Source: Rhodospirillaceae bacterium | GTDB taxonomy: Bacteria > Pseudomonadota > Gammaproteobacteria > Burkholderiales > SG8-41 | Direction: 5' to 3' | DNA: 53,169 nt | NCBI GenBank assembly: GCA_050260255.1 | Contig: JBLNBW010000208.1 | Coordinates: 1 to 53,169, forward strand | Shown: in pieces, positions 1-53,169 of the stretch | Numbering within the stretch: position 1 is the first letter of the stretch | How the letters are laid out: every line of letters starts with the position of its first letter | Position numbers and translations under genes: made by a program | The notes under the pieces: generated by a model | Seen by the model: only the letters and a program-made list of their open reading frames with translations | What the model was told of the DNA's origin: nothing | Databases searched by the model: none

Positions 1-30
1 CCTACCCCCTGACTCGTCGCACCTGACCGG

Positions 31-1083
31 CTATCGCAGCGCCGCGACGATAGCCGCAGTCATTGCTTTCGTGCCCCCAGTGCCGCCGAGATCGCGCGTG
101 ACGGCGCTTTTTTCCTTCAGCACTTCGATCAGCGCCTGCTCGATGCGATCGGCGACTTTCGGCTGACCGATGTAGCGCAGCATCATCACGGCGGAAAGTA
201 TCATGGCCATCGGATTGGCGATGTCCTGCCCGGCGATGTCGGGCGCACTGCCGTGCACCGCCTCGAACATGGCGTGATCGGCGCCGATGTTCGCGCCCGG
301 CGCGACACCCAGACCACCTACCAGGCCGGCACAGAGATCCGAGATGATGTCGCCGTACAGGTTCGCAAGCAGCAGCCCGTCGAACGTCTCCGGCTTGATG
401 ACGAGCTCCATGCACAAGGCGTCGACGACGCGGGCATCGGTCTGGATCTCGGGATAGAGATGTGCGAGATCCTGCGCCGTCTTGAGGAACAGCCCGTCGG
501 TCATCTTGAGCACGTTGGCCTTGTGACCGATGGTGAGGCGACGGCGCGACATGCGGCGGCAGTAGTCGAACGCGAAGCGTGCCGCGCGCTCGGACGCGCC
601 GCGGGTGATGGTCTTGATCGCCTCGGCGGTATCCGCATCGACCATGCGCTCGTTGCCGGTGTAGAGATCCTCGCTGTTCTCTCGGAAGATCACGAGATCG
701 ACGTTCTGGTAGCGGCTCGCGACACCGGGATAGTTCTTGATCGGACGCACGTTGATGAAGAGGTCGAGCTCCTTGCGCAGCGCGATGGCAACACTCGGAT
801 GCGTGCGCTTCACCGGCTTGCCGTCCGGTCCCGTGCGCTCGATAGGCACACGATACGTGCCGCCGAACGGCGTTTGCGTCGGCCCCTTCAATACTATCTT
901 GTTCGTCGCAATGGAGTCGAAAATCGCGCGCGGCAGTGGCGTGCCGTACTGCTGCTCGGCCTTCATGCCGGCGACGACTTCTTCGAATGCGACCTCTGCA
1001 CCTGCGGCTTCGATGATCGCGCGGGCGGAGCCCACCACTTCCGGGCCGATGCCGTCGCCCGGAATCAGAGTAATCGTTTGCAC
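31..1083 (-). CDS. Isocitrate/isopropylmalate-family beta-decarboxylating dehydrogenase
   Basis: PGDGIGPEV N-terminus, RENSEDLY, HKANVLK, NLYGDIISD and FEAVHGSAPDIAG motifs; GTG start. Confidence 0.9.
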   Translation of the reverse strand: MQTITLIPGDGIGPEVVGSARAIIEAAGAEVAFEEVVAGMKAEQQYGTPLPRAIFDSIATNKIVLKGPTQTPFGGTYRVPIERTGPDGKPVKRTHPSVAIALRKELDLFINVRPIKNYPGVASRYQNVDLVIFRENSEDLYTGNERMVDADTAEAIKTITRGASERAARFAFDYCRRMSRRRLTIGHKANVLKMTDGLFLKTAQDLAHLYPEIQTDARVVDALCMELVIKPETFDGLLLANLYGDIISDLCAGLVGGLGVAPGANIGADHAMFEAVHGSAPDIAGQDIANPMAMILSAVMMLRYIGQPKVADRIEQALIEVLKEKSAVTRDLGGTGGTKAMTAAIVAALR

Positions 1084-1112
1084 GTTGAAATGGTTCCTTC
1101 AGGAAGCAGCCG

Positions 1113-2621
1113 TTACGTTTGCGGATCCTCGCCTTCCTTCCATTGGCGGATCTTCGGCAGCATGAACGGCAATGAGATGGCGACAGCGGTGAGGGCCAGC
1201 AGCGTGATGCATATGCCGCTGCTCACGAATATGGACGTGTTGCCGCCCGATATCGTCATGGCCTGGCGGAACGATTGCTCCATCACCCCGCCCAGCACGA
1301 GCGAAAGCACGAGGGGCGCTGCCGGAATATCCACCTTGCGGAAGATGTAACCCAGCACGCCGAAAAACAGCGCGAGATACAGTTCCAGTACGTTGCCGTT
1401 GCCGGCGTAGATACCGATGGTCGAGATCGAGATGATGAGCGGCAGCAATATGCCGGTCGGAATGTAGAGCAGCCGCACGAAAAGCCCGATCAGCGGGAGA
1501 TTCAGGATGAGCAGCATGATGTTGCCGATGTACATGCTGTCCACCAGCCCCCACACGAGGTCCGGACGGTTCTGCAGCAGCAGCGGACCGGGCTGTATGC
1601 CGTACATGATGAACGCGCCCATCAGCACGGCGGTCGAGCCGGAGCCGGGGACGCCGAGCGTGAGCAGCGGCACCATCGCGCCGCCGGTGGAAGCATTGTT
1701 CGCAGCTTCCGGCCCCGCGACACCTTCGATCATGCCCGTGCCGAACTTATGCTTCTCCGGATGCAGCGAGCGCTCGACGCTGTAAGACAGTATCGTCGCT
1801 ATCGTCGCGCCCGCGCCCGGCAGCACGCCCTTGAAGAAGCCGATGAGCGAGCCGCGGATGATGGGCTTCCACGAGCGCGACCATTCCTCGCCCGTGAGCC
1901 ATAGCTTGCCCTTGATGCGTATGATCTCCGACTCGCCCTTGAAATATGCCTCCATGCCGCTGAACACTTCGGCGACCGCGAACAGGCCGACGACGACCAC
2001 GATGAAGCCGACGCCGTCCTGCAGTTCCGGCACGCCCATGGTGTAACGCGGCTGCCCGCTCTGCAAGTCTATGCCGACGGTCGCAATAACCAGGCCCAAC
2101 AGCATCGACAGGATGCCTTTCGCGAGAGAACGGCCCGTAAGCGCGGCGACCGCCGTCATGGCGAAGAGCATCAGCGTGAAGTACTCCGCCGGCCCGAAGC
2201 GCAGCGCGAAGCTCGCGAGCGGCACGGCGAGCATGGTGAGCAGAATCACGCTGATCGTGCCGGCGATGAAAGAGCCGATCGCCGACACCGCAAGCGCTGC
2301 CCCTGCCCGCCCCTTGCGCGCCATCTGATAGCCGTCGATAGCCGTCATCACCGAGGACGATTCGCCCGGCGTATTGATCAGGATAGACGTGGTGGAGCCG
2401 CCGTACATGGCGCCGTAATACATTCCCGCCATCATGATCAGCGCGGACGTCGGATTCATCCCGAAGGTGACGGGTATGAGCAGCGCGATGCCGGCAGCAG
2501 GGCCGATGCCCGGCAGGACGCCGATCACGGTGCCCATCAGACAGCCGAGAAAGGTGTACCAGATGTTGATCGGCGTCGCGGCCACCGCGAAGCCGTTGAT
2601 GATGTGCTGTAGCGCGTCCAT
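1113..2621 (-). CDS. tctA: Tripartite tricarboxylate transporter large permease TctA
   Basis: GVLPGIGP, YYGAMYGGSTTSILINTPGE and GPEAANNA signatures; start placed at MDALQH (2621), not the ORF-track start at 2834. Confidence 0.93.
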   Translation of the reverse strand: MDALQHIINGFAVAATPINIWYTFLGCLMGTVIGVLPGIGPAAGIALLIPVTFGMNPTSALIMMAGMYYGAMYGGSTTSILINTPGESSSVMTAIDGYQMARKGRAGAALAVSAIGSFIAGTISVILLTMLAVPLASFALRFGPAEYFTLMLFAMTAVAALTGRSLAKGILSMLLGLVIATVGIDLQSGQPRYTMGVPELQDGVGFIVVVVGLFAVAEVFSGMEAYFKGESEIIRIKGKLWLTGEEWSRSWKPIIRGSLIGFFKGVLPGAGATIATILSYSVERSLHPEKHKFGTGMIEGVAGPEAANNASTGGAMVPLLTLGVPGSGSTAVLMGAFIMYGIQPGPLLLQNRPDLVWGLVDSMYIGNIMLLILNLPLIGLFVRLLYIPTGILLPLIISISTIGIYAGNGNVLELYLALFFGVLGYIFRKVDIPAAPLVLSLVLGGVMEQSFRQAMTISGGNTSIFVSSGICITLLALTAVAISLPFMLPKIRQWKEGEDPQT

Positions 2622-2629
2622 GCCCGTCC

Positions 2630-3100
2630 TTAGAAGCTGAAGATGCCGGGCGCGAGCGTCACGCCGAGCGCTTTCACGAACAGTGCATAGCTCGCCACGG
2701 AGAAAATCACCGACGTAAGCGCGTTCGTGAGCCAGCGGTTGCGATGGAAATACGCCATGAGCACGAACAGGAACACCGCGGTCGACAGCATGTAGCCCAG
2801 GTGCTCGAACACGGCGTAATAGACCGCCGTCCACACGACGACGGCCGCGATCACCATGTAGTGGCCGCGTTCCTCGCTGGTGCTTTCATGCGCGTTCTCT
2901 TCACTATCCGAGCGCCGCGCACGCAGCATCTCGAGGAACAGCATGATGGCACTCAGGATGAGCCCGGCGCCGAGCAGGCGTGGAAACGCTTTGGGACCGA
3001 GCGGGTCGCCGATTTCGAGCGCAGGAATCTGCGCGGTCGCGTACAGATACAGCCCCGCGAACACGAGGATGCAGACGAAGATGATGCGATCAGCCAGCAT
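2630..3100 (-). CDS. tctB: Tripartite tricarboxylate transporter small subunit TctB
   Basis: Multi-TM small protein with DPLGPKAFP and C-terminal LGVTLAPG, directly upstream of tctA; start MLADRI after a GGAGG RBS. Confidence 0.88.
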   Translation of the reverse strand: MLADRIIFVCILVFAGLYLYATAQIPALEIGDPLGPKAFPRLLGAGLILSAIMLFLEMLRARRSDSEENAHESTSEERGHYMVIAAVVVWTAVYYAVFEHLGYMLSTAVFLFVLMAYFHRNRWLTNALTSVIFSVASYALFVKALGVTLAPGIFSF

Positions 3101-3292
3101 GGGCCGTCCTCCACAGTTGCGTGCGCACCGCATCGGCGCAACTTCTTGTTGTGCTTAAACACCGGTTATAGAGCCAGCTGACGTGGCCGCGACATCTTAC
3201 CCAAGAATTCCCGCACTGTCTGCACGCGCATCTGCGGGTCATCCAGCATGCGGCCTGCGATTACGCCTGTTAATCAGCAGGCCCCACGCTCG

Positions 3293-4906
3293 TCACATCT
3301 GCTTGCGGTACTCTGCCGGATCGATGCGCGCCTCGATCAGCGTGAAGGTATCGGACGAGAGCGCGTCTTTCGCCGCTTTTTCGAGCGCCGCCACGTCTTC
3401 GACCACGATGCCGCTGCCGCCGTAAGCCCGAGCGAGCAATGCGTAATCGGGACTGCCGGTGGCAACGCCCGTCTCGGCGAGCTTCATGCGCTCCTGCTTC
3501 AACTTTATGAGCGAGAGCGTGTCGTCGCGGAATACGACGAGCGTCACTGCGAGCTTGTGCTCTTTCAACAGCGCGAGCTCGCCGATCACCATGTCGAGCC
3601 CCGCCTCGCCCATCATGGCGAGCACCGGCCGATCGCGGAACTGCAGCTTTGCCGCAATGGCGGCCGGCAGTGCGTACCCCATGGACCCGAGGCCGTTAGA
3701 TTGCAGGAGACGGCGCGGCTCGTAGCATTGCCAAACGTGATTGATGAGGATGCGATGCGATCCGGTGTCTATGGTGGCTATCGTGTCCCGTGGAAAAACT
3801 TTGCGCAGTGTGGAAGCAACCTGGTAAGGCCCCAATCCGTGCGCAGGACGCTGAACCACGGCGTCGCGTATGCTGATGCGATACTCGTCGAGCTCCGATT
3901 GCGGCCAGCGCTCGGGCGAGCGACGCGTACCGGCTGCGTTGAGCGCGCGCAGAAAGCCCGCGATGCCGCCCGCGTACTCGATGCGGCAGCGAAATACGTG
4001 ATGTGTGTTGGGCACGAGATCTATGCCGACCGTGCGCTTGTCCTCGTTCCACGGCGCCATCCAGTCTGCACGCAGCTCCACGGGATCGAAGCCTATGGCG
4101 AGTATCAGATCGCTTTCGGCGATTCGTGCCATGTGCAGCTTGTCGACCACCGGCGAGAGGCCCGTCGCACCGATCACGAGTGGATGATCCTCGGCGACCG
4201 CGCCCTTCGCCTTGTACGTCATCACGGCCGGAATCTGCCACTGCTCGAGGAACCGGCGCAGCTCGTCGCACGCATCGTCGAGTTGCACGCCCAGTCCGAC
4301 GAGCGCAATAGGCCTCTTCGCCTGTTCCAGCCATTCGACGACCTGGGCGAGCGTCTCGGGCGCCGGCGCCGTGGCAATCACCGCCGGCGCGTGCGGGCGG
4401 CCCTCCGGCTGCTCCGCCGGCGCGACATCCGTCGGCAGATTGAGATGCACCGGACCGGGCATGGGACTCGTCGCGATCGCCAGACCCTTGCGCACCTGCT
4501 CGTACGCGCCTTTGGCGCGTACCGTCGTCGTCCATTTGACGATCGGCCGCAGCAGCGACTCGTGATCGATGATCTGATGCGTGTAAACAGCGCCGATCGG
4601 CGTTGCGATTTCGCCGGTCAGCACCGCGACCGCGGAGCGGTCCAGGAACGCCTGAGCGACGGCGGTCGTCGTGTTCGTGATGCCGGGCCCCAGCGTCGCG
4701 ACGAGCACGCCCGGCGTACCGGTGAGCTGGAACGTCGCGTCGGCCATCATGCCGGCGCCGAGCTCCTGCTTGGTCAGCACGAACTGAATGCCTGCCTTGC
4801 GAAACGCGTCCAGCAGCTCGAGGACTTCTCCGCCCGGGATACCGTAAGCGTAGCGGACGCCGTGCTCCTTCAGGGCCGCAGCGATGATGTCGGCAGTTTT
4901 CGGCAC
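3293..4906 (-). CDS. Thiamine-diphosphate-binding enzyme (acetolactate synthase-like superfamily)
   Basis: YGIPGG, TLGPGITN, PGPVHLNLP, GSMGYALPAAIAAK; TPP motif degenerate (GEAG...FRD). Start GTG 4906 or TTG 4930. Confidence 0.85.
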   Translation of the reverse strand: MPKTADIIAAALKEHGVRYAYGIPGGEVLELLDAFRKAGIQFVLTKQELGAGMMADATFQLTGTPGVLVATLGPGITNTTTAVAQAFLDRSAVAVLTGEIATPIGAVYTHQIIDHESLLRPIVKWTTTVRAKGAYEQVRKGLAIATSPMPGPVHLNLPTDVAPAEQPEGRPHAPAVIATAPAPETLAQVVEWLEQAKRPIALVGLGVQLDDACDELRRFLEQWQIPAVMTYKAKGAVAEDHPLVIGATGLSPVVDKLHMARIAESDLILAIGFDPVELRADWMAPWNEDKRTVGIDLVPNTHHVFRCRIEYAGGIAGFLRALNAAGTRRSPERWPQSELDEYRISIRDAVVQRPAHGLGPYQVASTLRKVFPRDTIATIDTGSHRILINHVWQCYEPRRLLQSNGLGSMGYALPAAIAAKLQFRDRPVLAMMGEAGLDMVIGELALLKEHKLAVTLVVFRDDTLSLIKLKQERMKLAETGVATGSPDYALLARAYGGSGIVVEDVAALEKAAKDALSSDTFTLIEARIDPAEYRKQM

Positions 4907-5215
4907 TTCTTCTCGCTCCTCCGCGACCAACGCGTCGCGACATATAGGTCATATAGATGAGCTGTGATGTTAGCACACCGCTACAGCCATTCGAGAAGCT
5001 TCTTCGCCCGGATTATGGACGTGGCAATGTTGACCACCCAGTGTGCATCAGTTAACGTCGAAACGTTCGCAGCTTGACGTTTGTCTTTCGCGCAGCACCT
5101 CTGCACAGCCCACGTCCACGGCGCTGCCGTGGCGGCGATCCTCCATAGCGACTCACAGGCTTGGGACGACGCCGCGACCCCGCCCCGTTCCGCGATGTAC
5201 AGCCAGGAGTAACGC

Positions 5216-7900
5216 ATGAGCCACAATCTTCACGATTCGCTGCAGGAATTCGATATCGGCGGCGGCAGGAAGGGCCGCTATTACTCGCTCCCCGCGCTCG
5301 AGAAGGCCGGTGTGGGCACAGTATCCCGCCTCCCCGTCAGTCTGCGCGTGGTCCTCGAGTCTGCGCTGCGCAATTTCGACGGCAGGAAGATCACCGAAAC
5401 GCACCTCAAGGGACTGGCGAACTGGAAGCCGAACGGCAAGCGCACCGAGGAAGTGCCGTTCGTCGTCGCCCGCGTGCTGCTCCAGGACATGACCGGGGTG
5501 CCGCTCGTCGTCGATTTCGCCGCGATGCGCGAGGCGGCGAAGAAGATGGGCAAGGATCCGGAGCTCATTGAGCCGCTGGTGCCCGCGCATCTCATCATCG
5601 ATCATTCGGTGCAGATCGACACCTACGGCACGCCCGACGCGCTGCGCAAGAACATGGAAATCGAGTTCAGGAGGAATCGCGAGCGCTACGAATTCCTGAA
5701 GTGGAGCGCGCAGGCGTTCAGGACCTTTCAGATCGTGCCGCCCGGCAACGGGATCTGCCATCAGGTGAACCTGGAGTACGTGTCGCGCGTGGTGTGGGAA
5801 AAAGACGGCATGTACTATCCCGACAGCCTGATCGGCACCGATTCGCACACGACGATGGTGAACGGACTGGGCGTCCTGGGCTGGGGTGTAGGCGGCATCG
5901 AGGCCGAAGCGTCGATGCTCGGCCAGCCGATGTATTTCCTCGAGCCCGACGTGATCGGCGTGCATCTCACGGGGCGCCTTGGCGAAGGCGTCACCGCAAC
6001 CGATCTCGTGCTCACGATCACGCAGCTCCTGCGCGCGAAGAAGGTCGTCGGCAAGTTCGTCGAATACTTCGGTGAGGGCGCCGCATCGCTCCCCCTGCCC
6101 GACCGCGCGACGATCGGCAACATGGCGCCGGAGTATGGTGCAACGTGCGGCTATTTCCCGGTCGATGAGGTCTCGCTCGAGTTTCTGCGCATCACCGGCC
6201 GCGGCGACATCGTTCCCGCGGTCAAAGGGTATCTGCAGGCACAAGGCATGTTCGGCATGCCGAAGAAAGGCGACATTGACTATACCGACGTCGTGGAGCT
6301 CGATCTTTCCACGGTGAAGCCGGCCGTCTCCGGTCCGCGCCGCCCGCACGACCGGCTCGATCTTCCGGCCCTGAAGAGCAAGTTCGCCGAGCTGATGGCG
6401 AAGCCGTTCATCGACGGCGGCTACGGCAAGGCAAGCGACATGACGAAGCGTGTGCCGACCAGCGAGCCGGGCGTTGACCTTGGCCACGGCGACGTGCTCA
6501 TCTCGGCGATCACCTCGTGCACCAACACCTCGAACCCCGGCGTGCTGCTCGCGGCCGGTCTGCTCGCGAAAAAAGCGGTGGAAAAGGGCCTCAAGCCGCA
6601 CCCGCGCGTGAAAACTTCGCTCGGGCCGGGATCAGTCGCAGTCACCGAGTACCTGAAGAACGCGGGACTCCTCACCTACCTCGAGCAGCTCGGCTACTAC
6701 GTGTCGGGCTACGGCTGCACGACCTGCATCGGCAACTCCGGCCCGCTCGATCCGCACATCGACGAAGCGGTCTCGAAGAACGACATCGTGGCGGCTGCCG
6801 TGCTCTCGGGCAACCGCAACTTCGAAGCGCGCATCCACCAGAACATCAAGGCGAACTTCCTGATGAGCCCGCCGCTCGTGGTCGCTTTCGGTCTCGCCGG
6901 CACGGTCATGATTGACATGGCGAACGATCCCATCGGCACGGGCAACGACGGCAAGCCGGTGTACCTCAAGGACATCTGGCCCACGCAGCAGGAAGTCGCC
7001 GCCGTCATAAAATATGCGACCGATCCAGAGATGTACCGGAAGGTCTTCTCGACGTTCAAGGAAGGCAATCCGATGTGGGACGAGATCCCCGCTTCGGTCG
7101 GCGCAATCTATCAGTGGAACGATCAATCGACTTACGTGCGCCATCCGCCGTATTTCGAGGGTTTCGGCATGCAGCCCGGCACGATCTCGGACATTAAGGG
7201 TGCGCGCGTGCTCGGCATTTTCGGCGATTCCATCACCACCGATCACATCAGCCCCGCGGGCGGCATACGGCCGACCTCGCCGGCCGGCAAGTATCTGCAA
7301 GAGCACGGAGTTGAGGTTGCCGACTTCAACACCTACGGCGCGCGCCGCGGCAATCACGAAGTGATGATGCGCGGCACGTTCGCTAACGTGCGGATCAAGA
7401 ACCTGATGGTACCCGGCACCGAAGGCGGCGTGACGATACACCATCCTTCCGGCCAGCAGACGACTATTTACGAAGCGGCGATGCGCTACAAGCAGGAGGG
7501 CGTGCCATCGGTAGTGTTCGGCGGCGACGAATACGGCCAGGGCTCGTCCCGCGACTGGGCGGCGAAGGGACCGCAGTTGCTCGGCGTGAAAGCCGTCATC
7601 GTGCGCAACTTCGAGCGCATCCACCGGGCGAACCTGGTCTTCATGGGCGTGCTGCCGCTGCAGTTCAAGGACAACACGACTGCACAGTCGCTCAAGCTCG
7701 ACGGCAGCGAAACGATAGACATCGAAGGCATAGAACAAGGTATCACGCCCCAACAGGATGTCATGATGGTGGTGCGACGCAAAAACGGCACGAGCGAAAA
7801 CGTCCCGCTGCGCCTTCGCATCGACACGGCCATCGAGGTGGATTATTACCGGCACGGCGGCATCCTGCCGTACGTCTTGCGCGAGCTTCTGGCGCAGTGA
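5216..7900 (+). CDS. acnA: Aconitate hydratase A
   Basis: [38 protein letters not shown] (Fe-S Cys), [10 protein letters not shown]; AGGAG RBS. Confidence 0.96.
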
Positions 7901-7966
7901 GCCGTTATAGGGTAACTTCTTGCGCCACGTTTGAACTCCGGCGCCTACCCGGCGCCGGCGACCCCG

Positions 7967-8002
7967 CAGGCCGGCTCCCACGAAGAGCCGGCCTGTTTTT
8001 TT
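7967..8002 (+). terminator. Intrinsic terminator of acnA
   Basis: CAGGCCGGCTC-loop-GAGCCGGCCTG followed by T7. Confidence 0.85.
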
Positions 8003-8042
8003 CTGCGGATATAATGGCTGCCTCATCATTGGACTCGATGCC

Positions 8043-9479
8043 ATGAACGCACCTCACTCGATACCGCGCGGCGAGCTCCTGCAGCGCCTGGAAAGAATCG
8101 TCGGCCGCCAAGGACTGCTCACCGATGCGAACGACGTCGAGCCGCATGCGATGGACTGGCGCGGCATTTACCGCGGCACGACGCCGGCCGTGGTGCGGCC
8201 CGCCAATACCGAGGAGGTTGCTGCCGTCATGCGCGTATGCGCCGAGACGCGCACGCCGGTGATTCCTCAGGGAGGCAATACCGGCATGTGCGGCGCGTCG
8301 GTTCCGCACATGGACGCCGGCGAAGTGATCGTCACGATGTCGCGGATGAATCGCATCCTCGAAGTCGATCCTTTGAACAACACGATGACGGCCCAGGCGG
8401 GATGCGTGCTCGCCACTCTGCAGCAGGCGGCGGCGGACGTCGATCGCCTCTTTCCTCTGAGCCTCGGCGCCGAAGGCAGCTGCCAGATCGGCGGCAATCT
8501 TTCCACCAACGCCGGCGGCGTGAACGTGCTGCGCTACGGCAACACGCGGGATCTCGTGCTCGGTCTCGAAGTCGTGCTCCCGGACGGCCGCGTGTGGAAC
8601 GGCTTGAGAACGTTGCGCAAGGACAACACGGGCTACGACCTCAAGCATTTGTTCGTCGGCGCAGAAGGGACGCTCGGCATAATCACCACCGCGGCATTGA
8701 AGCTTTTTCCGCGTCCGCACGCCGCTGCGACGGCATGGGCAGCGGTGCGCGATCCGGAGGCAGCACTCGAGTTTCTCGCCGAGCTGCGGGCGCATTGCGG
8801 CGACCGCATCACCGCGTACGAGTTGATTTCGCGGCGCTGCCTGGATCTCGTGCTGCAGCACATACCCAACACGCGCGATCCGCTCTCCTCGCGATACGGC
8901 TGGTACATACTCACCGAGCTCAACGACATCAACGCGGCCACGCAGCTTCGCCCGGAGCTCGAGCGCGCGCTCGAAGCGGGCATCGAACGCGGACTGCTGC
9001 AGGATGCAGCGATCGCGGAAAGCGCCTCGCAATCGCAAGCGCTCTGGCGGATACGCGAGTCGATACCGGAAGCGGCGAAAGCGGAGCCCGGCATGCTCTA
9101 CCGCCATGACGTCGCCGTAAGCGTGAGTCAGGTACCGGCTTTCATACGCGACGCCGAAAAAGCGCTGCTCGCCGCCTTCCCCGGCGCCGACATCATTTGT
9201 TTCGGCCACCTGGGCGACGGCAATCTCCACTACAACAGCTACGTCGCGGGTCGCTCGCGCAGCGATGCCGCGGCACGCGAGGCGCATGACGTCACGGACG
9301 TCGTCTACGACATCGTCCACCGCTACGGCGGCAGCTTCAGCGCAGAGCATGGAATAGGCCTCGCTAAAGTCGCCGAGCTGCGACGCTATAAGAGTGCCAT
9401 CGAGCTGGAACTCATGCGCAGCATCAAGCGCACCCTCGATCCGATGGGCATCATGAACCCCGGCAAGGTGCTGCTGTAG
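8043..9479 (+). CDS. FAD-linked oxidoreductase (D-2-hydroxyacid / D-2-hydroxyglutarate dehydrogenase-like)
   Basis: [47 protein letters not shown]; TATAAT at 8010-8015. Confidence 0.9.
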
Positions 9480-9537
9480 CCTACGTTCCGGAACTTTGCC
9501 TGCGATCGGCGTCCTAAGCTCAGGATTGGAGCTCGAC

Positions 9538-9933
9538 ATGACCGAGAAAGTGCAGAAAACTGACGCCGAATGGCGTCAGCAGCTCACGCCGGAGGAATTC
9601 CGGATTGCGCGGGAGAAAGGCACGGAGCCGGCCTTCACCGGCGCATACTGGAACAATCACGAGCAAGGCACGTATCGCTGCAAATGCTGCGGCGCCGAGC
9701 TCTTCAGCTCCGAGCACAAGTACGAGTCCGGTTCCGGCTGGCCGAGCTTCTGGCAGCCCGCGGCGCCGGAGAACGTCGAGACGGCGGACGATTTCAGCCA
9801 CTTCATGCAGCGTACGGAGGTGCTATGCAAGCGCTGCGACGCTCACCTCGGCCACGTGTTCGAAGACGGTCCTCAGCCTACCGGGCTGCGCTATTGCATC
9901 AATTCGGCGTCGCTGCGCTTCGAAAAGAAGTGA
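9538..9933 (+). CDS. msrB: Peptide methionine (R)-sulfoxide reductase
   Basis: [33 protein letters not shown] and two CxxC pairs; ATG at 9538 after GGAG. Confidence 0.95.
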
Positions 9934-10013
9934 GGCGCCCGGCGGTGTGACGCCGGCCATTGGACAGCCGCGGGTGGCGTCAGCATAATAGCGGCCCGGA
10001 AACGGCCCATATC

Positions 10014-10577
10014 ATGAAATTCCTTTTCGATTTCCTGCCCTTACTGGTGTTCTTCGCAGGCTACGCCGCGGTCGACATCTTTTTTGCCACCGCTGCGGCG
10101 ATGGTGGCGACGACCTTTCAGATAGGCTGGTCGTGGCTCAAGCATCGCAAGGTCGACACGCTGTTGTGGGTGAACTTCGGCGCCGTGATGGTATTCGGCG
10201 GGCTGACGCTGTTCCTGCACGACAAGCGCTTCATCATGATCAAGCCCACCATCGTGTACTGGCTGATGGCGACGGGTCTGCTGATCTCCTATGCCGTATT
10301 CAAGAAGAACCCCATACGCATGATGATGCAAGCGCATTTCGACGCGCCGGACCGCCTGTGGTCGCGCTGGGCGGGCGGGTGGATATTGTTCTTCGCGGGA
10401 CTGGGCCTGCTCAACCTGTTCGTCGCCTACAACTTCAGCGAAGCGATCTGGGTGAAGTTCAAGGTCTTCGGCGCGCTCGTGCTGACGCTGGTGCTGATGG
10501 CCGTGCAGATATGGACGCTCATGCCCTACGCCCGCGAAGAGAGCTCGGCCGAAAGCGGCTCGGAGGAGCGATCGTAG
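10014..10577 (+). CDS. ispZ: Intracellular septation protein A (YciB/IspZ)
   Basis: MKFLFDFLPLLVFF, FGGLTL, KPTIVYW, WVKFKVFG. Confidence 0.92.
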   Translation: MKFLFDFLPLLVFFAGYAAVDIFFATAAAMVATTFQIGWSWLKHRKVDTLLWVNFGAVMVFGGLTLFLHDKRFIMIKPTIVYWLMATGLLISYAVFKKNPIRMMMQAHFDAPDRLWSRWAGGWILFFAGLGLLNLFVAYNFSEAIWVKFKVFGALVLTLVLMAVQIWTLMPYAREESSAESGSEERS

Positions 10578-10603
10578 CCCCCGCCACCGACGTCGCCGTC
10601 CGC

Positions 10604-10849
10604 ATGAAGGAGCGCCTGGCGGCGCTGGAGCCGCAGGTCGTCGACATACTCGACGAATCCGGCAAGCACATCGGACATGAAGGCGCCAAAGGGGGCGGCG
10701 GTCACTACCAGCTCGTGATCGTCTCGCCGCGGTTTGCCGGCGTGGCGCGCCAGGCCCGTCACCGCATGGTCTACCAGGCGCTCGGCACGATGATGCACGA
10801 CGAAATACACGCGCTCGCCATACAGGCGTACGCGCCCGATGAATTCTGA
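10604..10849 (+). CDS. bolA: BolA family protein
   Basis: DESGKHIGH, GHYQLVIVSPRF, RHRMVY, IHALAI in the C-terminal part of ORF 10133..10849; true start uncertain. Confidence 0.88.
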   Translation: MKERLAALEPQVVDILDESGKHIGHEGAKGGGGHYQLVIVSPRFAGVARQARHRMVYQALGTMMHDEIHALAIQAYAPDEF

Positions 10850-10874
10850 TTTCGATTTCTTGGAAGGATAGCCC

Positions 10875-11654
10875 ATGAAGACCGCTCCCCTGCTTTACGC
10901 GCTCCTCGCATCGACGCTGCTCGCGCTGCCGGCGCACGCAGCCGACGACGCGACCCCGAAGGTCAACGGCGTCACGATTCCGCAGTCGCGCATCGACGTG
11001 TTCACGAAGATGGCCGCACCGGGACAGCCCGACACGGCGGAGCTGCGTGCGAAAGTGCGCGACCACCTCATCACCCAGGAAGTGCTCGCGCAGGAAGCGG
11101 CGAAGCGCGGACTCGACAAAACCCCCGAGGGAACGGCACAGCTCGATCTCGTGCGCCAGCAGGCGCTCGCCCAGATGTATCTGCAGGATTATGCGCGCAA
11201 GAACCCGATCAGCGAGGACGCCGTCAAGAAGGAATATGAGCGCGCCAAGGCGGACATCGGCACCAAGGAATACCATGCCCGCCACATCCTCGTGAAAAGC
11301 GAGGACGAAGCGAAAGGCATCATCGCGCAGCTCAAGAAAGGCGCGAGCTTCCAGAAGCTCGCGGAAGAAAAATCAATCGACGGCAGCAAGTCGAATGGCG
11401 GCGATCTCGGCTGGGCCGGCGTGGAACGCTACGTACCGCAGTTCAGCGCTGCCCTCAAGAAGCTCAAGAAGGGCCAGACCACCGACGCTCCGGTTCAGAC
11501 CCAGTTCGGCTGGCACGTGATCAGGCTCGAAGACGAGCGCGCGCGCAAGTTCCCGGCGTACGAGGAAGTGAAGCCGCAGATTCAGAATCAGCTGCAGCAG
11601 CAGGCCGTGCAGAAAGCGGTGGAAGACCTGCGGGCGAAGGCGAAAGTTGAGTAA
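10875..11654 (+). CDS. Exported parvulin (PpiC-type) peptidyl-prolyl isomerase
   Basis: Signal peptide (AHA), YHARHILV, GGDLGW, TQFGWHVIRL. Confidence 0.92.
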   Translation: MKTAPLLYALLASTLLALPAHAADDATPKVNGVTIPQSRIDVFTKMAAPGQPDTAELRAKVRDHLITQEVLAQEAAKRGLDKTPEGTAQLDLVRQQALAQMYLQDYARKNPISEDAVKKEYERAKADIGTKEYHARHILVKSEDEAKGIIAQLKKGASFQKLAEEKSIDGSKSNGGDLGWAGVERYVPQFSAALKKLKKGQTTDAPVQTQFGWHVIRLEDERARKFPAYEEVKPQIQNQLQQQAVQKAVEDLRAKAKVE

Positions 11655-11766
11655 GGCGTCAGGTGTGAGGTGTGAGGGGTAAACCCCTCACGCCTCGCGA
11701 TCAAAAAAAACGGAGCCGCGCGGCTCCGTTTTTTTACGCCTTTACTCCTAACGCCTCACGCACTCA
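11651..11766. repeat. Inverted pair of degenerate heptamer arrays (GTGAGGY-like) flanking a terminator
   Basis: + strand GTAAGGC/GTCAGGT/GTGAGGT/GTGAGGG; - strand GTGAGGC/GTTAGGA/GTAAAGGC after the scpB stop. Confidence 0.6.
11703..11735. terminator. Bidirectional intrinsic terminator between PPIase and scpB
   Basis: A8-CGGAGCC-gcgc-GGCTCCG-T7 between convergent genes. Confidence 0.9.
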
Positions 11767-12729
11767 ATGCAGTTGCTGCGGCGGAATCTGCTGCAGGCGT
11801 ATTTCGGGCACGCTCGAGTACTCGTCCGTAGCGCCGTCCTCGTTTTCCCCGGCGCTCGCAACCGAAGGCGTCTCCTCCTCCGGGCTCGCTTCCGCCGCCG
11901 ATTCCATGGGCAGGCTTGCCGTCGTGCCTTGCTCGACCAGCGCGCCAAGATCATCGAGCGCCGGCAGCTCTTCCAGCGAGCGCAGATTGAGATCGTCAAG
12001 GAAAGACTTCGTGGTCGCGTAAAGCGCCGGGCGTCCCGGCACTTCACGGTGGCCGACCACATCTATCCAGCCGCGCGCTTCCAGAGACTTGAGGATGTTG
12101 CTCGACACCGTGACGCCTCGGATGTCCTCGATGTCCCCCCGCGTAACGGGCTGCTTGTACGCGATTATCGCCAGCGTTTCCAGCACGGCGCGCGAGTACT
12201 TCGGCGGCTTCTGCGGATTCAGACGATCGAGAAACTTCTGGTATTCGGGACGCGCACGGAAACGCCAGCCTGACGCGACATTGGTAAGCTCCACGCCCTT
12301 ACCTTCCCAGTCGGCACGCAAATCCTCCAGCACCTTGCGCAGCGTCTCGTTGCCGAGATCCTGGTCGAAGAGCTTCTTGAGCTCGGGCAGCGTCATGGGT
12401 TCGGGGCTCACCATCAGCGCCGTCTCCAGGACGCGCTTCACGAGCTCCAGGTCGAGGCCGGCATCCTCTGCTGCGGCTGCCGCGGGCGGTGTCTCTTCTG
12501 CAGATGCATCGGCCTCCGCTACCGGCGATTCGTGCTCACCTGACTGCGCTTCGACCGCCGCGGACGGGGTCTCCTCTGCAGGCGCATCGGCCTGCGCCAC
12601 GGGCGATTCGTGCTCGTTCGCGTCGGCTTCGGCCGCGCGTTGCTCCGTCATGTCCTCGTGCGGCACGGCAGCGGCATCTTCGGCGCCCGGCTGCTGTTCG
12701 TCTTCGCGGTTGTTCTCGTCCATACGCAT
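11764..12729 (-). CDS. scpB: SMC-Scp complex subunit ScpB with acidic N-terminal extension
   Basis: [46 protein letters not shown]. Confidence 0.94.
12481..12616 (-). repeat. Imperfect 78-bp-period duplication in the scpB 5' region
   Basis: [20 protein letters not shown] / [20 protein letters not shown], 26 codons apart. Confidence 0.8.
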
Positions 12730-12733
12730 TCCG

Positions 12734-13573
12734 TTATTCGACGATGGCAGGCGTCACGCTGCGCAGCTTCACATAAATGGGCGCATACGCTTCCTGCTGC
12801 GTCACTTCGATGAGAGTCTCCTTCGCGAGCTCCAGTATCGCGAGGAACGTAACGACGAGGACCGGAACGCCTTCCTTCGGCTCGAACAGGTCCTCGAACG
12901 CGACGAATTGCTGATCTTGCAGGCGCCGCAACACGCGGCTCATGTGCGCCCGCACCGAGAGCTGCTCGCGCGTGACGTGATGATGCTTGTTGACCGACGC
13001 CCGCTTGATGAGCGTGAGCCACGCGAGCTTGAGGTCGTCCGGGCTGACTTCCGGCAGACGCACCGTGGTGTTGGGCTCCACGTACACCTGCACCAGCTGG
13101 AAGTCGCGTCCCGCCTGGGGCAGCTCGTTCACGCGCTGCGCGGCAAGCTTCATCTGCTCGTATTCGAGCAGGCGGCGCACCAGCTCGGCGCGCGGGTCTT
13201 CCGGCTCGGCCTCGGTCGACGTCGGGCGCGGCAGCAGCATGCGCGACTTGATCTCGATCAGCATGGCGGCCATGAGCAGATACTCGGCCGCGAGCTCCAG
13301 ATGGCGGGACCGCATCATCTCGACGTATTCCAGATACTGCGCGGTGAGCTTCGCCATCGGAATGTCGAGAACGTCGATGTTTTCCTTGCGGATCAGATAC
13401 AGCAGCAGATCCAGCGGCCCCTCGAACTGCTCGAGGAAGACCTCCAGCGCATCCGGCGGGATATACAGGTCCTGGGGCAGCTCCAGAAGCAGCTGGCCGT
13501 AAACCTTGGCCACGGGCGCGGCCGGATCCACCGGGGGAGTCTCGACCGCCGCCATCTCGTTCATATCGTTCAT
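12734..13573 (-). CDS. scpA: Segregation/condensation protein A (kleisin)
   Basis: [39 protein letters not shown]. Confidence 0.95.
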
Positions 13574-13761
13574 CGGGCACCCCCGCCGGGCAGCGGCTGG
13601 AGCGGCCGGGTAAGCGCCCCGGCGGCTTTCGTCTGGTGTCGTTGAGCCATCGCCGTATTCTACAGCGATTTACCCGCGGCGCTAGAGGTTGCACGCAACT
13701 AGTAGCGTGTCGCCGCGGGGCAACGCCTAAATGTAGTGGGGTCGCAGTCGAGCCGAGCGGC

Positions 13762-14964
13762 TCAAGTGTAGTCCAGGCCCATCGCCTGGCGCACATCCCG
13801 GAGGGTTTCCTGCGCGAGCTTCCGCGCCCGCTCGCACCCGTCAGCCACGATGCTGCGCACCAGACTCGGGTCTTCGAGATAGTGTTCCGCCCGTTCCCGG
13901 ATCGGTGCCAGCTCCTTCTGCACGGCCTCGATGACCGGCTGCTTGCATTCCAGGCAACCGATCCCGGCCGAGCGGCAGCCCTTCTGCACCCATTGCCTGG
14001 TCGCGTCGTCCGAATAGACCAGATGGAACTGCCAGACCGGGCATTTTTCGGGCTCGCCGGGGTCGGTACGCTTCACCCGCGCCGGATCGGTCGGCATGGT
14101 GCGGATCTTCTTCGCCACCGCTTCGGGATCTTCGCGCAGGCCTATCGTATTGTTGTACGACTTGGACATTTTCTGCCCGTCGAGGCCCGGCATGCGCGAC
14201 GCCTCCGTGAGCAGCGCCTGCGGCTCGGCGAGGATCATCTTGCCGCCGCCTTCGATGTAGCCGAACAGCCGCTCGCGGTCGCCCATGGTGAGATTCTGCG
14301 TCTCGTCGAGCAGCGCGCGGGCGGCCTCCAGCGCCTCGTCGTCGCCCTTCTCGAGATAGCGCGTGCGCAGCTGCTTGTACAGCTTGGCCCGTCGCGCGCC
14401 CAGCTTCTTCACCGCCTGCTCGGCCTTGTCCTCGAAGCCCGGCTCCCGCCCGTAGACGTGGTTGAAGCGCCGCGCGATCTCGCGCGTGAATTCGATGTGC
14501 GGCACCTGATCCTCGCCCACCGGCACTTGATTCGCGCGGTAGATCAGAATGTCCGCGCTTTGCAGCAGCGGATAGCCAAGGAAACCGTACGTCGAGAGAT
14601 CCTTGTCCGTGAGCTTCTCCTGCTGGTCCTTGTACGTCGGCACGCGCTCCAGCCATCCGAGCGGCGTGATCATCGAAAGCAGCAGGTGCAGTTCGGCATG
14701 CTCCGGCACGCGCGACTGGATGAACAGGGTCGCCTGCGCGGGATCCACGCCCGCTGCGAGCCAGTCGACGACCATGTCCCACACGTTTCCTTCGATGATT
14801 TCCGGCGTGTCGTAATGCGTGGTGAGCGCATGCCAGTCGGCAACGAAGAACAGGCATTCGTGCTCGTGCTGCAGGTGTATCCAGTTCTTCAGCACCCCGT
14901 GATAGTGACCGAGATGCAGCGCCCCGGTGGGACGCATGCCGGACAAGACGCGGTTGGTAAACAT
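13762..14964 (-). CDS. trpS: Tryptophanyl-tRNA synthetase
   Basis: SGMRPTG, HLGH, GYPLLQSADIL, VPVGEDQ, KMSKS. Confidence 0.97.
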   Translation of the reverse strand: MFTNRVLSGMRPTGALHLGHYHGVLKNWIHLQHEHECLFFVADWHALTTHYDTPEIIEGNVWDMVVDWLAAGVDPAQATLFIQSRVPEHAELHLLLSMITPLGWLERVPTYKDQQEKLTDKDLSTYGFLGYPLLQSADILIYRANQVPVGEDQVPHIEFTREIARRFNHVYGREPGFEDKAEQAVKKLGARRAKLYKQLRTRYLEKGDDEALEAARALLDETQNLTMGDRERLFGYIEGGGKMILAEPQALLTEASRMPGLDGQKMSKSYNNTIGLREDPEAVAKKIRTMPTDPARVKRTDPGEPEKCPVWQFHLVYSDDATRQWVQKGCRSAGIGCLECKQPVIEAVQKELAPIRERAEHYLEDPSLVRSIVADGCERARKLAQETLRDVRQAMGLDYT

Positions 14965-14983
14965 GATTGCGGGATCGTTCTTA

Positions 14984-15682
14984 TCAGAAAAGATTGCCGA
15001 GTCGGACGAGCTCGTATACCGGCACGCCGAACACCTGCGCGATGCCGACGATCGTGATGTCTATGATAGGCCACAGCACGGCGCCCAGCAGGCCCGTGAA
15101 GAGCAGCACGAGCAGTATGGGAAAGCCCCAGCGCTCGAGCCGTGCGAAGCGCAATGCGTAACCGTGCGGCAGCAGGCTCACCAGGATGCGTCCGCCATCG
15201 AGCGGCGGCAGAGGCAGCAGGTTGAGCGCCATGAATATGACGTTGATATAAATGCCCGCCGCGCCCATCAGCGCGAGCGGCAGCGCATAACGCGTCTCGG
15301 GGAACGCGAGATTCGTCTTGAGCACCGCGGCCCACAGCAGCGCCATCGCGAGATTGCTGCCCGGACCTGCGGCAGCGACCCACAGCATGTCGCGCTTCGG
15401 ATGACGGAGATTGCCGAAATTCACCGGCACGGGCTTCGCCCAGCCGAAGAGGACGCCGCCACCGCCCATGATTTTCCCGAGCGCAAGAAGTATGAGCGGC
15501 AGGAGCACTGTCCCGATCGGATCGATGTGCCGGACCGGGTTCAGCGTCACGCGCCCGGCGGCGTACGCCGTCAGATCGCCGAAACGCATCGCCACGTATC
15601 CATGCGCCGCCTCGTGCAGCGTGATCGCGAGGATAACGGGCAACGCATAGACGGCGATGAGCTGAGCTAGGTTGAGTTCCAT
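14984..15682 (-). CDS. Site-2 protease family (M50) membrane metalloprotease
   Basis: HEAAH, TLNPVRHID, FGWAKPVPV, AAAGP, NLLPLPPLDG; start MELNL. Confidence 0.92.
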   Translation of the reverse strand: MELNLAQLIAVYALPVILAITLHEAAHGYVAMRFGDLTAYAAGRVTLNPVRHIDPIGTVLLPLILLALGKIMGGGGVLFGWAKPVPVNFGNLRHPKRDMLWVAAAGPGSNLAMALLWAAVLKTNLAFPETRYALPLALMGAAGIYINVIFMALNLLPLPPLDGGRILVSLLPHGYALRFARLERWGFPILLVLLFTGLLGAVLWPIIDITIVGIAQVFGVPVYELVRLGNLF

Positions 15683-15812
15683 TGGGGTGGCTCGCGCGCC
15701 GGCTATGACCGTCGTGGAGCCCCTGGTTGTCGGTATGTCCGCTGGCACCGCCGCGGGCGGGCGACGGCAGGCGGAAGTATAACAAATGAGCTGCCGCCGA
15801 TCGTAAACAGCC

Positions 15813-16436
15813 TCAGCTCGTGAAAACGCCGGTGCTGCCTTTGCCGACGCGCGTGATCTCCGGCGTGTCTCCGGTGAGTTGCACGAGGGTGGTCGGCACG
15901 ACGCCGCCGGGTCCGCCGTCGATCACGAGATCGACGAGTTTTTCGAGTCGCGCGCGTATGTCGTGGGGATCGGTGAGAGGCTCGGTGTCGCCCGGCATGA
16001 TGAGCGTCGACGATACGAGCGGCTCGCCGAGGTCCTGCAGCAGCGCCTGCACGATGCGACTGTCGGGCACGCGAACGCCTATCGTACGCCGGTTGGGATG
16101 CTGCAGGCGTTTCGGCACTTCGCGCGTAGCATGCAATATGAACGTGTAGCTTCCGGGCGTCGCCGCCTTGAGCACGCGGAATTGCCGGTCGTTCACGTGC
16201 GCATAAATCGCCACTTCCGACAGATCACGGCATATGAGCGCAAGCAGCTGCTTCTCGTCGAGATCGCGGATCGCACGTATGCGCGCCAAGGCTTCCTTGT
16301 CGCCGATGCGGCAGCCCAGCGCATAGCACGAGTCGGTCGGATACGCGAGCACTGCGCCCTCGCGCACGAGCTGCGCCGCCTGGCGTATGAGCCTCGGCTG
16401 CGGATCGATGGGATGTATGGTGAAAAACTGCGCCAT
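15813..16436 (-). CDS. Sua5/YciO/YrdC family protein (YciO-like)
   Basis: MAQFFTIHP, YPTDSCYALGC, TIGVRVP; yciV-yciO synteny. Confidence 0.9.
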   Translation of the reverse strand: MAQFFTIHPIDPQPRLIRQAAQLVREGAVLAYPTDSCYALGCRIGDKEALARIRAIRDLDEKQLLALICRDLSEVAIYAHVNDRQFRVLKAATPGSYTFILHATREVPKRLQHPNRRTIGVRVPDSRIVQALLQDLGEPLVSSTLIMPGDTEPLTDPHDIRARLEKLVDLVIDGGPGGVVPTTLVQLTGDTPEITRVGKGSTGVFTS

Positions 16437-16470
16437 GGCGTATCAGCGCGCACCCGCGCTCACCGTCGCC

Positions 16471-17307
16471 TCACAAGGCAGTCCATACCGGCGTACATCC
16501 AGCCGGCAGCGGCGGCAGATCGCCCAGATCGTAATAGCTTTCTTCCGGGCCGTGAAAATCCGAGCCGCACGAGGCGAGCAATCCATGCCGCCGTGCGGCC
16601 TTGGCCCAGTACACGTATTGATCGGGCGTATGGCTGCCGGTCACGACTTCGACCGCAACACCGCCGAGCGCCTTGAAGCGCTCCAGCATTTCCTCACGCT
16701 GCCAGTTCTCCATGCGATAGCGGCCGGGATGCGCGAGCACCGGGACGCCGCCTGCTTCGCGTAACCAGCGCATCGCCTCTTCCATCGTCGCCCACTCGTG
16801 CGGGACGTAGCCTGGATGTCCGGCCGTCAAATAGCGTTTGAACACCGCGCGCATGTCGCGCGCATGGCCGCGCTCGACGAGAAAACGCGCAAAATGGGTG
16901 CGGCCTACGAGATCGGGATTCGTGGCATACGCTTGCGCGCCTTCGAGGGCGCCCTGGATGCCGGCGAGCGCGAGCCCTTCGGCCATACGCGCTGCCCGCG
17001 CAGCGCGCCCGGCGCGTATGCCTTCGAGTCCCTCTTTCAAGGCCTCCGATGATGGATCGATGCGCAAACCGACGATGTGCAAGGTGTGGCCGGCCCAGCT
17101 CACCGACACTTCGACGCCAGCTACAAGCTCCACGCCCAGAACGGTCGCGGCATTCGCCGCTTCGTCGAGTCCGGAAAGCTCGTCGTGGTCCGTCAACGCC
17201 AGCACATGCACGCCGCGTCCTGCTGCGCGGCTCACCACTTCCGCAGGCGTGAGCAAGCCGTCGGAGCGCGTGGAATGGCAGTGAAGATCGTAATGCAATG
17301 TAGCCAT
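16471..17307 (-). CDS. PHP-domain phosphoesterase (YciV/TrpH-like)
   Basis: DLHCHS..SDG, LTDHD, GRTHFA, LAHP, GSDFHG. Confidence 0.92.
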   Translation of the reverse strand: MATLHYDLHCHSTRSDGLLTPAEVVSRAAGRGVHVLALTDHDELSGLDEAANAATVLGVELVAGVEVSVSWAGHTLHIVGLRIDPSSEALKEGLEGIRAGRAARAARMAEGLALAGIQGALEGAQAYATNPDLVGRTHFARFLVERGHARDMRAVFKRYLTAGHPGYVPHEWATMEEAMRWLREAGGVPVLAHPGRYRMENWQREEMLERFKALGGVAVEVVTGSHTPDQYVYWAKAARRHGLLASCGSDFHGPEESYYDLGDLPPLPAGCTPVWTAL

Positions 17308-17441
17308 GGTGGAGCGTCGCGTGAAGCAGCGCTTGTGCCCGAGACAGTGCGCGATGCGCGGTGTCGCGCGGCTCGCGAGGGATGGGACATCACATTATAG
17401 CGCGGACGTCGTCCGTGTTCAGAACGCGCGCCGCGACGGGG

Positions 17442-19616
17442 TCACCAGCCTGCTTCGCGCCACACCAGCGCCATCGCGGCACGCACGAAATCGGAAGCCA
17501 GTGACTCCTCGGTGCCGCTGATGACCACTTTGCCCCGCCAGGTATGTGCGGCGAGCTCCGCTTCGGCAGCGGGCACGGCAAGCGTTACCCGGTACACAGC
17601 CTTCTCGGGCACGAGCTTTCCGTCGGCCTCGCGCGCCTCGACCGAGCCGCCGTGCTGAGCGGCCAGCAGCGGCGCATCGAGCGCGTGGGTCGCATCCTTG
17701 TCGACGCTGACGACGCGCAATCCGATCGCATGGCCGGAGCGGCCGTCGGGATAGAACATCGCCGTATCCCCGACCGCGATCCGGTGAACGGCGTCTTCCG
17801 TGACGTAACACTCGACGTACCAGCCGTCGCGGCTCACGACCGTCGCGAGCTGCTCCGAACGCGCGATCCACGAGCCGGGCCGCACATCGGGGTCGTGCAG
17901 GCGAAAGTGGCCGTCGACTCGGGCAACGGGCTCGTATTCCTGCTTTTGCGATTCCAGTCCGCGGCGCGCCGTCTGCGCCGTCTGCAGTTCGCCTTGTCGC
18001 ACCAGCAGCTTCGCACGTTGCTCCGGACTAAATGCCGATACGGCGATCTCCGCGTCATAGCGTTGCACGCGGCTGCGCGCTGCAGTAAGCCGCTGATCGA
18101 GCTGCTCTGCACTCATGCGCAACAGCGGCGTACCGGCTTTCACGAACGCGCCGTCCGTCACGTAAACCTGTTCGAGCCGTCCGGCATCCCGCGCGTGAAC
18201 CGGAAATTCCTCTCCCGGATGCAGCAGCCCGGACGCTTGTATGCGGCGTGGAAGCGGCACGAAGCACAGCGCTACGGCAGCCAAAACCACGAGCATGGTG
18301 ACGTACGACCGTCCGCTTTGGCGGATGCCGGGCAGCAGCGCGCGCCAAGTCTTCAGTTCGGAATAGATGGGCATGAGAACGAACCAGATGATTTCGACCG
18401 CGAAAAGGACTATGCCGACCGCCTTGATGAAGAACGAGTACACCAGTATTGCGATGCCGAGAAAAACCACGAGCCGATAGCACCACGTGAAGTACGCAAA
18501 CAGTAGCAGGCCACGCCGCCGCTGCCTGCTGTAATGCTCGGGCGGCGGTGCGCCGAGAGCGAAGAGCAGCTCGCGCAGCCGCCATCGGGCCAGGGCAAAG
18601 GCACGTGCATGCAGGTTCGGCATCTCCAGAAAATCGGACAACAGAAAATACCCGTCGAAGCGCATGAAGGGGCTGCAATTGACGATGACGGTGCTGACCC
18701 AGGTGGTCGTCGCAAGCAGGAACGCTGCCGTGCGCAGGACGCCATCGGGCAGAAACGCCCACGCAAGCGTCGCCCACGCAGCAATGAGGAGTTCGGTGAT
18801 GACGCCCGCAGCACCGATATGGACGCGCTGGCGTCGCGAGGTGAGCTTCCACGCCTCGTTGGTATCGGTATACGGCATGGGCCACAGCACGAGAAATGCG
18901 ACGCCCATTGCCGGCACGCGGCAGCCGTAGCGCTTCGCAGTGAGCCCGTGTCCGAGCTCGTGCAAGATCTTGACGAACACCAGCGTGCACACGTACGACA
19001 CGATGCCCGATACGCTGAAAGTGCCGACCAGCGTCGTTCTGAAGACATCCCATTCACGATAGACGAACGCAAGCCCCGTCACCATGGCAACGCCCGTAAT
19101 GGCGAAAAAGCGCGCCGTGAACAGGAAGCCGAGCTTGTCGTTCAGCGATGCAAGTGCCGCGTCGGGATGCACGAGCGGAATGCGGAAGAAGAGATAACTG
19201 TGCAGCAGACGTTGCCACAGCGAGTGCGTCAGGCGCGCCTTCACCGCTGCGAACTCGCCCGACGTATCGGCACCGGGCGTATGCGCGAGCTGGTTGCTGC
19301 GCAGGAACTTCCCGACCGCCTGCACGTCGTCGGCTGTTACGTCGAGTGTGGTTTCGGCGTTGACCGCCTCGACAATCCGCCGTACGCCGCCAAGATGCCA
19401 GTGGGCGAGTATTTCGAACGTGAGCCAGTCGAGCTGGAAATAGAGATTGCGCACGGGATCGTGCAGCGTCCAGCTCGGTTGTCCATCGCGCAGCCGCGGC
19501 CCTTCGTGCAGCTGCAGTTCCTCGCGCAGCCGCGGCCACGGATACGAATGAGCGAGCTTAAGACGCGGCGCCACTCGACCCGCGTTGGCGTTTGCGCTAG
19601 ATACCGAAGAATTCAC
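17442..19616 (-). CDS. M50 (site-2) metallopeptidase fused to a C-terminal HlyD-like adaptor domain; PqqD-like N-terminus
   Basis: HELGH (18948-18962) and NCSPFMRFDG in a multi-TM region; C-terminal barrel-sandwich/coiled coil (VTDGAFVKAGTPLL). Confidence 0.85.
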   Translation of the reverse strand: MNSSVSSANANAGRVAPRLKLAHSYPWPRLREELQLHEGPRLRDGQPSWTLHDPVRNLYFQLDWLTFEILAHWHLGGVRRIVEAVNAETTLDVTADDVQAVGKFLRSNQLAHTPGADTSGEFAAVKARLTHSLWQRLLHSYLFFRIPLVHPDAALASLNDKLGFLFTARFFAITGVAMVTGLAFVYREWDVFRTTLVGTFSVSGIVSYVCTLVFVKILHELGHGLTAKRYGCRVPAMGVAFLVLWPMPYTDTNEAWKLTSRRQRVHIGAAGVITELLIAAWATLAWAFLPDGVLRTAAFLLATTTWVSTVIVNCSPFMRFDGYFLLSDFLEMPNLHARAFALARWRLRELLFALGAPPPEHYSRQRRRGLLLFAYFTWCYRLVVFLGIAILVYSFFIKAVGIVLFAVEIIWFVLMPIYSELKTWRALLPGIRQSGRSYVTMLVVLAAVALCFVPLPRRIQASGLLHPGEEFPVHARDAGRLEQVYVTDGAFVKAGTPLLRMSAEQLDQRLTAARSRVQRYDAEIAVSAFSPEQRAKLLVRQGELQTAQTARRGLESQKQEYEPVARVDGHFRLHDPDVRPGSWIARSEQLATVVSRDGWYVECYVTEDAVHRIAVGDTAMFYPDGRSGHAIGLRVVSVDKDATHALDAPLLAAQHGGSVEAREADGKLVPEKAVYRVTLAVPAAEAELAAHTWRGKVVISGTEESLASDFVRAAMALVWREAGW

Positions 19617-20958
19617 GTATCGTCGCGAGCGGGCGCCGCACTATCCAATACGCCAGCGGGACCTCTTCGCCGGCCAGCCGCACGGTGCCTTTGAGACCGA
19701 TGCGATGAGGCGTATCGCGATCGAGGACCGCGCGAACGCGATAGGCGTACACGCCATCGGGCCGCCGCACGGCGTCATGCGAGATGTAGCGAATGCTGCC
19801 TGCCACAGGATCGAGCGGGCTTGCCGACAGATACAGGCGCGCGCTTGCTTTTTCCGGAAGAGGTATGGCGTCTGCGGCACCCATCCACGCCTCGATCTCC
19901 TTGTCCTGTGGGCTCGCCAGGCGAAGGATGCGCTCGCCGGTACTCACCGGCCGCCCTATCCATTCCGATGGATCATCGAAGATCACGTAGCCGTCGTTCG
20001 GCGCGACAACCGTCGAGCGCGAGCGCTGGGTCTTGAGAAAATCGAGCTCGGCGCGTCGCTCCGCGACCGTACCGCGCGCCGAAGGCAGCTGCGCCCTCGC
20101 CTTCGGATCCATGAGCGCCTGTTGCTCGTACTGGCGCAGCTCGGCTTCCGCCGTGCGTAGCGCCTGCACAGCAACGTCGTACTTGCTGCCGATCGCGATG
20201 TCGTCGAAAGCAAAGAGACGATCGCCCTTCTTCACCGCCTGGTTCGGGCGAACGTAGAACTCGCTCACGACGCCGTCGAGCGGCGCGCGCACCGCGACCG
20301 GTTCCGCGGGCACCAGCTCGCCCGGGGCAAGAACCGTCAAGGGGACCGGCACCGAGAGCGCGGCTGCGGCAGCGGCGACGAGCGCGATGCGCCATGTCCG
20401 TACGCTCTTCTTGAACCGGTGCCACCGGGCGCTCCACGAGCGGCGATATGTCGCTTCAGCGCGCGCGTGATAAGCAAAGCGCCACGTGTCGATCCAGTCG
20501 TAGATGTCGTGGATTTCGTCGTCGGTCCACGGCGTGTCCCGTGCGAACAGCACACCGCCGCGAGGTATGCCGTCCCGTGCGTCGCTGGCCGCTATGGGTA
20601 TCCAGAGTCCGTGCTCCGGCAGCCAATCGGACCATTCGGCAGCGTGGCGCTCGTCGAGGTCGTTGCGATCAATGCGGCCTGCGCCCTTGTTCGCGAGCCG
20701 CTTGCACGTTGCATTCACCCACTGGACATAAGGTGCGTTGCGCTCGATGTCCACCACCCCGGACAGTGCCGTCGTGGCGCCGACTTCGAACCACAGTGCC
20801 GCCTGCCGGTACGGCGCGAGCAGATGCGTGTCGTTGACCACGATGAAGTGCAGCGCCGCGACATCCGACGCGGTGCGGGCGCGCCGTATCAGCTCCAGCG
20901 CGACTGCGGCGGTGCTTGCGATCCCGATGGACGGCTCGGCCTGGTTCATGGAGCTCAA
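19597..20958 (-). CDS. HlyD-family membrane fusion protein with an N-terminal cytoplasmic (GAF-like) domain
   Basis: ~190-aa soluble N-domain, one TM, then VRAPLDGVV..VRPNQAVKKGD..APNDG lipoyl halves; start 20958 or 20949. Confidence 0.8.
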   Translation of the reverse strand: MSSMNQAEPSIGIASTAAVALELIRRARTASDVAALHFIVVNDTHLLAPYRQAALWFEVGATTALSGVVDIERNAPYVQWVNATCKRLANKGAGRIDRNDLDERHAAEWSDWLPEHGLWIPIAASDARDGIPRGGVLFARDTPWTDDEIHDIYDWIDTWRFAYHARAEATYRRSWSARWHRFKKSVRTWRIALVAAAAAALSVPVPLTVLAPGELVPAEPVAVRAPLDGVVSEFYVRPNQAVKKGDRLFAFDDIAIGSKYDVAVQALRTAEAELRQYEQQALMDPKARAQLPSARGTVAERRAELDFLKTQRSRSTVVAPNDGYVIFDDPSEWIGRPVSTGERILRLASPQDKEIEAWMGAADAIPLPEKASARLYLSASPLDPVAGSIRYISHDAVRRPDGVYAYRVRAVLDRDTPHRIGLKGTVRLAGEEVPLAYWIVRRPLATIREFFGI

Positions 20959-23900
20959 CCCGCTTTAGTCGGTGTTGACATCGCTTGTCTCACCTTCGCT
21001 AGCGGCATACGAACGCGCATTTTGTGCTCGCGCAGTTGCTGCTGCAGTCCCGGGCGTCCGTCGAATTGCTTGGTCTTCGCTTCCGCAATCACCAGCCCCG
21101 CTTCGTCAGCCGCCTCGCCCTGCACCTCGCGGCCGGGTTCTCCTGGAATCTGCCCCTGCTGCTCCGGGTCGGGCTGCGGCTCTTGTCCCTGCTGGCGATT
21201 CGGCTGCCGCGGCGCTTGTCCTTGCTGTGCAGCGTCCGGCAGTGCGGGCGCGTGCGCCGGTGTCGCCGGACGATCCCCAGCGCCCTTGTCGCCGACATGG
21301 AAGCGGAACAGCGATTCGACTTCGTTGCCGCTCGAGTCGCGGGCGATCACCTTGATCTGCAATTCGCCCTGGAAGTTTTGAGGCGGCTTACCTTCGAACA
21401 CGCCGGTCGTGCCGTTGAACGTGAGCCACGGTGGCAGCGGTGTGCCGTCCGCCATCTGCGCGGCAAGCGTGAGCCTCTCGCCCGGATTCGTGTGCATGAA
21501 GGTGCCTTCGGGCACAGCGAACTTCGCTTCGCCGTTGCGCTCGGCGAACTGATCCGGAATCGGATTGGCGACGGTAAGCGACGGCGGCTCCGGCGGCGGC
21601 GCGCTCTGCTTGACTACGATCTCGGTCGGAATGAACGGCTGCTGGGCAGGCAATGCCGGCGGCGGCGGAGAAGGCACGACCGTAGGCGGAACGATGACGA
21701 CCGCGACCGGCGGTTGAGGCTTGGGCTTGTCGTCGTTCGGTGTCAGCGACGTCGCCTTGCCGTCCGCGTCGTACACGATGCCGGTGCCATCATCGACGAG
21801 CGTGGCTACGCCCTCCGCCGACCGTCCGCCGGTATTCGTTGCCGTAAGTTGGAGTGTTTCCGCGCCCTCGTACTGACCGTCGTCGACGATGGCGGTGCGT
21901 ACCAGGAGTTTCGTGCCGCTTGCCGGTATGCGGATGAAGCTGTTCGGCGCGTAATCGACCCATGACGTGCCGTCGAAGTACTGCAGCGGCACTCCCGCGC
22001 CGGCATCGGCCGTATCTATGCCCAGCGTCGCGTCGACGTCCCCTGCGGTCGCCGTATTGCCGAGCGCCAGCTTCACCTGCTGCCCCGGGCTGCCGGTCAC
22101 CGTGAACACCGCATACGGCGAGGCTTCGTTCACCGTGATCGAGTTCACCGACAGCGGACGATCGTCATCCTTCGGGGTCGTGTCATCCGTCGTCGGTCCA
22201 CCGTTCGGATCGTTGGGATACAGCACCCCCGTGCCGTCGTCGACGATGGTGCCCACACCTGCGGCGCCGCTGCCGCCGGTGTTCGTCGCCGTCAGCGTGA
22301 AGGTTTCTGCCCCTTCATACACAGCGTCCTGCTTGATGGTCGTACGCACCAGCATCGTCGCACCCGGCATCGTGACGTAACTGCCGGCGGTGTAATCCAC
22401 CCAGGCGGTACCGTTGTAGTACTGCAGCGCGGTTCCGGTGTCGGTTCCCAGCGTCGCATCGGTGTCTGTGGTCGCTGCCGTATTGCCGAGACCCAGCTTC
22501 ACTTTCTGCCCGGCGTTGCCCGTCACCGTGAACACCGCATACGGCGAGGCTTCATTCACGGTGATCGAGTTCACCGACAGCGGACGATCATCATCCGGAG
22601 TGTTGCCGGTCGGATCGCCGTTGGGCCCGTATACGACGCCGGTTCCATCGTCGACGATCGTCGCGATGCCGGTGTTACCGAGGCCGCCGGCGTTGCTCGC
22701 GGTGAGCGTAAACGTTTCCGGCCCCTCGTAGACTCCGTCGTTGACGAGCACTGTGCGCACCAACAGCGTCGTCCCGCCTGCCGGGATGGCAACCAGACTG
22801 CCAGGCGTGTAGTCGATCCACGCCGTGCCGTTGTAGTGCTGCAGTGCGACGCCATTACCGGCGTTAGCCGTATCGATGTCCAGCACCGCGTCGACGTCGG
22901 TCGTCGCCGCCGTATTGCCCAGATCGAGCTTCACGAGCTGACCCGCCTGCCCGGTCACCGTAAACACTGCGTACGGCGAAGCTTCGTTCACGGTGATCGA
23001 ATTCACGGTAGGTGCAGGGCCGCCGCCGGACTTCAGCGAACCGTTCGCGCCGAGATCGTAAGTAGCCGACGATGAGTCACCGTCGGCGTCGGTGACCGTC
23101 TGTTGCAGCACAAGCACGCCGGCATTGAGCGTGAGGCTCAGTCCCTGCGCGGAGCTCGCCGCGTCGCGATACAAATTCTTCGACTGCGTGAAGGTCACTA
23201 CCCCGGTGCTCGCGTTCACGCTGATGCGGAGGTACTCCGTCGCGCCTACCGTGCCGACAACGTCGTTACCCACCTTGTTGAGCACGATCTGGCTGCCCTG
23301 GCCCACGCCGTCGCCATCCGCGCTCGACGTGTCGCTCGCGTCCAGCGCATACAGCCCCGAGCTCACGTTCGTGCCCGTCAGATTGAGCGCGTAGGCTATG
23401 CTGCCTGTGCCGTCCGTGCCGTAGATGCCCGTCGTCGCAAAGTGGCTGGAGAAATCCCCCGTGGCGCTCACCGCGCCGCCGCCGAGATTCGTCTCGTCCA
23501 GCGTCACCGCCACTGCCGTCGTCGGTGTCGCAGTCGCCGCGGTGGGGCCGTCATCCTTCACCTTGAACGCACCTGCCGTACCGAGGTTGAGATCGCCCGT
23601 GACGACGTCACCGTCCGCGTCCGTTACGGTTGCGCGAATCGCAATATCACTGGCATTGGCCGTGGTCAGCGTCGAGCTGTCGTCTGCGTTCGCGGTATTG
23701 CTATGCCAGATCGGCCTCAGCTGATTGAACGTGATCGCGCCGGTGGCGGTATTCACGGTAATGGTGAAGTAATTGGTGCCGCCGACGCTTCCCGTGATCG
23801 TGTTGCCCGCGAGGTTCATCACGATCTCGCTGCCTTGCCCGATGCCGTCGCCGTCGGTGTTCGACGTGTCGGACGCGTCGACCGCGTAAAGACCGGAGCC

Positions 23901-26900
23901 GACGTTCGTGCCGTTCAGAACGAGACTGTAGGATGTGGACCCCGCGCCGTCCGCGCCGTAGTTGCGTGCAGTAGTGATGTCGTCCGCAAAGCTGGCCGTT
24001 GCATCGGTGGCGAGATCCGTGTCGTCCACCGTCAGCGTGTCCCCCGTGTCAAACGTCATCGCGGAAAGCGTGGGGGTGTCATCCACGATTTCTATCGTGA
24101 CCGTCTTGGTCGCGTTCGCATTGCTCGAATCGGTGACCTTGACGTCGAACGTGTTCGTTTCCGTCGTGTTCGCGACATCGGTCGTCGCGCTCGTAAGCTG
24201 GAAACGGTAGGAAAAGGTGCCGCTGTCGTAACCCGTGAGCGTGACGGTTCCATTCGCCGTGGTGAAGCTCGATCCGACCATCCCGGAAAGACTGCCGGTC
24301 AGAACCGTATCCGCCTTACCCGGCGTCGAGAACGTGATCGATGCGATGTCGGCCAAGCCATCCGGATCGCTGACGGCAAAGTAACCGTCGAAATACTCGT
24401 ACGGGCTCGACGCGTCGCTTCCGGTAGACATCGACGACTCGTACACGGCGCCCGTCGACGGCGTAACGGAAATCGACGGTGCATCGTTGGCCGCCGTAAC
24501 GTTGATGGTGACCGTCGCCTCGCTGGAGGTGAGCGCCCCGTCGGTGATCGTGTACGTGAAGCTGTCGCCGCTCGTCGCATTCGAGCCGGGCATGTAATCC
24601 GTCGAGCCGTCGCTCTTGATGTAGAGCGTGCCGTTCGCGAGCGTCACCTGCTTCCAGCCGCTGCCGCTCGGGTGATTGGTGCTATCCGTGCTCGACGCCA
24701 GATTCGAAAACAGCACACCGTTCACGGAGGCCATCGTCAGCGCGGTAACCGTCGTTTCCGGATCCGAGTCCTGTCCTGCCGATCCGTCCGTGTCGGTGAT
24801 GACGTTCTTACCCGCGAGCAGCGTATCTTCCGTCGCCGTATAGGTGTTGTTCTTTGCCGCCGGCGCGTCATCAGCGCCGTCGATGGTGATTGTCAGCGTG
24901 GAGCTCGACGTCGCTGCCGCCGTGTCTTGCATGGTGTACGAGAATACGTCGGTCAGCGTCTGCCCGGCGCCGAGCGCCTGCACCGTCGCGTTCGTGTTAT
25001 CTACCGCATAGGTGTACGAGCCGTCGGAGCTGATCGTCAACGTGCCGTAGAGGCCCGCGATCGACGTGTTGGTGGAGACCGCCGATTCCGTATTGCCGTT
25101 CTTCGCTGCGGACTTCACTGTCTTCGTATCGCCGGCGTCCACATCCGTGTCGTTCGTCAGGACGTTACCGGTGGGGTTGACGCCCGCGCTGCCGTTCGAC
25201 GTACCGCCTGCCTCGGCGGCAGTCGCTGTGTCGGCCGTCGCTGCGGGATTGTCATCTGCCCCCTGGATAGTGACCGTGATGGTGGTCGTGTCCTTCAAAA
25301 GCGCGCTGTTCGCGCTGGCAAACTGTCCGTTGGCGACCTGGTACGTGAATACGTCGGTCAGCGTGTCGGACGACGTGCGCAGCGCCTGCACGCTCGAGTT
25401 GCCGTTGTTGACCGTGTACGTGTAGCTGCCATCGGAATGCAGCACCATGGTCCCGTACAGGCCATTGAGCGTGAGATTGGTGCTGGACGCGGCGACGAAC
25501 AGCACGTTCACGCCGGTGCCGCTAGCCGTTGCATTCTGGCTCAGCGTGATTGTCGTGCCGCTCACTGCGGTCACTGTCGTGCCGGACGCGATTCCGGTAC
25601 CTGTCACCGACATGCCGGCGGTAATACCCGTCGCCGAAGCCACGGTGATCGTGGCAGTGCCGCTCGTGGTCGACGCCGTCGTCGTTGCGTAAATCGTCGT
25701 GTCGCTCGAGTCGCTCGCAGCGCGACCCGCGATGACTTGCAGCGTACCCGTTGGCGTCGTGTCGGCAGTGGCACCGCTCGCACCGGTCCCCGTCACGACG
25801 TTCCCGGTCGGGTCCGTACCTGCCGTACCGTTGCTCACACCGCCTGCCTCGACAGCCGTAATGCTGTCCGACTTGGCGTTCGGGTCGTTCGTGCCGGAGC
25901 CGTAGACGGTGATGTACAGCGTCTTCTGATCTGTCGAGCCTGCTGCGTCAGCTACGGTGTACTTGAACGTTTCTACGAACGACTCGCCTTCGCTGAGATT
26001 CGTATTGGCATTGGTCGGCGTGTATGTATACGAGCCGTCAGACGCGAGTGTCAGCGTTCCATGACGCCCGGTGACCGTGGTGCCGGCGCTCGCGCTGAAC
26101 GACAGCGTGGTCCCGTTGGTCACGCTCGTCAGCGCATTGTTGACGACGATCGAAGTGATGTTGCCTGAACCGTCATAGGTTACCGAGCTGACCGACGTGC
26201 TGGCCGGGACGTTCGTTCCGGTCACCGTCATCCCGACCGCAATAGCGCCGCTCGGCGCAGAAATCGTCACGGTCGTGGTCCCGGTCGTCGTCGCCGACGA
26301 CACAGTACCCGATTTCATGCTCGAACTGGTCTCGGTCGTGGTGCTTGACGAATTTTTGAAGCCGATCGTGGTGTTGTTGAAGTCACTGATAACGACCCGA
26401 TTGCCGGGAGCACTAGCGTCGTAGTAGCTGTACGGCTGGCCGCTCAAAGGAATCGTACGACCGGTACTATCATAGCCACCGGTTGCCGTGATCTGCGCGC
26501 CACCGCTCGTAAACAAAGCACGCCACGTGTTATCGCTCGATACAAAGAACCACGCCTCGTCGCCGTTGCCGACCGGACTGAACGTCGTTCCCGGAACGAA
26601 GGTTAGCTGAGAAGTTACGCCACTGGTATTGACGTTGCTGACGGTAGCCGAGCCGGCCAGTCCGCTCACCGTCTTTGTTTCCCCGTTCCGGTCGACGTCC
26701 GTATCGTTCGTCAGGACATTCCCCGTCGCCTTGCTGCCCAGGGAATCAGACGACGTATATTGCGTGCCGTCCGTGAGCAACGACTCCTTCGCGGTGTTGT
26801 AATCGTCAGCGCCGACCGGATTATCGTTCGCGCCCCTGATGGTGATTGTCAGTGTCGACGTCGATGTCGTCGTGGCGTCGCTTACCGTGTAACTGAAAGT

Positions 26901-29189
26901 CTCCGTCAGCGTGTTGGTGGTAAGGCGCAGCGCCTGGACGGTAGTGTTGGTGTTGTCTACGACGTATTTGTACGTCCCGTCCTGAAGAATGCGGAGTTCG
27001 CCGTACAGGCCGAGCGCCGTCGCGTATGCCGAGGAGATGTTCGTGTGCGATGTGGTGACGCTCGTTGCGGTAGACGTCTTTGCGGTGTTGATCACCGAGC
27101 TCACGACGATGGTGTTCCCATCCGCATCCGCATCGGCCGTTTTGTTCGTATCCGATCCCCCGGTAAGCGACACGACGCCGGTCAGCACGTTGCCCGTCGG
27201 GTCGGTCCCTGCCGTTCCGTTGCTCGCACCGCCAGCCTCGACCGCCGTGTTCGTATCCGCGACGAGCGTCGGCGCATCGTTGACCGCGGTGACGTTGAGC
27301 GTAACGGTCGCCGACGTGCTCGAAGTCGCCGTGCCGTCGGTGATCTTGTATGTGAAGCTGTCGCCGGCCGCGCTGTTGGCGTTCGGCATGTACTTGAACG
27401 ACCCGTCCGACTTGAGATAACCCGTGCCGTTAGTGAGATTGAGAACCTTGTATCCCGTGTACGTGTTGCTGTCCGTGAGGCTCGAAAACGCGGTGGTAGT
27501 GCTGCCGATCGTGACGCTCGCGATCGTGAGCGACGACGTTGCCGTTTCCGTGTCCGAATCCATTCCCGCGCTCGGGTCCGCATCGGTGACGATGTTGCGG
27601 CCGGTGAGCAGCGTGTCTTCGAGGGTCGCGTACGTGTTGCTCTTCGGCACGGGCGCGTCGTTGATACCGAAGATCGTGCGCCATGTCTCCGAGCCCGAGT
27701 ACGCTCCACCCCCGATGTCGCCGTTCACCGCGTTCTGCTGCGTCGCCGACACCGCCGCGCCGTAGAGCGTCCCGCCGCTCGTCGGCCACGACGAAGCGCT
27801 CAGCGCCTGCTTGCCCCCACCCAGATTGCCCACGTACGTGTAGAAATCCGCGTACGCCTGGGTGTCGAAGTTCATCACGTAGTAATTTTCCGTGACGCCG
27901 TCCGAGTCCAGGTCGGTCTCCGGAGATAGCGCGAAATACACGTTCACGTTCGCGTTGTAGCGATTTCCCGTCGTCTGCACACCGGAAGTTCCCGTCGCCG
28001 ACTTGTTCGTTCCCGAGTCGTAGATGAGAAACATGTGCTGCGCGTCGAAGGTCGTGTTGTTCGGCCTTGTGTTGTCGGTCGCACTGCTCGAGTCGAGCGC
28101 CACGAAATAGAGCTGGTATGTGTAGTTCGACGTGTCGTTCGCCACCAGCCCCGTCGTCCCGTTGACGTCGGCCGATCGGTCGTAGCCGTTCTTCTGCACC
28201 ACGTGCACGAAGAGTCCGAACTCCGGTATGCCATCGGCGTTCATGTCGAACAGGATCTGCCCCCAGTCGACCTCGAGGTCCTTCGGCGGCGCCTTCTCCA
28301 GCCGGAACTTGACGTTGAGGACGCTGTTGCTGCTCGTGAGCATGTACTGCAGGTACGGATGCGCGCTATCGCTCACGATGTCCGGCGCAGCTGCCGTCCA
28401 ACCGCCGTCCGAAGGCGTCTTGTTCGGATCGGCCGCACGGCCTACGGTAATCCAGCCGCTGTCGCTCGGCGTGGCGGTTTCCACGCTGATCGCCTGACCG
28501 TCGATGCTGAGCACGTGGTGGTCGTTATCCACCCCCGTGCCGATAGCCTGCACGGTGGCAAGATCGTTGCTCGCCACATGCGAGAAGAGCTCGCCCTCGT
28601 CGCCCGGAGTATCCGACGCGCCGTTGAGGACCGCGTCGAATGCGTGGCCTATCTCCTCTAATAGGACTGCGACGCCGTCTTTCGCCGGCGCATTGGCGAG
28701 CCAGTCGCCATCGACGTAAAGCGTCGGCTGACCGGAAGGATCGTTGGCTGCAAACGCCCCGTGCGCGCCGGCCATTTCAGTGGAAGACCGTATATCGACG
28801 CGCAAGCCGAAGTTGTCGTCGAGGATCGCGTTCTTCAATGCGTCGGCAGCGCGGTTCCATTCGTCGTTGCCTGCATTCGCCGTGAAGATCTCAGCGAGCT
28901 TCTGACGCCAGTCGTCACGCCCGAAGAATGCCTGGAGCTGCTCGCGCACCTGCGGCTCCAGCGCCTTCACCGCTTCGCTTCCCGCAGAGGAGTTTTCGGC
29001 AGCGATTTTCAGCAGGTGGGCTCCGATATCGACCGGCGCAGTCGTATCGGCTGCATGCGTCGCAGCATCGGCGGCCGCGGCGCCGTCGAACATGAGACGG
29101 CGCTCCAGGGCGAGCGGCGCCGGACTGTTGCGTACGGGCCCACGTTTCTTTTTCCCTGCCTGTCCTTGCATACCCGCGTATGAGCTCAT
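20955..29189 (-). CDS. Giant secreted repeat protein / adhesin (2744 aa)
   Basis: N-terminal LERRLMFD, EEIGH motif, cadherin/VCBS-like repeats (NDAP, GNVLTND, YGTL...DGSYTY), two DUF5801-like repeats, three NEASPY repeats, dystroglycan-type cadherin (LPPWLTFN); Thr/Ser/Asp rich. Confidence 0.9.
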   Translation of the reverse strand: MSSYAGMQGQAGKKKRGPVRNSPAPLALERRLMFDGAAAADAATHAADTTAPVDIGAHLLKIAAENSSAGSEAVKALEPQVREQLQAFFGRDDWRQKLAEIFTANAGNDEWNRAADALKNAILDDNFGLRVDIRSSTEMAGAHGAFAANDPSGQPTLYVDGDWLANAPAKDGVAVLLEEIGHAFDAVLNGASDTPGDEGELFSHVASNDLATVQAIGTGVDNDHHVLSIDGQAISVETATPSDSGWITVGRAADPNKTPSDGGWTAAAPDIVSDSAHPYLQYMLTSSNSVLNVKFRLEKAPPKDLEVDWGQILFDMNADGIPEFGLFVHVVQKNGYDRSADVNGTTGLVANDTSNYTYQLYFVALDSSSATDNTRPNNTTFDAQHMFLIYDSGTNKSATGTSGVQTTGNRYNANVNVYFALSPETDLDSDGVTENYYVMNFDTQAYADFYTYVGNLGGGKQALSASSWPTSGGTLYGAAVSATQQNAVNGDIGGGAYSGSETWRTIFGINDAPVPKSNTYATLEDTLLTGRNIVTDADPSAGMDSDTETATSSLTIASVTIGSTTTAFSSLTDSNTYTGYKVLNLTNGTGYLKSDGSFKYMPNANSAAGDSFTYKITDGTATSSTSATVTLNVTAVNDAPTLVADTNTAVEAGGASNGTAGTDPTGNVLTGVVSLTGGSDTNKTADADADGNTIVVSSVINTAKTSTATSVTTSHTNISSAYATALGLYGELRILQDGTYKYVVDNTNTTVQALRLTTNTLTETFSYTVSDATTTSTSTLTITIRGANDNPVGADDYNTAKESLLTDGTQYTSSDSLGSKATGNVLTNDTDVDRNGETKTVSGLAGSATVSNVNTSGVTSQLTFVPGTTFSPVGNGDEAWFFVSSDNTWRALFTSGGAQITATGGYDSTGRTIPLSGQPYSYYDASAPGNRVVISDFNNTTIGFKNSSSTTTETSSSMKSGTVSSATTTGTTTVTISAPSGAIAVGMTVTGTNVPASTSVSSVTYDGSGNITSIVVNNALTSVTNGTTLSFSASAGTTVTGRHGTLTLASDGSYTYTPTNANTNLSEGESFVETFKYTVADAAGSTDQKTLYITVYGSGTNDPNAKSDSITAVEAGGVSNGTAGTDPTGNVVTGTGASGATADTTPTGTLQVIAGRAASDSSDTTIYATTTASTTSGTATITVASATGITAGMSVTGTGIASGTTVTAVSGTTITLSQNATASGTGVNVLFVAASSTNLTLNGLYGTMVLHSDGSYTYTVNNGNSSVQALRTSSDTLTDVFTYQVANGQFASANSALLKDTTTITVTIQGADDNPAATADTATAAEAGGTSNGSAGVNPTGNVLTNDTDVDAGDTKTVKSAAKNGNTESAVSTNTSIAGLYGTLTISSDGSYTYAVDNTNATVQALGAGQTLTDVFSYTMQDTAAATSSSTLTITIDGADDAPAAKNNTYTATEDTLLAGKNVITDTDGSAGQDSDPETTVTALTMASVNGVLFSNLASSTDSTNHPSGSGWKQVTLANGTLYIKSDGSTDYMPGSNATSGDSFTYTITDGALTSSEATVTINVTAANDAPSISVTPSTGAVYESSMSTGSDASSPYEYFDGYFAVSDPDGLADIASITFSTPGKADTVLTGSLSGMVGSSFTTANGTVTLTGYDSGTFSYRFQLTSATTDVANTTETNTFDVKVTDSSNANATKTVTIEIVDDTPTLSAMTFDTGDTLTVDDTDLATDATASFADDITTARNYGADGAGSTSYSLVLNGTNVGSGLYAVDASDTSNTDGDGIGQGSEIVMNLAGNTITGSVGGTNYFTITVNTATGAITFNQLRPIWHSNTANADDSSTLTTANASDIAIRATVTDADGDVVTGDLNLGTAGAFKVKDDGPTAATATPTTAVAVTLDETNLGGGAVSATGDFSSHFATTGIYGTDGTGSIAYALNLTGTNVSSGLYALDASDTSSADGDGVGQGSQIVLNKVGNDVVGTVGATEYLRISVNASTGVVTFTQSKNLYRDAASSAQGLSLTLNAGVLVLQQTVTDADGDSSSATYDLGANGSLKSGGGPAPTVNSITVNEASPYAVFTVTGQAGQLVKLDLGNTAATTDVDAVLDIDTANAGNGVALQHYNGTAWIDYTPGSLVAIPAGGTTLLVRTVLVNDGVYEGPETFTLTASNAGGLGNTGIATIVDDGTGVVYGPNGDPTGNTPDDDRPLSVNSITVNEASPYAVFTVTGNAGQKVKLGLGNTAATTDTDATLGTDTGTALQYYNGTAWVDYTAGSYVTMPGATMLVRTTIKQDAVYEGAETFTLTATNTGGSGAAGVGTIVDDGTGVLYPNDPNGGPTTDDTTPKDDDRPLSVNSITVNEASPYAVFTVTGSPGQQVKLALGNTATAGDVDATLGIDTADAGAGVPLQYFDGTSWVDYAPNSFIRIPASGTKLLVRTAIVDDGQYEGAETLQLTATNTGGRSAEGVATLVDDGTGIVYDADGKATSLTPNDDKPKPQPPVAVVIVPPTVVPSPPPPALPAQQPFIPTEIVVKQSAPPPEPPSLTVANPIPDQFAERNGEAKFAVPEGTFMHTNPGERLTLAAQMADGTPLPPWLTFNGTTGVFEGKPPQNFQGELQIKVIARDSSGNEVESLFRFHVGDKGAGDRPATPAHAPALPDAAQQGQAPRQPNRQQGQEPQPDPEQQGQIPGEPGREVQGEAADEAGLVIAEAKTKQFDGRPGLQQQLREHKMRVRMPLAKVRQAMSTPTKAG
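21727..23013 (-). repeat. Three tandem ~140-aa repeats (VNSITVNEASPYAVFTVTG...IVDDGTG) within the giant protein
   Basis: Near-identical DNA blocks around 22100-22160, 22525-22585 and 22955-23010. Confidence 0.9.
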
Positions 29190-29222
29190 GCGGCACCTGT
29201 GTAAGGTTGTAGTCGTGCCCGC

Positions 29223-30023
29223 TCAGCGCGACGCGCTCGCAGACGAGAAGGAAGCCCGGCCGCTCATGCCGGCGATCAGCTCCGGGAAGTGGCCGTCGAT
29301 GACCGCGGAGATCTTCACCGATTGGCTCACCGCATCGACCCGCGCACCGACGCGCTGGACTTTCGCCGGATACGTGCGTCCGGTCTCGTCGATACGCACG
29401 CGGAACGCCTGCCCCGTCCTGAGCCACGACAGCCACCGGGAAGGGACAATGAATTCGAGTTCGAGCGCGCTGTCGTCGATGATTTCGAGAAGCGCCTGCC
29501 CCGGCTGAACGAATTGCTGCTCGCGCGCTTTCTGCTCCGCGACGCGCCCGCCGAAGGGCGCGGTGATGTTGCACTTGGAGACATAAGCCGTCGATGAATC
29601 GAGCTCCGCCTTGTTCTTTTCCATCTCGGCCTTCGATACGTCGAGCTCCAGTTTGCCGACGGCGTTGAGCTCGGCGAGGCGGACGTTGGCTTCCCAGGTC
29701 CGCGCCGCAGCGCTGTACGCCGCTTCCGCTTTTTGCATTTGCGCGGACTGTATGCTGCAGTCGAAAGCGACGATGACGTCGCCTTCCCTGAAGCGCCCCC
29801 CTTCGGGAACAGGCAGCCGGTTGATCTTTGCGCCGATCTCGGCGGCAAGGGTCGTGTAGCGGCGCGGCAGCAATTGCGCGCGTATCGATTGGCCGGAACT
29901 CGCCGGCGCGGTGGTCTCGGTCTGCGAACCCGACTGGCCGACCGATTGCGCGGCCAGCGGGCCAGCAGCGCAGTACAGGCTGGTGAAAACGAAAATTGTG
30001 GCGAGTGTCTTCATTGTAGTCAT
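29223..30023 (-). CDS. Periplasmic adaptor (RND-type membrane fusion protein)
   Basis: Signal-like N-terminus, LAAEIGAKI..EGGRFREGD, ITAPFGGRV, VDAVSQSVK, LIAGMSG. Confidence 0.87.
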   Translation of the reverse strand: MTTMKTLATIFVFTSLYCAAGPLAAQSVGQSGSQTETTAPASSGQSIRAQLLPRRYTTLAAEIGAKINRLPVPEGGRFREGDVIVAFDCSIQSAQMQKAEAAYSAAARTWEANVRLAELNAVGKLELDVSKAEMEKNKAELDSSTAYVSKCNITAPFGGRVAEQKAREQQFVQPGQALLEIIDDSALELEFIVPSRWLSWLRTGQAFRVRIDETGRTYPAKVQRVGARVDAVSQSVKISAVIDGHFPELIAGMSGRASFSSASASR

Positions 30024-30135
30024 TCACTCATGCCGTGCACGCGATGTGTGCACGACGGCATCCCGTTGTCCATTGCACTCCTCGATCAGAGTAGGAGTGC
30101 CGCTTCGCGCAGCTACGCCTGAGCTCTTGTGACGT

Positions 30136-32250
30136 TCAACGAGTCGACACCGATGCGTCGGTGAGCTTCTCCGGCAACGGAAAGTTCTTGACCGTCACGA
30201 CCATGCTCATGTACCCGGCCAGCGGACGCTCGTCGTAGTGCACGACGCCGTGCTCGTCGACCCACTTGTACATTTGGCGTCCGGGACCAGCGCTCTCACC
30301 CACGCGAAACACGAGCCCCTTCAGGCTCGCAGCCGGGACCTCCCCGTTCGCCGGTGCCGGCGCTGCGGCCACTGCGCCCGTCTGCTCGGGTTGCTCCGGC
30401 GCTTCGGAGCGGTCCTGGGTGGTCTTCACACCTGCGCTTTCGGTGCGGTGCGTCTTCTCAGGCGAATCCTCCGAACCCATGGCCGGCTTCGGCGCCGCAG
30501 ACAACGATTCGACGGGAGGCTGTGCCGCCTGCAGGGCCGGAGCCGCTGCCGCGACGTCACTCGATGGGTCGATCGGGCGCGACGAGCCGGACACCGCGGC
30601 TTTGGTCGTCGGCGCGGCAGACGCGCCTACCGTCACTGCCTTTGTCGGCTGCGGCGGTTCTGAAGCGCGCGTCACCGTCGCGGCCGCCGCCTTGGGCGTT
30701 GCGTCGCCGCTCTTGAGCGGTTCGCCGCTGGTCGGCAGATCGCCGTTCTCCCAGCCGGCGAGCGCTTTCGAAACGATGTCCTTCAGCTGCGCGAGGCTCA
30801 GGTCCTGAACACTGTCGAATTCCGGCTCCACACCCAACGTTGCCTGCAGCCGGCTTGCGGCGGCATGCGCCTGCGACAGCGCCTGATAACGGCGCAGGAG
30901 GCTCAGGATGGCCGTCGTACGATTGGCCACGGTCTCGAGCTTGCTCTGCACCTGCGCCTGCTCGCGCTTGGCCATGATCTCCACGATGCGCTGATCGACG
31001 TCGGCGACGTCCTGCGCCCGCTCGTACTGGTTGAGCGCGTTGGCATATTGCAGGCGTGCGATGTGCACCTGCGCCAATATCGCCATCTGCATCGCCATGC
31101 GCCGCTGATCGGCGAGGGCGACCCCTGCGTCCGCAAGACGCTTCTGCGAGGGGCCGGACAGCAGGTTGAACAGGTTGAACGAGATGGATGCGCCCGCCTC
31201 GTTCCAGTGTCGGTTCACGAGAAAATTATCGGTATCGTATTTCGTGTTGTAATTGAACGACACGCCGGGAAAGAGCCGCAGGATCACCTTGCGCGTCTCG
31301 TCGCCCGCTATGCGTGCATTATAGAAATGCTCTCGCAGCTCGGCGTTCCGCCCCACCGCGATCTCTTCCAGCTTTTCAACCGGCACATCGAGCATCTTCC
31401 GGCTGACCGTTTCCGTCGGCTCGGCGACTTCCAGGTTGAAGGCGAGCGGAACGTTCATGAGGTGCGCGAGCTCGAGCCGGGCGGTCGTCAGCTCCTGATT
31501 GGTGGATTCGAGCAGACGCAGGTTCTCCAGCACCTGCCGCTGGTAGCGCAGGCTTTCCACCGGCGATCGCACCCGCTCCGCTTCCGCCTTGCGCGCATCC
31601 TTGAGCGCGTCTTCGGCGAGCACGATCGCATCCTGCACCTGCTTCTGCAGTTTCTGCGCGCTTGCCGTGCGCCAGAACGCCGTGCGCACGTCCTGAATGA
31701 GCACGTGCATCGCCTTGCGCCGCCGTTCCAGCGCTATCAGCACGCGGTTGGCGTTCTGCTTCGCCCCGTAATAGCTTGCGCCGAAATCCAGCAGGTTCCA
31801 CGTGAGCCCCATGTCGTACAACACATGGGACCGCTCGGTGGAGATGAACGGATTGCTGAGCGCCGGCTGGCCGGTAACCGAGTCCCTGCTGCGGGTGATG
31901 AGCTCCTTGTCGCGCCACCGGTAGCCCGCTTGAGCGAGCAGGCGGGGCAGCATGTCGTACTGGCTGACATCGAGCTGGTTCAGCGCGATAGCCTCTTCCA
32001 TCATGCGGCTGCGGCGCTCGAGGTTGTATTTGAGCGCACGCGCGATGGCTTCCTCCAGCGTGATCTTGCCTTTAACGGGCTCTATCTCGGACTGGGCCTT
32101 CGCGCGGTCGGCAGTCGCAGTGGCGCGCAGCTCGTCATGGGTGACAGGAAGAGGCTGAATTCCTGAGCAGCCGGCGATGAATAGAGTCGCAGTAACCAGC
32201 GCTATCGCTTTTACGGGCGCGCTTGCGCGCCCCCTTCGGCTGCAGTGCAT
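30136..32250 (-). CDS. TolC-family outer membrane lipoprotein with Ala/Pro linker and C-terminal DUF4124-like domain
   Basis: Lipobox IAGC, ITLEEAIARALKYN, LTWNLLDFG, helical OEP repeats; tail MYKWVDEHGVVHYDERP. Confidence 0.87.
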   Translation of the reverse strand: MHCSRRGRASAPVKAIALVTATLFIAGCSGIQPLPVTHDELRATATADRAKAQSEIEPVKGKITLEEAIARALKYNLERRSRMMEEAIALNQLDVSQYDMLPRLLAQAGYRWRDKELITRSRDSVTGQPALSNPFISTERSHVLYDMGLTWNLLDFGASYYGAKQNANRVLIALERRRKAMHVLIQDVRTAFWRTASAQKLQKQVQDAIVLAEDALKDARKAEAERVRSPVESLRYQRQVLENLRLLESTNQELTTARLELAHLMNVPLAFNLEVAEPTETVSRKMLDVPVEKLEEIAVGRNAELREHFYNARIAGDETRKVILRLFPGVSFNYNTKYDTDNFLVNRHWNEAGASISFNLFNLLSGPSQKRLADAGVALADQRRMAMQMAILAQVHIARLQYANALNQYERAQDVADVDQRIVEIMAKREQAQVQSKLETVANRTTAILSLLRRYQALSQAHAAASRLQATLGVEPEFDSVQDLSLAQLKDIVSKALAGWENGDLPTSGEPLKSGDATPKAAAATVTRASEPPQPTKAVTVGASAAPTTKAAVSGSSRPIDPSSDVAAAAPALQAAQPPVESLSAAPKPAMGSEDSPEKTHRTESAGVKTTQDRSEAPEQPEQTGAVAAAPAPANGEVPAASLKGLVFRVGESAGPGRQMYKWVDEHGVVHYDERPLAGYMSMVVTVKNFPLPEKLTDASVSTR

Positions 32251-32501
32251 CGTCGAGTGCCCCCTGTGTATTTCTGTCTAATGCCCGCATTCCACTGTAA
32301 GCGCGGATTGCGGTTCATATGCCCCTTCTCCCCCACGCATCGGTTATCGTCTGGTTGGTTGCCGATGCGCCGCCATGGTCTGCGAGCTGCGCCGTTCTTT
32401 TCTCATCATTGTCGTCAGCTTCCGCGCGCATCTTCATGGCTGGCTGCGATATTTTCGATGTTCGACGCGCGAATCGCACGAGACAGGACTCCCATCGCAG
32501 A

Positions 32502-32517
32502 TAGGACAGAAGTCCTA
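32502..32517. promoter_or_regulatory. Perfect palindrome TAGGAC-N4-GTCCTA, candidate NarL/LuxR-type operator upstream of tolC
   Basis: Seen directly; flanked by half-site copies CAGGAC (32484) and GTCCTA (32546-32551). Confidence 0.55.
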
Positions 32518-32585
32518 CGCCGCACGACCCGGGCGCATGATGTCTGTCCTAAGCGAACAGATCGCCGAGCGGCGGCGCAGCGAAA

Positions 32586-33287
32586 TTACTTGTGAGCCGA
32601 GGCGGGATGTCTCGTCAGCCGATGCTTGTTCGCGAACACGAACAGATCGAGCCGGTTGGAGAGGCCGAGCTTCTCGTAGATGGACGTCAGGTGATTGCGC
32701 AGCGTGCGGTCGCTGATATCGAGCGAGCCCGCGATCTTCTTGATGGTTGCGCCTGCGTGGCCTGCAATCGCAGCGACGACTTCGGTCTCGCGCGCGGTAA
32801 GCAGCGCGATTTTTTTTCGCTCGGGATCCTCGGAGCGCCTTTCGCCGAGCCGTACGAGGCCGAGAAGGCGGCTGGTGCTCACGCGATCGAGCCAAATCTC
32901 GCCTTCATGCACCTTCACGATGGCTTTGACGAGATCCTGCGGCTCGTCGTCATTGCCTATGACACCGCTTGCACCGGCAAGCATAACGGCGTCCAGGAGC
33001 GCCCGATCGGCGCCTCGCGCAAACGCGAGCACCCGCGTGCGCGATCTTTCTGCCAAGCCGGATATGAGATCGAGCCCCTCGAGCGCACCGAATGCGACAT
33101 CCACCAAGGCCACGTCCGGCTTCTTTGCCGCGGCCAGGCGCGCGGCCTCGCCGTTGCTGGTCGCTTTGCCGACCGTCTCGATGCGCGGCCCGGCCGTTTC
33201 CAGCAGCCGTTCCAGGCCCCACAAGACGATGCGGTGATCGTTGACGAGCAGTACGCGTATGGGCTTGCGCCCGGCATGCGTCGTCAT
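32586..33287 (-). CDS. NarL/LuxR-family response regulator (atypical receiver)
   Basis: REC-like IRVLLVNDH...DVALVD plus LuxR HTH (LTARETEV...TLRNHLTSIYEKLG). Confidence 0.9.
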   Translation of the reverse strand: MTTHAGRKPIRVLLVNDHRIVLWGLERLLETAGPRIETVGKATSNGEAARLAAAKKPDVALVDVAFGALEGLDLISGLAERSRTRVLAFARGADRALLDAVMLAGASGVIGNDDEPQDLVKAIVKVHEGEIWLDRVSTSRLLGLVRLGERRSEDPERKKIALLTARETEVVAAIAGHAGATIKKIAGSLDISDRTLRNHLTSIYEKLGLSNRLDLFVFANKHRLTRHPASAHK

Positions 33288-33654
33288 AGGCTTCCCCGTG
33301 CAAACATCTTCCCTTGCCCTTCTGCCGGCTGTTCCCGCGGCCCGGCTCTTTTTTTGTCATGCGGCTCGCAGCGCGTTGCCATCTACGCCGAGATACCCGG
33401 CCATCGTTCTTCAGTGCTCAGTGGCCGCAAAACGATATCACTGCATCTGCACGGCTCGGTAGGAAATGCTGCTTTTTTTGCGCCCGAAACTGTTGTCGGC
33501 GGGTGCAGATGCGTCTGGCACATGCCGGAGTCTCCGCCCCGCGCATGGTGTCCCGGATTATATGCCGCGCACGGCAGCTGAGGAGACGGAAGGCCACTAT
33601 GCGGGCCAGTTGCGATAAACCACGGCAACGCCGCAATCGAGAGGAGGATCGCAG

Positions 33655-34278
33655 CTACTTCTGATGCAGCCGACTTTGCGCCGGCACGTGCTGCGCGAGA
33701 AACTCCATTTGGTCGGCCAGGATGCGCCGATTGGTGAGTATCAGGTACTCGGCGCGATTCGGCACGTACGGCAGATAGACGAGCTCCATCCCCGCGCCTT
33801 CCGGCGTGCGATCGCTCTTGCGCTCGTTGCACGAGCGGCAGGCGGTCACTACGTTCATCCAGCTGTCGCGCCCGCCGCGCGAGAACGGAACGATGTGATC
33901 GCGCGTGAGCTTGGATATCGGAAACATGCCTGCGCAGTAGGCGCAGATCTGGCGGTCGCGATGGAAGAGCTCGCGGTTGTTGAGCGGCGGCACCTGGTGG
34001 AAGGACTTCATCGCCATCGCCTTGCCCTTGATGGCGATGATGCTGCTCGCGGTGATCTCAGAGCGGGTGCCGGTAATCCTGTTCAGGCCGCCGTACACCG
34101 TGAAGGCGTTCTCGCCGAGGCTCCATGCGACCTGATTTTTCGCGTAGTAGTAGCAGGCGTGCTGCCAGGTGATCCAGCGATGCGGCACGCCATGGGTATC
34201 GAGCGTGAGTATCAGAGGGAAGGCCGCCTGCATCGGCTCTTCGGTACCCTGATGTAGCTGCTGCACCTTGGCGTCCAT
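33655..34278 (-). CDS. HNH endonuclease family protein
   Basis: RDRQICAYC...TRDHIVP.SRGG..SWMNVVTACRSCNERK; start uncertain (34302/34278/34233). Confidence 0.9.
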   Translation of the reverse strand: MDAKVQQLHQGTEEPMQAAFPLILTLDTHGVPHRWITWQHACYYYAKNQVAWSLGENAFTVYGGLNRITGTRSEITASSIIAIKGKAMAMKSFHQVPPLNNRELFHRDRQICAYCAGMFPISKLTRDHIVPFSRGGRDSWMNVVTACRSCNERKSDRTPEGAGMELVYLPYVPNRAEYLILTNRRILADQMEFLAQHVPAQSRLHQK

Positions 34279-34493
34279 GGCTATGTTCGACTCGTGTCGC
34301 ACAATTTACCACACGTTGCTGAATTATAGACCGTTTCTGCCTCCGTGGTAGCCGCTATGGGCACGGCGCGGTATAATATGCGGCCGTGATCCTAATTCAA
34401 TCCCTCCATCCCGCAACGTCCGGTTGCGACCGCTTGTGATCCGCTCACGACAAGCCTACCGGGCGCGCTGCCCGCGCCACCGGCGCCTTTGTT

Positions 34494-35903
34494 ATGTCCT
34501 TCTCTGATCTCAACCTCATCCCCGAGTTGCTGCGGGCGGTAGCCGACGAAGGCTATCAGGACCCCACACCCATACAGGCAAAGGCGATACCGGCCATACT
34601 CGCCCGTCGCGACATCATGGGCTGCGCCCAGACGGGTACCGGGAAAACCGCAGGATTCACCCTCCCGCTGCTGCAATTGCTCGCGCCGCAGGCGAACACC
34701 AGCCTCTCGCCCGCGCGTCACCCGACCCGCGCGCTGATTCTGGTTCCGACGCGCGAGCTCGCCGCTCAGGTCCATGACAGCGTCAAGGCGTACGGCCGGC
34801 ACCTGCCGCTCCGCTCCACCGTCGTCTACGGCGGCGTCGACATGAGCCCACAGCTCAAGTCGCTGCATGCGGGTGTGGAAATACTGGTTGCCACGCCGGG
34901 CCGGCTGCTCGACCACGCACAGCAGAAGAGCGTGAACCTCTCGCGCGTCGAAATCCTGGTGCTCGACGAAGCGGACCGCATGCTGGACATGGGCTTTTTG
35001 CCGGACATCAAGCGCATCCTCGCGCTGCTGCCGCCGCAGCGGCAGAATCTGCTCTTCTCCGCGACGTTCTCGGAGGAGATCAAACGGCTTGCGAACCAGC
35101 TGTTGCGCAATCCGCTCATGATCGAAGTGGCACGGCGCAATGCGCCCGCCGATCTCGTGAAGCATCAGGTGTTCGAAGTGCCCGCGCTGCGCAAGCGAGC
35201 CCTCCTCGCCCACCTCATCCGCTCGCGCGACATGAAACAGGTGCTGGTCTTCGTACGGATGAAGCGCGACGCGAATCGGCTGGCGCGCGAGCTGGTACGC
35301 GACGGCATCGCCGCAACCGCGATACACAGCGATCGCACGCAGGCGGAGCGCGAACAGGCGCTGCAGGAATTCAAGGAAGGCAAGGCGACCGTGCTCGTCG
35401 CGACCGACATCGCAGCGCGCGGCATCGACATCGAGCAGTTGCCTTACGTGGTGAACTACGAGCTGCCGTATACGCCGGAAGACTACGTGCATCGCATAGG
35501 CCGCACGGGCCGCGCCGGCATGCCGGGCGAGGCGATTTCGCTCATGTGCCCGGACGAGACGCGGCTGCTCGCGGAGATCGAAAAGCTGCTCAAGCGCGAA
35601 ATCCCGCGCGAGCCGGCGGAAGACTATGCCCGCGTGCTGCACCGGGAAGATGAAGGCGACTACCGGCGTCGCGACCACGCGCCAACGGCGGGTCGCGAGC
35701 GGCGCGGCGGCCGGACCAGCGCACCGCAGACAACGGTCGATGCGACGGGCTTCGATTTCTCCAAGCCGTACGAGCCGGCGACGACCGCGAGCGCACCTCG
35801 CACATCGTCCCCGCCATGGCGTCCGCGCAGCCCGGCGGCACGCCCCGTCGCCGCTTTGCTGGGCGGCTTCGCATCGCGCGACAAAGACAAGAAAGAAACG
35901 TAG
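34494..35903 (+). CDS. rhlE: DEAD-box RNA helicase RhlE
   Basis: Q motif [41 protein letters not shown]; TATAAT at 34372-34377. Confidence 0.9.
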
Positions 35904-35969
35904 CAGCGGCGCACGCCGCTGATCCCATAAGTTGCCCGCCGCGCCCGCTCGCGGCCCATTCGACGCTGC

Positions 35970-36710
35970 ATGGAAGCGCTAAGTTTTCCGGAACTGCTGT
36001 TCTTCGCGTTCGTCATCATCGTCTCGTACTCGATACGCGGCGGCAGCGGCTTCGGCGGCGTCACCGTTCCGCTGCTTGCGCTCATCATGCCGGTCAAAAT
36101 ACTCGTGCCGGTCGTAACGGTACTGGGACTCTTCTCCTCCTGGAGCATCGTTGCGCGCGAACGTCGTCACGTCGCGTGGTCTCCGATGAAGCGCATCGCG
36201 CCGTGGGCGCTCGGGGGCGCACTGGCCGGGCTTTATCTCTTCAGCGCCCTCGATTCCGGCGCCATCGCGCGCGGCTTGGGAGTGCTCGTCATCCTCTATG
36301 GCTTGTATTCCTTCTGGACGACGTATCGGGTCGCCGGGGACATCCGGGCGCCCATGGCCGTGGTAACGCCGATGGCGGGGACGGTCGCCGGGTTCGTCGG
36401 CACCCTGTTCGGCTCGATGGCGGGCATGTTCTTCGCCATCTATCTCGATCTTCAGCGTATCGCGAAAGACGAATTCCGCGCCACAGCTGCAGCGATACTC
36501 TTCGGTCTCGGCGTCGTGCGCTGCATCGGTTATGCAGCGGTCGGTGCGTTCGATCGCGACGCATTGCTGGCATGCGCCGCGGCACTGCCGCTCATGGCGA
36601 TTGGCGTGTACATCGGGAACCACCTGCACGCAAACCTCAATCCGCTGCAGTTCCGCCGCTTCGTCGCACTGGTCCTGCTCGCGAGCGGCGTGCCGCTGCT
36701 GCTGCGCTGA
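35970..36710 (+). CDS. Sulfite exporter TauE/SafE family membrane protein
   Basis: About 8 TM segments, GGSGFGG and AGFVGTLFG repeats. Confidence 0.82.
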   Translation: MEALSFPELLFFAFVIIVSYSIRGGSGFGGVTVPLLALIMPVKILVPVVTVLGLFSSWSIVARERRHVAWSPMKRIAPWALGGALAGLYLFSALDSGAIARGLGVLVILYGLYSFWTTYRVAGDIRAPMAVVTPMAGTVAGFVGTLFGSMAGMFFAIYLDLQRIAKDEFRATAAAILFGLGVVRCIGYAAVGAFDRDALLACAAALPLMAIGVYIGNHLHANLNPLQFRRFVALVLLASGVPLLLR

Positions 36711-36782
36711 TCGCGCACGCCGCGCGGGACGTTCTTGGCGTGACGCCGCTCGGCGGTTAATCTTCGCTTTTCCACGAATCGA

Positions 36783-38363
36783 ATGCCCGCCATGACGTCA
36801 GTTACACCCACCCACCTCAAAGCAATGCTCCACGACGGCTCCGAGCTCGCGCTGCTCGATGTGCGCGAGGCCGGCGAATTCGGGGAGTCTCACCTGCTGT
36901 TCGCCACCCCGCTGCCGTACAGCCGCCTCGAGCTCGACATCGGCACACTGGTGCCGCGAAAGAGCGCGCCGATTGTGCTGTGTGACGACGGAAAATCGGG
37001 TGTCGCGCAGAGCGCCGCGAGGCGACTCACCGGCATGGGATACACGCACGTCGCCATACTCCAGGGCGGCACGGCTGGTTGGGCAGCGGCCGGCTATAAC
37101 TTGTTCGCGGGCGTCAACGTTCCGAGCAAGACGTTCGGCGAGCTGGTCGAGCATGCGTATCACACGCCGCGCATCACAGCCCAGCAGCTCGTCAGCATGA
37201 AAAATGCGGGCGACGATTTCGTGATCCTGGACGGCCGCCCCTTTTCCGAATACCAGAAGATGAATATTCCGGGCGGCATCTGCTGTCCGAATGCCGAGCT
37301 GCCGTACCGCGCTGCGACGCTCGTCAGAAATCCGGAGACCAAGATCATCGTCAACTGCGCCGGCCGCACGCGCTCCATCATCGGCGCGCAGACGCTGATC
37401 AACTTCGGCGTGAAGAATCCGGTGTACGCGCTGGAGAACGGAACACAAGGCTGGTATCTCGCCGACCTTAAGCTCGAGCATGGCGCCTCCCGCAAATATC
37501 CCGAGGACATCGATCCGGCCACGCTGCCGGGACTCCGTGACTCGGCGCGGGCGCTGATGGAGCGCCATGGTATCGAGACCATATCCGCCGCGCTGGCGCA
37601 GCAATGGCTCGACGATCCGTCACGCTCCACTTATCTGCTCGATGTGCGCACGCCCGAGGAATATGCCTCGGGATCCCTGCCGGGCGCGGTCCATGCGCCG
37701 GGCGGTCAGTTGATCCAGGCGACCGATCAGTGGGTCGGCGTGCGCAACGCGCGCATCATTCTCGTCGACAGCGAGCGCGTGCGCGCGCCGGTCGTCGCAA
37801 GCTGGCTTAAGCAGCTCGGCTGCCACGTCTACGTGCTGGATGGCGGCGTCGCGGCGCCCGTGCGCGGCATTCCGGCGGCGCAGCCGCTATTGCCCGATGT
37901 TCCCACGATCTCTGCCGCGCAACTCAACGAGGCGCTTGGCTCGGGGCTCGTTTCCGTCTTCGATCTGGGACCCAGCATGAGCTTCCGCAAGGCTCACATT
38001 CCGGGCAGCCACTGGAGCATACGCCCCCGCCTCGTCCACGATGCGCGTCGTGCAGACGGTCGCGTGGTCATCGTGGCGGATGACGTCGGCATGGCACGGG
38101 TCGCTGCGGTCGACCTGCTGGAAGCGGGAATCACGCACGTCGAGCGCCTCGATGGCGGACTTCCGGCATGGACCGCAGCCGGCTTCCCGACTGCGGCATC
38201 GCCCGACGTGCCGCCTGATGGCGATTGCATCGATTACCTCTTCTTCGTGCACGACCGGCACGCCGGGAACAAGGCCGCGATGCGTCAGTATCTCGCGTGG
38301 GAAACCGGCCTCATGGCACAGCTCGATCCGCAGGATTTGTCCGCCTTCAAGGTCGGCGTCTAA
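36783..38363 (+). CDS. Four-domain rhodanese-related sulfurtransferase
   Basis: LLDVRE, ILDGRP, LLDVRT and VFDL domain starts; CAGRTRS active loop; LQGG/LENG/LDGG motifs. Confidence 0.9.
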   Translation: MPAMTSVTPTHLKAMLHDGSELALLDVREAGEFGESHLLFATPLPYSRLELDIGTLVPRKSAPIVLCDDGKSGVAQSAARRLTGMGYTHVAILQGGTAGWAAAGYNLFAGVNVPSKTFGELVEHAYHTPRITAQQLVSMKNAGDDFVILDGRPFSEYQKMNIPGGICCPNAELPYRAATLVRNPETKIIVNCAGRTRSIIGAQTLINFGVKNPVYALENGTQGWYLADLKLEHGASRKYPEDIDPATLPGLRDSARALMERHGIETISAALAQQWLDDPSRSTYLLDVRTPEEYASGSLPGAVHAPGGQLIQATDQWVGVRNARIILVDSERVRAPVVASWLKQLGCHVYVLDGGVAAPVRGIPAAQPLLPDVPTISAAQLNEALGSGLVSVFDLGPSMSFRKAHIPGSHWSIRPRLVHDARRADGRVVIVADDVGMARVAAVDLLEAGITHVERLDGGLPAWTAAGFPTAASPDVPPDGDCIDYLFFVHDRHAGNKAAMRQYLAWETGLMAQLDPQDLSAFKVGV

Positions 38364-38461
38364 ACCGCACACCGGCCGGCCTTGGGTGCCGGCCGCGTCC
38401 CTCGCTATGCCGTGCGCATAGCTCCCTGTTTCTGCGCACCCAGGGTTATTTATCCGTCATG

Positions 38462-38476
38462 GGTATGTCGCTTGCA
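38462..38476 (+). promoter_or_regulatory. Candidate sigma-54 (-24/-12) promoter for the PEP-CTERM gene
   Basis: GG-TATGTCGCTT-GCA: exact GG-N10-GC spacing with TTGCA. Confidence 0.5.
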
Positions 38477-38605
38477 TAAGGCCGCCGGCATTTATGCCGG
38501 CAGCGCCAGGCATGCGTGCCTCGTGTAAGTGCTGGATCGCATCCTGACGAGCACGTGGGGAGTGTGGGAAATCGACGATGGCATCTATTTTTTGAATGGA
38601 GTTTG

Positions 38606-39307
38606 ATGATGAAGAGGACCTTAAGCAGGGCGGCCGTTGCCGTTGGGCTCGCCGTCGGCGGGTCGGCAGCGCACGCCTCCCTCGTGTTGGTGTCGCCTAT
38701 CGACTTCGGTGGCAGCGGACTCGGCTCGGTGAACACGATACTGACCATACAGGCGGCCGGGAACAATTCGACCGAAACCGGAAGCGTGAGCTGGAATGGA
38801 TCGGCTGACGTGATCTCCGGCGACGCCAAGACCGGCGCATCGCAAACGCAAACACGGTCTCTCAGCGAGCTGGGAATCACGTCCGCGAGCGAGCTGCGCG
38901 TGGTATTCAACGCGAGCGAAGCGACGAGCGATCCCAGCATACAGCTCGACAATCTCGTTCTGAACATTTTCAGTCCGACCGGTACGCTGTTGTTCTCATC
39001 CGGCACGTTCAGCGGGCTGTTTTTCGCCGACACGGAAACCGGCACGGGTAATTCCGGTTTCGTATTCGGCCTCGATGCAGGCCAGGCAGCGGCCGCGCAA
39101 ACCGCAGCGTTCGGCGGCGCGTTCGGCAGCAATCGCGTAGGCTTGAGCGCATCCGCGAGCCTCGTGAGTGACGGTGTCGAGACGTTCTTCGTCGCGAACG
39201 CTCCGGCGGTCCCGGAGCCGGGCACGTGGGCCCTGCTCGCTTCCGGTCTGCTTGCGTTCGGCGGCGTCGCGCGTCGCAAAACAGCAATACCCTCGCAGGA
39301 GGCGTAA
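38606..39307 (+). CDS. PEP-CTERM sorting-domain surface protein
   Basis: Signal peptide (AHA), Ser/Thr/Gly-rich body, VPEPGTWALLASGLLAFGGVARRK; GGAG RBS before ATG 38606. Confidence 0.92.
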   Translation: MMKRTLSRAAVAVGLAVGGSAAHASLVLVSPIDFGGSGLGSVNTILTIQAAGNNSTETGSVSWNGSADVISGDAKTGASQTQTRSLSELGITSASELRVVFNASEATSDPSIQLDNLVLNIFSPTGTLLFSSGTFSGLFFADTETGTGNSGFVFGLDAGQAAAAQTAAFGGAFGSNRVGLSASASLVSDGVETFFVANAPAVPEPGTWALLASGLLAFGGVARRKTAIPSQEA

Positions 39308-39387
39308 GGTCCGCAGTGGGGAGGAGGCGGGGCGGGCTGCCGCGCCGGCACCAGGCAGCGCGGCAGCCCAGCTCTTTGCGCGTGGCG

Positions 39388-39969
39388 CTATTTCGCAGGC
39401 AGCGTCCAGAGATAAATATTGCGGCCACGTCCTTCGCTGCGCAGGTGCACGGTGCGCTGAGGCTTCCAATCGCCCATGTCGTGCCAATGCGAAACGACAC
39501 GCGCGCCAGGCTTGAGCTCGCGCTGCAGCTTGGGTCTTAACTTGAGATTGAGATCAGGGTACAGGAACAGCGCGACGACATCGGCCTCGCCGATATCTGT
39601 CTCGTACAGGTCCTGGTTGAGAAAGAGGATGCGGTCTTCCACACCCGCGCGGCGCGCGTTGTCGCGCGCTTCGGCAATGCGCTTCGGATCGATGTCGACA
39701 CACACGCCATGCACCGCGTACCGCTGCACCGCGGCGATGACGATGCGACCGTCGCCGCACCCCAGATCGTACACGCGTTCCCCCGGCTGTAATGCGGCGA
39801 GATCGAGCATGACCCGCACGGCCTCGGGCTCGCTCGGCTCGTAGCGCACGTCCGGCGGGCGCAATGTCGCCGCCTGCACGGTCAGCGGCACGCCAATGCA
39901 CGCCGCACCGGTCCACGGAGCTGCGATGGCCAGGAACACGAGCCACCGCCACGCGCCGCGTGTCGTCAT
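39388..39969 (-). CDS. Class I SAM-dependent methyltransferase with hydrophobic N-terminus
   Basis: YEPS..AVRVML, VYDLGCGDGRIV, LKPGARVVSH; start MTTRG inferred. Confidence 0.85.
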   Translation of the reverse strand: MTTRGAWRWLVFLAIAAPWTGAACIGVPLTVQAATLRPPDVRYEPSEPEAVRVMLDLAALQPGERVYDLGCGDGRIVIAAVQRYAVHGVCVDIDPKRIAEARDNARRAGVEDRILFLNQDLYETDIGEADVVALFLYPDLNLKLRPKLQRELKPGARVVSHWHDMGDWKPQRTVHLRSEGRGRNIYLWTLPAK

Positions 39970-40134
39970 GCCCGTCTCGCGCTTGAGTGACGCGCCGACA
40001 CACGGCGGAAGGCGCACGGCCCGAATTTTGTTTGCCATAATTTCCATGTCCAGTCACGCTTACACTATGGAACGATCTACGCCTGCCATGAATCCATACC
40101 TCACCCCTTACTTCTTCACCGATGGAATGCAAGC

Positions 40135-41220
40135 ATGCCGGAAATAAAGACGATAGGCGTGCTCACGAGCGGTGGCGATTGCGCCGGCCTCAACGCGGTC
40201 GTACGCGCCGTCACGTACCACGCGGTACAGGTGTACGGATGGAAGGTCGTCGGCATTCAGGATAGCACCCTGGGGCTCATCGAAAGACCGCTCCGCTACC
40301 AGGAGCTGCGCCTCAACACGTTCGACGGCCGGCTCCTGCGAGAGAGCGGCACCTTTCTTGGCACCACCTCCAAGGACGATCCGCTGCACGTTCGCATGCC
40401 CGACGGCAGCATACGGGACCGCACGCCGGATTTTGCCGAAGGCGTACGGCAGCTCGGGCTGGATGCCCTGGTCGTCATCGGCGGCGACGGCTCCATGCGC
40501 ATACTCTCCCAGCTGTGCGAGCGCGCACAGATCGGCATGGTCGGCGTGCCGAAGACGATAGACAACGACGTGCACGGCACCGACTGGTCGGTCGGTTTCT
40601 CGACGGCGTTGAGCGTCGTGACCGAAGCGCTCGACCGCCTGCAGCCGACAGCCGCGAGCCATCACCGCGTGATGATCCTCGAAGTGATGGGTCGCGACAC
40701 CGGCCACATCGCGCTGAACGGCGGGATTGCCGGCGGCGCGGATGTGATCCTGATACCCGAGCTGCCTTACACGATAGACGGCGTGATGAAGCGCATCCGC
40801 CAGACCTTGTCCGAAGGACGCTCGCATGCGATGGTGATCATCGCAGAGGGCGTGCGGACTGCCGACGGGGAAAAGCTGTCCGTGCAGCACGCGGGCGGCC
40901 AGTCGAGCTACGGGGGCATCGGGCACTATCTCGCCACGCAGATCGCGCCTCACACCCGCGCCGATGTGCGCGTCACCGTGCTCGGACATTTGCAGCGCGG
41001 CGGCACACCGTCGGCCCGCGATCGCCTGCTTGCATCCTCGTTCGGCGTGCGCGCAGTGGAGCTCGTCGCCGCGAGATGCTTCGGCCGCATGGTGGCCTGG
41101 CGGGATCGCGGGGTCATCGACGTGCCGCTCAGCGAAGTGACGATAGGCGCGCGCGCGCTGGATCCGGATGATCCGCTGATACGTACTGCACGCGGGCTGG
41201 GAATCTACGTCGGCGGTTGA
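40135..41220 (+). CDS. pfkA: 6-phosphofructokinase (PfkA family, GGDG/PKTIDND type, probably ATP-dependent)
   Basis: TSGGDCAGLN, GGDGS, PKTIDND, EVMGR, LGHLQRGG. Confidence 0.92.
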   Translation: MPEIKTIGVLTSGGDCAGLNAVVRAVTYHAVQVYGWKVVGIQDSTLGLIERPLRYQELRLNTFDGRLLRESGTFLGTTSKDDPLHVRMPDGSIRDRTPDFAEGVRQLGLDALVVIGGDGSMRILSQLCERAQIGMVGVPKTIDNDVHGTDWSVGFSTALSVVTEALDRLQPTAASHHRVMILEVMGRDTGHIALNGGIAGGADVILIPELPYTIDGVMKRIRQTLSEGRSHAMVIIAEGVRTADGEKLSVQHAGGQSSYGGIGHYLATQIAPHTRADVRVTVLGHLQRGGTPSARDRLLASSFGVRAVELVAARCFGRMVAWRDRGVIDVPLSEVTIGARALDPDDPLIRTARGLGIYVGG

Positions 41221-42362
41221 GATCCGCAATCCGGCGCGACACTGTCGTCGCGCCAGGCACTCAACGCGCGTATCGTGGCCGTGGTGCGCGTCTCCACGCC
41301 GAGCTTCTGGTAGATGTGCTCCAGGTGCTTCTGCACTGTGCGGTTGCTCATCTCGAGGATCGCGCCGACCTCCGCATTGGTCTTGCCCTTGGCGACCCAC
41401 GCAAGCACCTCGGATTCTCGCGGCGTGAGCCCGTACTCGCTGAGCGCGCGCCACGGCGTGTCACAGCGCTTTTCATTGAGCAGGAGCAAGTGCTCGTCCC
41501 TCAGATAGTCCGGTATGAATTGGACCGACAGCTGCCGCCCTTCCTTCTCGACCACAAGCACGTCGCGCGTCTGCGTCACCGACCGCTCGCACGTCATGCG
41601 ATCGACCTGGCGCCGGTACCATGACGCAAAGCACTGCGGCAACCGGTCGCCGCACAGCGGAAACGGCGTGCGGCAGTAGCGGGCAATCCAGGTCTTCGCC
41701 TGATTGCTCCAGCGTCGGATGCGGCCATCACCTGCCAGCACGACGACACTGCTGGTGGGGCCTTCCAGCATGTCGACGAGCTCGTCCATGCCGCGGCAAT
41801 AGCGGTCGAGGGAGGCGACATGCCGGAACGCCTGCACGAGATGGGGATAGAGGCGATTCATGAGACCGCGTTCCCGCTCGGTGAAGTCGCGCTGGTGGCG
41901 GAGGAGCAGAACGACCGTCACGGCGCCCGGGCCGGTCGAAAAGAAAATTCCGAGCTCGTATTTCGCGCCGAGCTCGCGCACGTACGCATCCGCACGACAG
42001 TGACGCTGGAAGTCGGCCCGCGTGAGCGCCTGGGTCGTTTTCTGCGCGCGACCGTCGCCCGTCTGCAGGAAATATCGGAACAGCGGATGGCTGCTGAAGC
42101 TGTGTTCGAGCCTCGAAAGCGCGGTCGGTGTGTCAGAACCGGACGGACGCACTACCGTCGGCTGCATCGACAGCCGCGCGGCTTGCCGTTCGATCTCGTA
42201 CACGCCGTAGACGACCCGGTCGGCGGGAATGATCTTGAGCAGCGACTCCATCGCCCGGTCGGCGTAGCCCTCGCTGGGGCGATGATCATAGAGCGCGGCA
42301 ACGAAATCGAGCAGGTCGTCGAAATCGTGCTGTGTGAACCGCATCGCCGGCACCTCTGACAT
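41205..42362 (-). CDS. LuxR-HTH one-component regulator with N-terminal GAF-like sensor region
   Basis: LTPRESEVLAWVAKGKTNAEVG...TVQKHLEHIYQKLG; RDFTERER GAF-type end; no receiver; start uncertain (42374/42362/42344). Confidence 0.85.
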   Translation of the reverse strand: MSEVPAMRFTQHDFDDLLDFVAALYDHRPSEGYADRAMESLLKIIPADRVVYGVYEIERQAARLSMQPTVVRPSGSDTPTALSRLEHSFSSHPLFRYFLQTGDGRAQKTTQALTRADFQRHCRADAYVRELGAKYELGIFFSTGPGAVTVVLLLRHQRDFTERERGLMNRLYPHLVQAFRHVASLDRYCRGMDELVDMLEGPTSSVVVLAGDGRIRRWSNQAKTWIARYCRTPFPLCGDRLPQCFASWYRRQVDRMTCERSVTQTRDVLVVEKEGRQLSVQFIPDYLRDEHLLLLNEKRCDTPWRALSEYGLTPRESEVLAWVAKGKTNAEVGAILEMSNRTVQKHLEHIYQKLGVETRTTATIRALSAWRDDSVAPDCGSQPPT

Positions 42363-42419
42363 CCCGCGCGGCACAACCTACGCGGAACGGTGAAGCGTAT
42401 GCAGCCGACGTGCCGGCCC

Positions 42420-42614
42420 TCAGGCGGCAACTTTTTCCGATTGCAGCAGGCTGCGGATCTGCGACCGAAGTTCCGGCGTGTCGGTGTGGCCGTGAACGGC
42501 GACGGCGTGCTGCACGGCGGCCTCGAGCAGTTCCTCCTCCGAGTCGGCGCTCATCGCGAGCGTGCAGTTCATTTCGCTGGGATAGTTGCGGCAATCGATG
42601 TACATACGGCTCAT
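42420..42614 (-). CDS. DUF1059-like small metal-binding protein (64 aa)
   Basis: YIDCR.YPSEMNC...EELLEAAVQHAVAVHGH; GAGGAG RBS; C-terminal part of ORF 42420..42989. Confidence 0.85.
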   Translation of the reverse strand: MSRMYIDCRNYPSEMNCTLAMSADSEEELLEAAVQHAVAVHGHTDTPELRSQIRSLLQSEKVAA

Positions 42615-42897
42615 GTTGATCTCCTCTGTCACGGCGACACCCGAGCTACGGGCGTCCGGTTGTGTTGGGCCCGTTCTGCGAGACGGCTCGACCATGATGC
42701 GCGTATCCCTGAACTCGTTGCGCTTCGCTGCGTCGATCGCCATATCGCCCGCGAGAGGCCCGTGCAGCGCATGGTGAAACACGCGAGGCGTCGCCGCCAT
42801 ACGCGTACTGACGTATATCGAAGAGGCGTCGGAAGAAGAGCGAGGTGTAGTGGAAGCCGGAGCGCAGGCGGCGCCCCGGCGGTGCAGTGGAAGACGT

Positions 42898-43194
42898 CTA
42901 CCAGCGTCCGCGATGGCCCGGGCTGTGACCGTGGCGGTAGCCATGCCAATGGCGCGGACCGTAGTACGCGGGCGGCCCGTAATAGACACGGACGCCCGGG
43001 TAATACACGGGCGGCGGCGTGTACACGACCGGGGGCGGTGCGTACACTACGGGTGGCGGCGTGTAATAGACGGGCGGCGGAGCATACACCGGCGCTCCTA
43101 TCGACACGCTGAAGCCGACATTGCCGTGCGCGGCCGCTGTGCCGCTCAATGCCAGACCGCCCGCTGCAATCAACAGGGTGAGCGCGCGTTTCAT
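42898..43194 (-). CDS. Small exported Pro/Tyr-rich protein
   Basis: Signal peptide (AAAH), four tandem 7-aa PPPV(Y/V)Y repeats, His-rich tail; AGGAGG RBS. Confidence 0.8.
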   Translation of the reverse strand: MKRALTLLIAAGGLALSGTAAAHGNVGFSVSIGAPVYAPPPVYYTPPPVVYAPPPVVYTPPPVYYPGVRVYYGPPAYYGPRHWHGYRHGHSPGHRGRW

Positions 43195-43332
43195 GAGATC
43201 CTCCTGTCCTTCTGCCATCTCCATCGACGTGGATCAGGCTACCACTGCGACAGGAGGTCGTGAGCACTAATGTGTAACGGCATGTAACGCAGCCGCACCG
43301 AGCCGTCGCTCCACGGCGACACGACCCGTCCG

Positions 43333-45207
43333 TTACGCCGCGAGCTGCACCGCATCCTGCGCCGCGGCAGTCGATGCGGCGTTGCGCAGGCACTCGTCGA
43401 CGACCGACCCGCTGACGGTCTCGTGCTCCAGCAGAGCCTTGGTGAGCTGCTCGAGCGCTGCTCGATTCGCTTCGAGCAACACGGCACACTGTTCTTCGAC
43501 ATCCTTCACGATCTGACGCGCTTCGGCGATCGCTTCGGGATGGTCGTTCACGCGGCGCTCGCGCTCGGGCAAGCCCGCATAGCTGAACGGTCCCAACGTC
43601 TTGCTGAAGCCGAATTCGGTCACCATGCGGTAGGCCATGTTGGACACGCGCTCGAGATCATTGGAGGCGCCGGTCGAGAGCGAATCGAGCACGAGCATCT
43701 CGGCGCCGCGTCCGCCGAGCAGCATGGCCATGCGCGCCCGCCACTGCCCTTCGCTTTGCAGGATGACGTCCTGATCGTCGGTTACGAGCGTGACACCGAG
43801 TGCGCGTCCGCGCTTCAGTATGCTCACCTTCTCGACGATACCGACGTTCAGCAGCCGTGCAATAAGCGCATGCCCCGCTTCGTGCACGGCGATGCGGTTG
43901 CGTTCGGTCCGATTCATTGCCGCCTGCCCTTCCCCCGCCGGGCCACCCATCAGCTCCTGCTCCAGCACGCGATGAAAATGCTGATGCGTCACCGCGGCTG
44001 CCCCTTCCTTCGCCGCGAGCAGCGCCGCTGCATTCACGGCATTCGCGATCGAAGCCGGAGAAAGCCCCGTGGACAAGCGCGCGAGCTGCCGGAAATCCGC
44101 ACTGCCGTCCGTGCGCACGCGTCCGGCATAGAGGGCGAACAGCTGCTCTCGCTCGTCGACGCTCGGCAGACCGAGATGGCACGTACGGTCGAAGCGGCCG
44201 GCGCGGATAAGGGCTGGATCGAGATTCCTCACATTATTCGTCGCGCCGATCACGACGATCCCCGACGTCGGCGCAAAGCCGTCCAGCTCGACCAGCAGCG
44301 TATTGATGATTCGATTGTTCTCGGTCTCGGCGGCCGAAGCGCTGCCGGAGCGCTTGCCGAGGCCGTCGATCTCGTCGATGAACACGACGCAGGGGGCCTG
44401 CTGCCGTGCCAGCGCAAAGAGCTTCTTCACCCGCCGCACGCCGACGCCGAGAAACATATCGCTGAAGTCGCCGCCCGCGAGCGCAATGAACGGCACGCCT
44501 GCTTCGCCCGCGACTGCGCGTGCGAGGAGGGTCTTGCCTGCACCGTAATGGCCTTCGAGGATGATGCCTTTCGGCGGCTTCGCGCCCAGCTCCGAGAAGC
44601 GTCGGGGATTTTTCAGAAATGCCACGATGTCGCTCAGCGCCTCCTTCGCCTCGTCGACCCCCACGACATCGCCGAACCGCGTGTCCGGACGCTGCGCACG
44701 CCGGAAGCCGCCCCCGGTACGCATGGGGCCCATCATCCAGATGAGGTAGATCAGCAGCAGCGGGGCGAGCAGCGACAGCCACGCCGGATTCCTCAGCGCG
44801 CGTCCGACGACGCCGAGCGGACCTGCCGGCGGCTGCACATCGTCGATCGCGAAGACCGCGGGCTGCGCATCGGCGAGCCTGTCCTTCAGCAGCTCCGCCA
44901 CGAGCGGACGCTGCGTGCCCGTGGCAACGTAATACCGCGAGCCGTCCTTACGTTGCACGAGCGCGTAGTCGGGCGACAGTCCTATGCTCTGCGCTGCGCC
45001 GCTGCGCGCATCCTGCGCGAGCGTCGTCATGTCGCGCTCGGTCGCGAAAAACAGCGCCGACTGAGCTTCCATTGCGGTGACATGGGCGTCCCTGCCCCGC
45101 TGCGGCGCGTGCACGGTGAACCACACCAGCGCGGCAGCAGAAATGAGGGCGCCCGCAGCGGCCGCCAACTTGAGCGGTTTCTTATGCTTCAGCAAGGTGT
45201 TCAACAC
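43333..45207 (-). CDS. FtsH-like ATP-dependent zinc metalloprotease (divergent paralog)
   Basis: Two N-terminal TMs, Walker A GHYGAGKT, Walker B FIDEID, SRH LDPALIRAGRFDR, HEAGH, GASNDL. Confidence 0.9.
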   Translation of the reverse strand: MLNTLLKHKKPLKLAAAAGALISAAALVWFTVHAPQRGRDAHVTAMEAQSALFFATERDMTTLAQDARSGAAQSIGLSPDYALVQRKDGSRYYVATGTQRPLVAELLKDRLADAQPAVFAIDDVQPPAGPLGVVGRALRNPAWLSLLAPLLLIYLIWMMGPMRTGGGFRRAQRPDTRFGDVVGVDEAKEALSDIVAFLKNPRRFSELGAKPPKGIILEGHYGAGKTLLARAVAGEAGVPFIALAGGDFSDMFLGVGVRRVKKLFALARQQAPCVVFIDEIDGLGKRSGSASAAETENNRIINTLLVELDGFAPTSGIVVIGATNNVRNLDPALIRAGRFDRTCHLGLPSVDEREQLFALYAGRVRTDGSADFRQLARLSTGLSPASIANAVNAAALLAAKEGAAAVTHQHFHRVLEQELMGGPAGEGQAAMNRTERNRIAVHEAGHALIARLLNVGIVEKVSILKRGRALGVTLVTDDQDVILQSEGQWRARMAMLLGGRGAEMLVLDSLSTGASNDLERVSNMAYRMVTEFGFSKTLGPFSYAGLPERERRVNDHPEAIAEARQIVKDVEEQCAVLLEANRAALEQLTKALLEHETVSGSVVDECLRNAASTAAAQDAVQLAA

Positions 45208-45521
45208 GGTCTTCTCTGTTTGTCGTCGCGCGGTGACAGTGCGCGAATAATGAACGGACGCGAGAGAGGCTGTTCCCGCGACGCGCTATGTTAGCAGCCG
45301 AACCGCGCGCGAAAGCGAGGCATTTTGACGGTCGCTGCTATTTTTCCGTGCGGGAAGTCGACGCCGTAGGGTCTCGTTTCCGAAGGCGCGGAAACGCAAA
45401 AACGGATCGCGTTCGGGTCGGGAACGGCTGCAATCGAGCGCAGGGCTATCTTGTCGCCGGGCCGCTCCCGCTTGAAGAATGCACTCGGCTTGCCGCCGAG
45501 CGCACTCCGGACTCGGCCTCG

Positions 45522-46508
45522 CTACTGCTTCGGTATACCGGCCTGCTCCGCCGCCTTGCGATAGCGCGCGATTTCGTCCACCAGCAGATTGGAAAGCTGC
45601 GACACGGACAGCGGAGCGGGCTCGGCCCCTTCGTGCGCGAGAAACTGCTTGACCTCGTCGCTCGCAAGCGCCTTGTTCACGACGGCGTTGATGGCGTTCA
45701 CGCGCTCGGGCGGCGTGCCTGCCGGCGCGAAGAGTCCCCACCACAGCTCGTATTCGTACGTCGGCACGCCGGATTGCGCGATCGCAGGAAGTTCCGGCAA
45801 CAGGGGCGAGCGCTCCTTGGAGCTCACGCCGAGCGCAATGATGCGGCCTGCGCGCACCTGCGGCATGACAGCCGGTCCACTCGCGATCGACATCTCCACC
45901 TCACCGGCCGCAACCGCCGTGATTGCCTGTGCGATGCCGCGATACGGGACGTGCGTGAGCTTTATCCCGGCCGCATGTCCGAACAGTGCACCCGAGAAGT
46001 GGTTGTTGCCGCCGGTGCCGGACGATGAATAATTGAGCTTGCCCGGATTTTTCTTCGCGAGCGCGACGAGCTCTTTCACGGAGCGCGCGGGCAACGACGG
46101 ATGGATCACGAGCAGCAGTGGCGCACGCCCGAACATTGCTACCGGAACGAAGCCTTTCACCGGGTCGAACGGCAGGCTTTTGCGCACGGCGACCGTACCG
46201 GGATACGACGACGTCGTCCCAAGCAGCGTGTAGCCGTCCGGTTCCGCTTTCGCGACCAGTTCTGCGCCTATCATCCCGCTCGCGCCTGCGCGGTTGTCGA
46301 TCACGACGTTACGCCCCCACAGCTCGCTCATCTTGCGGGCGACGGCACGAGTCACGACGTCGATCGATCCGCCCGGGGTATACGGCACGATGATCTGGAC
46401 GTTCTTCGCGGGATACCCTTGCGCATGAGCGGCTCCCACACCGAGCGCCGAAGCGGCCGCGACGAGCACGCCCAGCACCTTGCGCCGTTCCCTTGAAACA
46501 TTGAGCAT
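45522..46508 (-). CDS. Bug/TctC-family periplasmic substrate-binding protein
   Basis: YPAKNVQIIVPYTPGG..D, DNRAGASG, PDGYTLL, HVPYRG; start MLNVS. Confidence 0.92.
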   Translation of the reverse strand: MLNVSRERRKVLGVLVAAASALGVGAAHAQGYPAKNVQIIVPYTPGGSIDVVTRAVARKMSELWGRNVVIDNRAGASGMIGAELVAKAEPDGYTLLGTTSSYPGTVAVRKSLPFDPVKGFVPVAMFGRAPLLLVIHPSLPARSVKELVALAKKNPGKLNYSSSGTGGNNHFSGALFGHAAGIKLTHVPYRGIAQAITAVAAGEVEMSIASGPAVMPQVRAGRIIALGVSSKERSPLLPELPAIAQSGVPTYEYELWWGLFAPAGTPPERVNAINAVVNKALASDEVKQFLAHEGAEPAPLSVSQLSNLLVDEIARYRKAAEQAGIPKQ

Positions 46509-46723
46509 GATTCCTTCCTCCATTATGAGATCGGCATCCGCCTCTTTTTTTCTGCGGCTGGATGTGCGGGCATTATCGCGCAGTTTTCCCGGCACCGCGT
46601 CGACCCGAAAAGAGCTAAAGTTTTGACGCAAGACGCCGTATCCACGGTAGGCACCACGCCCGCCGGCTGCGCTCGCGCGCAAGGCCGCGCGCGGTATGCG
46701 CCCGTTGACATGGAAGAACAAGA

Positions 46724-47554
46724 ATGGGAAACGCCCCGCTCGACGACACGGCCGCCCGGCTCATCGATGCGCTCAACCAGGATGGATTCGTCCTCCATCA
46801 GCAGCCGATACGCGCAATCTCGGAAAAAGCCGCGGAGCGTAGCTACCAGGAAATCTTCGTGCGGTTTAAGGAGGAGGAAGAAAAGCTGCTCCCGCCCGGC
46901 ACTTTCATTCCGGTGCTCGAGAGCTGCCGGCTGATGCATCTCCTGGACCGCTGGGTGATCAATCGCGTGATCAAGTGGATACACGCCGGCCGGCGCCGCG
47001 ACCCACGATGGACCGCGCCCTGCTGCAGCATCAACCTCTCCAACGACTCGCTGATCCACCCCGACACGGCGCATTTCGTGCTGCAGCAGTCGCAGAAAGG
47101 CAGCGTGAGCGGACGCAAGCTCGCTTTCGAAATCGCGGAGGACGACGCGCACGCACATGCCGATGAGCTTGCTTTTCTTACGCGGGAGTTGAAGCCCATA
47201 GGCTGTCGATTCACCGTCACGAGCTACAACGGAGCTCTCGTCGATGCACAGCGGCTGCAAGCGCTGGGCGTGTCGACTGTCAAGATCGACGTCGATATCG
47301 TCACCACGTTGCACGGCAATGCCGAGAGCGTGCGCCTCGCGCGTCACATACAGGCCGCATGCGAGACACGCGGGATAGAGACGATCGCGGAATTCGTGGA
47401 ACGGCAGGACACGCTGGAGCATCTCATAGGTCTCGGCGTGCGCTACGCGCAGGGCTACGGCATCGGACATTCGAAGCCGTTGTACGGCCGCGACCTCGAC
47501 GGCACAGGTGCGTTCCCGCCCGCTGCGGTGGGCAATGCCGCGCGGGCGGTCTAA
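46724..47554 (+). CDS. Stand-alone degenerate EAL-domain protein
   Basis: QPI, EIFVR, DRWV, SINLS, FEIAE, VKID, IAEFVE, QGY; the DDFG motif is replaced by TSYN. Confidence 0.85.
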   Translation: MGNAPLDDTAARLIDALNQDGFVLHQQPIRAISEKAAERSYQEIFVRFKEEEEKLLPPGTFIPVLESCRLMHLLDRWVINRVIKWIHAGRRRDPRWTAPCCSINLSNDSLIHPDTAHFVLQQSQKGSVSGRKLAFEIAEDDAHAHADELAFLTRELKPIGCRFTVTSYNGALVDAQRLQALGVSTVKIDVDIVTTLHGNAESVRLARHIQAACETRGIETIAEFVERQDTLEHLIGLGVRYAQGYGIGHSKPLYGRDLDGTGAFPPAAVGNAARAV

Positions 47555-47561
47555 ACCTCTC

Positions 47562-48587
47562 TTATCGCGCGATCATTTTCTTGAGACGCTCGAAATTCGA
47601 CACGTCCATCGCGACGTCCCCCCGATTGATGAGGCGGTCGATCTCGGTCACCGCATCGTTCGCCGGCGTCGGAATGCCGAGCTCGCGTCCCCGCCGCGAC
47701 ACCACGCCGCTGATGTACGCCATCTCGCTCGTGCGCCCCTTGATGTGATCGTGTATAGGCGCGGTCCGGCCGCCGCCGACATGCGACAGCAGCGTTTTCA
47801 TGGTGGTGACGAGATTCTCGTCGCTCGATCCGGCGAACTCGTCCGCCCGCAGCCCGAATATCGGCTCCATGCGATAGCCTAGCGCCGTCCCGACGGCAAG
47901 CGACTCCTTGCCGAGCTTCACCGAAATTTCGAACATGCCTGGCAACGCAGCCGCATCGTTGTTCTTGAGGCCCAGCAGCCCGAACGGCCCCATCGTCATC
48001 GTGTTGGCAATGAGCTTGGTCCACTTCGCGCCCGAAATGTTGTTCGTCGCGTCGCAGCGGCCGACGTTGCGCATCAGGGCCTCGATCTCGCGCGTCCGGG
48101 CGGTGTACTGGCCATCGAGCTCGCCCACGGCAAACCAGGTTCTGCTGCGCGTGGTGTTGCGCTTGACGACTCCCGGGGTCCATAGCTCGGCCTGCAGCTC
48201 GACGACACAGCCCATCGTGCGCTCGCGTCCGATGATGGAAGCGATCGACTCGTCGTTCATGCCGTTCTGCGCGCCGAGCACCACGCCGGACGGCTTGAGA
48301 TACGGGAGGATGAATTCCGAGAGCCAGCGGTGATCGTTCGACTTGGAAGCGAGGATGACGATATCGAACTCGAGCTTGGCCGATGCGAGATCGCACAGAT
48401 GGAACGCCCGCACGGGCACGTTAACATCGTCGTCCGTCATCGCGACCCGCAGGCCATGCGTACGCATCGCTTCGATGTGCCCCGGCCATTGATCGATGAC
48501 CGCCGGCTCGTAACCCGCTCTGGCGAGATCCGCCGCGATGCTGCTGCCTATCGCTCCCGCGCCCAGTACGGCTATCTGCTTCGTCAC
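47562..48587 (-). CDS. Ketopantoate reductase (PanE/ApbA)-family oxidoreductase
   Basis: GAGAIG, LASKS, QNGM, KWTKLIAN, GRTSE...G...GIPTPAN. Confidence 0.87.
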   Translation of the reverse strand: MTKQIAVLGAGAIGSSIAADLARAGYEPAVIDQWPGHIEAMRTHGLRVAMTDDDVNVPVRAFHLCDLASAKLEFDIVILASKSNDHRWLSEFILPYLKPSGVVLGAQNGMNDESIASIIGRERTMGCVVELQAELWTPGVVKRNTTRSRTWFAVGELDGQYTARTREIEALMRNVGRCDATNNISGAKWTKLIANTMTMGPFGLLGLKNNDAAALPGMFEISVKLGKESLAVGTALGYRMEPIFGLRADEFAGSSDENLVTTMKTLLSHVGGGRTAPIHDHIKGRTSEMAYISGVVSRRGRELGIPTPANDAVTEIDRLINRGDVAMDVSNFERLKKMIAR

Positions 48588-48605
48588 GTACGTCTCCGGC
48601 TCGAG

Positions 48606-49580
48606 CTATTGGGTGATGTTCGCCGCCTTCACCACTTTCGTCCAGCGCTCGATGTCCTCGCGTATCACTCTACCGAACTCCTCCGGCGTGCTGCCTTGCG
48701 GCTCGAGACCCAGGCTCGCAAAGCGCTCCTTGACGTCCGCCAGTGCGATGGTGCGGCGCAAGTCGCCGTTGAGCTTGAGGATGAGCGGACGCGGAGTGCC
48801 CGCCGGCGCGGAAACGCCGAACCAGATGTTGACGTCGTAACCGGCGAGTCCCTGCTCGGCCGTCGTCGGCACGTCCGGATGGATTGCAAGCCGCTTGTTG
48901 CCTGCGACCGCGAGCGTTTTAAGCTTGCCCGACTTGATCAGCGGCTCGGCTGTCACCGGGGTCGTGAAAATGAGCGAGACCTGGCCGCCTATCATGTCCG
49001 TGATCGCGGGCGCCGCCCCTTTATACGGAACGTGCAGTATGTCGGTGCCGGTTAGCAGCTTGAACAGCTCGAGCGCGAGATGGCTGCTGCCGCCCGGCCC
49101 GGATGATCCGCCCGACAGCGTGCCCGGCTTCGCCTTCGCCATCGCAATGAGCTCTTTCATGCTGGTTGCCGGAAACGTTGCGCTGGTGACGAGCATGATC
49201 GGCGACCAGCCCAGCAGACCTACGTGCGCGAAATCGTCGGGCTTGTAGGGCGTGCGTGTACGAAGCGCGAAGTTGATCGCATTCGATCCGGGATTGGTCA
49301 TCAGCAACGTGTAACCGTCGGGCGTCGCCTTGGCAACGATATCGGCGCCCAGCAAACCGCCCGCGCCCGCCCGGTTGTCCGTGACGACCTGCTGCCCCCA
49401 CTGCTCCGTGAGCTTCTGCGCGAGCAGCCGCGCAACCACATCGTTCGAAGCGCCGGGCGGATACGGCACCACCCATCGTACGCTGCGCACCGGGTAGTGC
49501 TCCGGCTTCGCCGCCTGTCCCCACGAAGCCCCAGTCCACGCCATACACGCGCCCGCGATGGCGCTTGCGATTTTGTTCAA
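48606..49580 (-). CDS. Bug/TctC-family periplasmic substrate-binding protein
   Basis: YPVRSVRWVVPYPPGASND, DNRAGAGG, PDGYTLL, HVPYKG; TTG start after GAGGAGG. Confidence 0.92.
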   Translation of the reverse strand: MNKIASAIAGACMAWTGASWGQAAKPEHYPVRSVRWVVPYPPGASNDVVARLLAQKLTEQWGQQVVTDNRAGAGGLLGADIVAKATPDGYTLLMTNPGSNAINFALRTRTPYKPDDFAHVGLLGWSPIMLVTSATFPATSMKELIAMAKAKPGTLSGGSSGPGGSSHLALELFKLLTGTDILHVPYKGAAPAITDMIGGQVSLIFTTPVTAEPLIKSGKLKTLAVAGNKRLAIHPDVPTTAEQGLAGYDVNIWFGVSAPAGTPRPLILKLNGDLRRTIALADVKERFASLGLEPQGSTPEEFGRVIREDIERWTKVVKAANITQ

Positions 49581-49616
49581 ATGTCCTCCTCGAGGCCGTC
49601 GTCCGGCTCGGGCCGC

Positions 49617-51020
49617 TCAAAGATCCTCGGTATGCACCGGGAAGAGCGGCGCAAGCGCGTCGACTTCCATGACGTGATAAATGTTGAAGCGATAGGCCGG
49701 ACCGCATACCACCTCGGGCGGCGTGAAGGGAAACGCGAGATTTCCCCCGGTCGATATGCGGCCCGGGAAGCCGTGATGCAGCAAATATTGCTTGAATACC
49801 GTTGCCACCGACTTTGCATCGTCCGCCGTTTGTGCGATGCATTCGACCATGACGAATATTTCGCGCGGCAAAGTTGAAGGCACCGTATTCCATGCGAAGA
49901 CGCCGTCGATGCCGTAGACACGGTGATGCAGCTGGAAGTCGCCGCGCACCGATCCGGCAACGAGCTCGCGCACGGTCTTTTCGACCGCCGGCAGAATATC
50001 CTTCATCGCGGCGATCGCTTTGGGGTCGGCGCATCCCGCGAGCAATACCGCCCGCTGACCGGCGAGCGCCGCACCTTCGAGCTTCACCGTATGGCGCAGG
50101 GCTTCGGACCAGCGCGCGCCGCTCACCCGGCAGCGGTGCTCGTCGACCGCCTCGTAATGCGCATGCTCGGTATCGAGCACGCCCTCCGGCTCGATGACGC
50201 GGTACGGATCGCTCTGCTCGTACAGGCTGTGGGCAGCAACCGACATCGGCGTCGCATGGCGTATCGGGTTCATGCTGTCGACGACGAAGCTCTCGCCTTC
50301 GAGCGTGCCGATGATCGCATCGCGTCCACCTGGCGTCGTGCATATCGAGCAGCATTCGATGATCTTAGACATGTGCATGGTTGGGCCGAGCGGATAGCCG
50401 AGCATGGCCGGTATCGCCGCGAACACCGCAGTGTCGCAGGCACGACCTGCGATGACGACATCCGCGCCCGCCTCCAGTGCGCGCTGAAATGCCTCTATGC
50501 CCATCTGGCCCACGATGTGTGTCGCTGCATCGACGTCCACCTCGGTCAAGGGCGCAATCGCGCCAAGCGGCCTCACGCGGCCTGCCCGTATGGCGCGCTT
50601 CACCGCATCGCGCGGAATGTCGGCTTGAATCGATGCCAGCCGGAAATGCAGGCCTTCTTCCGCCGCGATCTCGCGCACCATGGCGAGCGTCGCATCGAGG
50701 TGCGGCGCCGCCCCCGCCGTGCCCGCCGTGCCGAGCATGAGCGGCACGCCGGCCGAGCGCGCGGCGCGCAATACTTTGCGCAGGTCGGCCCGCGTCATCG
50801 CGTCGCTGGTCGCGAGCTCACCGCTGCCGAGGTAGTACGGTCCCGGGTCTATCGAGCCCATGTCGCAGCCGATGAAGTGCGGCTTGCGTGCGATGCCGGC
50901 CGCCAGGGCGGCGTCCGGTATGCCGTAGCCCAGTTGTCCCGATGCAGCCAGCACGCGCAGCGGCGCACGGCTTCCGTCGCGCCTTATCACTTCCGCGCGC
51001 AAACGTTCGATGGCAGTCAT
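49617..51020 (-). CDS. Acyclic terpene utilisation AtuA-family (DUF1446-like) protein
   Basis: GQLGYG, DMGSIDPGPYYLG, GTAGTAG, VGQMG, GRACD, KIIEC, SVAAHSLYE. Confidence 0.8.
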   Translation of the reverse strand: MTAIERLRAEVIRRDGSRAPLRVLAASGQLGYGIPDAALAAGIARKPHFIGCDMGSIDPGPYYLGSGELATSDAMTRADLRKVLRAARSAGVPLMLGTAGTAGAAPHLDATLAMVREIAAEEGLHFRLASIQADIPRDAVKRAIRAGRVRPLGAIAPLTEVDVDAATHIVGQMGIEAFQRALEAGADVVIAGRACDTAVFAAIPAMLGYPLGPTMHMSKIIECCSICTTPGGRDAIIGTLEGESFVVDSMNPIRHATPMSVAAHSLYEQSDPYRVIEPEGVLDTEHAHYEAVDEHRCRVSGARWSEALRHTVKLEGAALAGQRAVLLAGCADPKAIAAMKDILPAVEKTVRELVAGSVRGDFQLHHRVYGIDGVFAWNTVPSTLPREIFVMVECIAQTADDAKSVATVFKQYLLHHGFPGRISTGGNLAFPFTPPEVVCGPAYRFNIYHVMEVDALAPLFPVHTEDL

Positions 51021-51322
51021 ATCTCGAGCTCCAGCATCGGCCCGTGTTGCTGGGCGCCGTACACGTCGCGGTCACCGGGATCGCCGGCCACGACCTTGCG
51101 GTCCATGACGATCTTCATTGCGAGCGCCGGTGGATAGGGAATCACTTCGACTTGCTCCGCTTTGAGGCCGTAAAGGGAAGCCAGGGCTTCAGGCCTGAGT
51201 GCCGGGGCCGCGAGTGCGCGCTCGTAGCGGTTGTGGTCGTTGAACATGAGATCTACGGTGAGCGTAGTCGGCCCCGCATTCTTGGAGCGGATGACACGCG
51301 CGGCTTCGAGCAGTTTCATCAT
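51017..51322 (-). CDS. DUF4387-like small protein
   Basis: IRSKNAGP..LTVDLMF and GDRDVYGAQQH; 4-bp overlap with the AtuA-family gene. Confidence 0.82.
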   Translation of the reverse strand: MMKLLEAARVIRSKNAGPTTLTVDLMFNDHNRYERALAAPALRPEALASLYGLKAEQVEVIPYPPALAMKIVMDRKVVAGDPGDRDVYGAQQHGPMLELEI

Positions 51323-51519
51323 TCGGCCTCGTGACGTGGGTCAGAGTCGCAGCCGTAACGCACACATGCCGCATTTTGCTACGGACTCTTAAGACGTCGT
51401 GATCAGGAAAGTGCCGAAGATAGTTCACCGCGAGGCGTTGCGCCAGCGGTAGTTCCGCAATGCGGTCATTCGCATTGCGTAGTGCCGGCGACGCGTTGCC
51501 CGCCGCCGGCACGATGACG

Positions 51520-52020
51520 TTACATCATGCCACCCAGGTCCTGGATCGCGTCGACCACCATGCTGCTGCCGACTGCGATCATCAGGATGTCGGCAGCGAC
51601 GCGTACGTACTTGTAGCCTGCCGGCGGACGGCCGAGCTGCACGACGAGTGCCGGCGGCAGCTCGTAGTAGACGACGCCGGCCGGCAGCGGCCGGCCCATC
51701 GCCCACTTCTTCGCCTGTCCGGGCGGCATGCAGCCATTGCGCTTCTTTGCAAGGCCGGGCGGGCAATGGCCGCCGTGTATCTCCGCGCCGTAATACTGAC
51801 GCACGATGCTTGCCTGCCGGTCCCCGAAAAACTGCTGCCGGCCGCCGCGGTCGTCCCCATGGCCGCCACGGTCGTCGCGCCCATGGCCTTCCTGCTTGCG
51901 CTCGTGCTTGTTCCCGCCGCCGGCCCACGACGGCTTGTCAGCATGAGCGGCGCCGGCGGCCAGTGCGGCTGTGAACGCCATCGCGAATATGTACGAAATC
52001 GGTTTACGCGCGGTCGACAT
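51520..52020 (-). CDS. Exported RcnB/CigR-like protein
   Basis: Signal peptide (AHA), His/Gly-rich stretch, CPPGLAKK..CMPPGQAKKW, PPAGYKYVRV; AGGAG RBS. Confidence 0.75.
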   Translation of the reverse strand: MSTARKPISYIFAMAFTAALAAGAAHADKPSWAGGGNKHERKQEGHGRDDRGGHGDDRGGRQQFFGDRQASIVRQYYGAEIHGGHCPPGLAKKRNGCMPPGQAKKWAMGRPLPAGVVYYELPPALVVQLGRPPAGYKYVRVAADILMIAVGSSMVVDAIQDLGGMM

Positions 52021-52184
52021 TACTGCTCCTCTTGTTTCGGGACACCGCGGCACGATACATCGCCGCGTCGGCTCGGCGATGCGAACTACGACACATATGC
52101 GCCGGTCGTGAACGGACCTTCCTTTATGACATATTCATCGCGAATTCAGCTTCCGTTCAGGTATAGGCGGGTAATTTATCACGC

Positions 52185-52290
52185 GAAGGGGAGTAGCCTT
52201 GTAGCATGCGCCGTCAGCACGGGACTCACGACTTAAGTCTCCGGTCATGCTACCAACGGACGCCGTACGATCCGTTGTCGCGAGACCTTT
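52185..52290 (+). ncRNA. yybP-ykoY (Mn2+-sensing) riboswitch aptamer
   Basis: GAAGG-GGAGUA-GC ... GC-GAGA-CCUUU (P1/L1); P3 GUAGCAUG/CAUGCUAC; L3 CCG-UCAGCAC; P3.2 GGGAC/GUCUC; P4 CAACGGA/UCCGUUG. Confidence 0.85.
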
Positions 52291-52463
52291 ACCGCACGGT
52301 AAGGGTCCTTTGCTGACATTCCGACCCCGGCCGCAGCGGTGGGCAGCACACGACGGCGGCAACGCGACCGCTCGGACATCGGAAGAATCCGCACCACTCC
52401 TGCCGTCCGGCGCGCAATGCCTCCGCGGGTGCCATCTTCAATGGCTGAAGGTCGGAGGATTAC

Positions 52464-52601
52464 ATGAGCGCTATCCCGAGCGGGCATCAAGGCACGTCGT
52501 TCATCACAATGAGCGCCGTCGGCAAAGTGAAATTTCTCTGCAAGCTCGTCGTCTTCATCTTGACGATGGGTTACGCGTTCCCGCGGCTGCTGGTGGATTG
52601 A
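52464..52601 (+). CDS. 45-aa small hydrophobic protein, absent from the ORF track (MSAIPSGHQGTSFITMSAVGKVKFLCKLVVFILTMGYAFPRLLVD)
   Basis: GGAGGA RBS just upstream of ATG 52464, stop TGA 52599-52601, one hydrophobic segment, upstream riboswitch and downstream terminator. Confidence 0.75.
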   Translation: MSAIPSGHQGTSFITMSAVGKVKFLCKLVVFILTMGYAFPRLLVD

Positions 52602-52623
52602 CCCGGCGCTTCACCGTGGACCA

Positions 52624-52651
52624 AGGCCCGCCGAAAGAGCGGGCTTTTTTT
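52624..52651 (+). terminator. Intrinsic terminator of the riboswitch/small-ORF transcript
   Basis: GCCCGC-cgaaaga-GCGGGC followed by T7. Confidence 0.85.
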
Positions 52652-52711
52652 GCAGCACGCTCCACCGCAGACACCGGGCTGCCGTCGATCAATATGCTCT
52701 TTTCGCAGTCG

Positions 52712-53169
52712 TCACTGCATGCGCACGTGCTGACTCGTTGCTTCGAGCACCCGCACACCGCCTTCGCCCCGGATCTGTGTGCGCACCACTGCGACATTGC
52801 GTCCTGCCTGCAGTACCTCCGCCCGAACGGTAAGGCGTCGTCCCTGACCGGGCGCGATAAACCAGCAGCTCAGGTTTGCAAGACGCATGCTCGCCGGTAG
52901 CGCGCTGCATGCGCACAGTGCTGCGAGGCCAAAGAGGATACCGCCATGGACCTGCCCTACGCGGTTGCCGAGATGCGGCGCTATGGTGACCGACAAGCGC
53001 GCGCCGCCGTCGCGACGCACCGGCACGCCGCCCCAGAAGTGCTCCACGAACGTATGCTCCGCACTTGCGGCTGACCACGCCCGATCGAAACGACGCAACA
53101 CCGCCCGCTCGTCGTGCTGAAGCGCGCTTGCCGCCAGCGCGTCGTACTGGAAATCGGGTGGCACCCAGG
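52712..53169 (-). CDS. PaaI-family (hotdog) thioesterase, probably 5'-truncated by the window edge
   Basis: LGNRVGQVHGGILFG motif, FIAPG, AGRNVAV. Confidence 0.75.
   Translation of the reverse strand, partial: WVPPDFQYDALAASALQHDERAVLRRFDRAWSAASAEHTFVEHFWGGVPVRRDGGARLSVTIAPHLGNRVGQVHGGILFGLAALCACSALPASMRLANLSCWFIAPGQGRRLTVRAEVLQAGRNVAVVRTQIRGEGGVRVLEATSQHVRMQ

What the first reader, a model, noticed from the sequence alone, without database searches (positions are those of the whole stretch)
17442..32250. ATPase-less type-I-like export system: TolC, three adaptors and a site-2 protease around one giant cargo
Seen: five co-oriented, closely spaced or overlapping genes: tolC, MFP, 2744-aa repeat protein, GAF-like-MFP, M50-MFP. 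None has a Walker A/LSGGQ motif or resembles an RND pump. Established: T1SS needs an ABC transporter, one MFP and TolC. Inference: the M50 intramembrane protease is the only polytopic inner-membrane protein, so it may act as the translocase/processing unit with a heteromeric MFP funnel. That would be a distinct secretion route. I recall similar gene sets from genome annotations but know of no mechanistic characterisation.
Basis: partly seen in the sequence, partly recalled or inferred. Interest (0 to 1): 0.88.

Follow-up and report, generated by a model that had tools for sequence, protein, structure and literature searches.

The report
Leader-guided giant-adhesin exporter lacking its own ATPase
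Five neighbouring genes form a conserved and untested machine that probably exports one giant surface protein through a TolC-like duct, using a leader-binding membrane protease fused to an adaptor in place of the usual ABC pump.

Summary
Window 17442-32250 (minus strand) carries five co-oriented genes: a TolC-family protein, a small adaptor (MFP; true frame 29223-30023), a 2744-aa repeat protein, a GAF-MFP and an M50-MFP. None has a Walker A, LSGGQ or RTX motif.

The set is conserved. In 28 window-type loci and 80 named relatives, the GAF-MFP and M50-MFP genes sit beside giant proteins. These giants share an N-terminal leader, ALE-x-R-x-M-F-D-G/A, a weak LEPR-XLL variant. The leader profile matched 18 of 400 class genomes, and all 18 also carry the M50-MFP (55 of 400 overall).

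ABC exporters are not consistently linked: 1 of 57 and 2 of 80 loci. Three of five window-type genomes checked have no type-I ABC above the family cut-offs.

"ATPase-less" is not shown. In the sister clade a truncated SecA follows the M50-MFP gene in 17 of 29 loci. That module was described by computation in 2015 (PMC4452313). The window's clade has none (0 of 28, 0 of 80).

Best reading: a dedicated export and processing route guided by the leader. The motor is unknown and may be housekeeping SecA. It is a new variant of a known but untested kind.

The parts
32586..33287 (-). LuxR-type response regulator directly upstream on the same strand. It is a possible regulator, linked by position only.
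   Evidence: Pfam Response_reg E 1.2e-12 and GerE E 9.4e-12. Its conservation at other loci was not examined.
30136..32250 (-). TolC-family outer-membrane protein, 704 aa. It has a hydrophobic N-terminus ending in FIAGC and a low-complexity C-terminal extension of about 200 aa.
   Evidence: Pfam OEP E 6.4e-31, two stretches. Sequence; hydrophobic segment 10-28. Homologues lie next to the system in 15 of 28 window-type regions.
29223..30023 (-). Small periplasmic adaptor (MFP), 266 aa, with an N-terminal signal-like hydrophobic segment.
   Evidence: HlyD_3 E 4e-21 and HlyD_D23 E 4.9e-17. Hydrophobic segment 7-25. 64% identical to its counterpart in G011.
20955..29189 (-). Giant cargo protein, 2744 aa, made of VCBS, cadherin-like, tandem-95 and DUF5801 repeats. 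It has no hydrophobic signal peptide and no RTX repeats.
   Evidence: No hydrophobic segment. No GGxGxD.
29079..29108 (-). N-terminal leader motif LERRLMFDGA (cargo residues 28-37), preceded by a basic stretch (KKKRGPVR).
   Evidence: L28, E29, R31, D35 and A37 are invariant in 11 of 11 aligned leaders. The leader profile hits 18 of 400 class genomes, all of which carry the M50-MFP. The G011 homologue gives a weak NF012209 (LEPR-XLL) match, 13.7 bits against a cut-off of 17.
21033..21059 (-). C-terminal tail motif GRPGLQQQL (cargo residues 2711-2719). It follows a cadherin-like Ig domain and is followed by a basic 25-residue tail.
   Evidence: A related motif (consensus GRxGLSEQLR) lies in the last 90 residues of 34 of 39 giants in the named replicate loci. 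The pattern was written after seeing the data.
19597..20958 (-). Second adaptor, 453 aa: a cytoplasmic GAF-like domain (about residues 14-168), one membrane helix (191-209) and a periplasmic MFP.
   Evidence: HlyD_3 E 8.6e-15. TM segment. hhalign 97.7%, E 1.3e-12, to the GAF region of sister-clade proteins, which reach Pfam GAF at E 3e-10 and 1.5e-6.
17442..19616 (-). Three-part fusion, 724 aa: a PqqD-like domain, a site-2 (M50) metalloprotease membrane core and a periplasmic MFP.
   Evidence: Peptidase_M50 E 8.2e-9 and HlyD_3 E 1.4e-8. NCBIfam daptide_HExxH 137 bits, below its cut-off of 300. AlphaFold2 model with mean pLDDT 83.1. At least 5190 relatives found.
19287..19532 (-). PqqD-like (RiPP-recognition-element-like) cytoplasmic domain, residues about 29-110 of the fusion.
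   Evidence: The model shows three strands followed by three helices (E35-39, E48-53, E58-62, H64-71, H78-88, H95-107). hhalign 98.4%, E 7.2e-15, to the sister-clade N-terminus, which reaches Pfam PqqD at E 6e-10, 39.8 bits against a cut-off of 23.4. The window's own sequence gives no direct Pfam hit.
18948..18962 (-). HELGH zinc-binding motif of the M50 protease.
   Evidence: H219, E220 and H223 are invariant in 53 of 53 sequences. HExxH is present in 51 of 51 family members from the fetched loci.
18651..18680 (-). NCSPFMRFDG, the second M50 motif (NxxPxxxxDG).
   Evidence: N313, P316, D321 and G322 are invariant in 53 of 53 sequences. NxxPxxxxD[G/A] is present in 49 of 51 family members.
17445..18251 (-). 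Periplasmic MFP part of the fusion (residues 456-724), with a hairpin of two helices of about 23 residues each.
   Evidence: Foldseek against PDB: MacA 3fpp E 2.4e-13, then EmrA, AcrA and MexA. Helices 504-527 and 537-559.

Best explanation
The five genes form one dedicated machine that spans the cell envelope. It handles giant repeat adhesins that carry a short N-terminal leader (basic stretch, then ALE-x-R-x-M-F-D-G/A) and a conserved C-terminal tail.

The inner-membrane core is the 724-aa fusion of a cytoplasmic PqqD-like leader-binding domain, a site-2 (M50) metalloprotease and a periplasmic adaptor. It works with a second adaptor that carries a cytoplasmic GAF domain, a small periplasmic adaptor and a TolC-family outer-membrane protein.

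Proposed course:
1. The leader of the unfolded giant is bound by the PqqD-like domain.
2. The leader is presented to the M50 core and cut off.
3. The chain leaves through the adaptor/TolC duct without an ABC transporter.
4. The C-terminal tail may act as the final plug or anchor.

Shown:
- the domain make-up;
- conservation of the gene set;
- adjacency and genome-wide co-occurrence of leader-bearing giants with the M50-MFP;
- different leader variants in the two clades of the family;
- intact protease motifs;
- no linked ABC or SecA-like gene in this clade.

Inferred, with my odds:
- the giant is the client of the system, 0.85;
- the system is the export route itself, 0.65;
- the leader is bound by the PqqD-like domain, 0.5;
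- the leader is cut by M50, 0.5.

The energy source is open. The sister clade encodes a truncated SecA beside the M50 gene, so I think a SecA-type motor is the most likely single option. In this clade that would be the housekeeping SecA (0.35). I rate it above no ATPase at all (0.2) and an unlinked ABC (0.12).

The overall confidence of 0.55 is for the core claim only: a dedicated export-and-processing system for the leader-bearing giant that does not depend on a classical type-I ABC transporter.
For: Domains.

Conserved set:
- The same five parts occur in G011 (same order as the window) and in G039 (giant first).
- All four transport parts lie within the fetched region in 15 of 28 window-type regions. 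A large repeat protein is adjacent in 17 of 28. Most of the rest are cut by contig ends.
- In 80 named loci the GAF-MFP is present in 74 of 80.
- Of 41 loci with at least 7 kb upstream, 39 have a same-strand ORF of at least 600 aa (38 of at least 1000 aa) ending just before the GAF-MFP gene.

Leader:
- Present in 12 of 12 window-type giants with a visible N-terminus and in 24 of 25 in the replicate set.
- Five invariant columns.
- The leader profile hits 18 of 400 class genomes, and all 18 are among the 55 of 400 with the M50-MFP. Nine of the 18 contributed nothing to the profile.
- The sister clade has a different variant (LE-x-R-x-L-Y/F-S-A-D) in 9 of 9.

Protease motifs: HExxH in 51 of 51 and NxxPxxxxD[G/A] in 49 of 51.

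No ABC link:
- None on the window's contig.
- An exporter-type ABC lies in 1 of 57 regions and 2 of 80 loci.
- G090 (one contig, 98% complete), G238 and G326 have no PrtD, HlyB or LssB match above cut-off.

SecA-type motor:
- A truncated SecA (SecA_DEAD, PPXD and second P-loop, about 650-675 aa) follows the M50-MFP gene in 17 of 29 sister-clade regions.
- Every window-type genome checked has one canonical SecA.
Against: - No experiment exists for any member.
- Export, cleavage and binding are all inferred.
- The window's own N-terminal domains give no direct Pfam hit, and BLASTP between the two clades' N-termini is not significant. The PqqD and GAF assignments therefore rest on profile-profile matches and fold topology.
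- The window's giant does not reach the NCBIfam LEPR-XLL model.
- The own genome has three complete PrtD/HlyD type-I pairs that could act in trans.
- One named relative (L157, Rhodocyclus purpureus) has two PrtD-like ABC genes directly after its M50-MFP gene.
- A paper mentions a Vibrio LEPR-XLL giant with a C-terminal RTX region, that is, a classical type-I look (PMC10868602, one passage read).
- Four window-type regions have no giant nearby (G035, G171, G280, G361). For G171 and G361 a leader-bearing giant lies on another contig.
- M50 proteases are not known to form protein-conducting channels. This statement is recalled and not tested here.
- Twelve sister-clade regions lack the SecA-like gene (two of them cut by contig ends), so that gene is dispensable or replaceable.
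Confidence: 0.55

Rival explanations
1. One reading: a secretion route with no ATPase. An oligomer of the M50-MFP fusion is itself the translocase. Transport is driven by proton-motive force or by folding and Ca-binding of the repeats outside the cell.
For: - No ATPase gene lies in 0 of 28 window-type regions or 0 of 80 named loci.
- 12 published window-type genomes have only the canonical SecA by PF07517.
- 3 of 5 have no type-I ABC above cut-off.
- The M50 protein is the only polytopic component.
- Ten sister-clade regions that are not cut short also lack the SecA-like gene.
Against: - The sister clade's dedicated SecA-like ATPase shows that the family can use an ATP motor (PMC4452313).
- The absence of a gene from a locus does not show the absence of a motor.
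- Housekeeping SecA is present in every genome checked.
- No known M50 protein conducts proteins or couples to proton-motive force (recalled, not tested).
Confidence: 0.2
2. A classical type-I ABC transporter encoded elsewhere moves the giant C-terminus first. The M50-MFP and its partners serve as its adaptors or as accessory parts.
For: - The own genome has three PrtD-type ABC genes above cut-off (657, 731 and 562 bits against 510). Each sits beside a type-I HlyD.
- L157 (Rhodocyclus purpureus) has two PrtD-like ABC genes directly after its M50-MFP gene, and L147 has one ABC exporter there.
- The giants have a conserved C-terminal tail.
- A Vibrio LEPR-XLL giant with an RTX end is mentioned in PMC10868602.
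Against: - ABC exporters are linked in only 1 of 57 and 2 of 80 loci.
- G090, G238 and G326 carry the full set and a leader-bearing giant but have no PrtD, HlyB or LssB match above cut-off.
- The own PrtD genes each already have their own HlyD partner.
- The window's giant has no RTX repeats.
Confidence: 0.12
3. The module is not the translocon. Either it only processes, anchors or releases the giant (the M50 cut acting as a release or quality-control step), or it exports the cleaved leader or another small peptide.
For: - The PqqD-like domain plus M50 protease is the layout of peptide-maturation proteases. NCBIfam daptide_HExxH scores 137 bits and YydH/LiaK-type 38.5 bits, both below their cut-offs.
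- Sources name relatives 'putative peptide zinc metalloprotease'.
Against: - A full duct (three adaptors plus a TolC-family gene) is co-encoded in 15 of 28 window-type regions. That is more than a processing step needs.
- No small peptide gene was looked for systematically, so this reading is not excluded.
Confidence: 0.1

Closest known systems
The 'secondary SecA_DEAD' module of Kamneva, Poudel and Ward 2015 (PMC4452313; abstract and sections 16 and 17 read)
   Same: - Same protein families: Peptidase_M50 with HlyD, GAF with HlyD, a small HlyD/biotin-lipoyl protein and sometimes OEP.
- No ABC gene.
- The authors already proposed the M50 protein as the membrane pore.
- The window's M50-MFP is a full-length homologue of those next to SecA-like genes, at about 28% identity.
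   Different: - The window's clade has no SecA_DEAD gene, in the locus (0 of 28, 0 of 80) or in 12 published genomes checked.
- The sections I read name no substrate and call the biological role 'completely unknown'.
- Giant leader-bearing clients and the PqqD-like domain are not mentioned there.
- The paper's supplementary tables and figures were not seen and may list neighbours or SecA-less loci.
Classical type-I secretion of giant adhesins (HlyBD-TolC; LapBCE/LapA; SiiCDF/SiiE). Recalled, with PMC8277102 seen only as a search listing and one passage.
   Same: - A TolC-family duct and periplasmic adaptors.
- A giant repeat adhesin without a Sec signal peptide, encoded in the same operon.
   Different: - No ABC transporter and no RTX repeats.
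- Three different adaptors, two of them with cytoplasmic sensor or binding domains.
- A conserved N-terminal leader that suggests N-terminal recognition.
Peptidase-containing ABC exporters of bacteriocins (C39 domain cuts a leader during export). Recalled.
   Same: Leader recognition and cleavage are built into the export machine.
   Different: - The protease is a membrane-embedded M50 enzyme rather than a cytoplasmic C39 enzyme.
- It is fused to an adaptor rather than to an ABC pump.
- The client is thousands of residues long.
Peptide-maturation M50 proteases with leader-recognition domains (daptide HExxH protease, YydH/LiaK) and SpoIVFB, which cuts the pro-sequence of pro-sigma-K (the latter recalled)
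   Same: - HExxH and NxxPxxxxDG membrane protease.
- A PqqD-like domain of the kind that binds leader peptides.
- An N-terminal pro-sequence as the likely substrate.
   Different: - Scores are below those families' cut-offs (137 against 300; 38.5 against 225).
- Fused to an MFP and linked to TolC and to giant proteins.
ATP-independent tripartite pumps (RND, MFS such as EmrAB-TolC). Recalled; EmrA and AcrA appear as fold matches.
   Same: An adaptor plus TolC duct without an ATPase. The MFP part resembles MacA, EmrA, AcrA and MexA.
   Different: No RND or MFS gene is among the operon's five genes. The client is a protein, not a small molecule.

Membership tests
Classical type-I secretion system | A dedicated ABC transporter (HlyB, PrtD or LssB type) | tested here: not met
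   No ABC match on the contig. No Walker A or LSGGQ motif in the five proteins. Linked in only 1 of 57 and 2 of 80 related loci. PrtD-type pairs do exist elsewhere in the genome.
Classical type-I secretion system | A periplasmic adaptor and a TolC-family outer-membrane protein | tested here: met
   Three HlyD-family proteins and one OEP protein. MFP fold confirmed.
Classical type-I secretion system | A substrate with C-terminal RTX repeats or signal | tested here: not met
   No GGxGxD motifs. A different conserved C-terminal tail is present instead.
SecA_DEAD-associated M50/GAF/HlyD module (PMC4452313) | Peptidase_M50 protein with HlyD, GAF protein with HlyD and a small HlyD protein, encoded together | tested here: met
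   GAF by hhalign at 97.7%. Full-length homology to the SecA-linked proteins.
SecA_DEAD-associated M50/GAF/HlyD module (PMC4452313) | A secondary, truncated SecA_DEAD protein | tested here: not met
   None in the window or genome. The two strong PF07517 hits look canonical (N-terminus read). 0 of 28 window-type regions. 0 of 80 named loci.
Site-2 protease (Peptidase M50) | HExxH and NxxPxxxxDG motifs in a polytopic membrane core | tested here: met
   HELGH at 219 and NCSPFMRFDG at 313. Six hydrophobic windows passed the scan, two of them overlapping. Pfam E 8.2e-9.
Site-2 protease (Peptidase M50) | Proteolytic activity on a defined substrate | not testable with these tools
   Needs a biochemical or genetic assay.
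PqqD-like leader-recognition domain | Match to Pfam PqqD, with three strands followed by three helices | tested here: inconclusive
   The window's own sequence gives no Pfam hit. The sister-clade homologue hits PqqD at E 6e-10. Profile-profile match 98.4%, E 7.2e-15. The model has the expected strand and helix order. BLASTP is not significant.
LEPR-XLL domain proteins (NCBIfam NF012209) | N-terminal 24-position LEPR-XLL profile above 17 bits | tested here: inconclusive
   The window's giant gives no hit even at E<=1. The G011 homologue scores 13.7 bits, below the cut-off. The motif is visibly related (LE-x-R-x-M-F-D).
GAF domain proteins | Match to Pfam GAF | tested here: inconclusive
   The window's own sequence gives no hit. 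Sister-clade proteins hit at E 3e-10 and 1.5e-6. hhalign 97.7%, E 1.3e-12.

The most novel reading that the evidence does not exclude
This is a distinct secretion pathway for giant adhesins that works as a mirror image of type-I secretion. A cleavable N-terminal leader is read by a PqqD-like domain and removed by a membrane-embedded M50 protease that is fused to an adaptor. A hetero-oligomer of this fusion and the GAF-adaptor replaces the ABC transporter as the inner-membrane gate. The chain leaves N-terminus first through a TolC-family duct without any dedicated ATPase. The conserved C-terminal tail stays behind as the anchor.
Probability: 0.2. Interest if true: 0.9.

Novelty: new variant of a known kind. 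Interest (0 to 1): 0.7.

Why it matters
Giant adhesins shape biofilms and surface colonisation, and type-I secretion is the route usually assumed for them (recalled).

This module is common. At least 5190 relatives were found. 55 of 400 genomes of the window's class carry it. I found no experimental work on it.

This analysis links the module to a defined client class, names a candidate recognition domain and a candidate cleavage enzyme, and shows a whole clade without any linked ATPase. The open question of how a protein of 2000-4000 residues crosses two membranes without an ABC pump therefore becomes directly testable.

The module also occurs in named, cultivable genera such as Comamonas, Massilia, Janthinobacterium, Herbaspirillum, Duganella and Variovorax.

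Tried and rejected
- Complex prediction of the M50-MFP (residues 1-440, alignment A2) with the cargo leader (alignment A1): no verdict. The score was 0.69, but a control with chain 1 replaced scored 0.82. I do not use it either way.
- Pfam scan of the window's own N-terminal segments (M50-MFP 1-140, MFP453 1-185) at E<=10: no hits.
- BLASTP of the window's N-terminal domain against the sister-clade domain: not significant. I replaced it with profile-profile comparison.
- The 370-aa ORF 28915-30027 was rejected as a wrong frame.
- My GC3-based gene caller missed or merged genes in some loci: SecA-like genes in G006, G012, G013, G016, G022 and G163, and the GAF-MFP in G011:C25. The counts for SecA-like genes were therefore replaced by the tblastn census.
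- My first leader pattern missed 'LEQRFMFD' (8 of 25). The widened pattern gave 24 of 25. Both patterns, and the C-terminal one, were written after seeing sequences.
- The careful tree search did not finish in 288 s. The tree used is the quick one, with SH-aLRT support only and several long branches flagged.
- The threshold (E<=1e-60) can miss divergent SecA-like genes. G110's copy was found only by tblastn. I therefore re-checked 10 window-type genomes with PF07517 at E<=0.001.
- Only 2-3 candidates per genome were scored, and 13, so the counts are floors. Genome G257 was not scored.
- Literature: no paper holds 'peptidase M50', 'HlyD' and 'TolC' together. 'LEPR-XLL' appears in 2 papers, one read and incidental. 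'DUF4347' appears in 5 papers, two read and irrelevant to export. 'SecA_DEAD' with 'HlyD' appears only in the 2015 paper. The listings gave nothing else relevant.
- Supplements of PMC4452313 were not available to me.
- Not done: expression data (look-up of sequencing runs, read laying), the large representative-protein search, the second structure job, and a systematic search for small peptide genes in the loci.

Full report
WHAT IS THERE

The window is a whole 53,169-base contig (C208) of a 5.06-Mb, 350-contig genome. On the minus strand, 17442-32250 holds five genes whose frames are the ones picked by GC3:

- A TolC-family protein of 704 aa (OEP E 6.4e-31). It has a hydrophobic N-terminus ending FIAGC and a long low-complexity C-terminal extension.
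- A 266-aa adaptor at 29223-30023 (HlyD_3 E 4e-21). The overlapping 370-aa ORF that first came up is a wrong frame.
- A 2744-aa repeat protein with VCBS, cadherin-like, tandem-95 and DUF5801 domains.
- A 453-aa adaptor.
- A 724-aa M50-adaptor fusion.

Spacing is 112 and 33 bases, then overlaps of 4 and 20 bases. A LuxR-type response regulator lies just upstream. Housekeeping genes (PHP, Sua5/YciO) lie downstream. None of the five proteins has a Walker A, LSGGQ or RTX motif. The M50 motifs HELGH and NCSPFMRFDG are intact.

THE SAME SET ELSEWHERE

The M50-adaptor has a very large family. 5190 of the 8000 scored candidates matched at E<=0.001. Sources name these 'putative peptide zinc metalloprotease' or 'HlyD family efflux transporter periplasmic adaptor'.

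- A same-genus genome (G011) has the same five parts in the same order, with a different giant of about 3800-4050 aa.
- A genome of another family (G039) has giant-OEP-MFP-MFP-M50MFP.
- In an even sample of 400 genomes of the window's class, all at least 90% complete, 55 have a homologue at E<=1e-20.

I fetched 57 regions around such genes and scored them by tblastn. Of these, 28 are closest to the window's protein.

- 15 of the 28 hold all four transport genes within the fetched stretch.
- 17 of the 28 have a large repeat protein adjacent.
- Most of the remainder are cut by contig ends.
- Four (G035, G171, G280, G361) show no giant nearby.

An independent set of 80 named loci (46-53% identity; mostly Burkholderiales such as Comamonas, Massilia, Janthinobacterium, Duganella, Herbaspirillum, Zoogloea and Rhodocyclus) gave the following:

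- The GAF-adaptor is present in 74 of 80.
- Of the 41 loci with at least 7 kb upstream, 39 have a same-strand ORF of at least 600 aa ending just before the GAF-adaptor gene. 38 of them are at least 1000 aa, and 13 run off the locus.

THE CLIENT

All window-type giants whose N-terminus is visible share one pattern: a basic stretch followed by ALE-x-R-(I/L/F/Q/V)-(M/L/V)-(F/L/Y)-D-(G/A).

- This holds in 12 of 12 in the first set and 24 of 25 in the replicate set (the pattern was widened after inspection).
- In an alignment of 11 leaders, L28, E29, R31, D35 and A37 are invariant.
- The motif is a weak variant of NCBIfam's LEPR-XLL domain. G011's protein scores 13.7 bits against a cut-off of 17, and the window's protein gives no hit.
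- A profile of the 11 leaders matched 18 of the 400 class genomes at E<=1e-4. All 18 are among the 55 with the M50-adaptor, and nine of them contributed nothing to the profile. About 2.5 would be expected if the two were unrelated. Related genomes are not independent, so I give no test.
- For G171 and G361, whose loci lacked a giant, a leader-bearing giant lies on another contig.
- The window's genome has a second M50-adaptor locus on a 6-kb contig (C58). It also has two more leader-bearing giants cut by contig ends (C290, at least 3063 aa; C42, at least 1657 aa).
- The giants also share a C-terminal module: a cadherin-like Ig domain, then G-R-x-G-L-S-E-Q-L-R, then a basic tail. The window has GRPGLQQQL. 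The motif occurs in 34 of 39 in the replicate set, using a post-hoc pattern. It fades in deeper relatives.

An AlphaFold2 model of the fusion (mean pLDDT 83.1) shows four parts:

- an N-terminal domain of three strands then three helices (residues about 29-110);
- a helical membrane core;
- a last membrane helix (about 435-450);
- a periplasmic adaptor, whose best PDB matches are MacA, EmrA, AcrA and MexA (E down to 2.4e-13).

The corresponding N-terminal domain of a sister-clade protein reaches Pfam PqqD (E 6e-10, 39.8 bits against 23.4). The two clades' N-terminal profiles align at 98.4% probability, E 7.2e-15. PqqD-like domains are known as leader-peptide binding modules of peptide-maturation enzymes (established knowledge, recalled).

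The second adaptor's cytoplasmic part aligns at 97.7%, E 1.3e-12, with the GAF region of sister-clade proteins, which reach Pfam GAF. The window's own sequences give no direct Pfam hit for either domain.

The protease motifs are kept throughout the family: HExxH in 51 of 51 and NxxPxxxxD[G/A] in 49 of 51. They are invariant in 53 of 53 close relatives.

ATPASES

No ABC match lies on the contig.

- An exporter-type ABC lies in 1 of 57 regions (G421, MsbA-like). Small soluble ABC ATPases at varying distances occur in six others.
- In the named set, 2 of 80 loci have an exporter-type ABC just downstream. One of them (L157, Rhodocyclus purpureus) has two PrtD-like genes.
- Of five window-type genomes with complete loci, none has a PrtD or HlyB match above cut-off, and two (G314, G286) have LssB-type genes. 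G090 (one contig, 98% complete), G238 and G326 therefore have no type-I ABC by these three models.
- The window's own genome does have three PrtD-type ABC genes, each with its own type-I HlyD, on other contigs.

The surprise came from the sister clade, which is about 28% identical. There the M50-adaptor gene is followed by a protein of about 650-675 aa with SecA_DEAD, the preprotein cross-linking domain and the second P-loop of SecA. This holds in 17 of 29 such regions.

This form was described by Kamneva, Poudel and Ward in 2015 (PMC4452313). In the sections I read, they proposed the SecA_DEAD protein as the ATPase and the M50 protein as the pore. They named no substrate and called the role 'completely unknown'.

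- In a quick tree of 51 M50-adaptors the family splits in two. One clade has 24 rows, 16 of them with the SecA-like gene. The other has 27 rows, none with it (25-row core, SH-aLRT 100). The window sits in the second clade (careful search unfinished, several long branches).
- No SecA-like gene lies in 0 of 28 window-type regions or 0 of 80 named loci.
- By PF07517 at E<=0.001, 12 published window-type genomes show only canonical SecA plus weak unrelated hits: G000, G039 and the ten. G000 has two canonical-looking copies on contig ends.
- In the class sample I read short SecA-like genes in 17 genomes from the listed rows. Only one of them (G370) also has a window-type locus.
- Sister-clade giants carry a different leader variant, LE-x-R-x-L-(Y/F/L)-S-A-D, in 9 of 9. 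The leader type thus follows the machine's clade. This is one contrast, not a statistic.

HOW IT MOST LIKELY WORKS

Shown:
- the parts;
- their conservation;
- the link between leader-bearing giants and the M50-adaptor;
- the intact protease site;
- the lack of any linked ATPase in this clade.

Inferred: the leader is bound by the PqqD-like domain and cut by the M50 core, as in peptide-maturation systems and as SpoIVFB does with pro-sigma-K (recalled). The unfolded chain then passes the inner membrane at a platform made of the M50-adaptor and the GAF-adaptor, and leaves through a duct of three adaptors and the TolC-family protein. The GAF domain would gate or sense, and the C-terminal tail could be the last plug or anchor.

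For energy, I rank the options as follows:
- a SecA-type motor first, because relatives carry a dedicated one. Here that would be the housekeeping SecA (0.35);
- then no ATPase at all, driven by proton-motive force or folding outside the cell (0.2);
- then an unlinked ABC (0.12).

A reading in which the module only processes or anchors the giant, or exports a small peptide, is kept at 0.1. The one complex prediction I ran gave no verdict and is not used.

COMPARISON AND VERDICT

The module works like a type-I system in its outer half: adaptors, a TolC-family duct and an operon-encoded giant adhesin without a Sec signal. It fails the defining ABC and RTX tests.

It belongs to the family of the 2015 SecA_DEAD-associated module but lacks that module's name-giving gene. 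It borrows its inner logic (leader-binding domain plus M50 protease) from peptide maturation.

I file it as a new variant of a known, computationally described and experimentally untouched kind. What is new relative to what I could read is the SecA-less clade, the client class with its leader and tail, and the PqqD-like domain.

The gene set and the absence of a linked ABC are real and conserved. 'ATPase-less' is not established, and the core idea was already in print. Interest is 0.7.

Noticed in passing
G000:C58 (L024 1-6096), G000:C290 (L100 2-9190), G000:C42 (L101 1-4971): The window's genome has a second M50-MFP and GAF-MFP pair on a 6-kb contig, apparently in convergent orientation. It also has two more leader-bearing giants (LLALEARVLFDG and LIALEPRMLFEG) that are broken by contig ends. 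Which giant belongs to which machine is unknown.
   Followed up: partly
G000:C253 (L038) and G000:C194 (L039): Two different canonical-looking SecA genes, both cut by contig ends. They differ in sequence where they overlap. This could be a real second SecA or contamination (given as 3.5%).
   Followed up: partly
L021 (G011 giant N-terminus); L109, L146, L162: Some cargo proteins start with MNR(I/L)(Y/F)R..WN....F(V)AV.E..R..GK, about 40-60 residues before the LE-x-R leader. This resembles the extended signal peptide region of autotransporters (recalled). It suggests a composite N-terminal signal.
   Followed up: no
L157 12475-15866 (Rhodocyclus purpureus); L147 13506-15065: Two tandem PrtD-like ABC genes, 45-47% identical to the window genome's PrtD-type gene, lie directly after the M50-MFP gene in one named relative. 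A single ABC exporter lies there in another. These are the only such cases among 80 loci.
   Followed up: partly
G090:C1:1316628-1317260: A 62-bit SecA_DEAD match lies inside a 3513-aa open frame in a window-type genome. This would be a giant protein with a SecA-motor-like segment.
   Followed up: no
L027 5001-6602; L030 3954-6719; L001 3297-4538: GGDEF and EAL (cyclic-di-GMP) genes lie next to sister-clade loci and next to an MsbA-related ABC gene of the own genome. This fits adhesin control by cyclic di-GMP and is a possible hint for the GAF domain's ligand.
   Followed up: no
window 33655-34302 (-): An HNH endonuclease gene (HNH_5 E 1.2e-14) lies between the response regulator and a DEAD-box helicase gene.
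   Followed up: no
window 30136-32250 (-), residues about 500-704; L027 6654-8594: The TolC-family proteins of these systems carry C-terminal extensions. In the window it is low-complexity plus a weak DUF4124 match (E 3.4e-4). In a sister-clade locus it is an NTF2-like Cds6_C domain (E 1.1e-13). In relatives the OEP frames reach 644-851 aa.
   Followed up: no
G090:C1 18734-21507 (L046): The complete window-type locus of the one-contig genome G090 is followed by two genes that look like transposases. The module may therefore travel as an island.
   Followed up: no

Follow-up and report, generated by a model that had tools for sequence, protein, structure and literature searches.

A predicted RRE-fold domain fused to an M50 protease and a HlyD-type adaptor, as the candidate core of a pump-less, TolC-linked system for a giant repeat protein

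The window analyzed here, meaning the whole 53,169-nucleotide stretch of DNA, carries on its reverse strand a gene cluster with a conserved order: a TolC-like outer-membrane factor, a short adaptor, a giant repeat protein, a second adaptor with a GAF-like domain and, as the last gene, a fusion that we refer to as P0001. The TolC-like gene (30136..32250 (-)) encodes 704 aa with a C-terminal extension and matches the OEP family (PF02321, E 6.4e-31), and the short adaptor (29223..30023 (-); 266 aa) is of the HlyD/RND type, scoring 117.9 bits against TIGR01730, for which the cut-off is 94.9. Homologues of these two are present in 15 and 22, respectively, of 80 related loci, and are seen where the flanking sequence reaches that far. 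The giant protein, the presumed cargo, is encoded at 20955..29189 (-) and is 2744 aa long, with VCBS, tandem-95 and T1SS-143 repeats. Between it and the fusion gene lies P0002 (19597..20958 (-); 453 aa), with a GAF-like N-terminal region of about 165 aa, one transmembrane helix and a HlyD adaptor domain that has matches in both Pfam and NCBIfam; the GAF-like label is a lead from the ESM Atlas only. A homologue of P0002 is found directly upstream of the fusion gene in 78 of the 80 loci. The genes of the cluster abut or overlap one another, and the neighbors further out are a regulator and housekeeping genes. A scan for promoters and terminators yielded a number of sites no higher than in shuffled sequences, and across 60 loci there is no conserved gene downstream of the fusion. 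The cluster is widespread: 574 stretches were confirmed in species-representative genomes, and more than 5,000 protein clusters were obtained for it.

The fusion gene itself spans 17442..19616 (-), starts with a GTG codon, shares 20 nt with the gene upstream of it and encodes a protein of 724 aa, whose N-terminal residues NSSVS are common to its closest homologues. It joins an RRE-like domain, an M50 intramembrane protease and a HlyD-type adaptor, and is the only polytopic inner-membrane protein of the cluster. The site-2-protease membrane domain (18252..19202 (-); residues ~139-455) scores above the Pfam cut-off for PF02163 (35.6 bits, cut-off 27.2) and is matched over residues 139-415 by the NCBIfam model daptide_HExxH (NF041824, E 6.6e-40), although its 137.4 bits are well under the curated 300-bit cut-off of that model. 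The aligned profile positions are 94-364 of 379, such that the first 93, on the RRE side, are unaligned. The YydH/LiaK model of NCBIfam also matches the protease (E 1e-9).

An earlier note made from this DNA had drawn attention to the span 18651-19530 (-), which corresponds to residues 29-322 of P0001, and had proposed that a leader-binding, a cleaving and an adaptor module are combined in one chain, with the zinc motifs of the protease intact. Both motifs are indeed in place, HELGH at 18948..18962 (-) (residues 219-223) and NxxPxxxFDG, here NCSPFMRFDG, at 18651..18680 (-) (residues 313-322), the latter with the third zinc ligand, D321. Their key residues are invariant in all 27 full-length homologues (H219, E220 and H223 in the first; N313, P316, F320, D321 and G322 in the second). 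The adaptor module is recovered as well: the periplasmic adaptor (HlyD/MFP) domain at 17442..18251 (-) (residues ~456-724) passes the Pfam cut-off for HlyD_3 (35.9 bits, cut-off 22.2), and the full-length model resembles MacA (3fpp, E 7.6e-14), with MexA and EmrA matched too. Seven transmembrane helices are predicted, an arrangement that would place the N-terminal domain in the cytoplasm.

The PqqD domain, or RiPP recognition element (RRE), is built of three strands and three helices and binds leader peptides, which add an extra strand next to strand 3 and helix 3, and the note had read this same topology from the N-terminal residues of P0001. The domain in question lies at 19287..19535 (-), residues ~28-110, and is predicted to be cytoplasmic; the stretch that the note quoted, WTLHDPVRNLYFQLDWLTFEILAHW...FLRSNQL, is found at residues 49-110. 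An AlphaFold2 model of residues 24-130 alone, built with an alignment of 44 sequences, has a pLDDT of 87 and a pTM of 0.75 and contains three strands (12-16, 25-30 and 35-39) followed by three helices (41-48, 55-65 and 72-84; adding 23 gives the protein numbering), as the note had anticipated. In the full-length model, which used an alignment of 27 sequences, residues 53-61 around the third strand have a pLDDT below 50.

Structural comparisons place this model close to characterized RREs. The first nine Foldseek ranks are all RRE-bearing chains, namely TbiB1, lasso B1 and CteB, and the lower rows include TigE, PqqD, TglI, LynD and MccB mixed with non-RRE chains such as GdmN; the best E value is 2.3e-3, and none reaches 0.001 or below. 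Alignment with VIA-align gives a Z score of 10.9 for the lasso B1 protein 6jx3_B (rmsd 2.6, 82 of 85 aa), 10.2 and 10.0 for TbiB1 (5v1v and 5v1u) and 8.4 for PqqD (5sxy), where the best background score in such alignments is typically 7-8, and the generic winged-helix DNA binders among those listed (CssR and LrpC) score 4.1-4.2. The predicted fold is thus not one unrelated to PqqD or the winged helix, its closest structures being leader-bound RREs with PqqD among the matches, and the model supports the assignment of a PqqD/RRE fold to this domain.

The same assignment fares differently at the level of sequence profiles: what the note had called PqqD/RRE-like stands by structure, with RRE matches at Z 10.0-10.9, but not by the Pfam model for PqqD, PF05402, which matches none of 44 members of the N-domain family even at E<=10. 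PF05402 has no match in the organism's own genome, and a Pfam search with the whole of P0001 found no PqqD domain. Among the 44 N-domains NCBIfam returned only two weak matches, to PqqD_rel_WgkC at E 0.14, and a profile search of the PDB with the domain gave nothing relevant, with only a V-ATPase at E 0.4. An hhalign comparison with 23 Pfam-positive PqqD domains placed 72 columns in register at E 4.5e-4, with a probability of only 33%, and in the ESM Atlas, which is searched with a protein language model, PqqD clusters make up 19 of 30 named matches with a score of 0.95. Other genomes encode proteins of cNMP-PqqD-M50 architecture in which PqqD is Pfam-positive (E 1.8e-6), and their M50 core aligns to residues 218-340 of P0001 with 31% identity (E 3e-14).

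That no family HMM matches the region could be taken to mean that there is no real domain at all, and that the pattern of strands and helices arises by chance in what is only a linker. We regard this as extremely improbable, because the domain is kept in all 80 related loci with a mean column identity of 57%, and a search at E<=0.001 recovers it in 969 cluster representatives; the confident model and the Z scores of 10-11 to RREs, against a background best of 7-8, likewise contradict it. Among 150 listed representatives there are no distant relatives in other architectures, all being members of the same family or fragments, and a few of them carry the domain at internal positions. A search for a shorter, stand-alone RRE-M50 protein recovered mostly short-contig proteins that resemble truncated copies, and showed no split form.

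A common fold is no proof of a common function, and the domain could instead play a regulatory or structural role that involves no binding of cargo, gating the protease or docking the GAF-like domain of P0002, in the manner of accessory domains of other site-2 proteases. P0002 has its own conserved cytoplasmic domain, and its gene overlaps that of P0001 and is adjacent to it in 78 of the 80 loci. The nearest structures, however, are specifically leader-bound RREs and not generic winged helices, and the M50 core of P0001 falls in the branch of RiPP leader peptidases, and a regulatory or structural role of this kind seems to us unlikely.

The note had likened the fusion to peptidase-containing ABC transporters without the ATPase, and this description holds for the type of locus to which P0001 belongs, where no ABC or SecA-like motor is encoded nearby. 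There is no ABC exporter in the cluster or on the contigs that carry the system; all seven PF00664 matches in the organism's own genome sit on other contigs, and ABC-like matches occur in just four of the 80 loci. No SecA-like match is present in the window or in any of the 80 loci. The organism's own genome contains two SecA_DEAD genes on other contigs, sharing 57% identity over 628 aligned residues, and both are cut at contig ends.

The presumed cargo carries conserved elements at both of its ends. Near its N-terminus, after a basic stretch, lies the motif LALERRLMFDGA (29079..29114 (-); cargo residues 26-37), whose consensus, L-x-L-E-x-R-x-M-F-D-G-A, is present at every readable cargo start. 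Exactly one copy per locus, located at the cargo start, is seen in 25 of the 80 loci, and in most of the others the flanking sequence stops short of this position. Residues L28, E29, R31, M33, F34, D35 and A37 are invariant in all 25 leaders. The NCBIfam model LEPR-XLL (NF012209) is matched by 16 of the 25 segments, with a best E value of 6.8e-4, the window's own segment being unmatched, and judged by sequence the leader appears to be a variant of LEPR-XLL. At the other end, the motif GRPGLQQQLREH (21024..21059 (-)) lies 22 aa from the C-terminus and follows a conserved Ig/cadherin-like domain. Its family consensus is GRxGLSEQLRxA, of which the window copy is a degenerate version, as judged from an alignment of the window tail with 69 others drawn from the 78 loci that have the upstream adaptor match. 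C-terminal homology to the cargo is syntenic in the loci related to that of P0001.

We have also examined how the leader tag and the N-domain are distributed across 151 genomes of the order. Both are present in 12 genomes, the domain only in two, the leader only in two and neither in 135, and the organism's own genome has two systems and two tagged giants. Neighborhood and co-occurrence tie the cargo to the machine but are silent on which of its parts reads which tag, P0002 having a GAF-like cytoplasmic domain of its own. Co-folding of the N-domain alignment with the cargo leader alignment returned a score of 0.00 against a mark of 0.32; it was run without controls and weighs neither way on binding.

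The C-terminal motif is an equally testable candidate ligand for the N-domain. The RRE-fold domain would then recognize a tag of the form GRxGLSEQLRxA placed 15-50 aa from the end of the cargo, and the M50 domain would trim the C-terminal tail, in an arrangement reminiscent of a type I secretion signal. Conservation between the window tail and the 69 locus tails extends over the motif and the preceding Ig-like domain, this is the only cargo segment found by tblastn across most loci, and M50 proteases that cut at the C-terminus, TglG and TmoG, have been described (PMC10885120). Yet the window copy, GRPGLQQQLREH, is degenerate whereas the N-terminal motif is invariant at seven positions, and the published precedent for an RRE joined to a site-2 protease takes off an N-terminal leader (10.1101/2023.03.08.531785). 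Recognition of the C-terminal tag is in our judgment a doubtful alternative to recognition of the N-terminal leader.

It is also conceivable that the system in fact acts on a small peptide with a leader, whose gene lies at some other place, and that the giant is just a neighbor, or a user of the duct that the RRE does not read. The characterized RRE and M50 RiPP systems covered in two accounts all act on small peptides (PMC10885120; 10.1101/2023.03.08.531785). The cluster genes, on the other hand, abut or overlap, no credible small precursor ORF was found between the TolC-like gene and the regulator, the 60 loci share no downstream gene, and the tags of the giant track the machine, both being present in 12 genomes and both absent from 135. 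A small-peptide substrate thus appears quite improbable.

Our preferred reading, to which we would assign a probability of about one half, is that P0001 is an RRE-guided leader protease and adaptor core that handles its giant neighbor within a pump-less, TolC-linked machine. P0001 would form the inner-membrane core of this conserved machine, and its cytoplasmic domain of PqqD fold would take up a short linear tag of the cargo as one more beta-strand, the favored tag being the N-terminal L-x-L-E-x-R-x-M-F-D-G-A leader. It is plausible that the N-domain binds the giant within its initial ~45 aa and that the protease then cleaves. Binding would keep the cargo chain at the cytoplasmic face, beside the HELGH/NxxPxxxFDG active site, where the RiPP-type site-2 protease could cut off the leader as MpaP does those of daptides, and the HlyD domain at the C-terminus of P0001 would join with two more adaptors, one with the GAF-like cytoplasmic domain, to bridge to the TolC-like channel. 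We infer the topology of P0001, the tag that is bound, whether and where cleavage occurs, and both the direction of export and its source of energy.

A broader form of this proposal, which we put forward more tentatively, is that the RRE reads an LEPR-XLL-type leader on surface proteins of 2,000-4,000 residues, and that the fusion is the inner-membrane core of a trans-envelope route not described before, built from TolC and three adaptors and seen here in a betaproteobacterial form without an ABC transporter or SecA paralogue, in which cleavage of the leader commits or releases the giant. To our knowledge RREs have so far been associated with small peptides, and not with proteins of 2,700 aa, and full-text literature searches returned no work in which PqqD/RRE, M50 and HlyD are connected with giant proteins, nor any on the MFDGA motif. 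The export of giant repeat adhesins is commonly credited to ABC-driven type I secretion, and here a widespread cluster places such proteins beside three adaptors and a TolC duct in the absence of a pump. If the RRE does read the leader, a function could be given to the LEPR-XLL-type N-termini of many giants, so far unexplained, leader recognition of the RiPP kind would reach very large proteins, and a defined pair of peptide and domain would offer an entry to an unstudied export route.

There are precedents for parts of this arrangement, in the RRE-S2P fusion of MpaP and in the M50/HlyD/GAF/OEP locus reported in 2015 by Kamneva, Poudel and Ward (PMC4452313). The latter is conserved and was described as 'secondary SecA_DEAD / type I secretion-related', and by its Pfam content it has the same set of genes as the P0001 cluster, with Peptidase_M50/HlyD, GAF/HlyD, HlyD and OEP proteins and, as it is described there, no ABC transporter (PMC4452313). 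It differs in that its defining gene encodes a shortened SecA paralogue, and no such paralogue is present in the P0001 window or in the 80 related loci. The words PqqD, leader and adhesin do not occur in the main text of that paper (PMC4452313).

Among stand-alone RREs, the lasso B1 proteins and PqqD (6jx3, 5v1u, 5v1v and 5sxy) share the fold of the P0001 domain over about 82 residues, with Z scores of 8.4-10.9 and rmsd values of 2.6-2.8, but are only 17-20% identical to it, and PF05402 misses the P0001 domain. They also serve a cysteine protease and cyclase or a radical SAM enzyme, whereas the P0001 domain is fused to a membrane protease.

Peptidase-containing ABC transporters (PCATs), together with HlyD and TolC, carry out type I secretion of substrates with double-glycine leaders. 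The comparison concerns the logic, in that a single inner-membrane component of the P0001 system would likewise recognize the N-terminal leader, cut it and link up with TolC through an adaptor. Unlike a PCAT, the P0001 system has neither an ABC ATPase nor a transmembrane exporter domain, and in place of a C39 cysteine peptidase it has a zinc intramembrane enzyme to which the adaptor is fused.

The M50 protease of the epipeptide system, EpeP/YydH (NF058609), is thought both to cleave and to export its peptide (PMC10885120). It too belongs to the RiPP branch of M50 proteases and is related to P0001 at E 1e-9, but it comes from a Gram-positive source, lacks an adaptor and TolC, and has a small-peptide substrate.

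A parallel in the order of its parts is the daptide protein MpaP, in which an RRE lies N-terminal to the site-2 protease that removes the leader (10.1101/2023.03.08.531785). As described in that account, MpaP has no HlyD adaptor, TolC or giant cargo, and its substrates are short peptides that carry an ELExMEAP leader and end in Thr (10.1101/2023.03.08.531785); the daptide context of short precursors ending in Thr with a decarboxylase, an aminotransferase and a methyltransferase was not found around P0001. The two proteins nonetheless both have an RRE fused N-terminally to a site-2-protease core, their M50 cores are related (E 6.6e-40), and the logic proposed for each would be the same, with the RRE holding the leader and the protease removing it.

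The gene for P0001, a 724-aa fusion of an N-terminal domain, an M50 protease and an HlyD adaptor, is called as an ORF at 17442..19616 on the minus strand, and the span 18651-19530 singled out in the earlier note corresponds to its residues 29-322. The ORF opens with a GTG and shares 20 nt with the end of the upstream gene; the NSSVS N-terminus is common to its closest homologues. P0001 is the last gene of an operon lying entirely on the minus strand, which runs from a TolC-like channel (704 aa, 30136..32250) through a short adaptor (266 aa, 29223..30023), the 2744-aa VCBS/tandem-95 repeat protein presumed to be the cargo (20955..29189), and the partner adaptor P0002 (453 aa, 19597..20958). About 200 aa of the TolC-like protein lie beyond its OEP repeats (30136-~30750, minus strand), with a weak DUF4124 match at residues 659-676. 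A LuxR-type response regulator, adjoined by a 215-aa HNH endonuclease ORF (33655-34302, minus strand), lies upstream of the operon, and housekeeping genes lie downstream; among these (PHP, Sua5/YciO and TrpRS) is another M50 protease of only 254 aa (14984-15748, minus strand) that appears unrelated to the P0001 system.

Searches for the P0001 family gave over 5,190 clusters of proteins ~700 aa long, and 574 stretches were confirmed in species-representative genomes, with matches mostly in Betaproteobacteria and some in Gammaproteobacteria and Opitutaceae. We kept 80 loci for comparison; the match starts by query residue 31 in every one, and all contain the N-terminal domain. In a few representatives the domain is internal (P0129, P0152, P0249 and P0257; for example residues 302-403 of 633 and 448-559 of 1147), suggesting that it was fused to the upstream adaptor or that gene calling read through. 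P0001 residues 24-130 were aligned with 43 of the 80 loci, picked for diversity and leaving out two whose segment has a stop at its edge (mean column identity 57%). AlphaFold2 on this alignment (pLDDT 87, pTM 0.75) predicts three strands followed by three helices, as the earlier note had read from the sequence of residues ~30-110, and, less confidently, a further helix.

Does this fold make the domain a RiPP recognition element (RRE)? In a Foldseek search of the PDB, ranks 1-9 are chains of TbiB1, lasso-peptide B1 and the sactipeptide synthase CteB, with probabilities of 0.99-1.00 but a best E-value of only 2.3e-3; lower rows hold TigE, PqqD, TglI, LynD and MccB mixed with non-RRE chains such as GdmN. 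VIA-align, run on the Foldseek candidates and with a stated typical background best of 7-8, gives Z scores of 10.9 against 6jx3_B (82/85 residues, rmsd 2.6), 10.2 and 10.0 against TbiB1, and 8.4 against PqqD, versus 4.1-4.2 for the generic winged-helix DNA binders listed. PqqD clusters also make up 19 of the 30 named matches (score 0.95) in a protein-language-model search. Sequence models tell a different story: PF05402 matched none of the 44 aligned members even at E<=10, nor anything in a profile scan of the window's own genome; NCBIfam gave only two matches (E 0.14), to a PqqD-related model; and a PDB profile search with the domain found nothing relevant. Alignment by hhalign to 23 PqqD domains recognized by Pfam, taken from same-class genomes, placed 72 columns in the right register, but with a probability of only 33% (E 4.5e-4). 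Because the structure matches RREs and the sequence models do not, we take the fold and its similarity to RREs, both proposed in the earlier note, as sound, but do not place the domain in the Pfam PqqD family by sequence.

Pfam finds no match within the first 140 residues of P0001; Peptidase_M50 follows at residues 210-305 (35.6 bits against a cut-off of 27.2), and HlyD_3, HlyD_D23 and Biotin_lipoyl_2 at residues 471-643. The nearest NCBIfam models for the membrane part are RiPP leader peptidases: the daptide intramembrane metalloprotease model NF041824 aligns over residues 139-415 (profile positions 94-364 of 379, E 6.6e-40) with 137 bits, under its cut-off of 300, and the YydH/LiaK model matches at E 1e-9. 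Both zinc motifs are intact as described, HELGH at residues 219-223 and NCSPFMRFDG (NxxPxxxFDG) at 313-322, with key residues invariant across 27 full-length homologues. In the full-length model (pLDDT 78.8, with residues 53-61 poorly predicted) seven long hydrophobic helices, the second with HELGH near its inner end, separate the N-terminal domain from the adaptor, which resembles MacA (E 7.6e-14); from this arrangement we infer that the RRE would be cytoplasmic, beside a cytoplasm-facing active site, and the adaptor periplasmic.

The genomic company of P0001 is well conserved upstream. A P0002 homologue directly precedes the P0001 homologue in 78 of the 80 loci, and the cargo C-terminal segment precedes the P0002-type adaptor in most. 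One of the two loci without a P0002 match has no upstream sequence; the other, L043, is the one locus where ample sequence upstream (7.9 kb) yields neither a partner-adaptor nor a cargo-tail match, perhaps as a rearranged or orphan copy. The short adaptor is present in at least 22 loci and TolC in at least 15, which are minimum counts, as the giant gene fills the 10-kb flank. Downstream, the 60 loci whose flank is 4 kb or longer have no conserved gene.

Every cargo ORF whose start lies within the flank has a single L-x-L-E-x-R-x-M-F-D-G-A motif preceded by a basic stretch (on the plus strand in 24 loci, on the reverse strand in one), with no second copy elsewhere in those 25 loci. The window's version, LALERRLMFDGA, occupies cargo residues 26-37, and an alignment of the window with 24 loci (25 rows) shows L28, E29, R31, M33, F34, D35 and A37 to be invariant; 16 of the 25 segments, the window's own not among them, match NF012209 (LEPR-XLL). 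We sampled 151 genomes from the order with profiles of the N-terminal domain and of this leader (E<=0.01); each matched 14, with both present in 12 and neither in 135. The two domain-only genomes are one 92% complete and one with its match at a contig end; the leader-only pair are a weak match with an internal stop and a genome 86% complete. Because related genomes are not independent, we attach no test statistic to this co-occurrence. In the window's own genome there is a system on each of contigs C208 and C58 and a tagged giant on each of C208 and C290. The second, diverged copy is split over the short contigs C58, C30 and C290, and includes an M50-HlyD protein 39% identical to P0001, a partner adaptor, a short adaptor, TolC, and a tagged giant of more than 3,000 aa with the motif LLALEARVLFDG.

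In the simplest reading, the RRE would bind a tag on the cargo and present it to the protease, and the three adaptors and TolC would form a duct. We favor the N-terminal leader as the candidate ligand, because it is invariant and because the only published RRE-S2P (site-2 protease) enzyme removes an N-terminal leader. The ligand could instead be a C-terminal tag: when the window's tail is aligned with those of 69 loci (of the 78 that have an adaptor match, 69 gave a tail), a conserved Ig/cadherin-like domain (~100 aa) is seen, followed by GRxGLSEQLRxA, 15-50 aa from the end (21024-21059, minus strand, in the window). This conserved C-terminus may act as a signal for secretion or recognition. 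The ligand could also be a GAF-like domain in P0002, whose N-terminal ~165 aa (20464-20958, minus strand) have no Pfam or NCBIfam match; that assignment comes from ESM Atlas GAF clusters (0.94-0.95, 155-161 shared features), a lead only. The earlier observation on P0001 is confirmed and its interpretation supported for fold and architecture, the function being only plausible.

Fusions of this general kind are already published. The daptide preprint (10.1101/2023.03.08.531785) reports 80 RRE-S2P fusions and removal of the daptide leader by the RRE-dependent peptidase MpaP, and M50 enzymes named in a RiPP protease review include EpeP, TglG and TmoG (PMC10885120); because of these we regard RRE-plus-M50 as a known type. 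The PF05402 genome scan also recovered proteins in which a Pfam-positive PqqD domain (E 1.8e-6) is joined to two cNMP-binding domains and an M50 core 31% identical to P0001 residues 218-340 (E 3e-14), in other genomes of the class (L111:2227-4299, minus strand; L112:339-2345, plus strand); these lack an adaptor. The tally takes in one unpublished genome, G039, whose locus is unused and on which no claim is based. P0001 differs from the published RRE-M50 proteins by its fused HlyD adaptor and its genomic company.

The proposed resemblance to peptidase-containing ABC transporters without the ATPase agrees with the gene content: no ABC exporter lies near the operon, ABC-like matches are absent from the window and occur in 4 of the 80 loci, and the seven ABC_membrane matches of the window's genome are all on other contigs. 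Kamneva et al. 2015 (PMC4452313) describe a locus of Peptidase_M50/HlyD, GAF/HlyD, HlyD and OEP genes, with no ABC gene, that has the same gene set at the Pfam level but is built around a shortened SecA paralogue; neither the window nor any of the 80 loci has a SecA-like match. The window's genome does hold two SecA_DEAD genes on other contigs, both cut by contig ends (C253:3-1973, minus strand; C194:3-2702, plus strand) and 57% identical to each other, which points either to a genuine second SecA or to contamination, reported at 3.5% for this assembly. The words PqqD, leader and adhesin are absent from the main text of the Kamneva paper, and a full-text literature search found no paper linking an RRE to giant proteins. 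Both RRE-S2P peptidases and the pump-less M50/HlyD/GAF/OEP locus are known in print, and the P0001 system is a variant of both.
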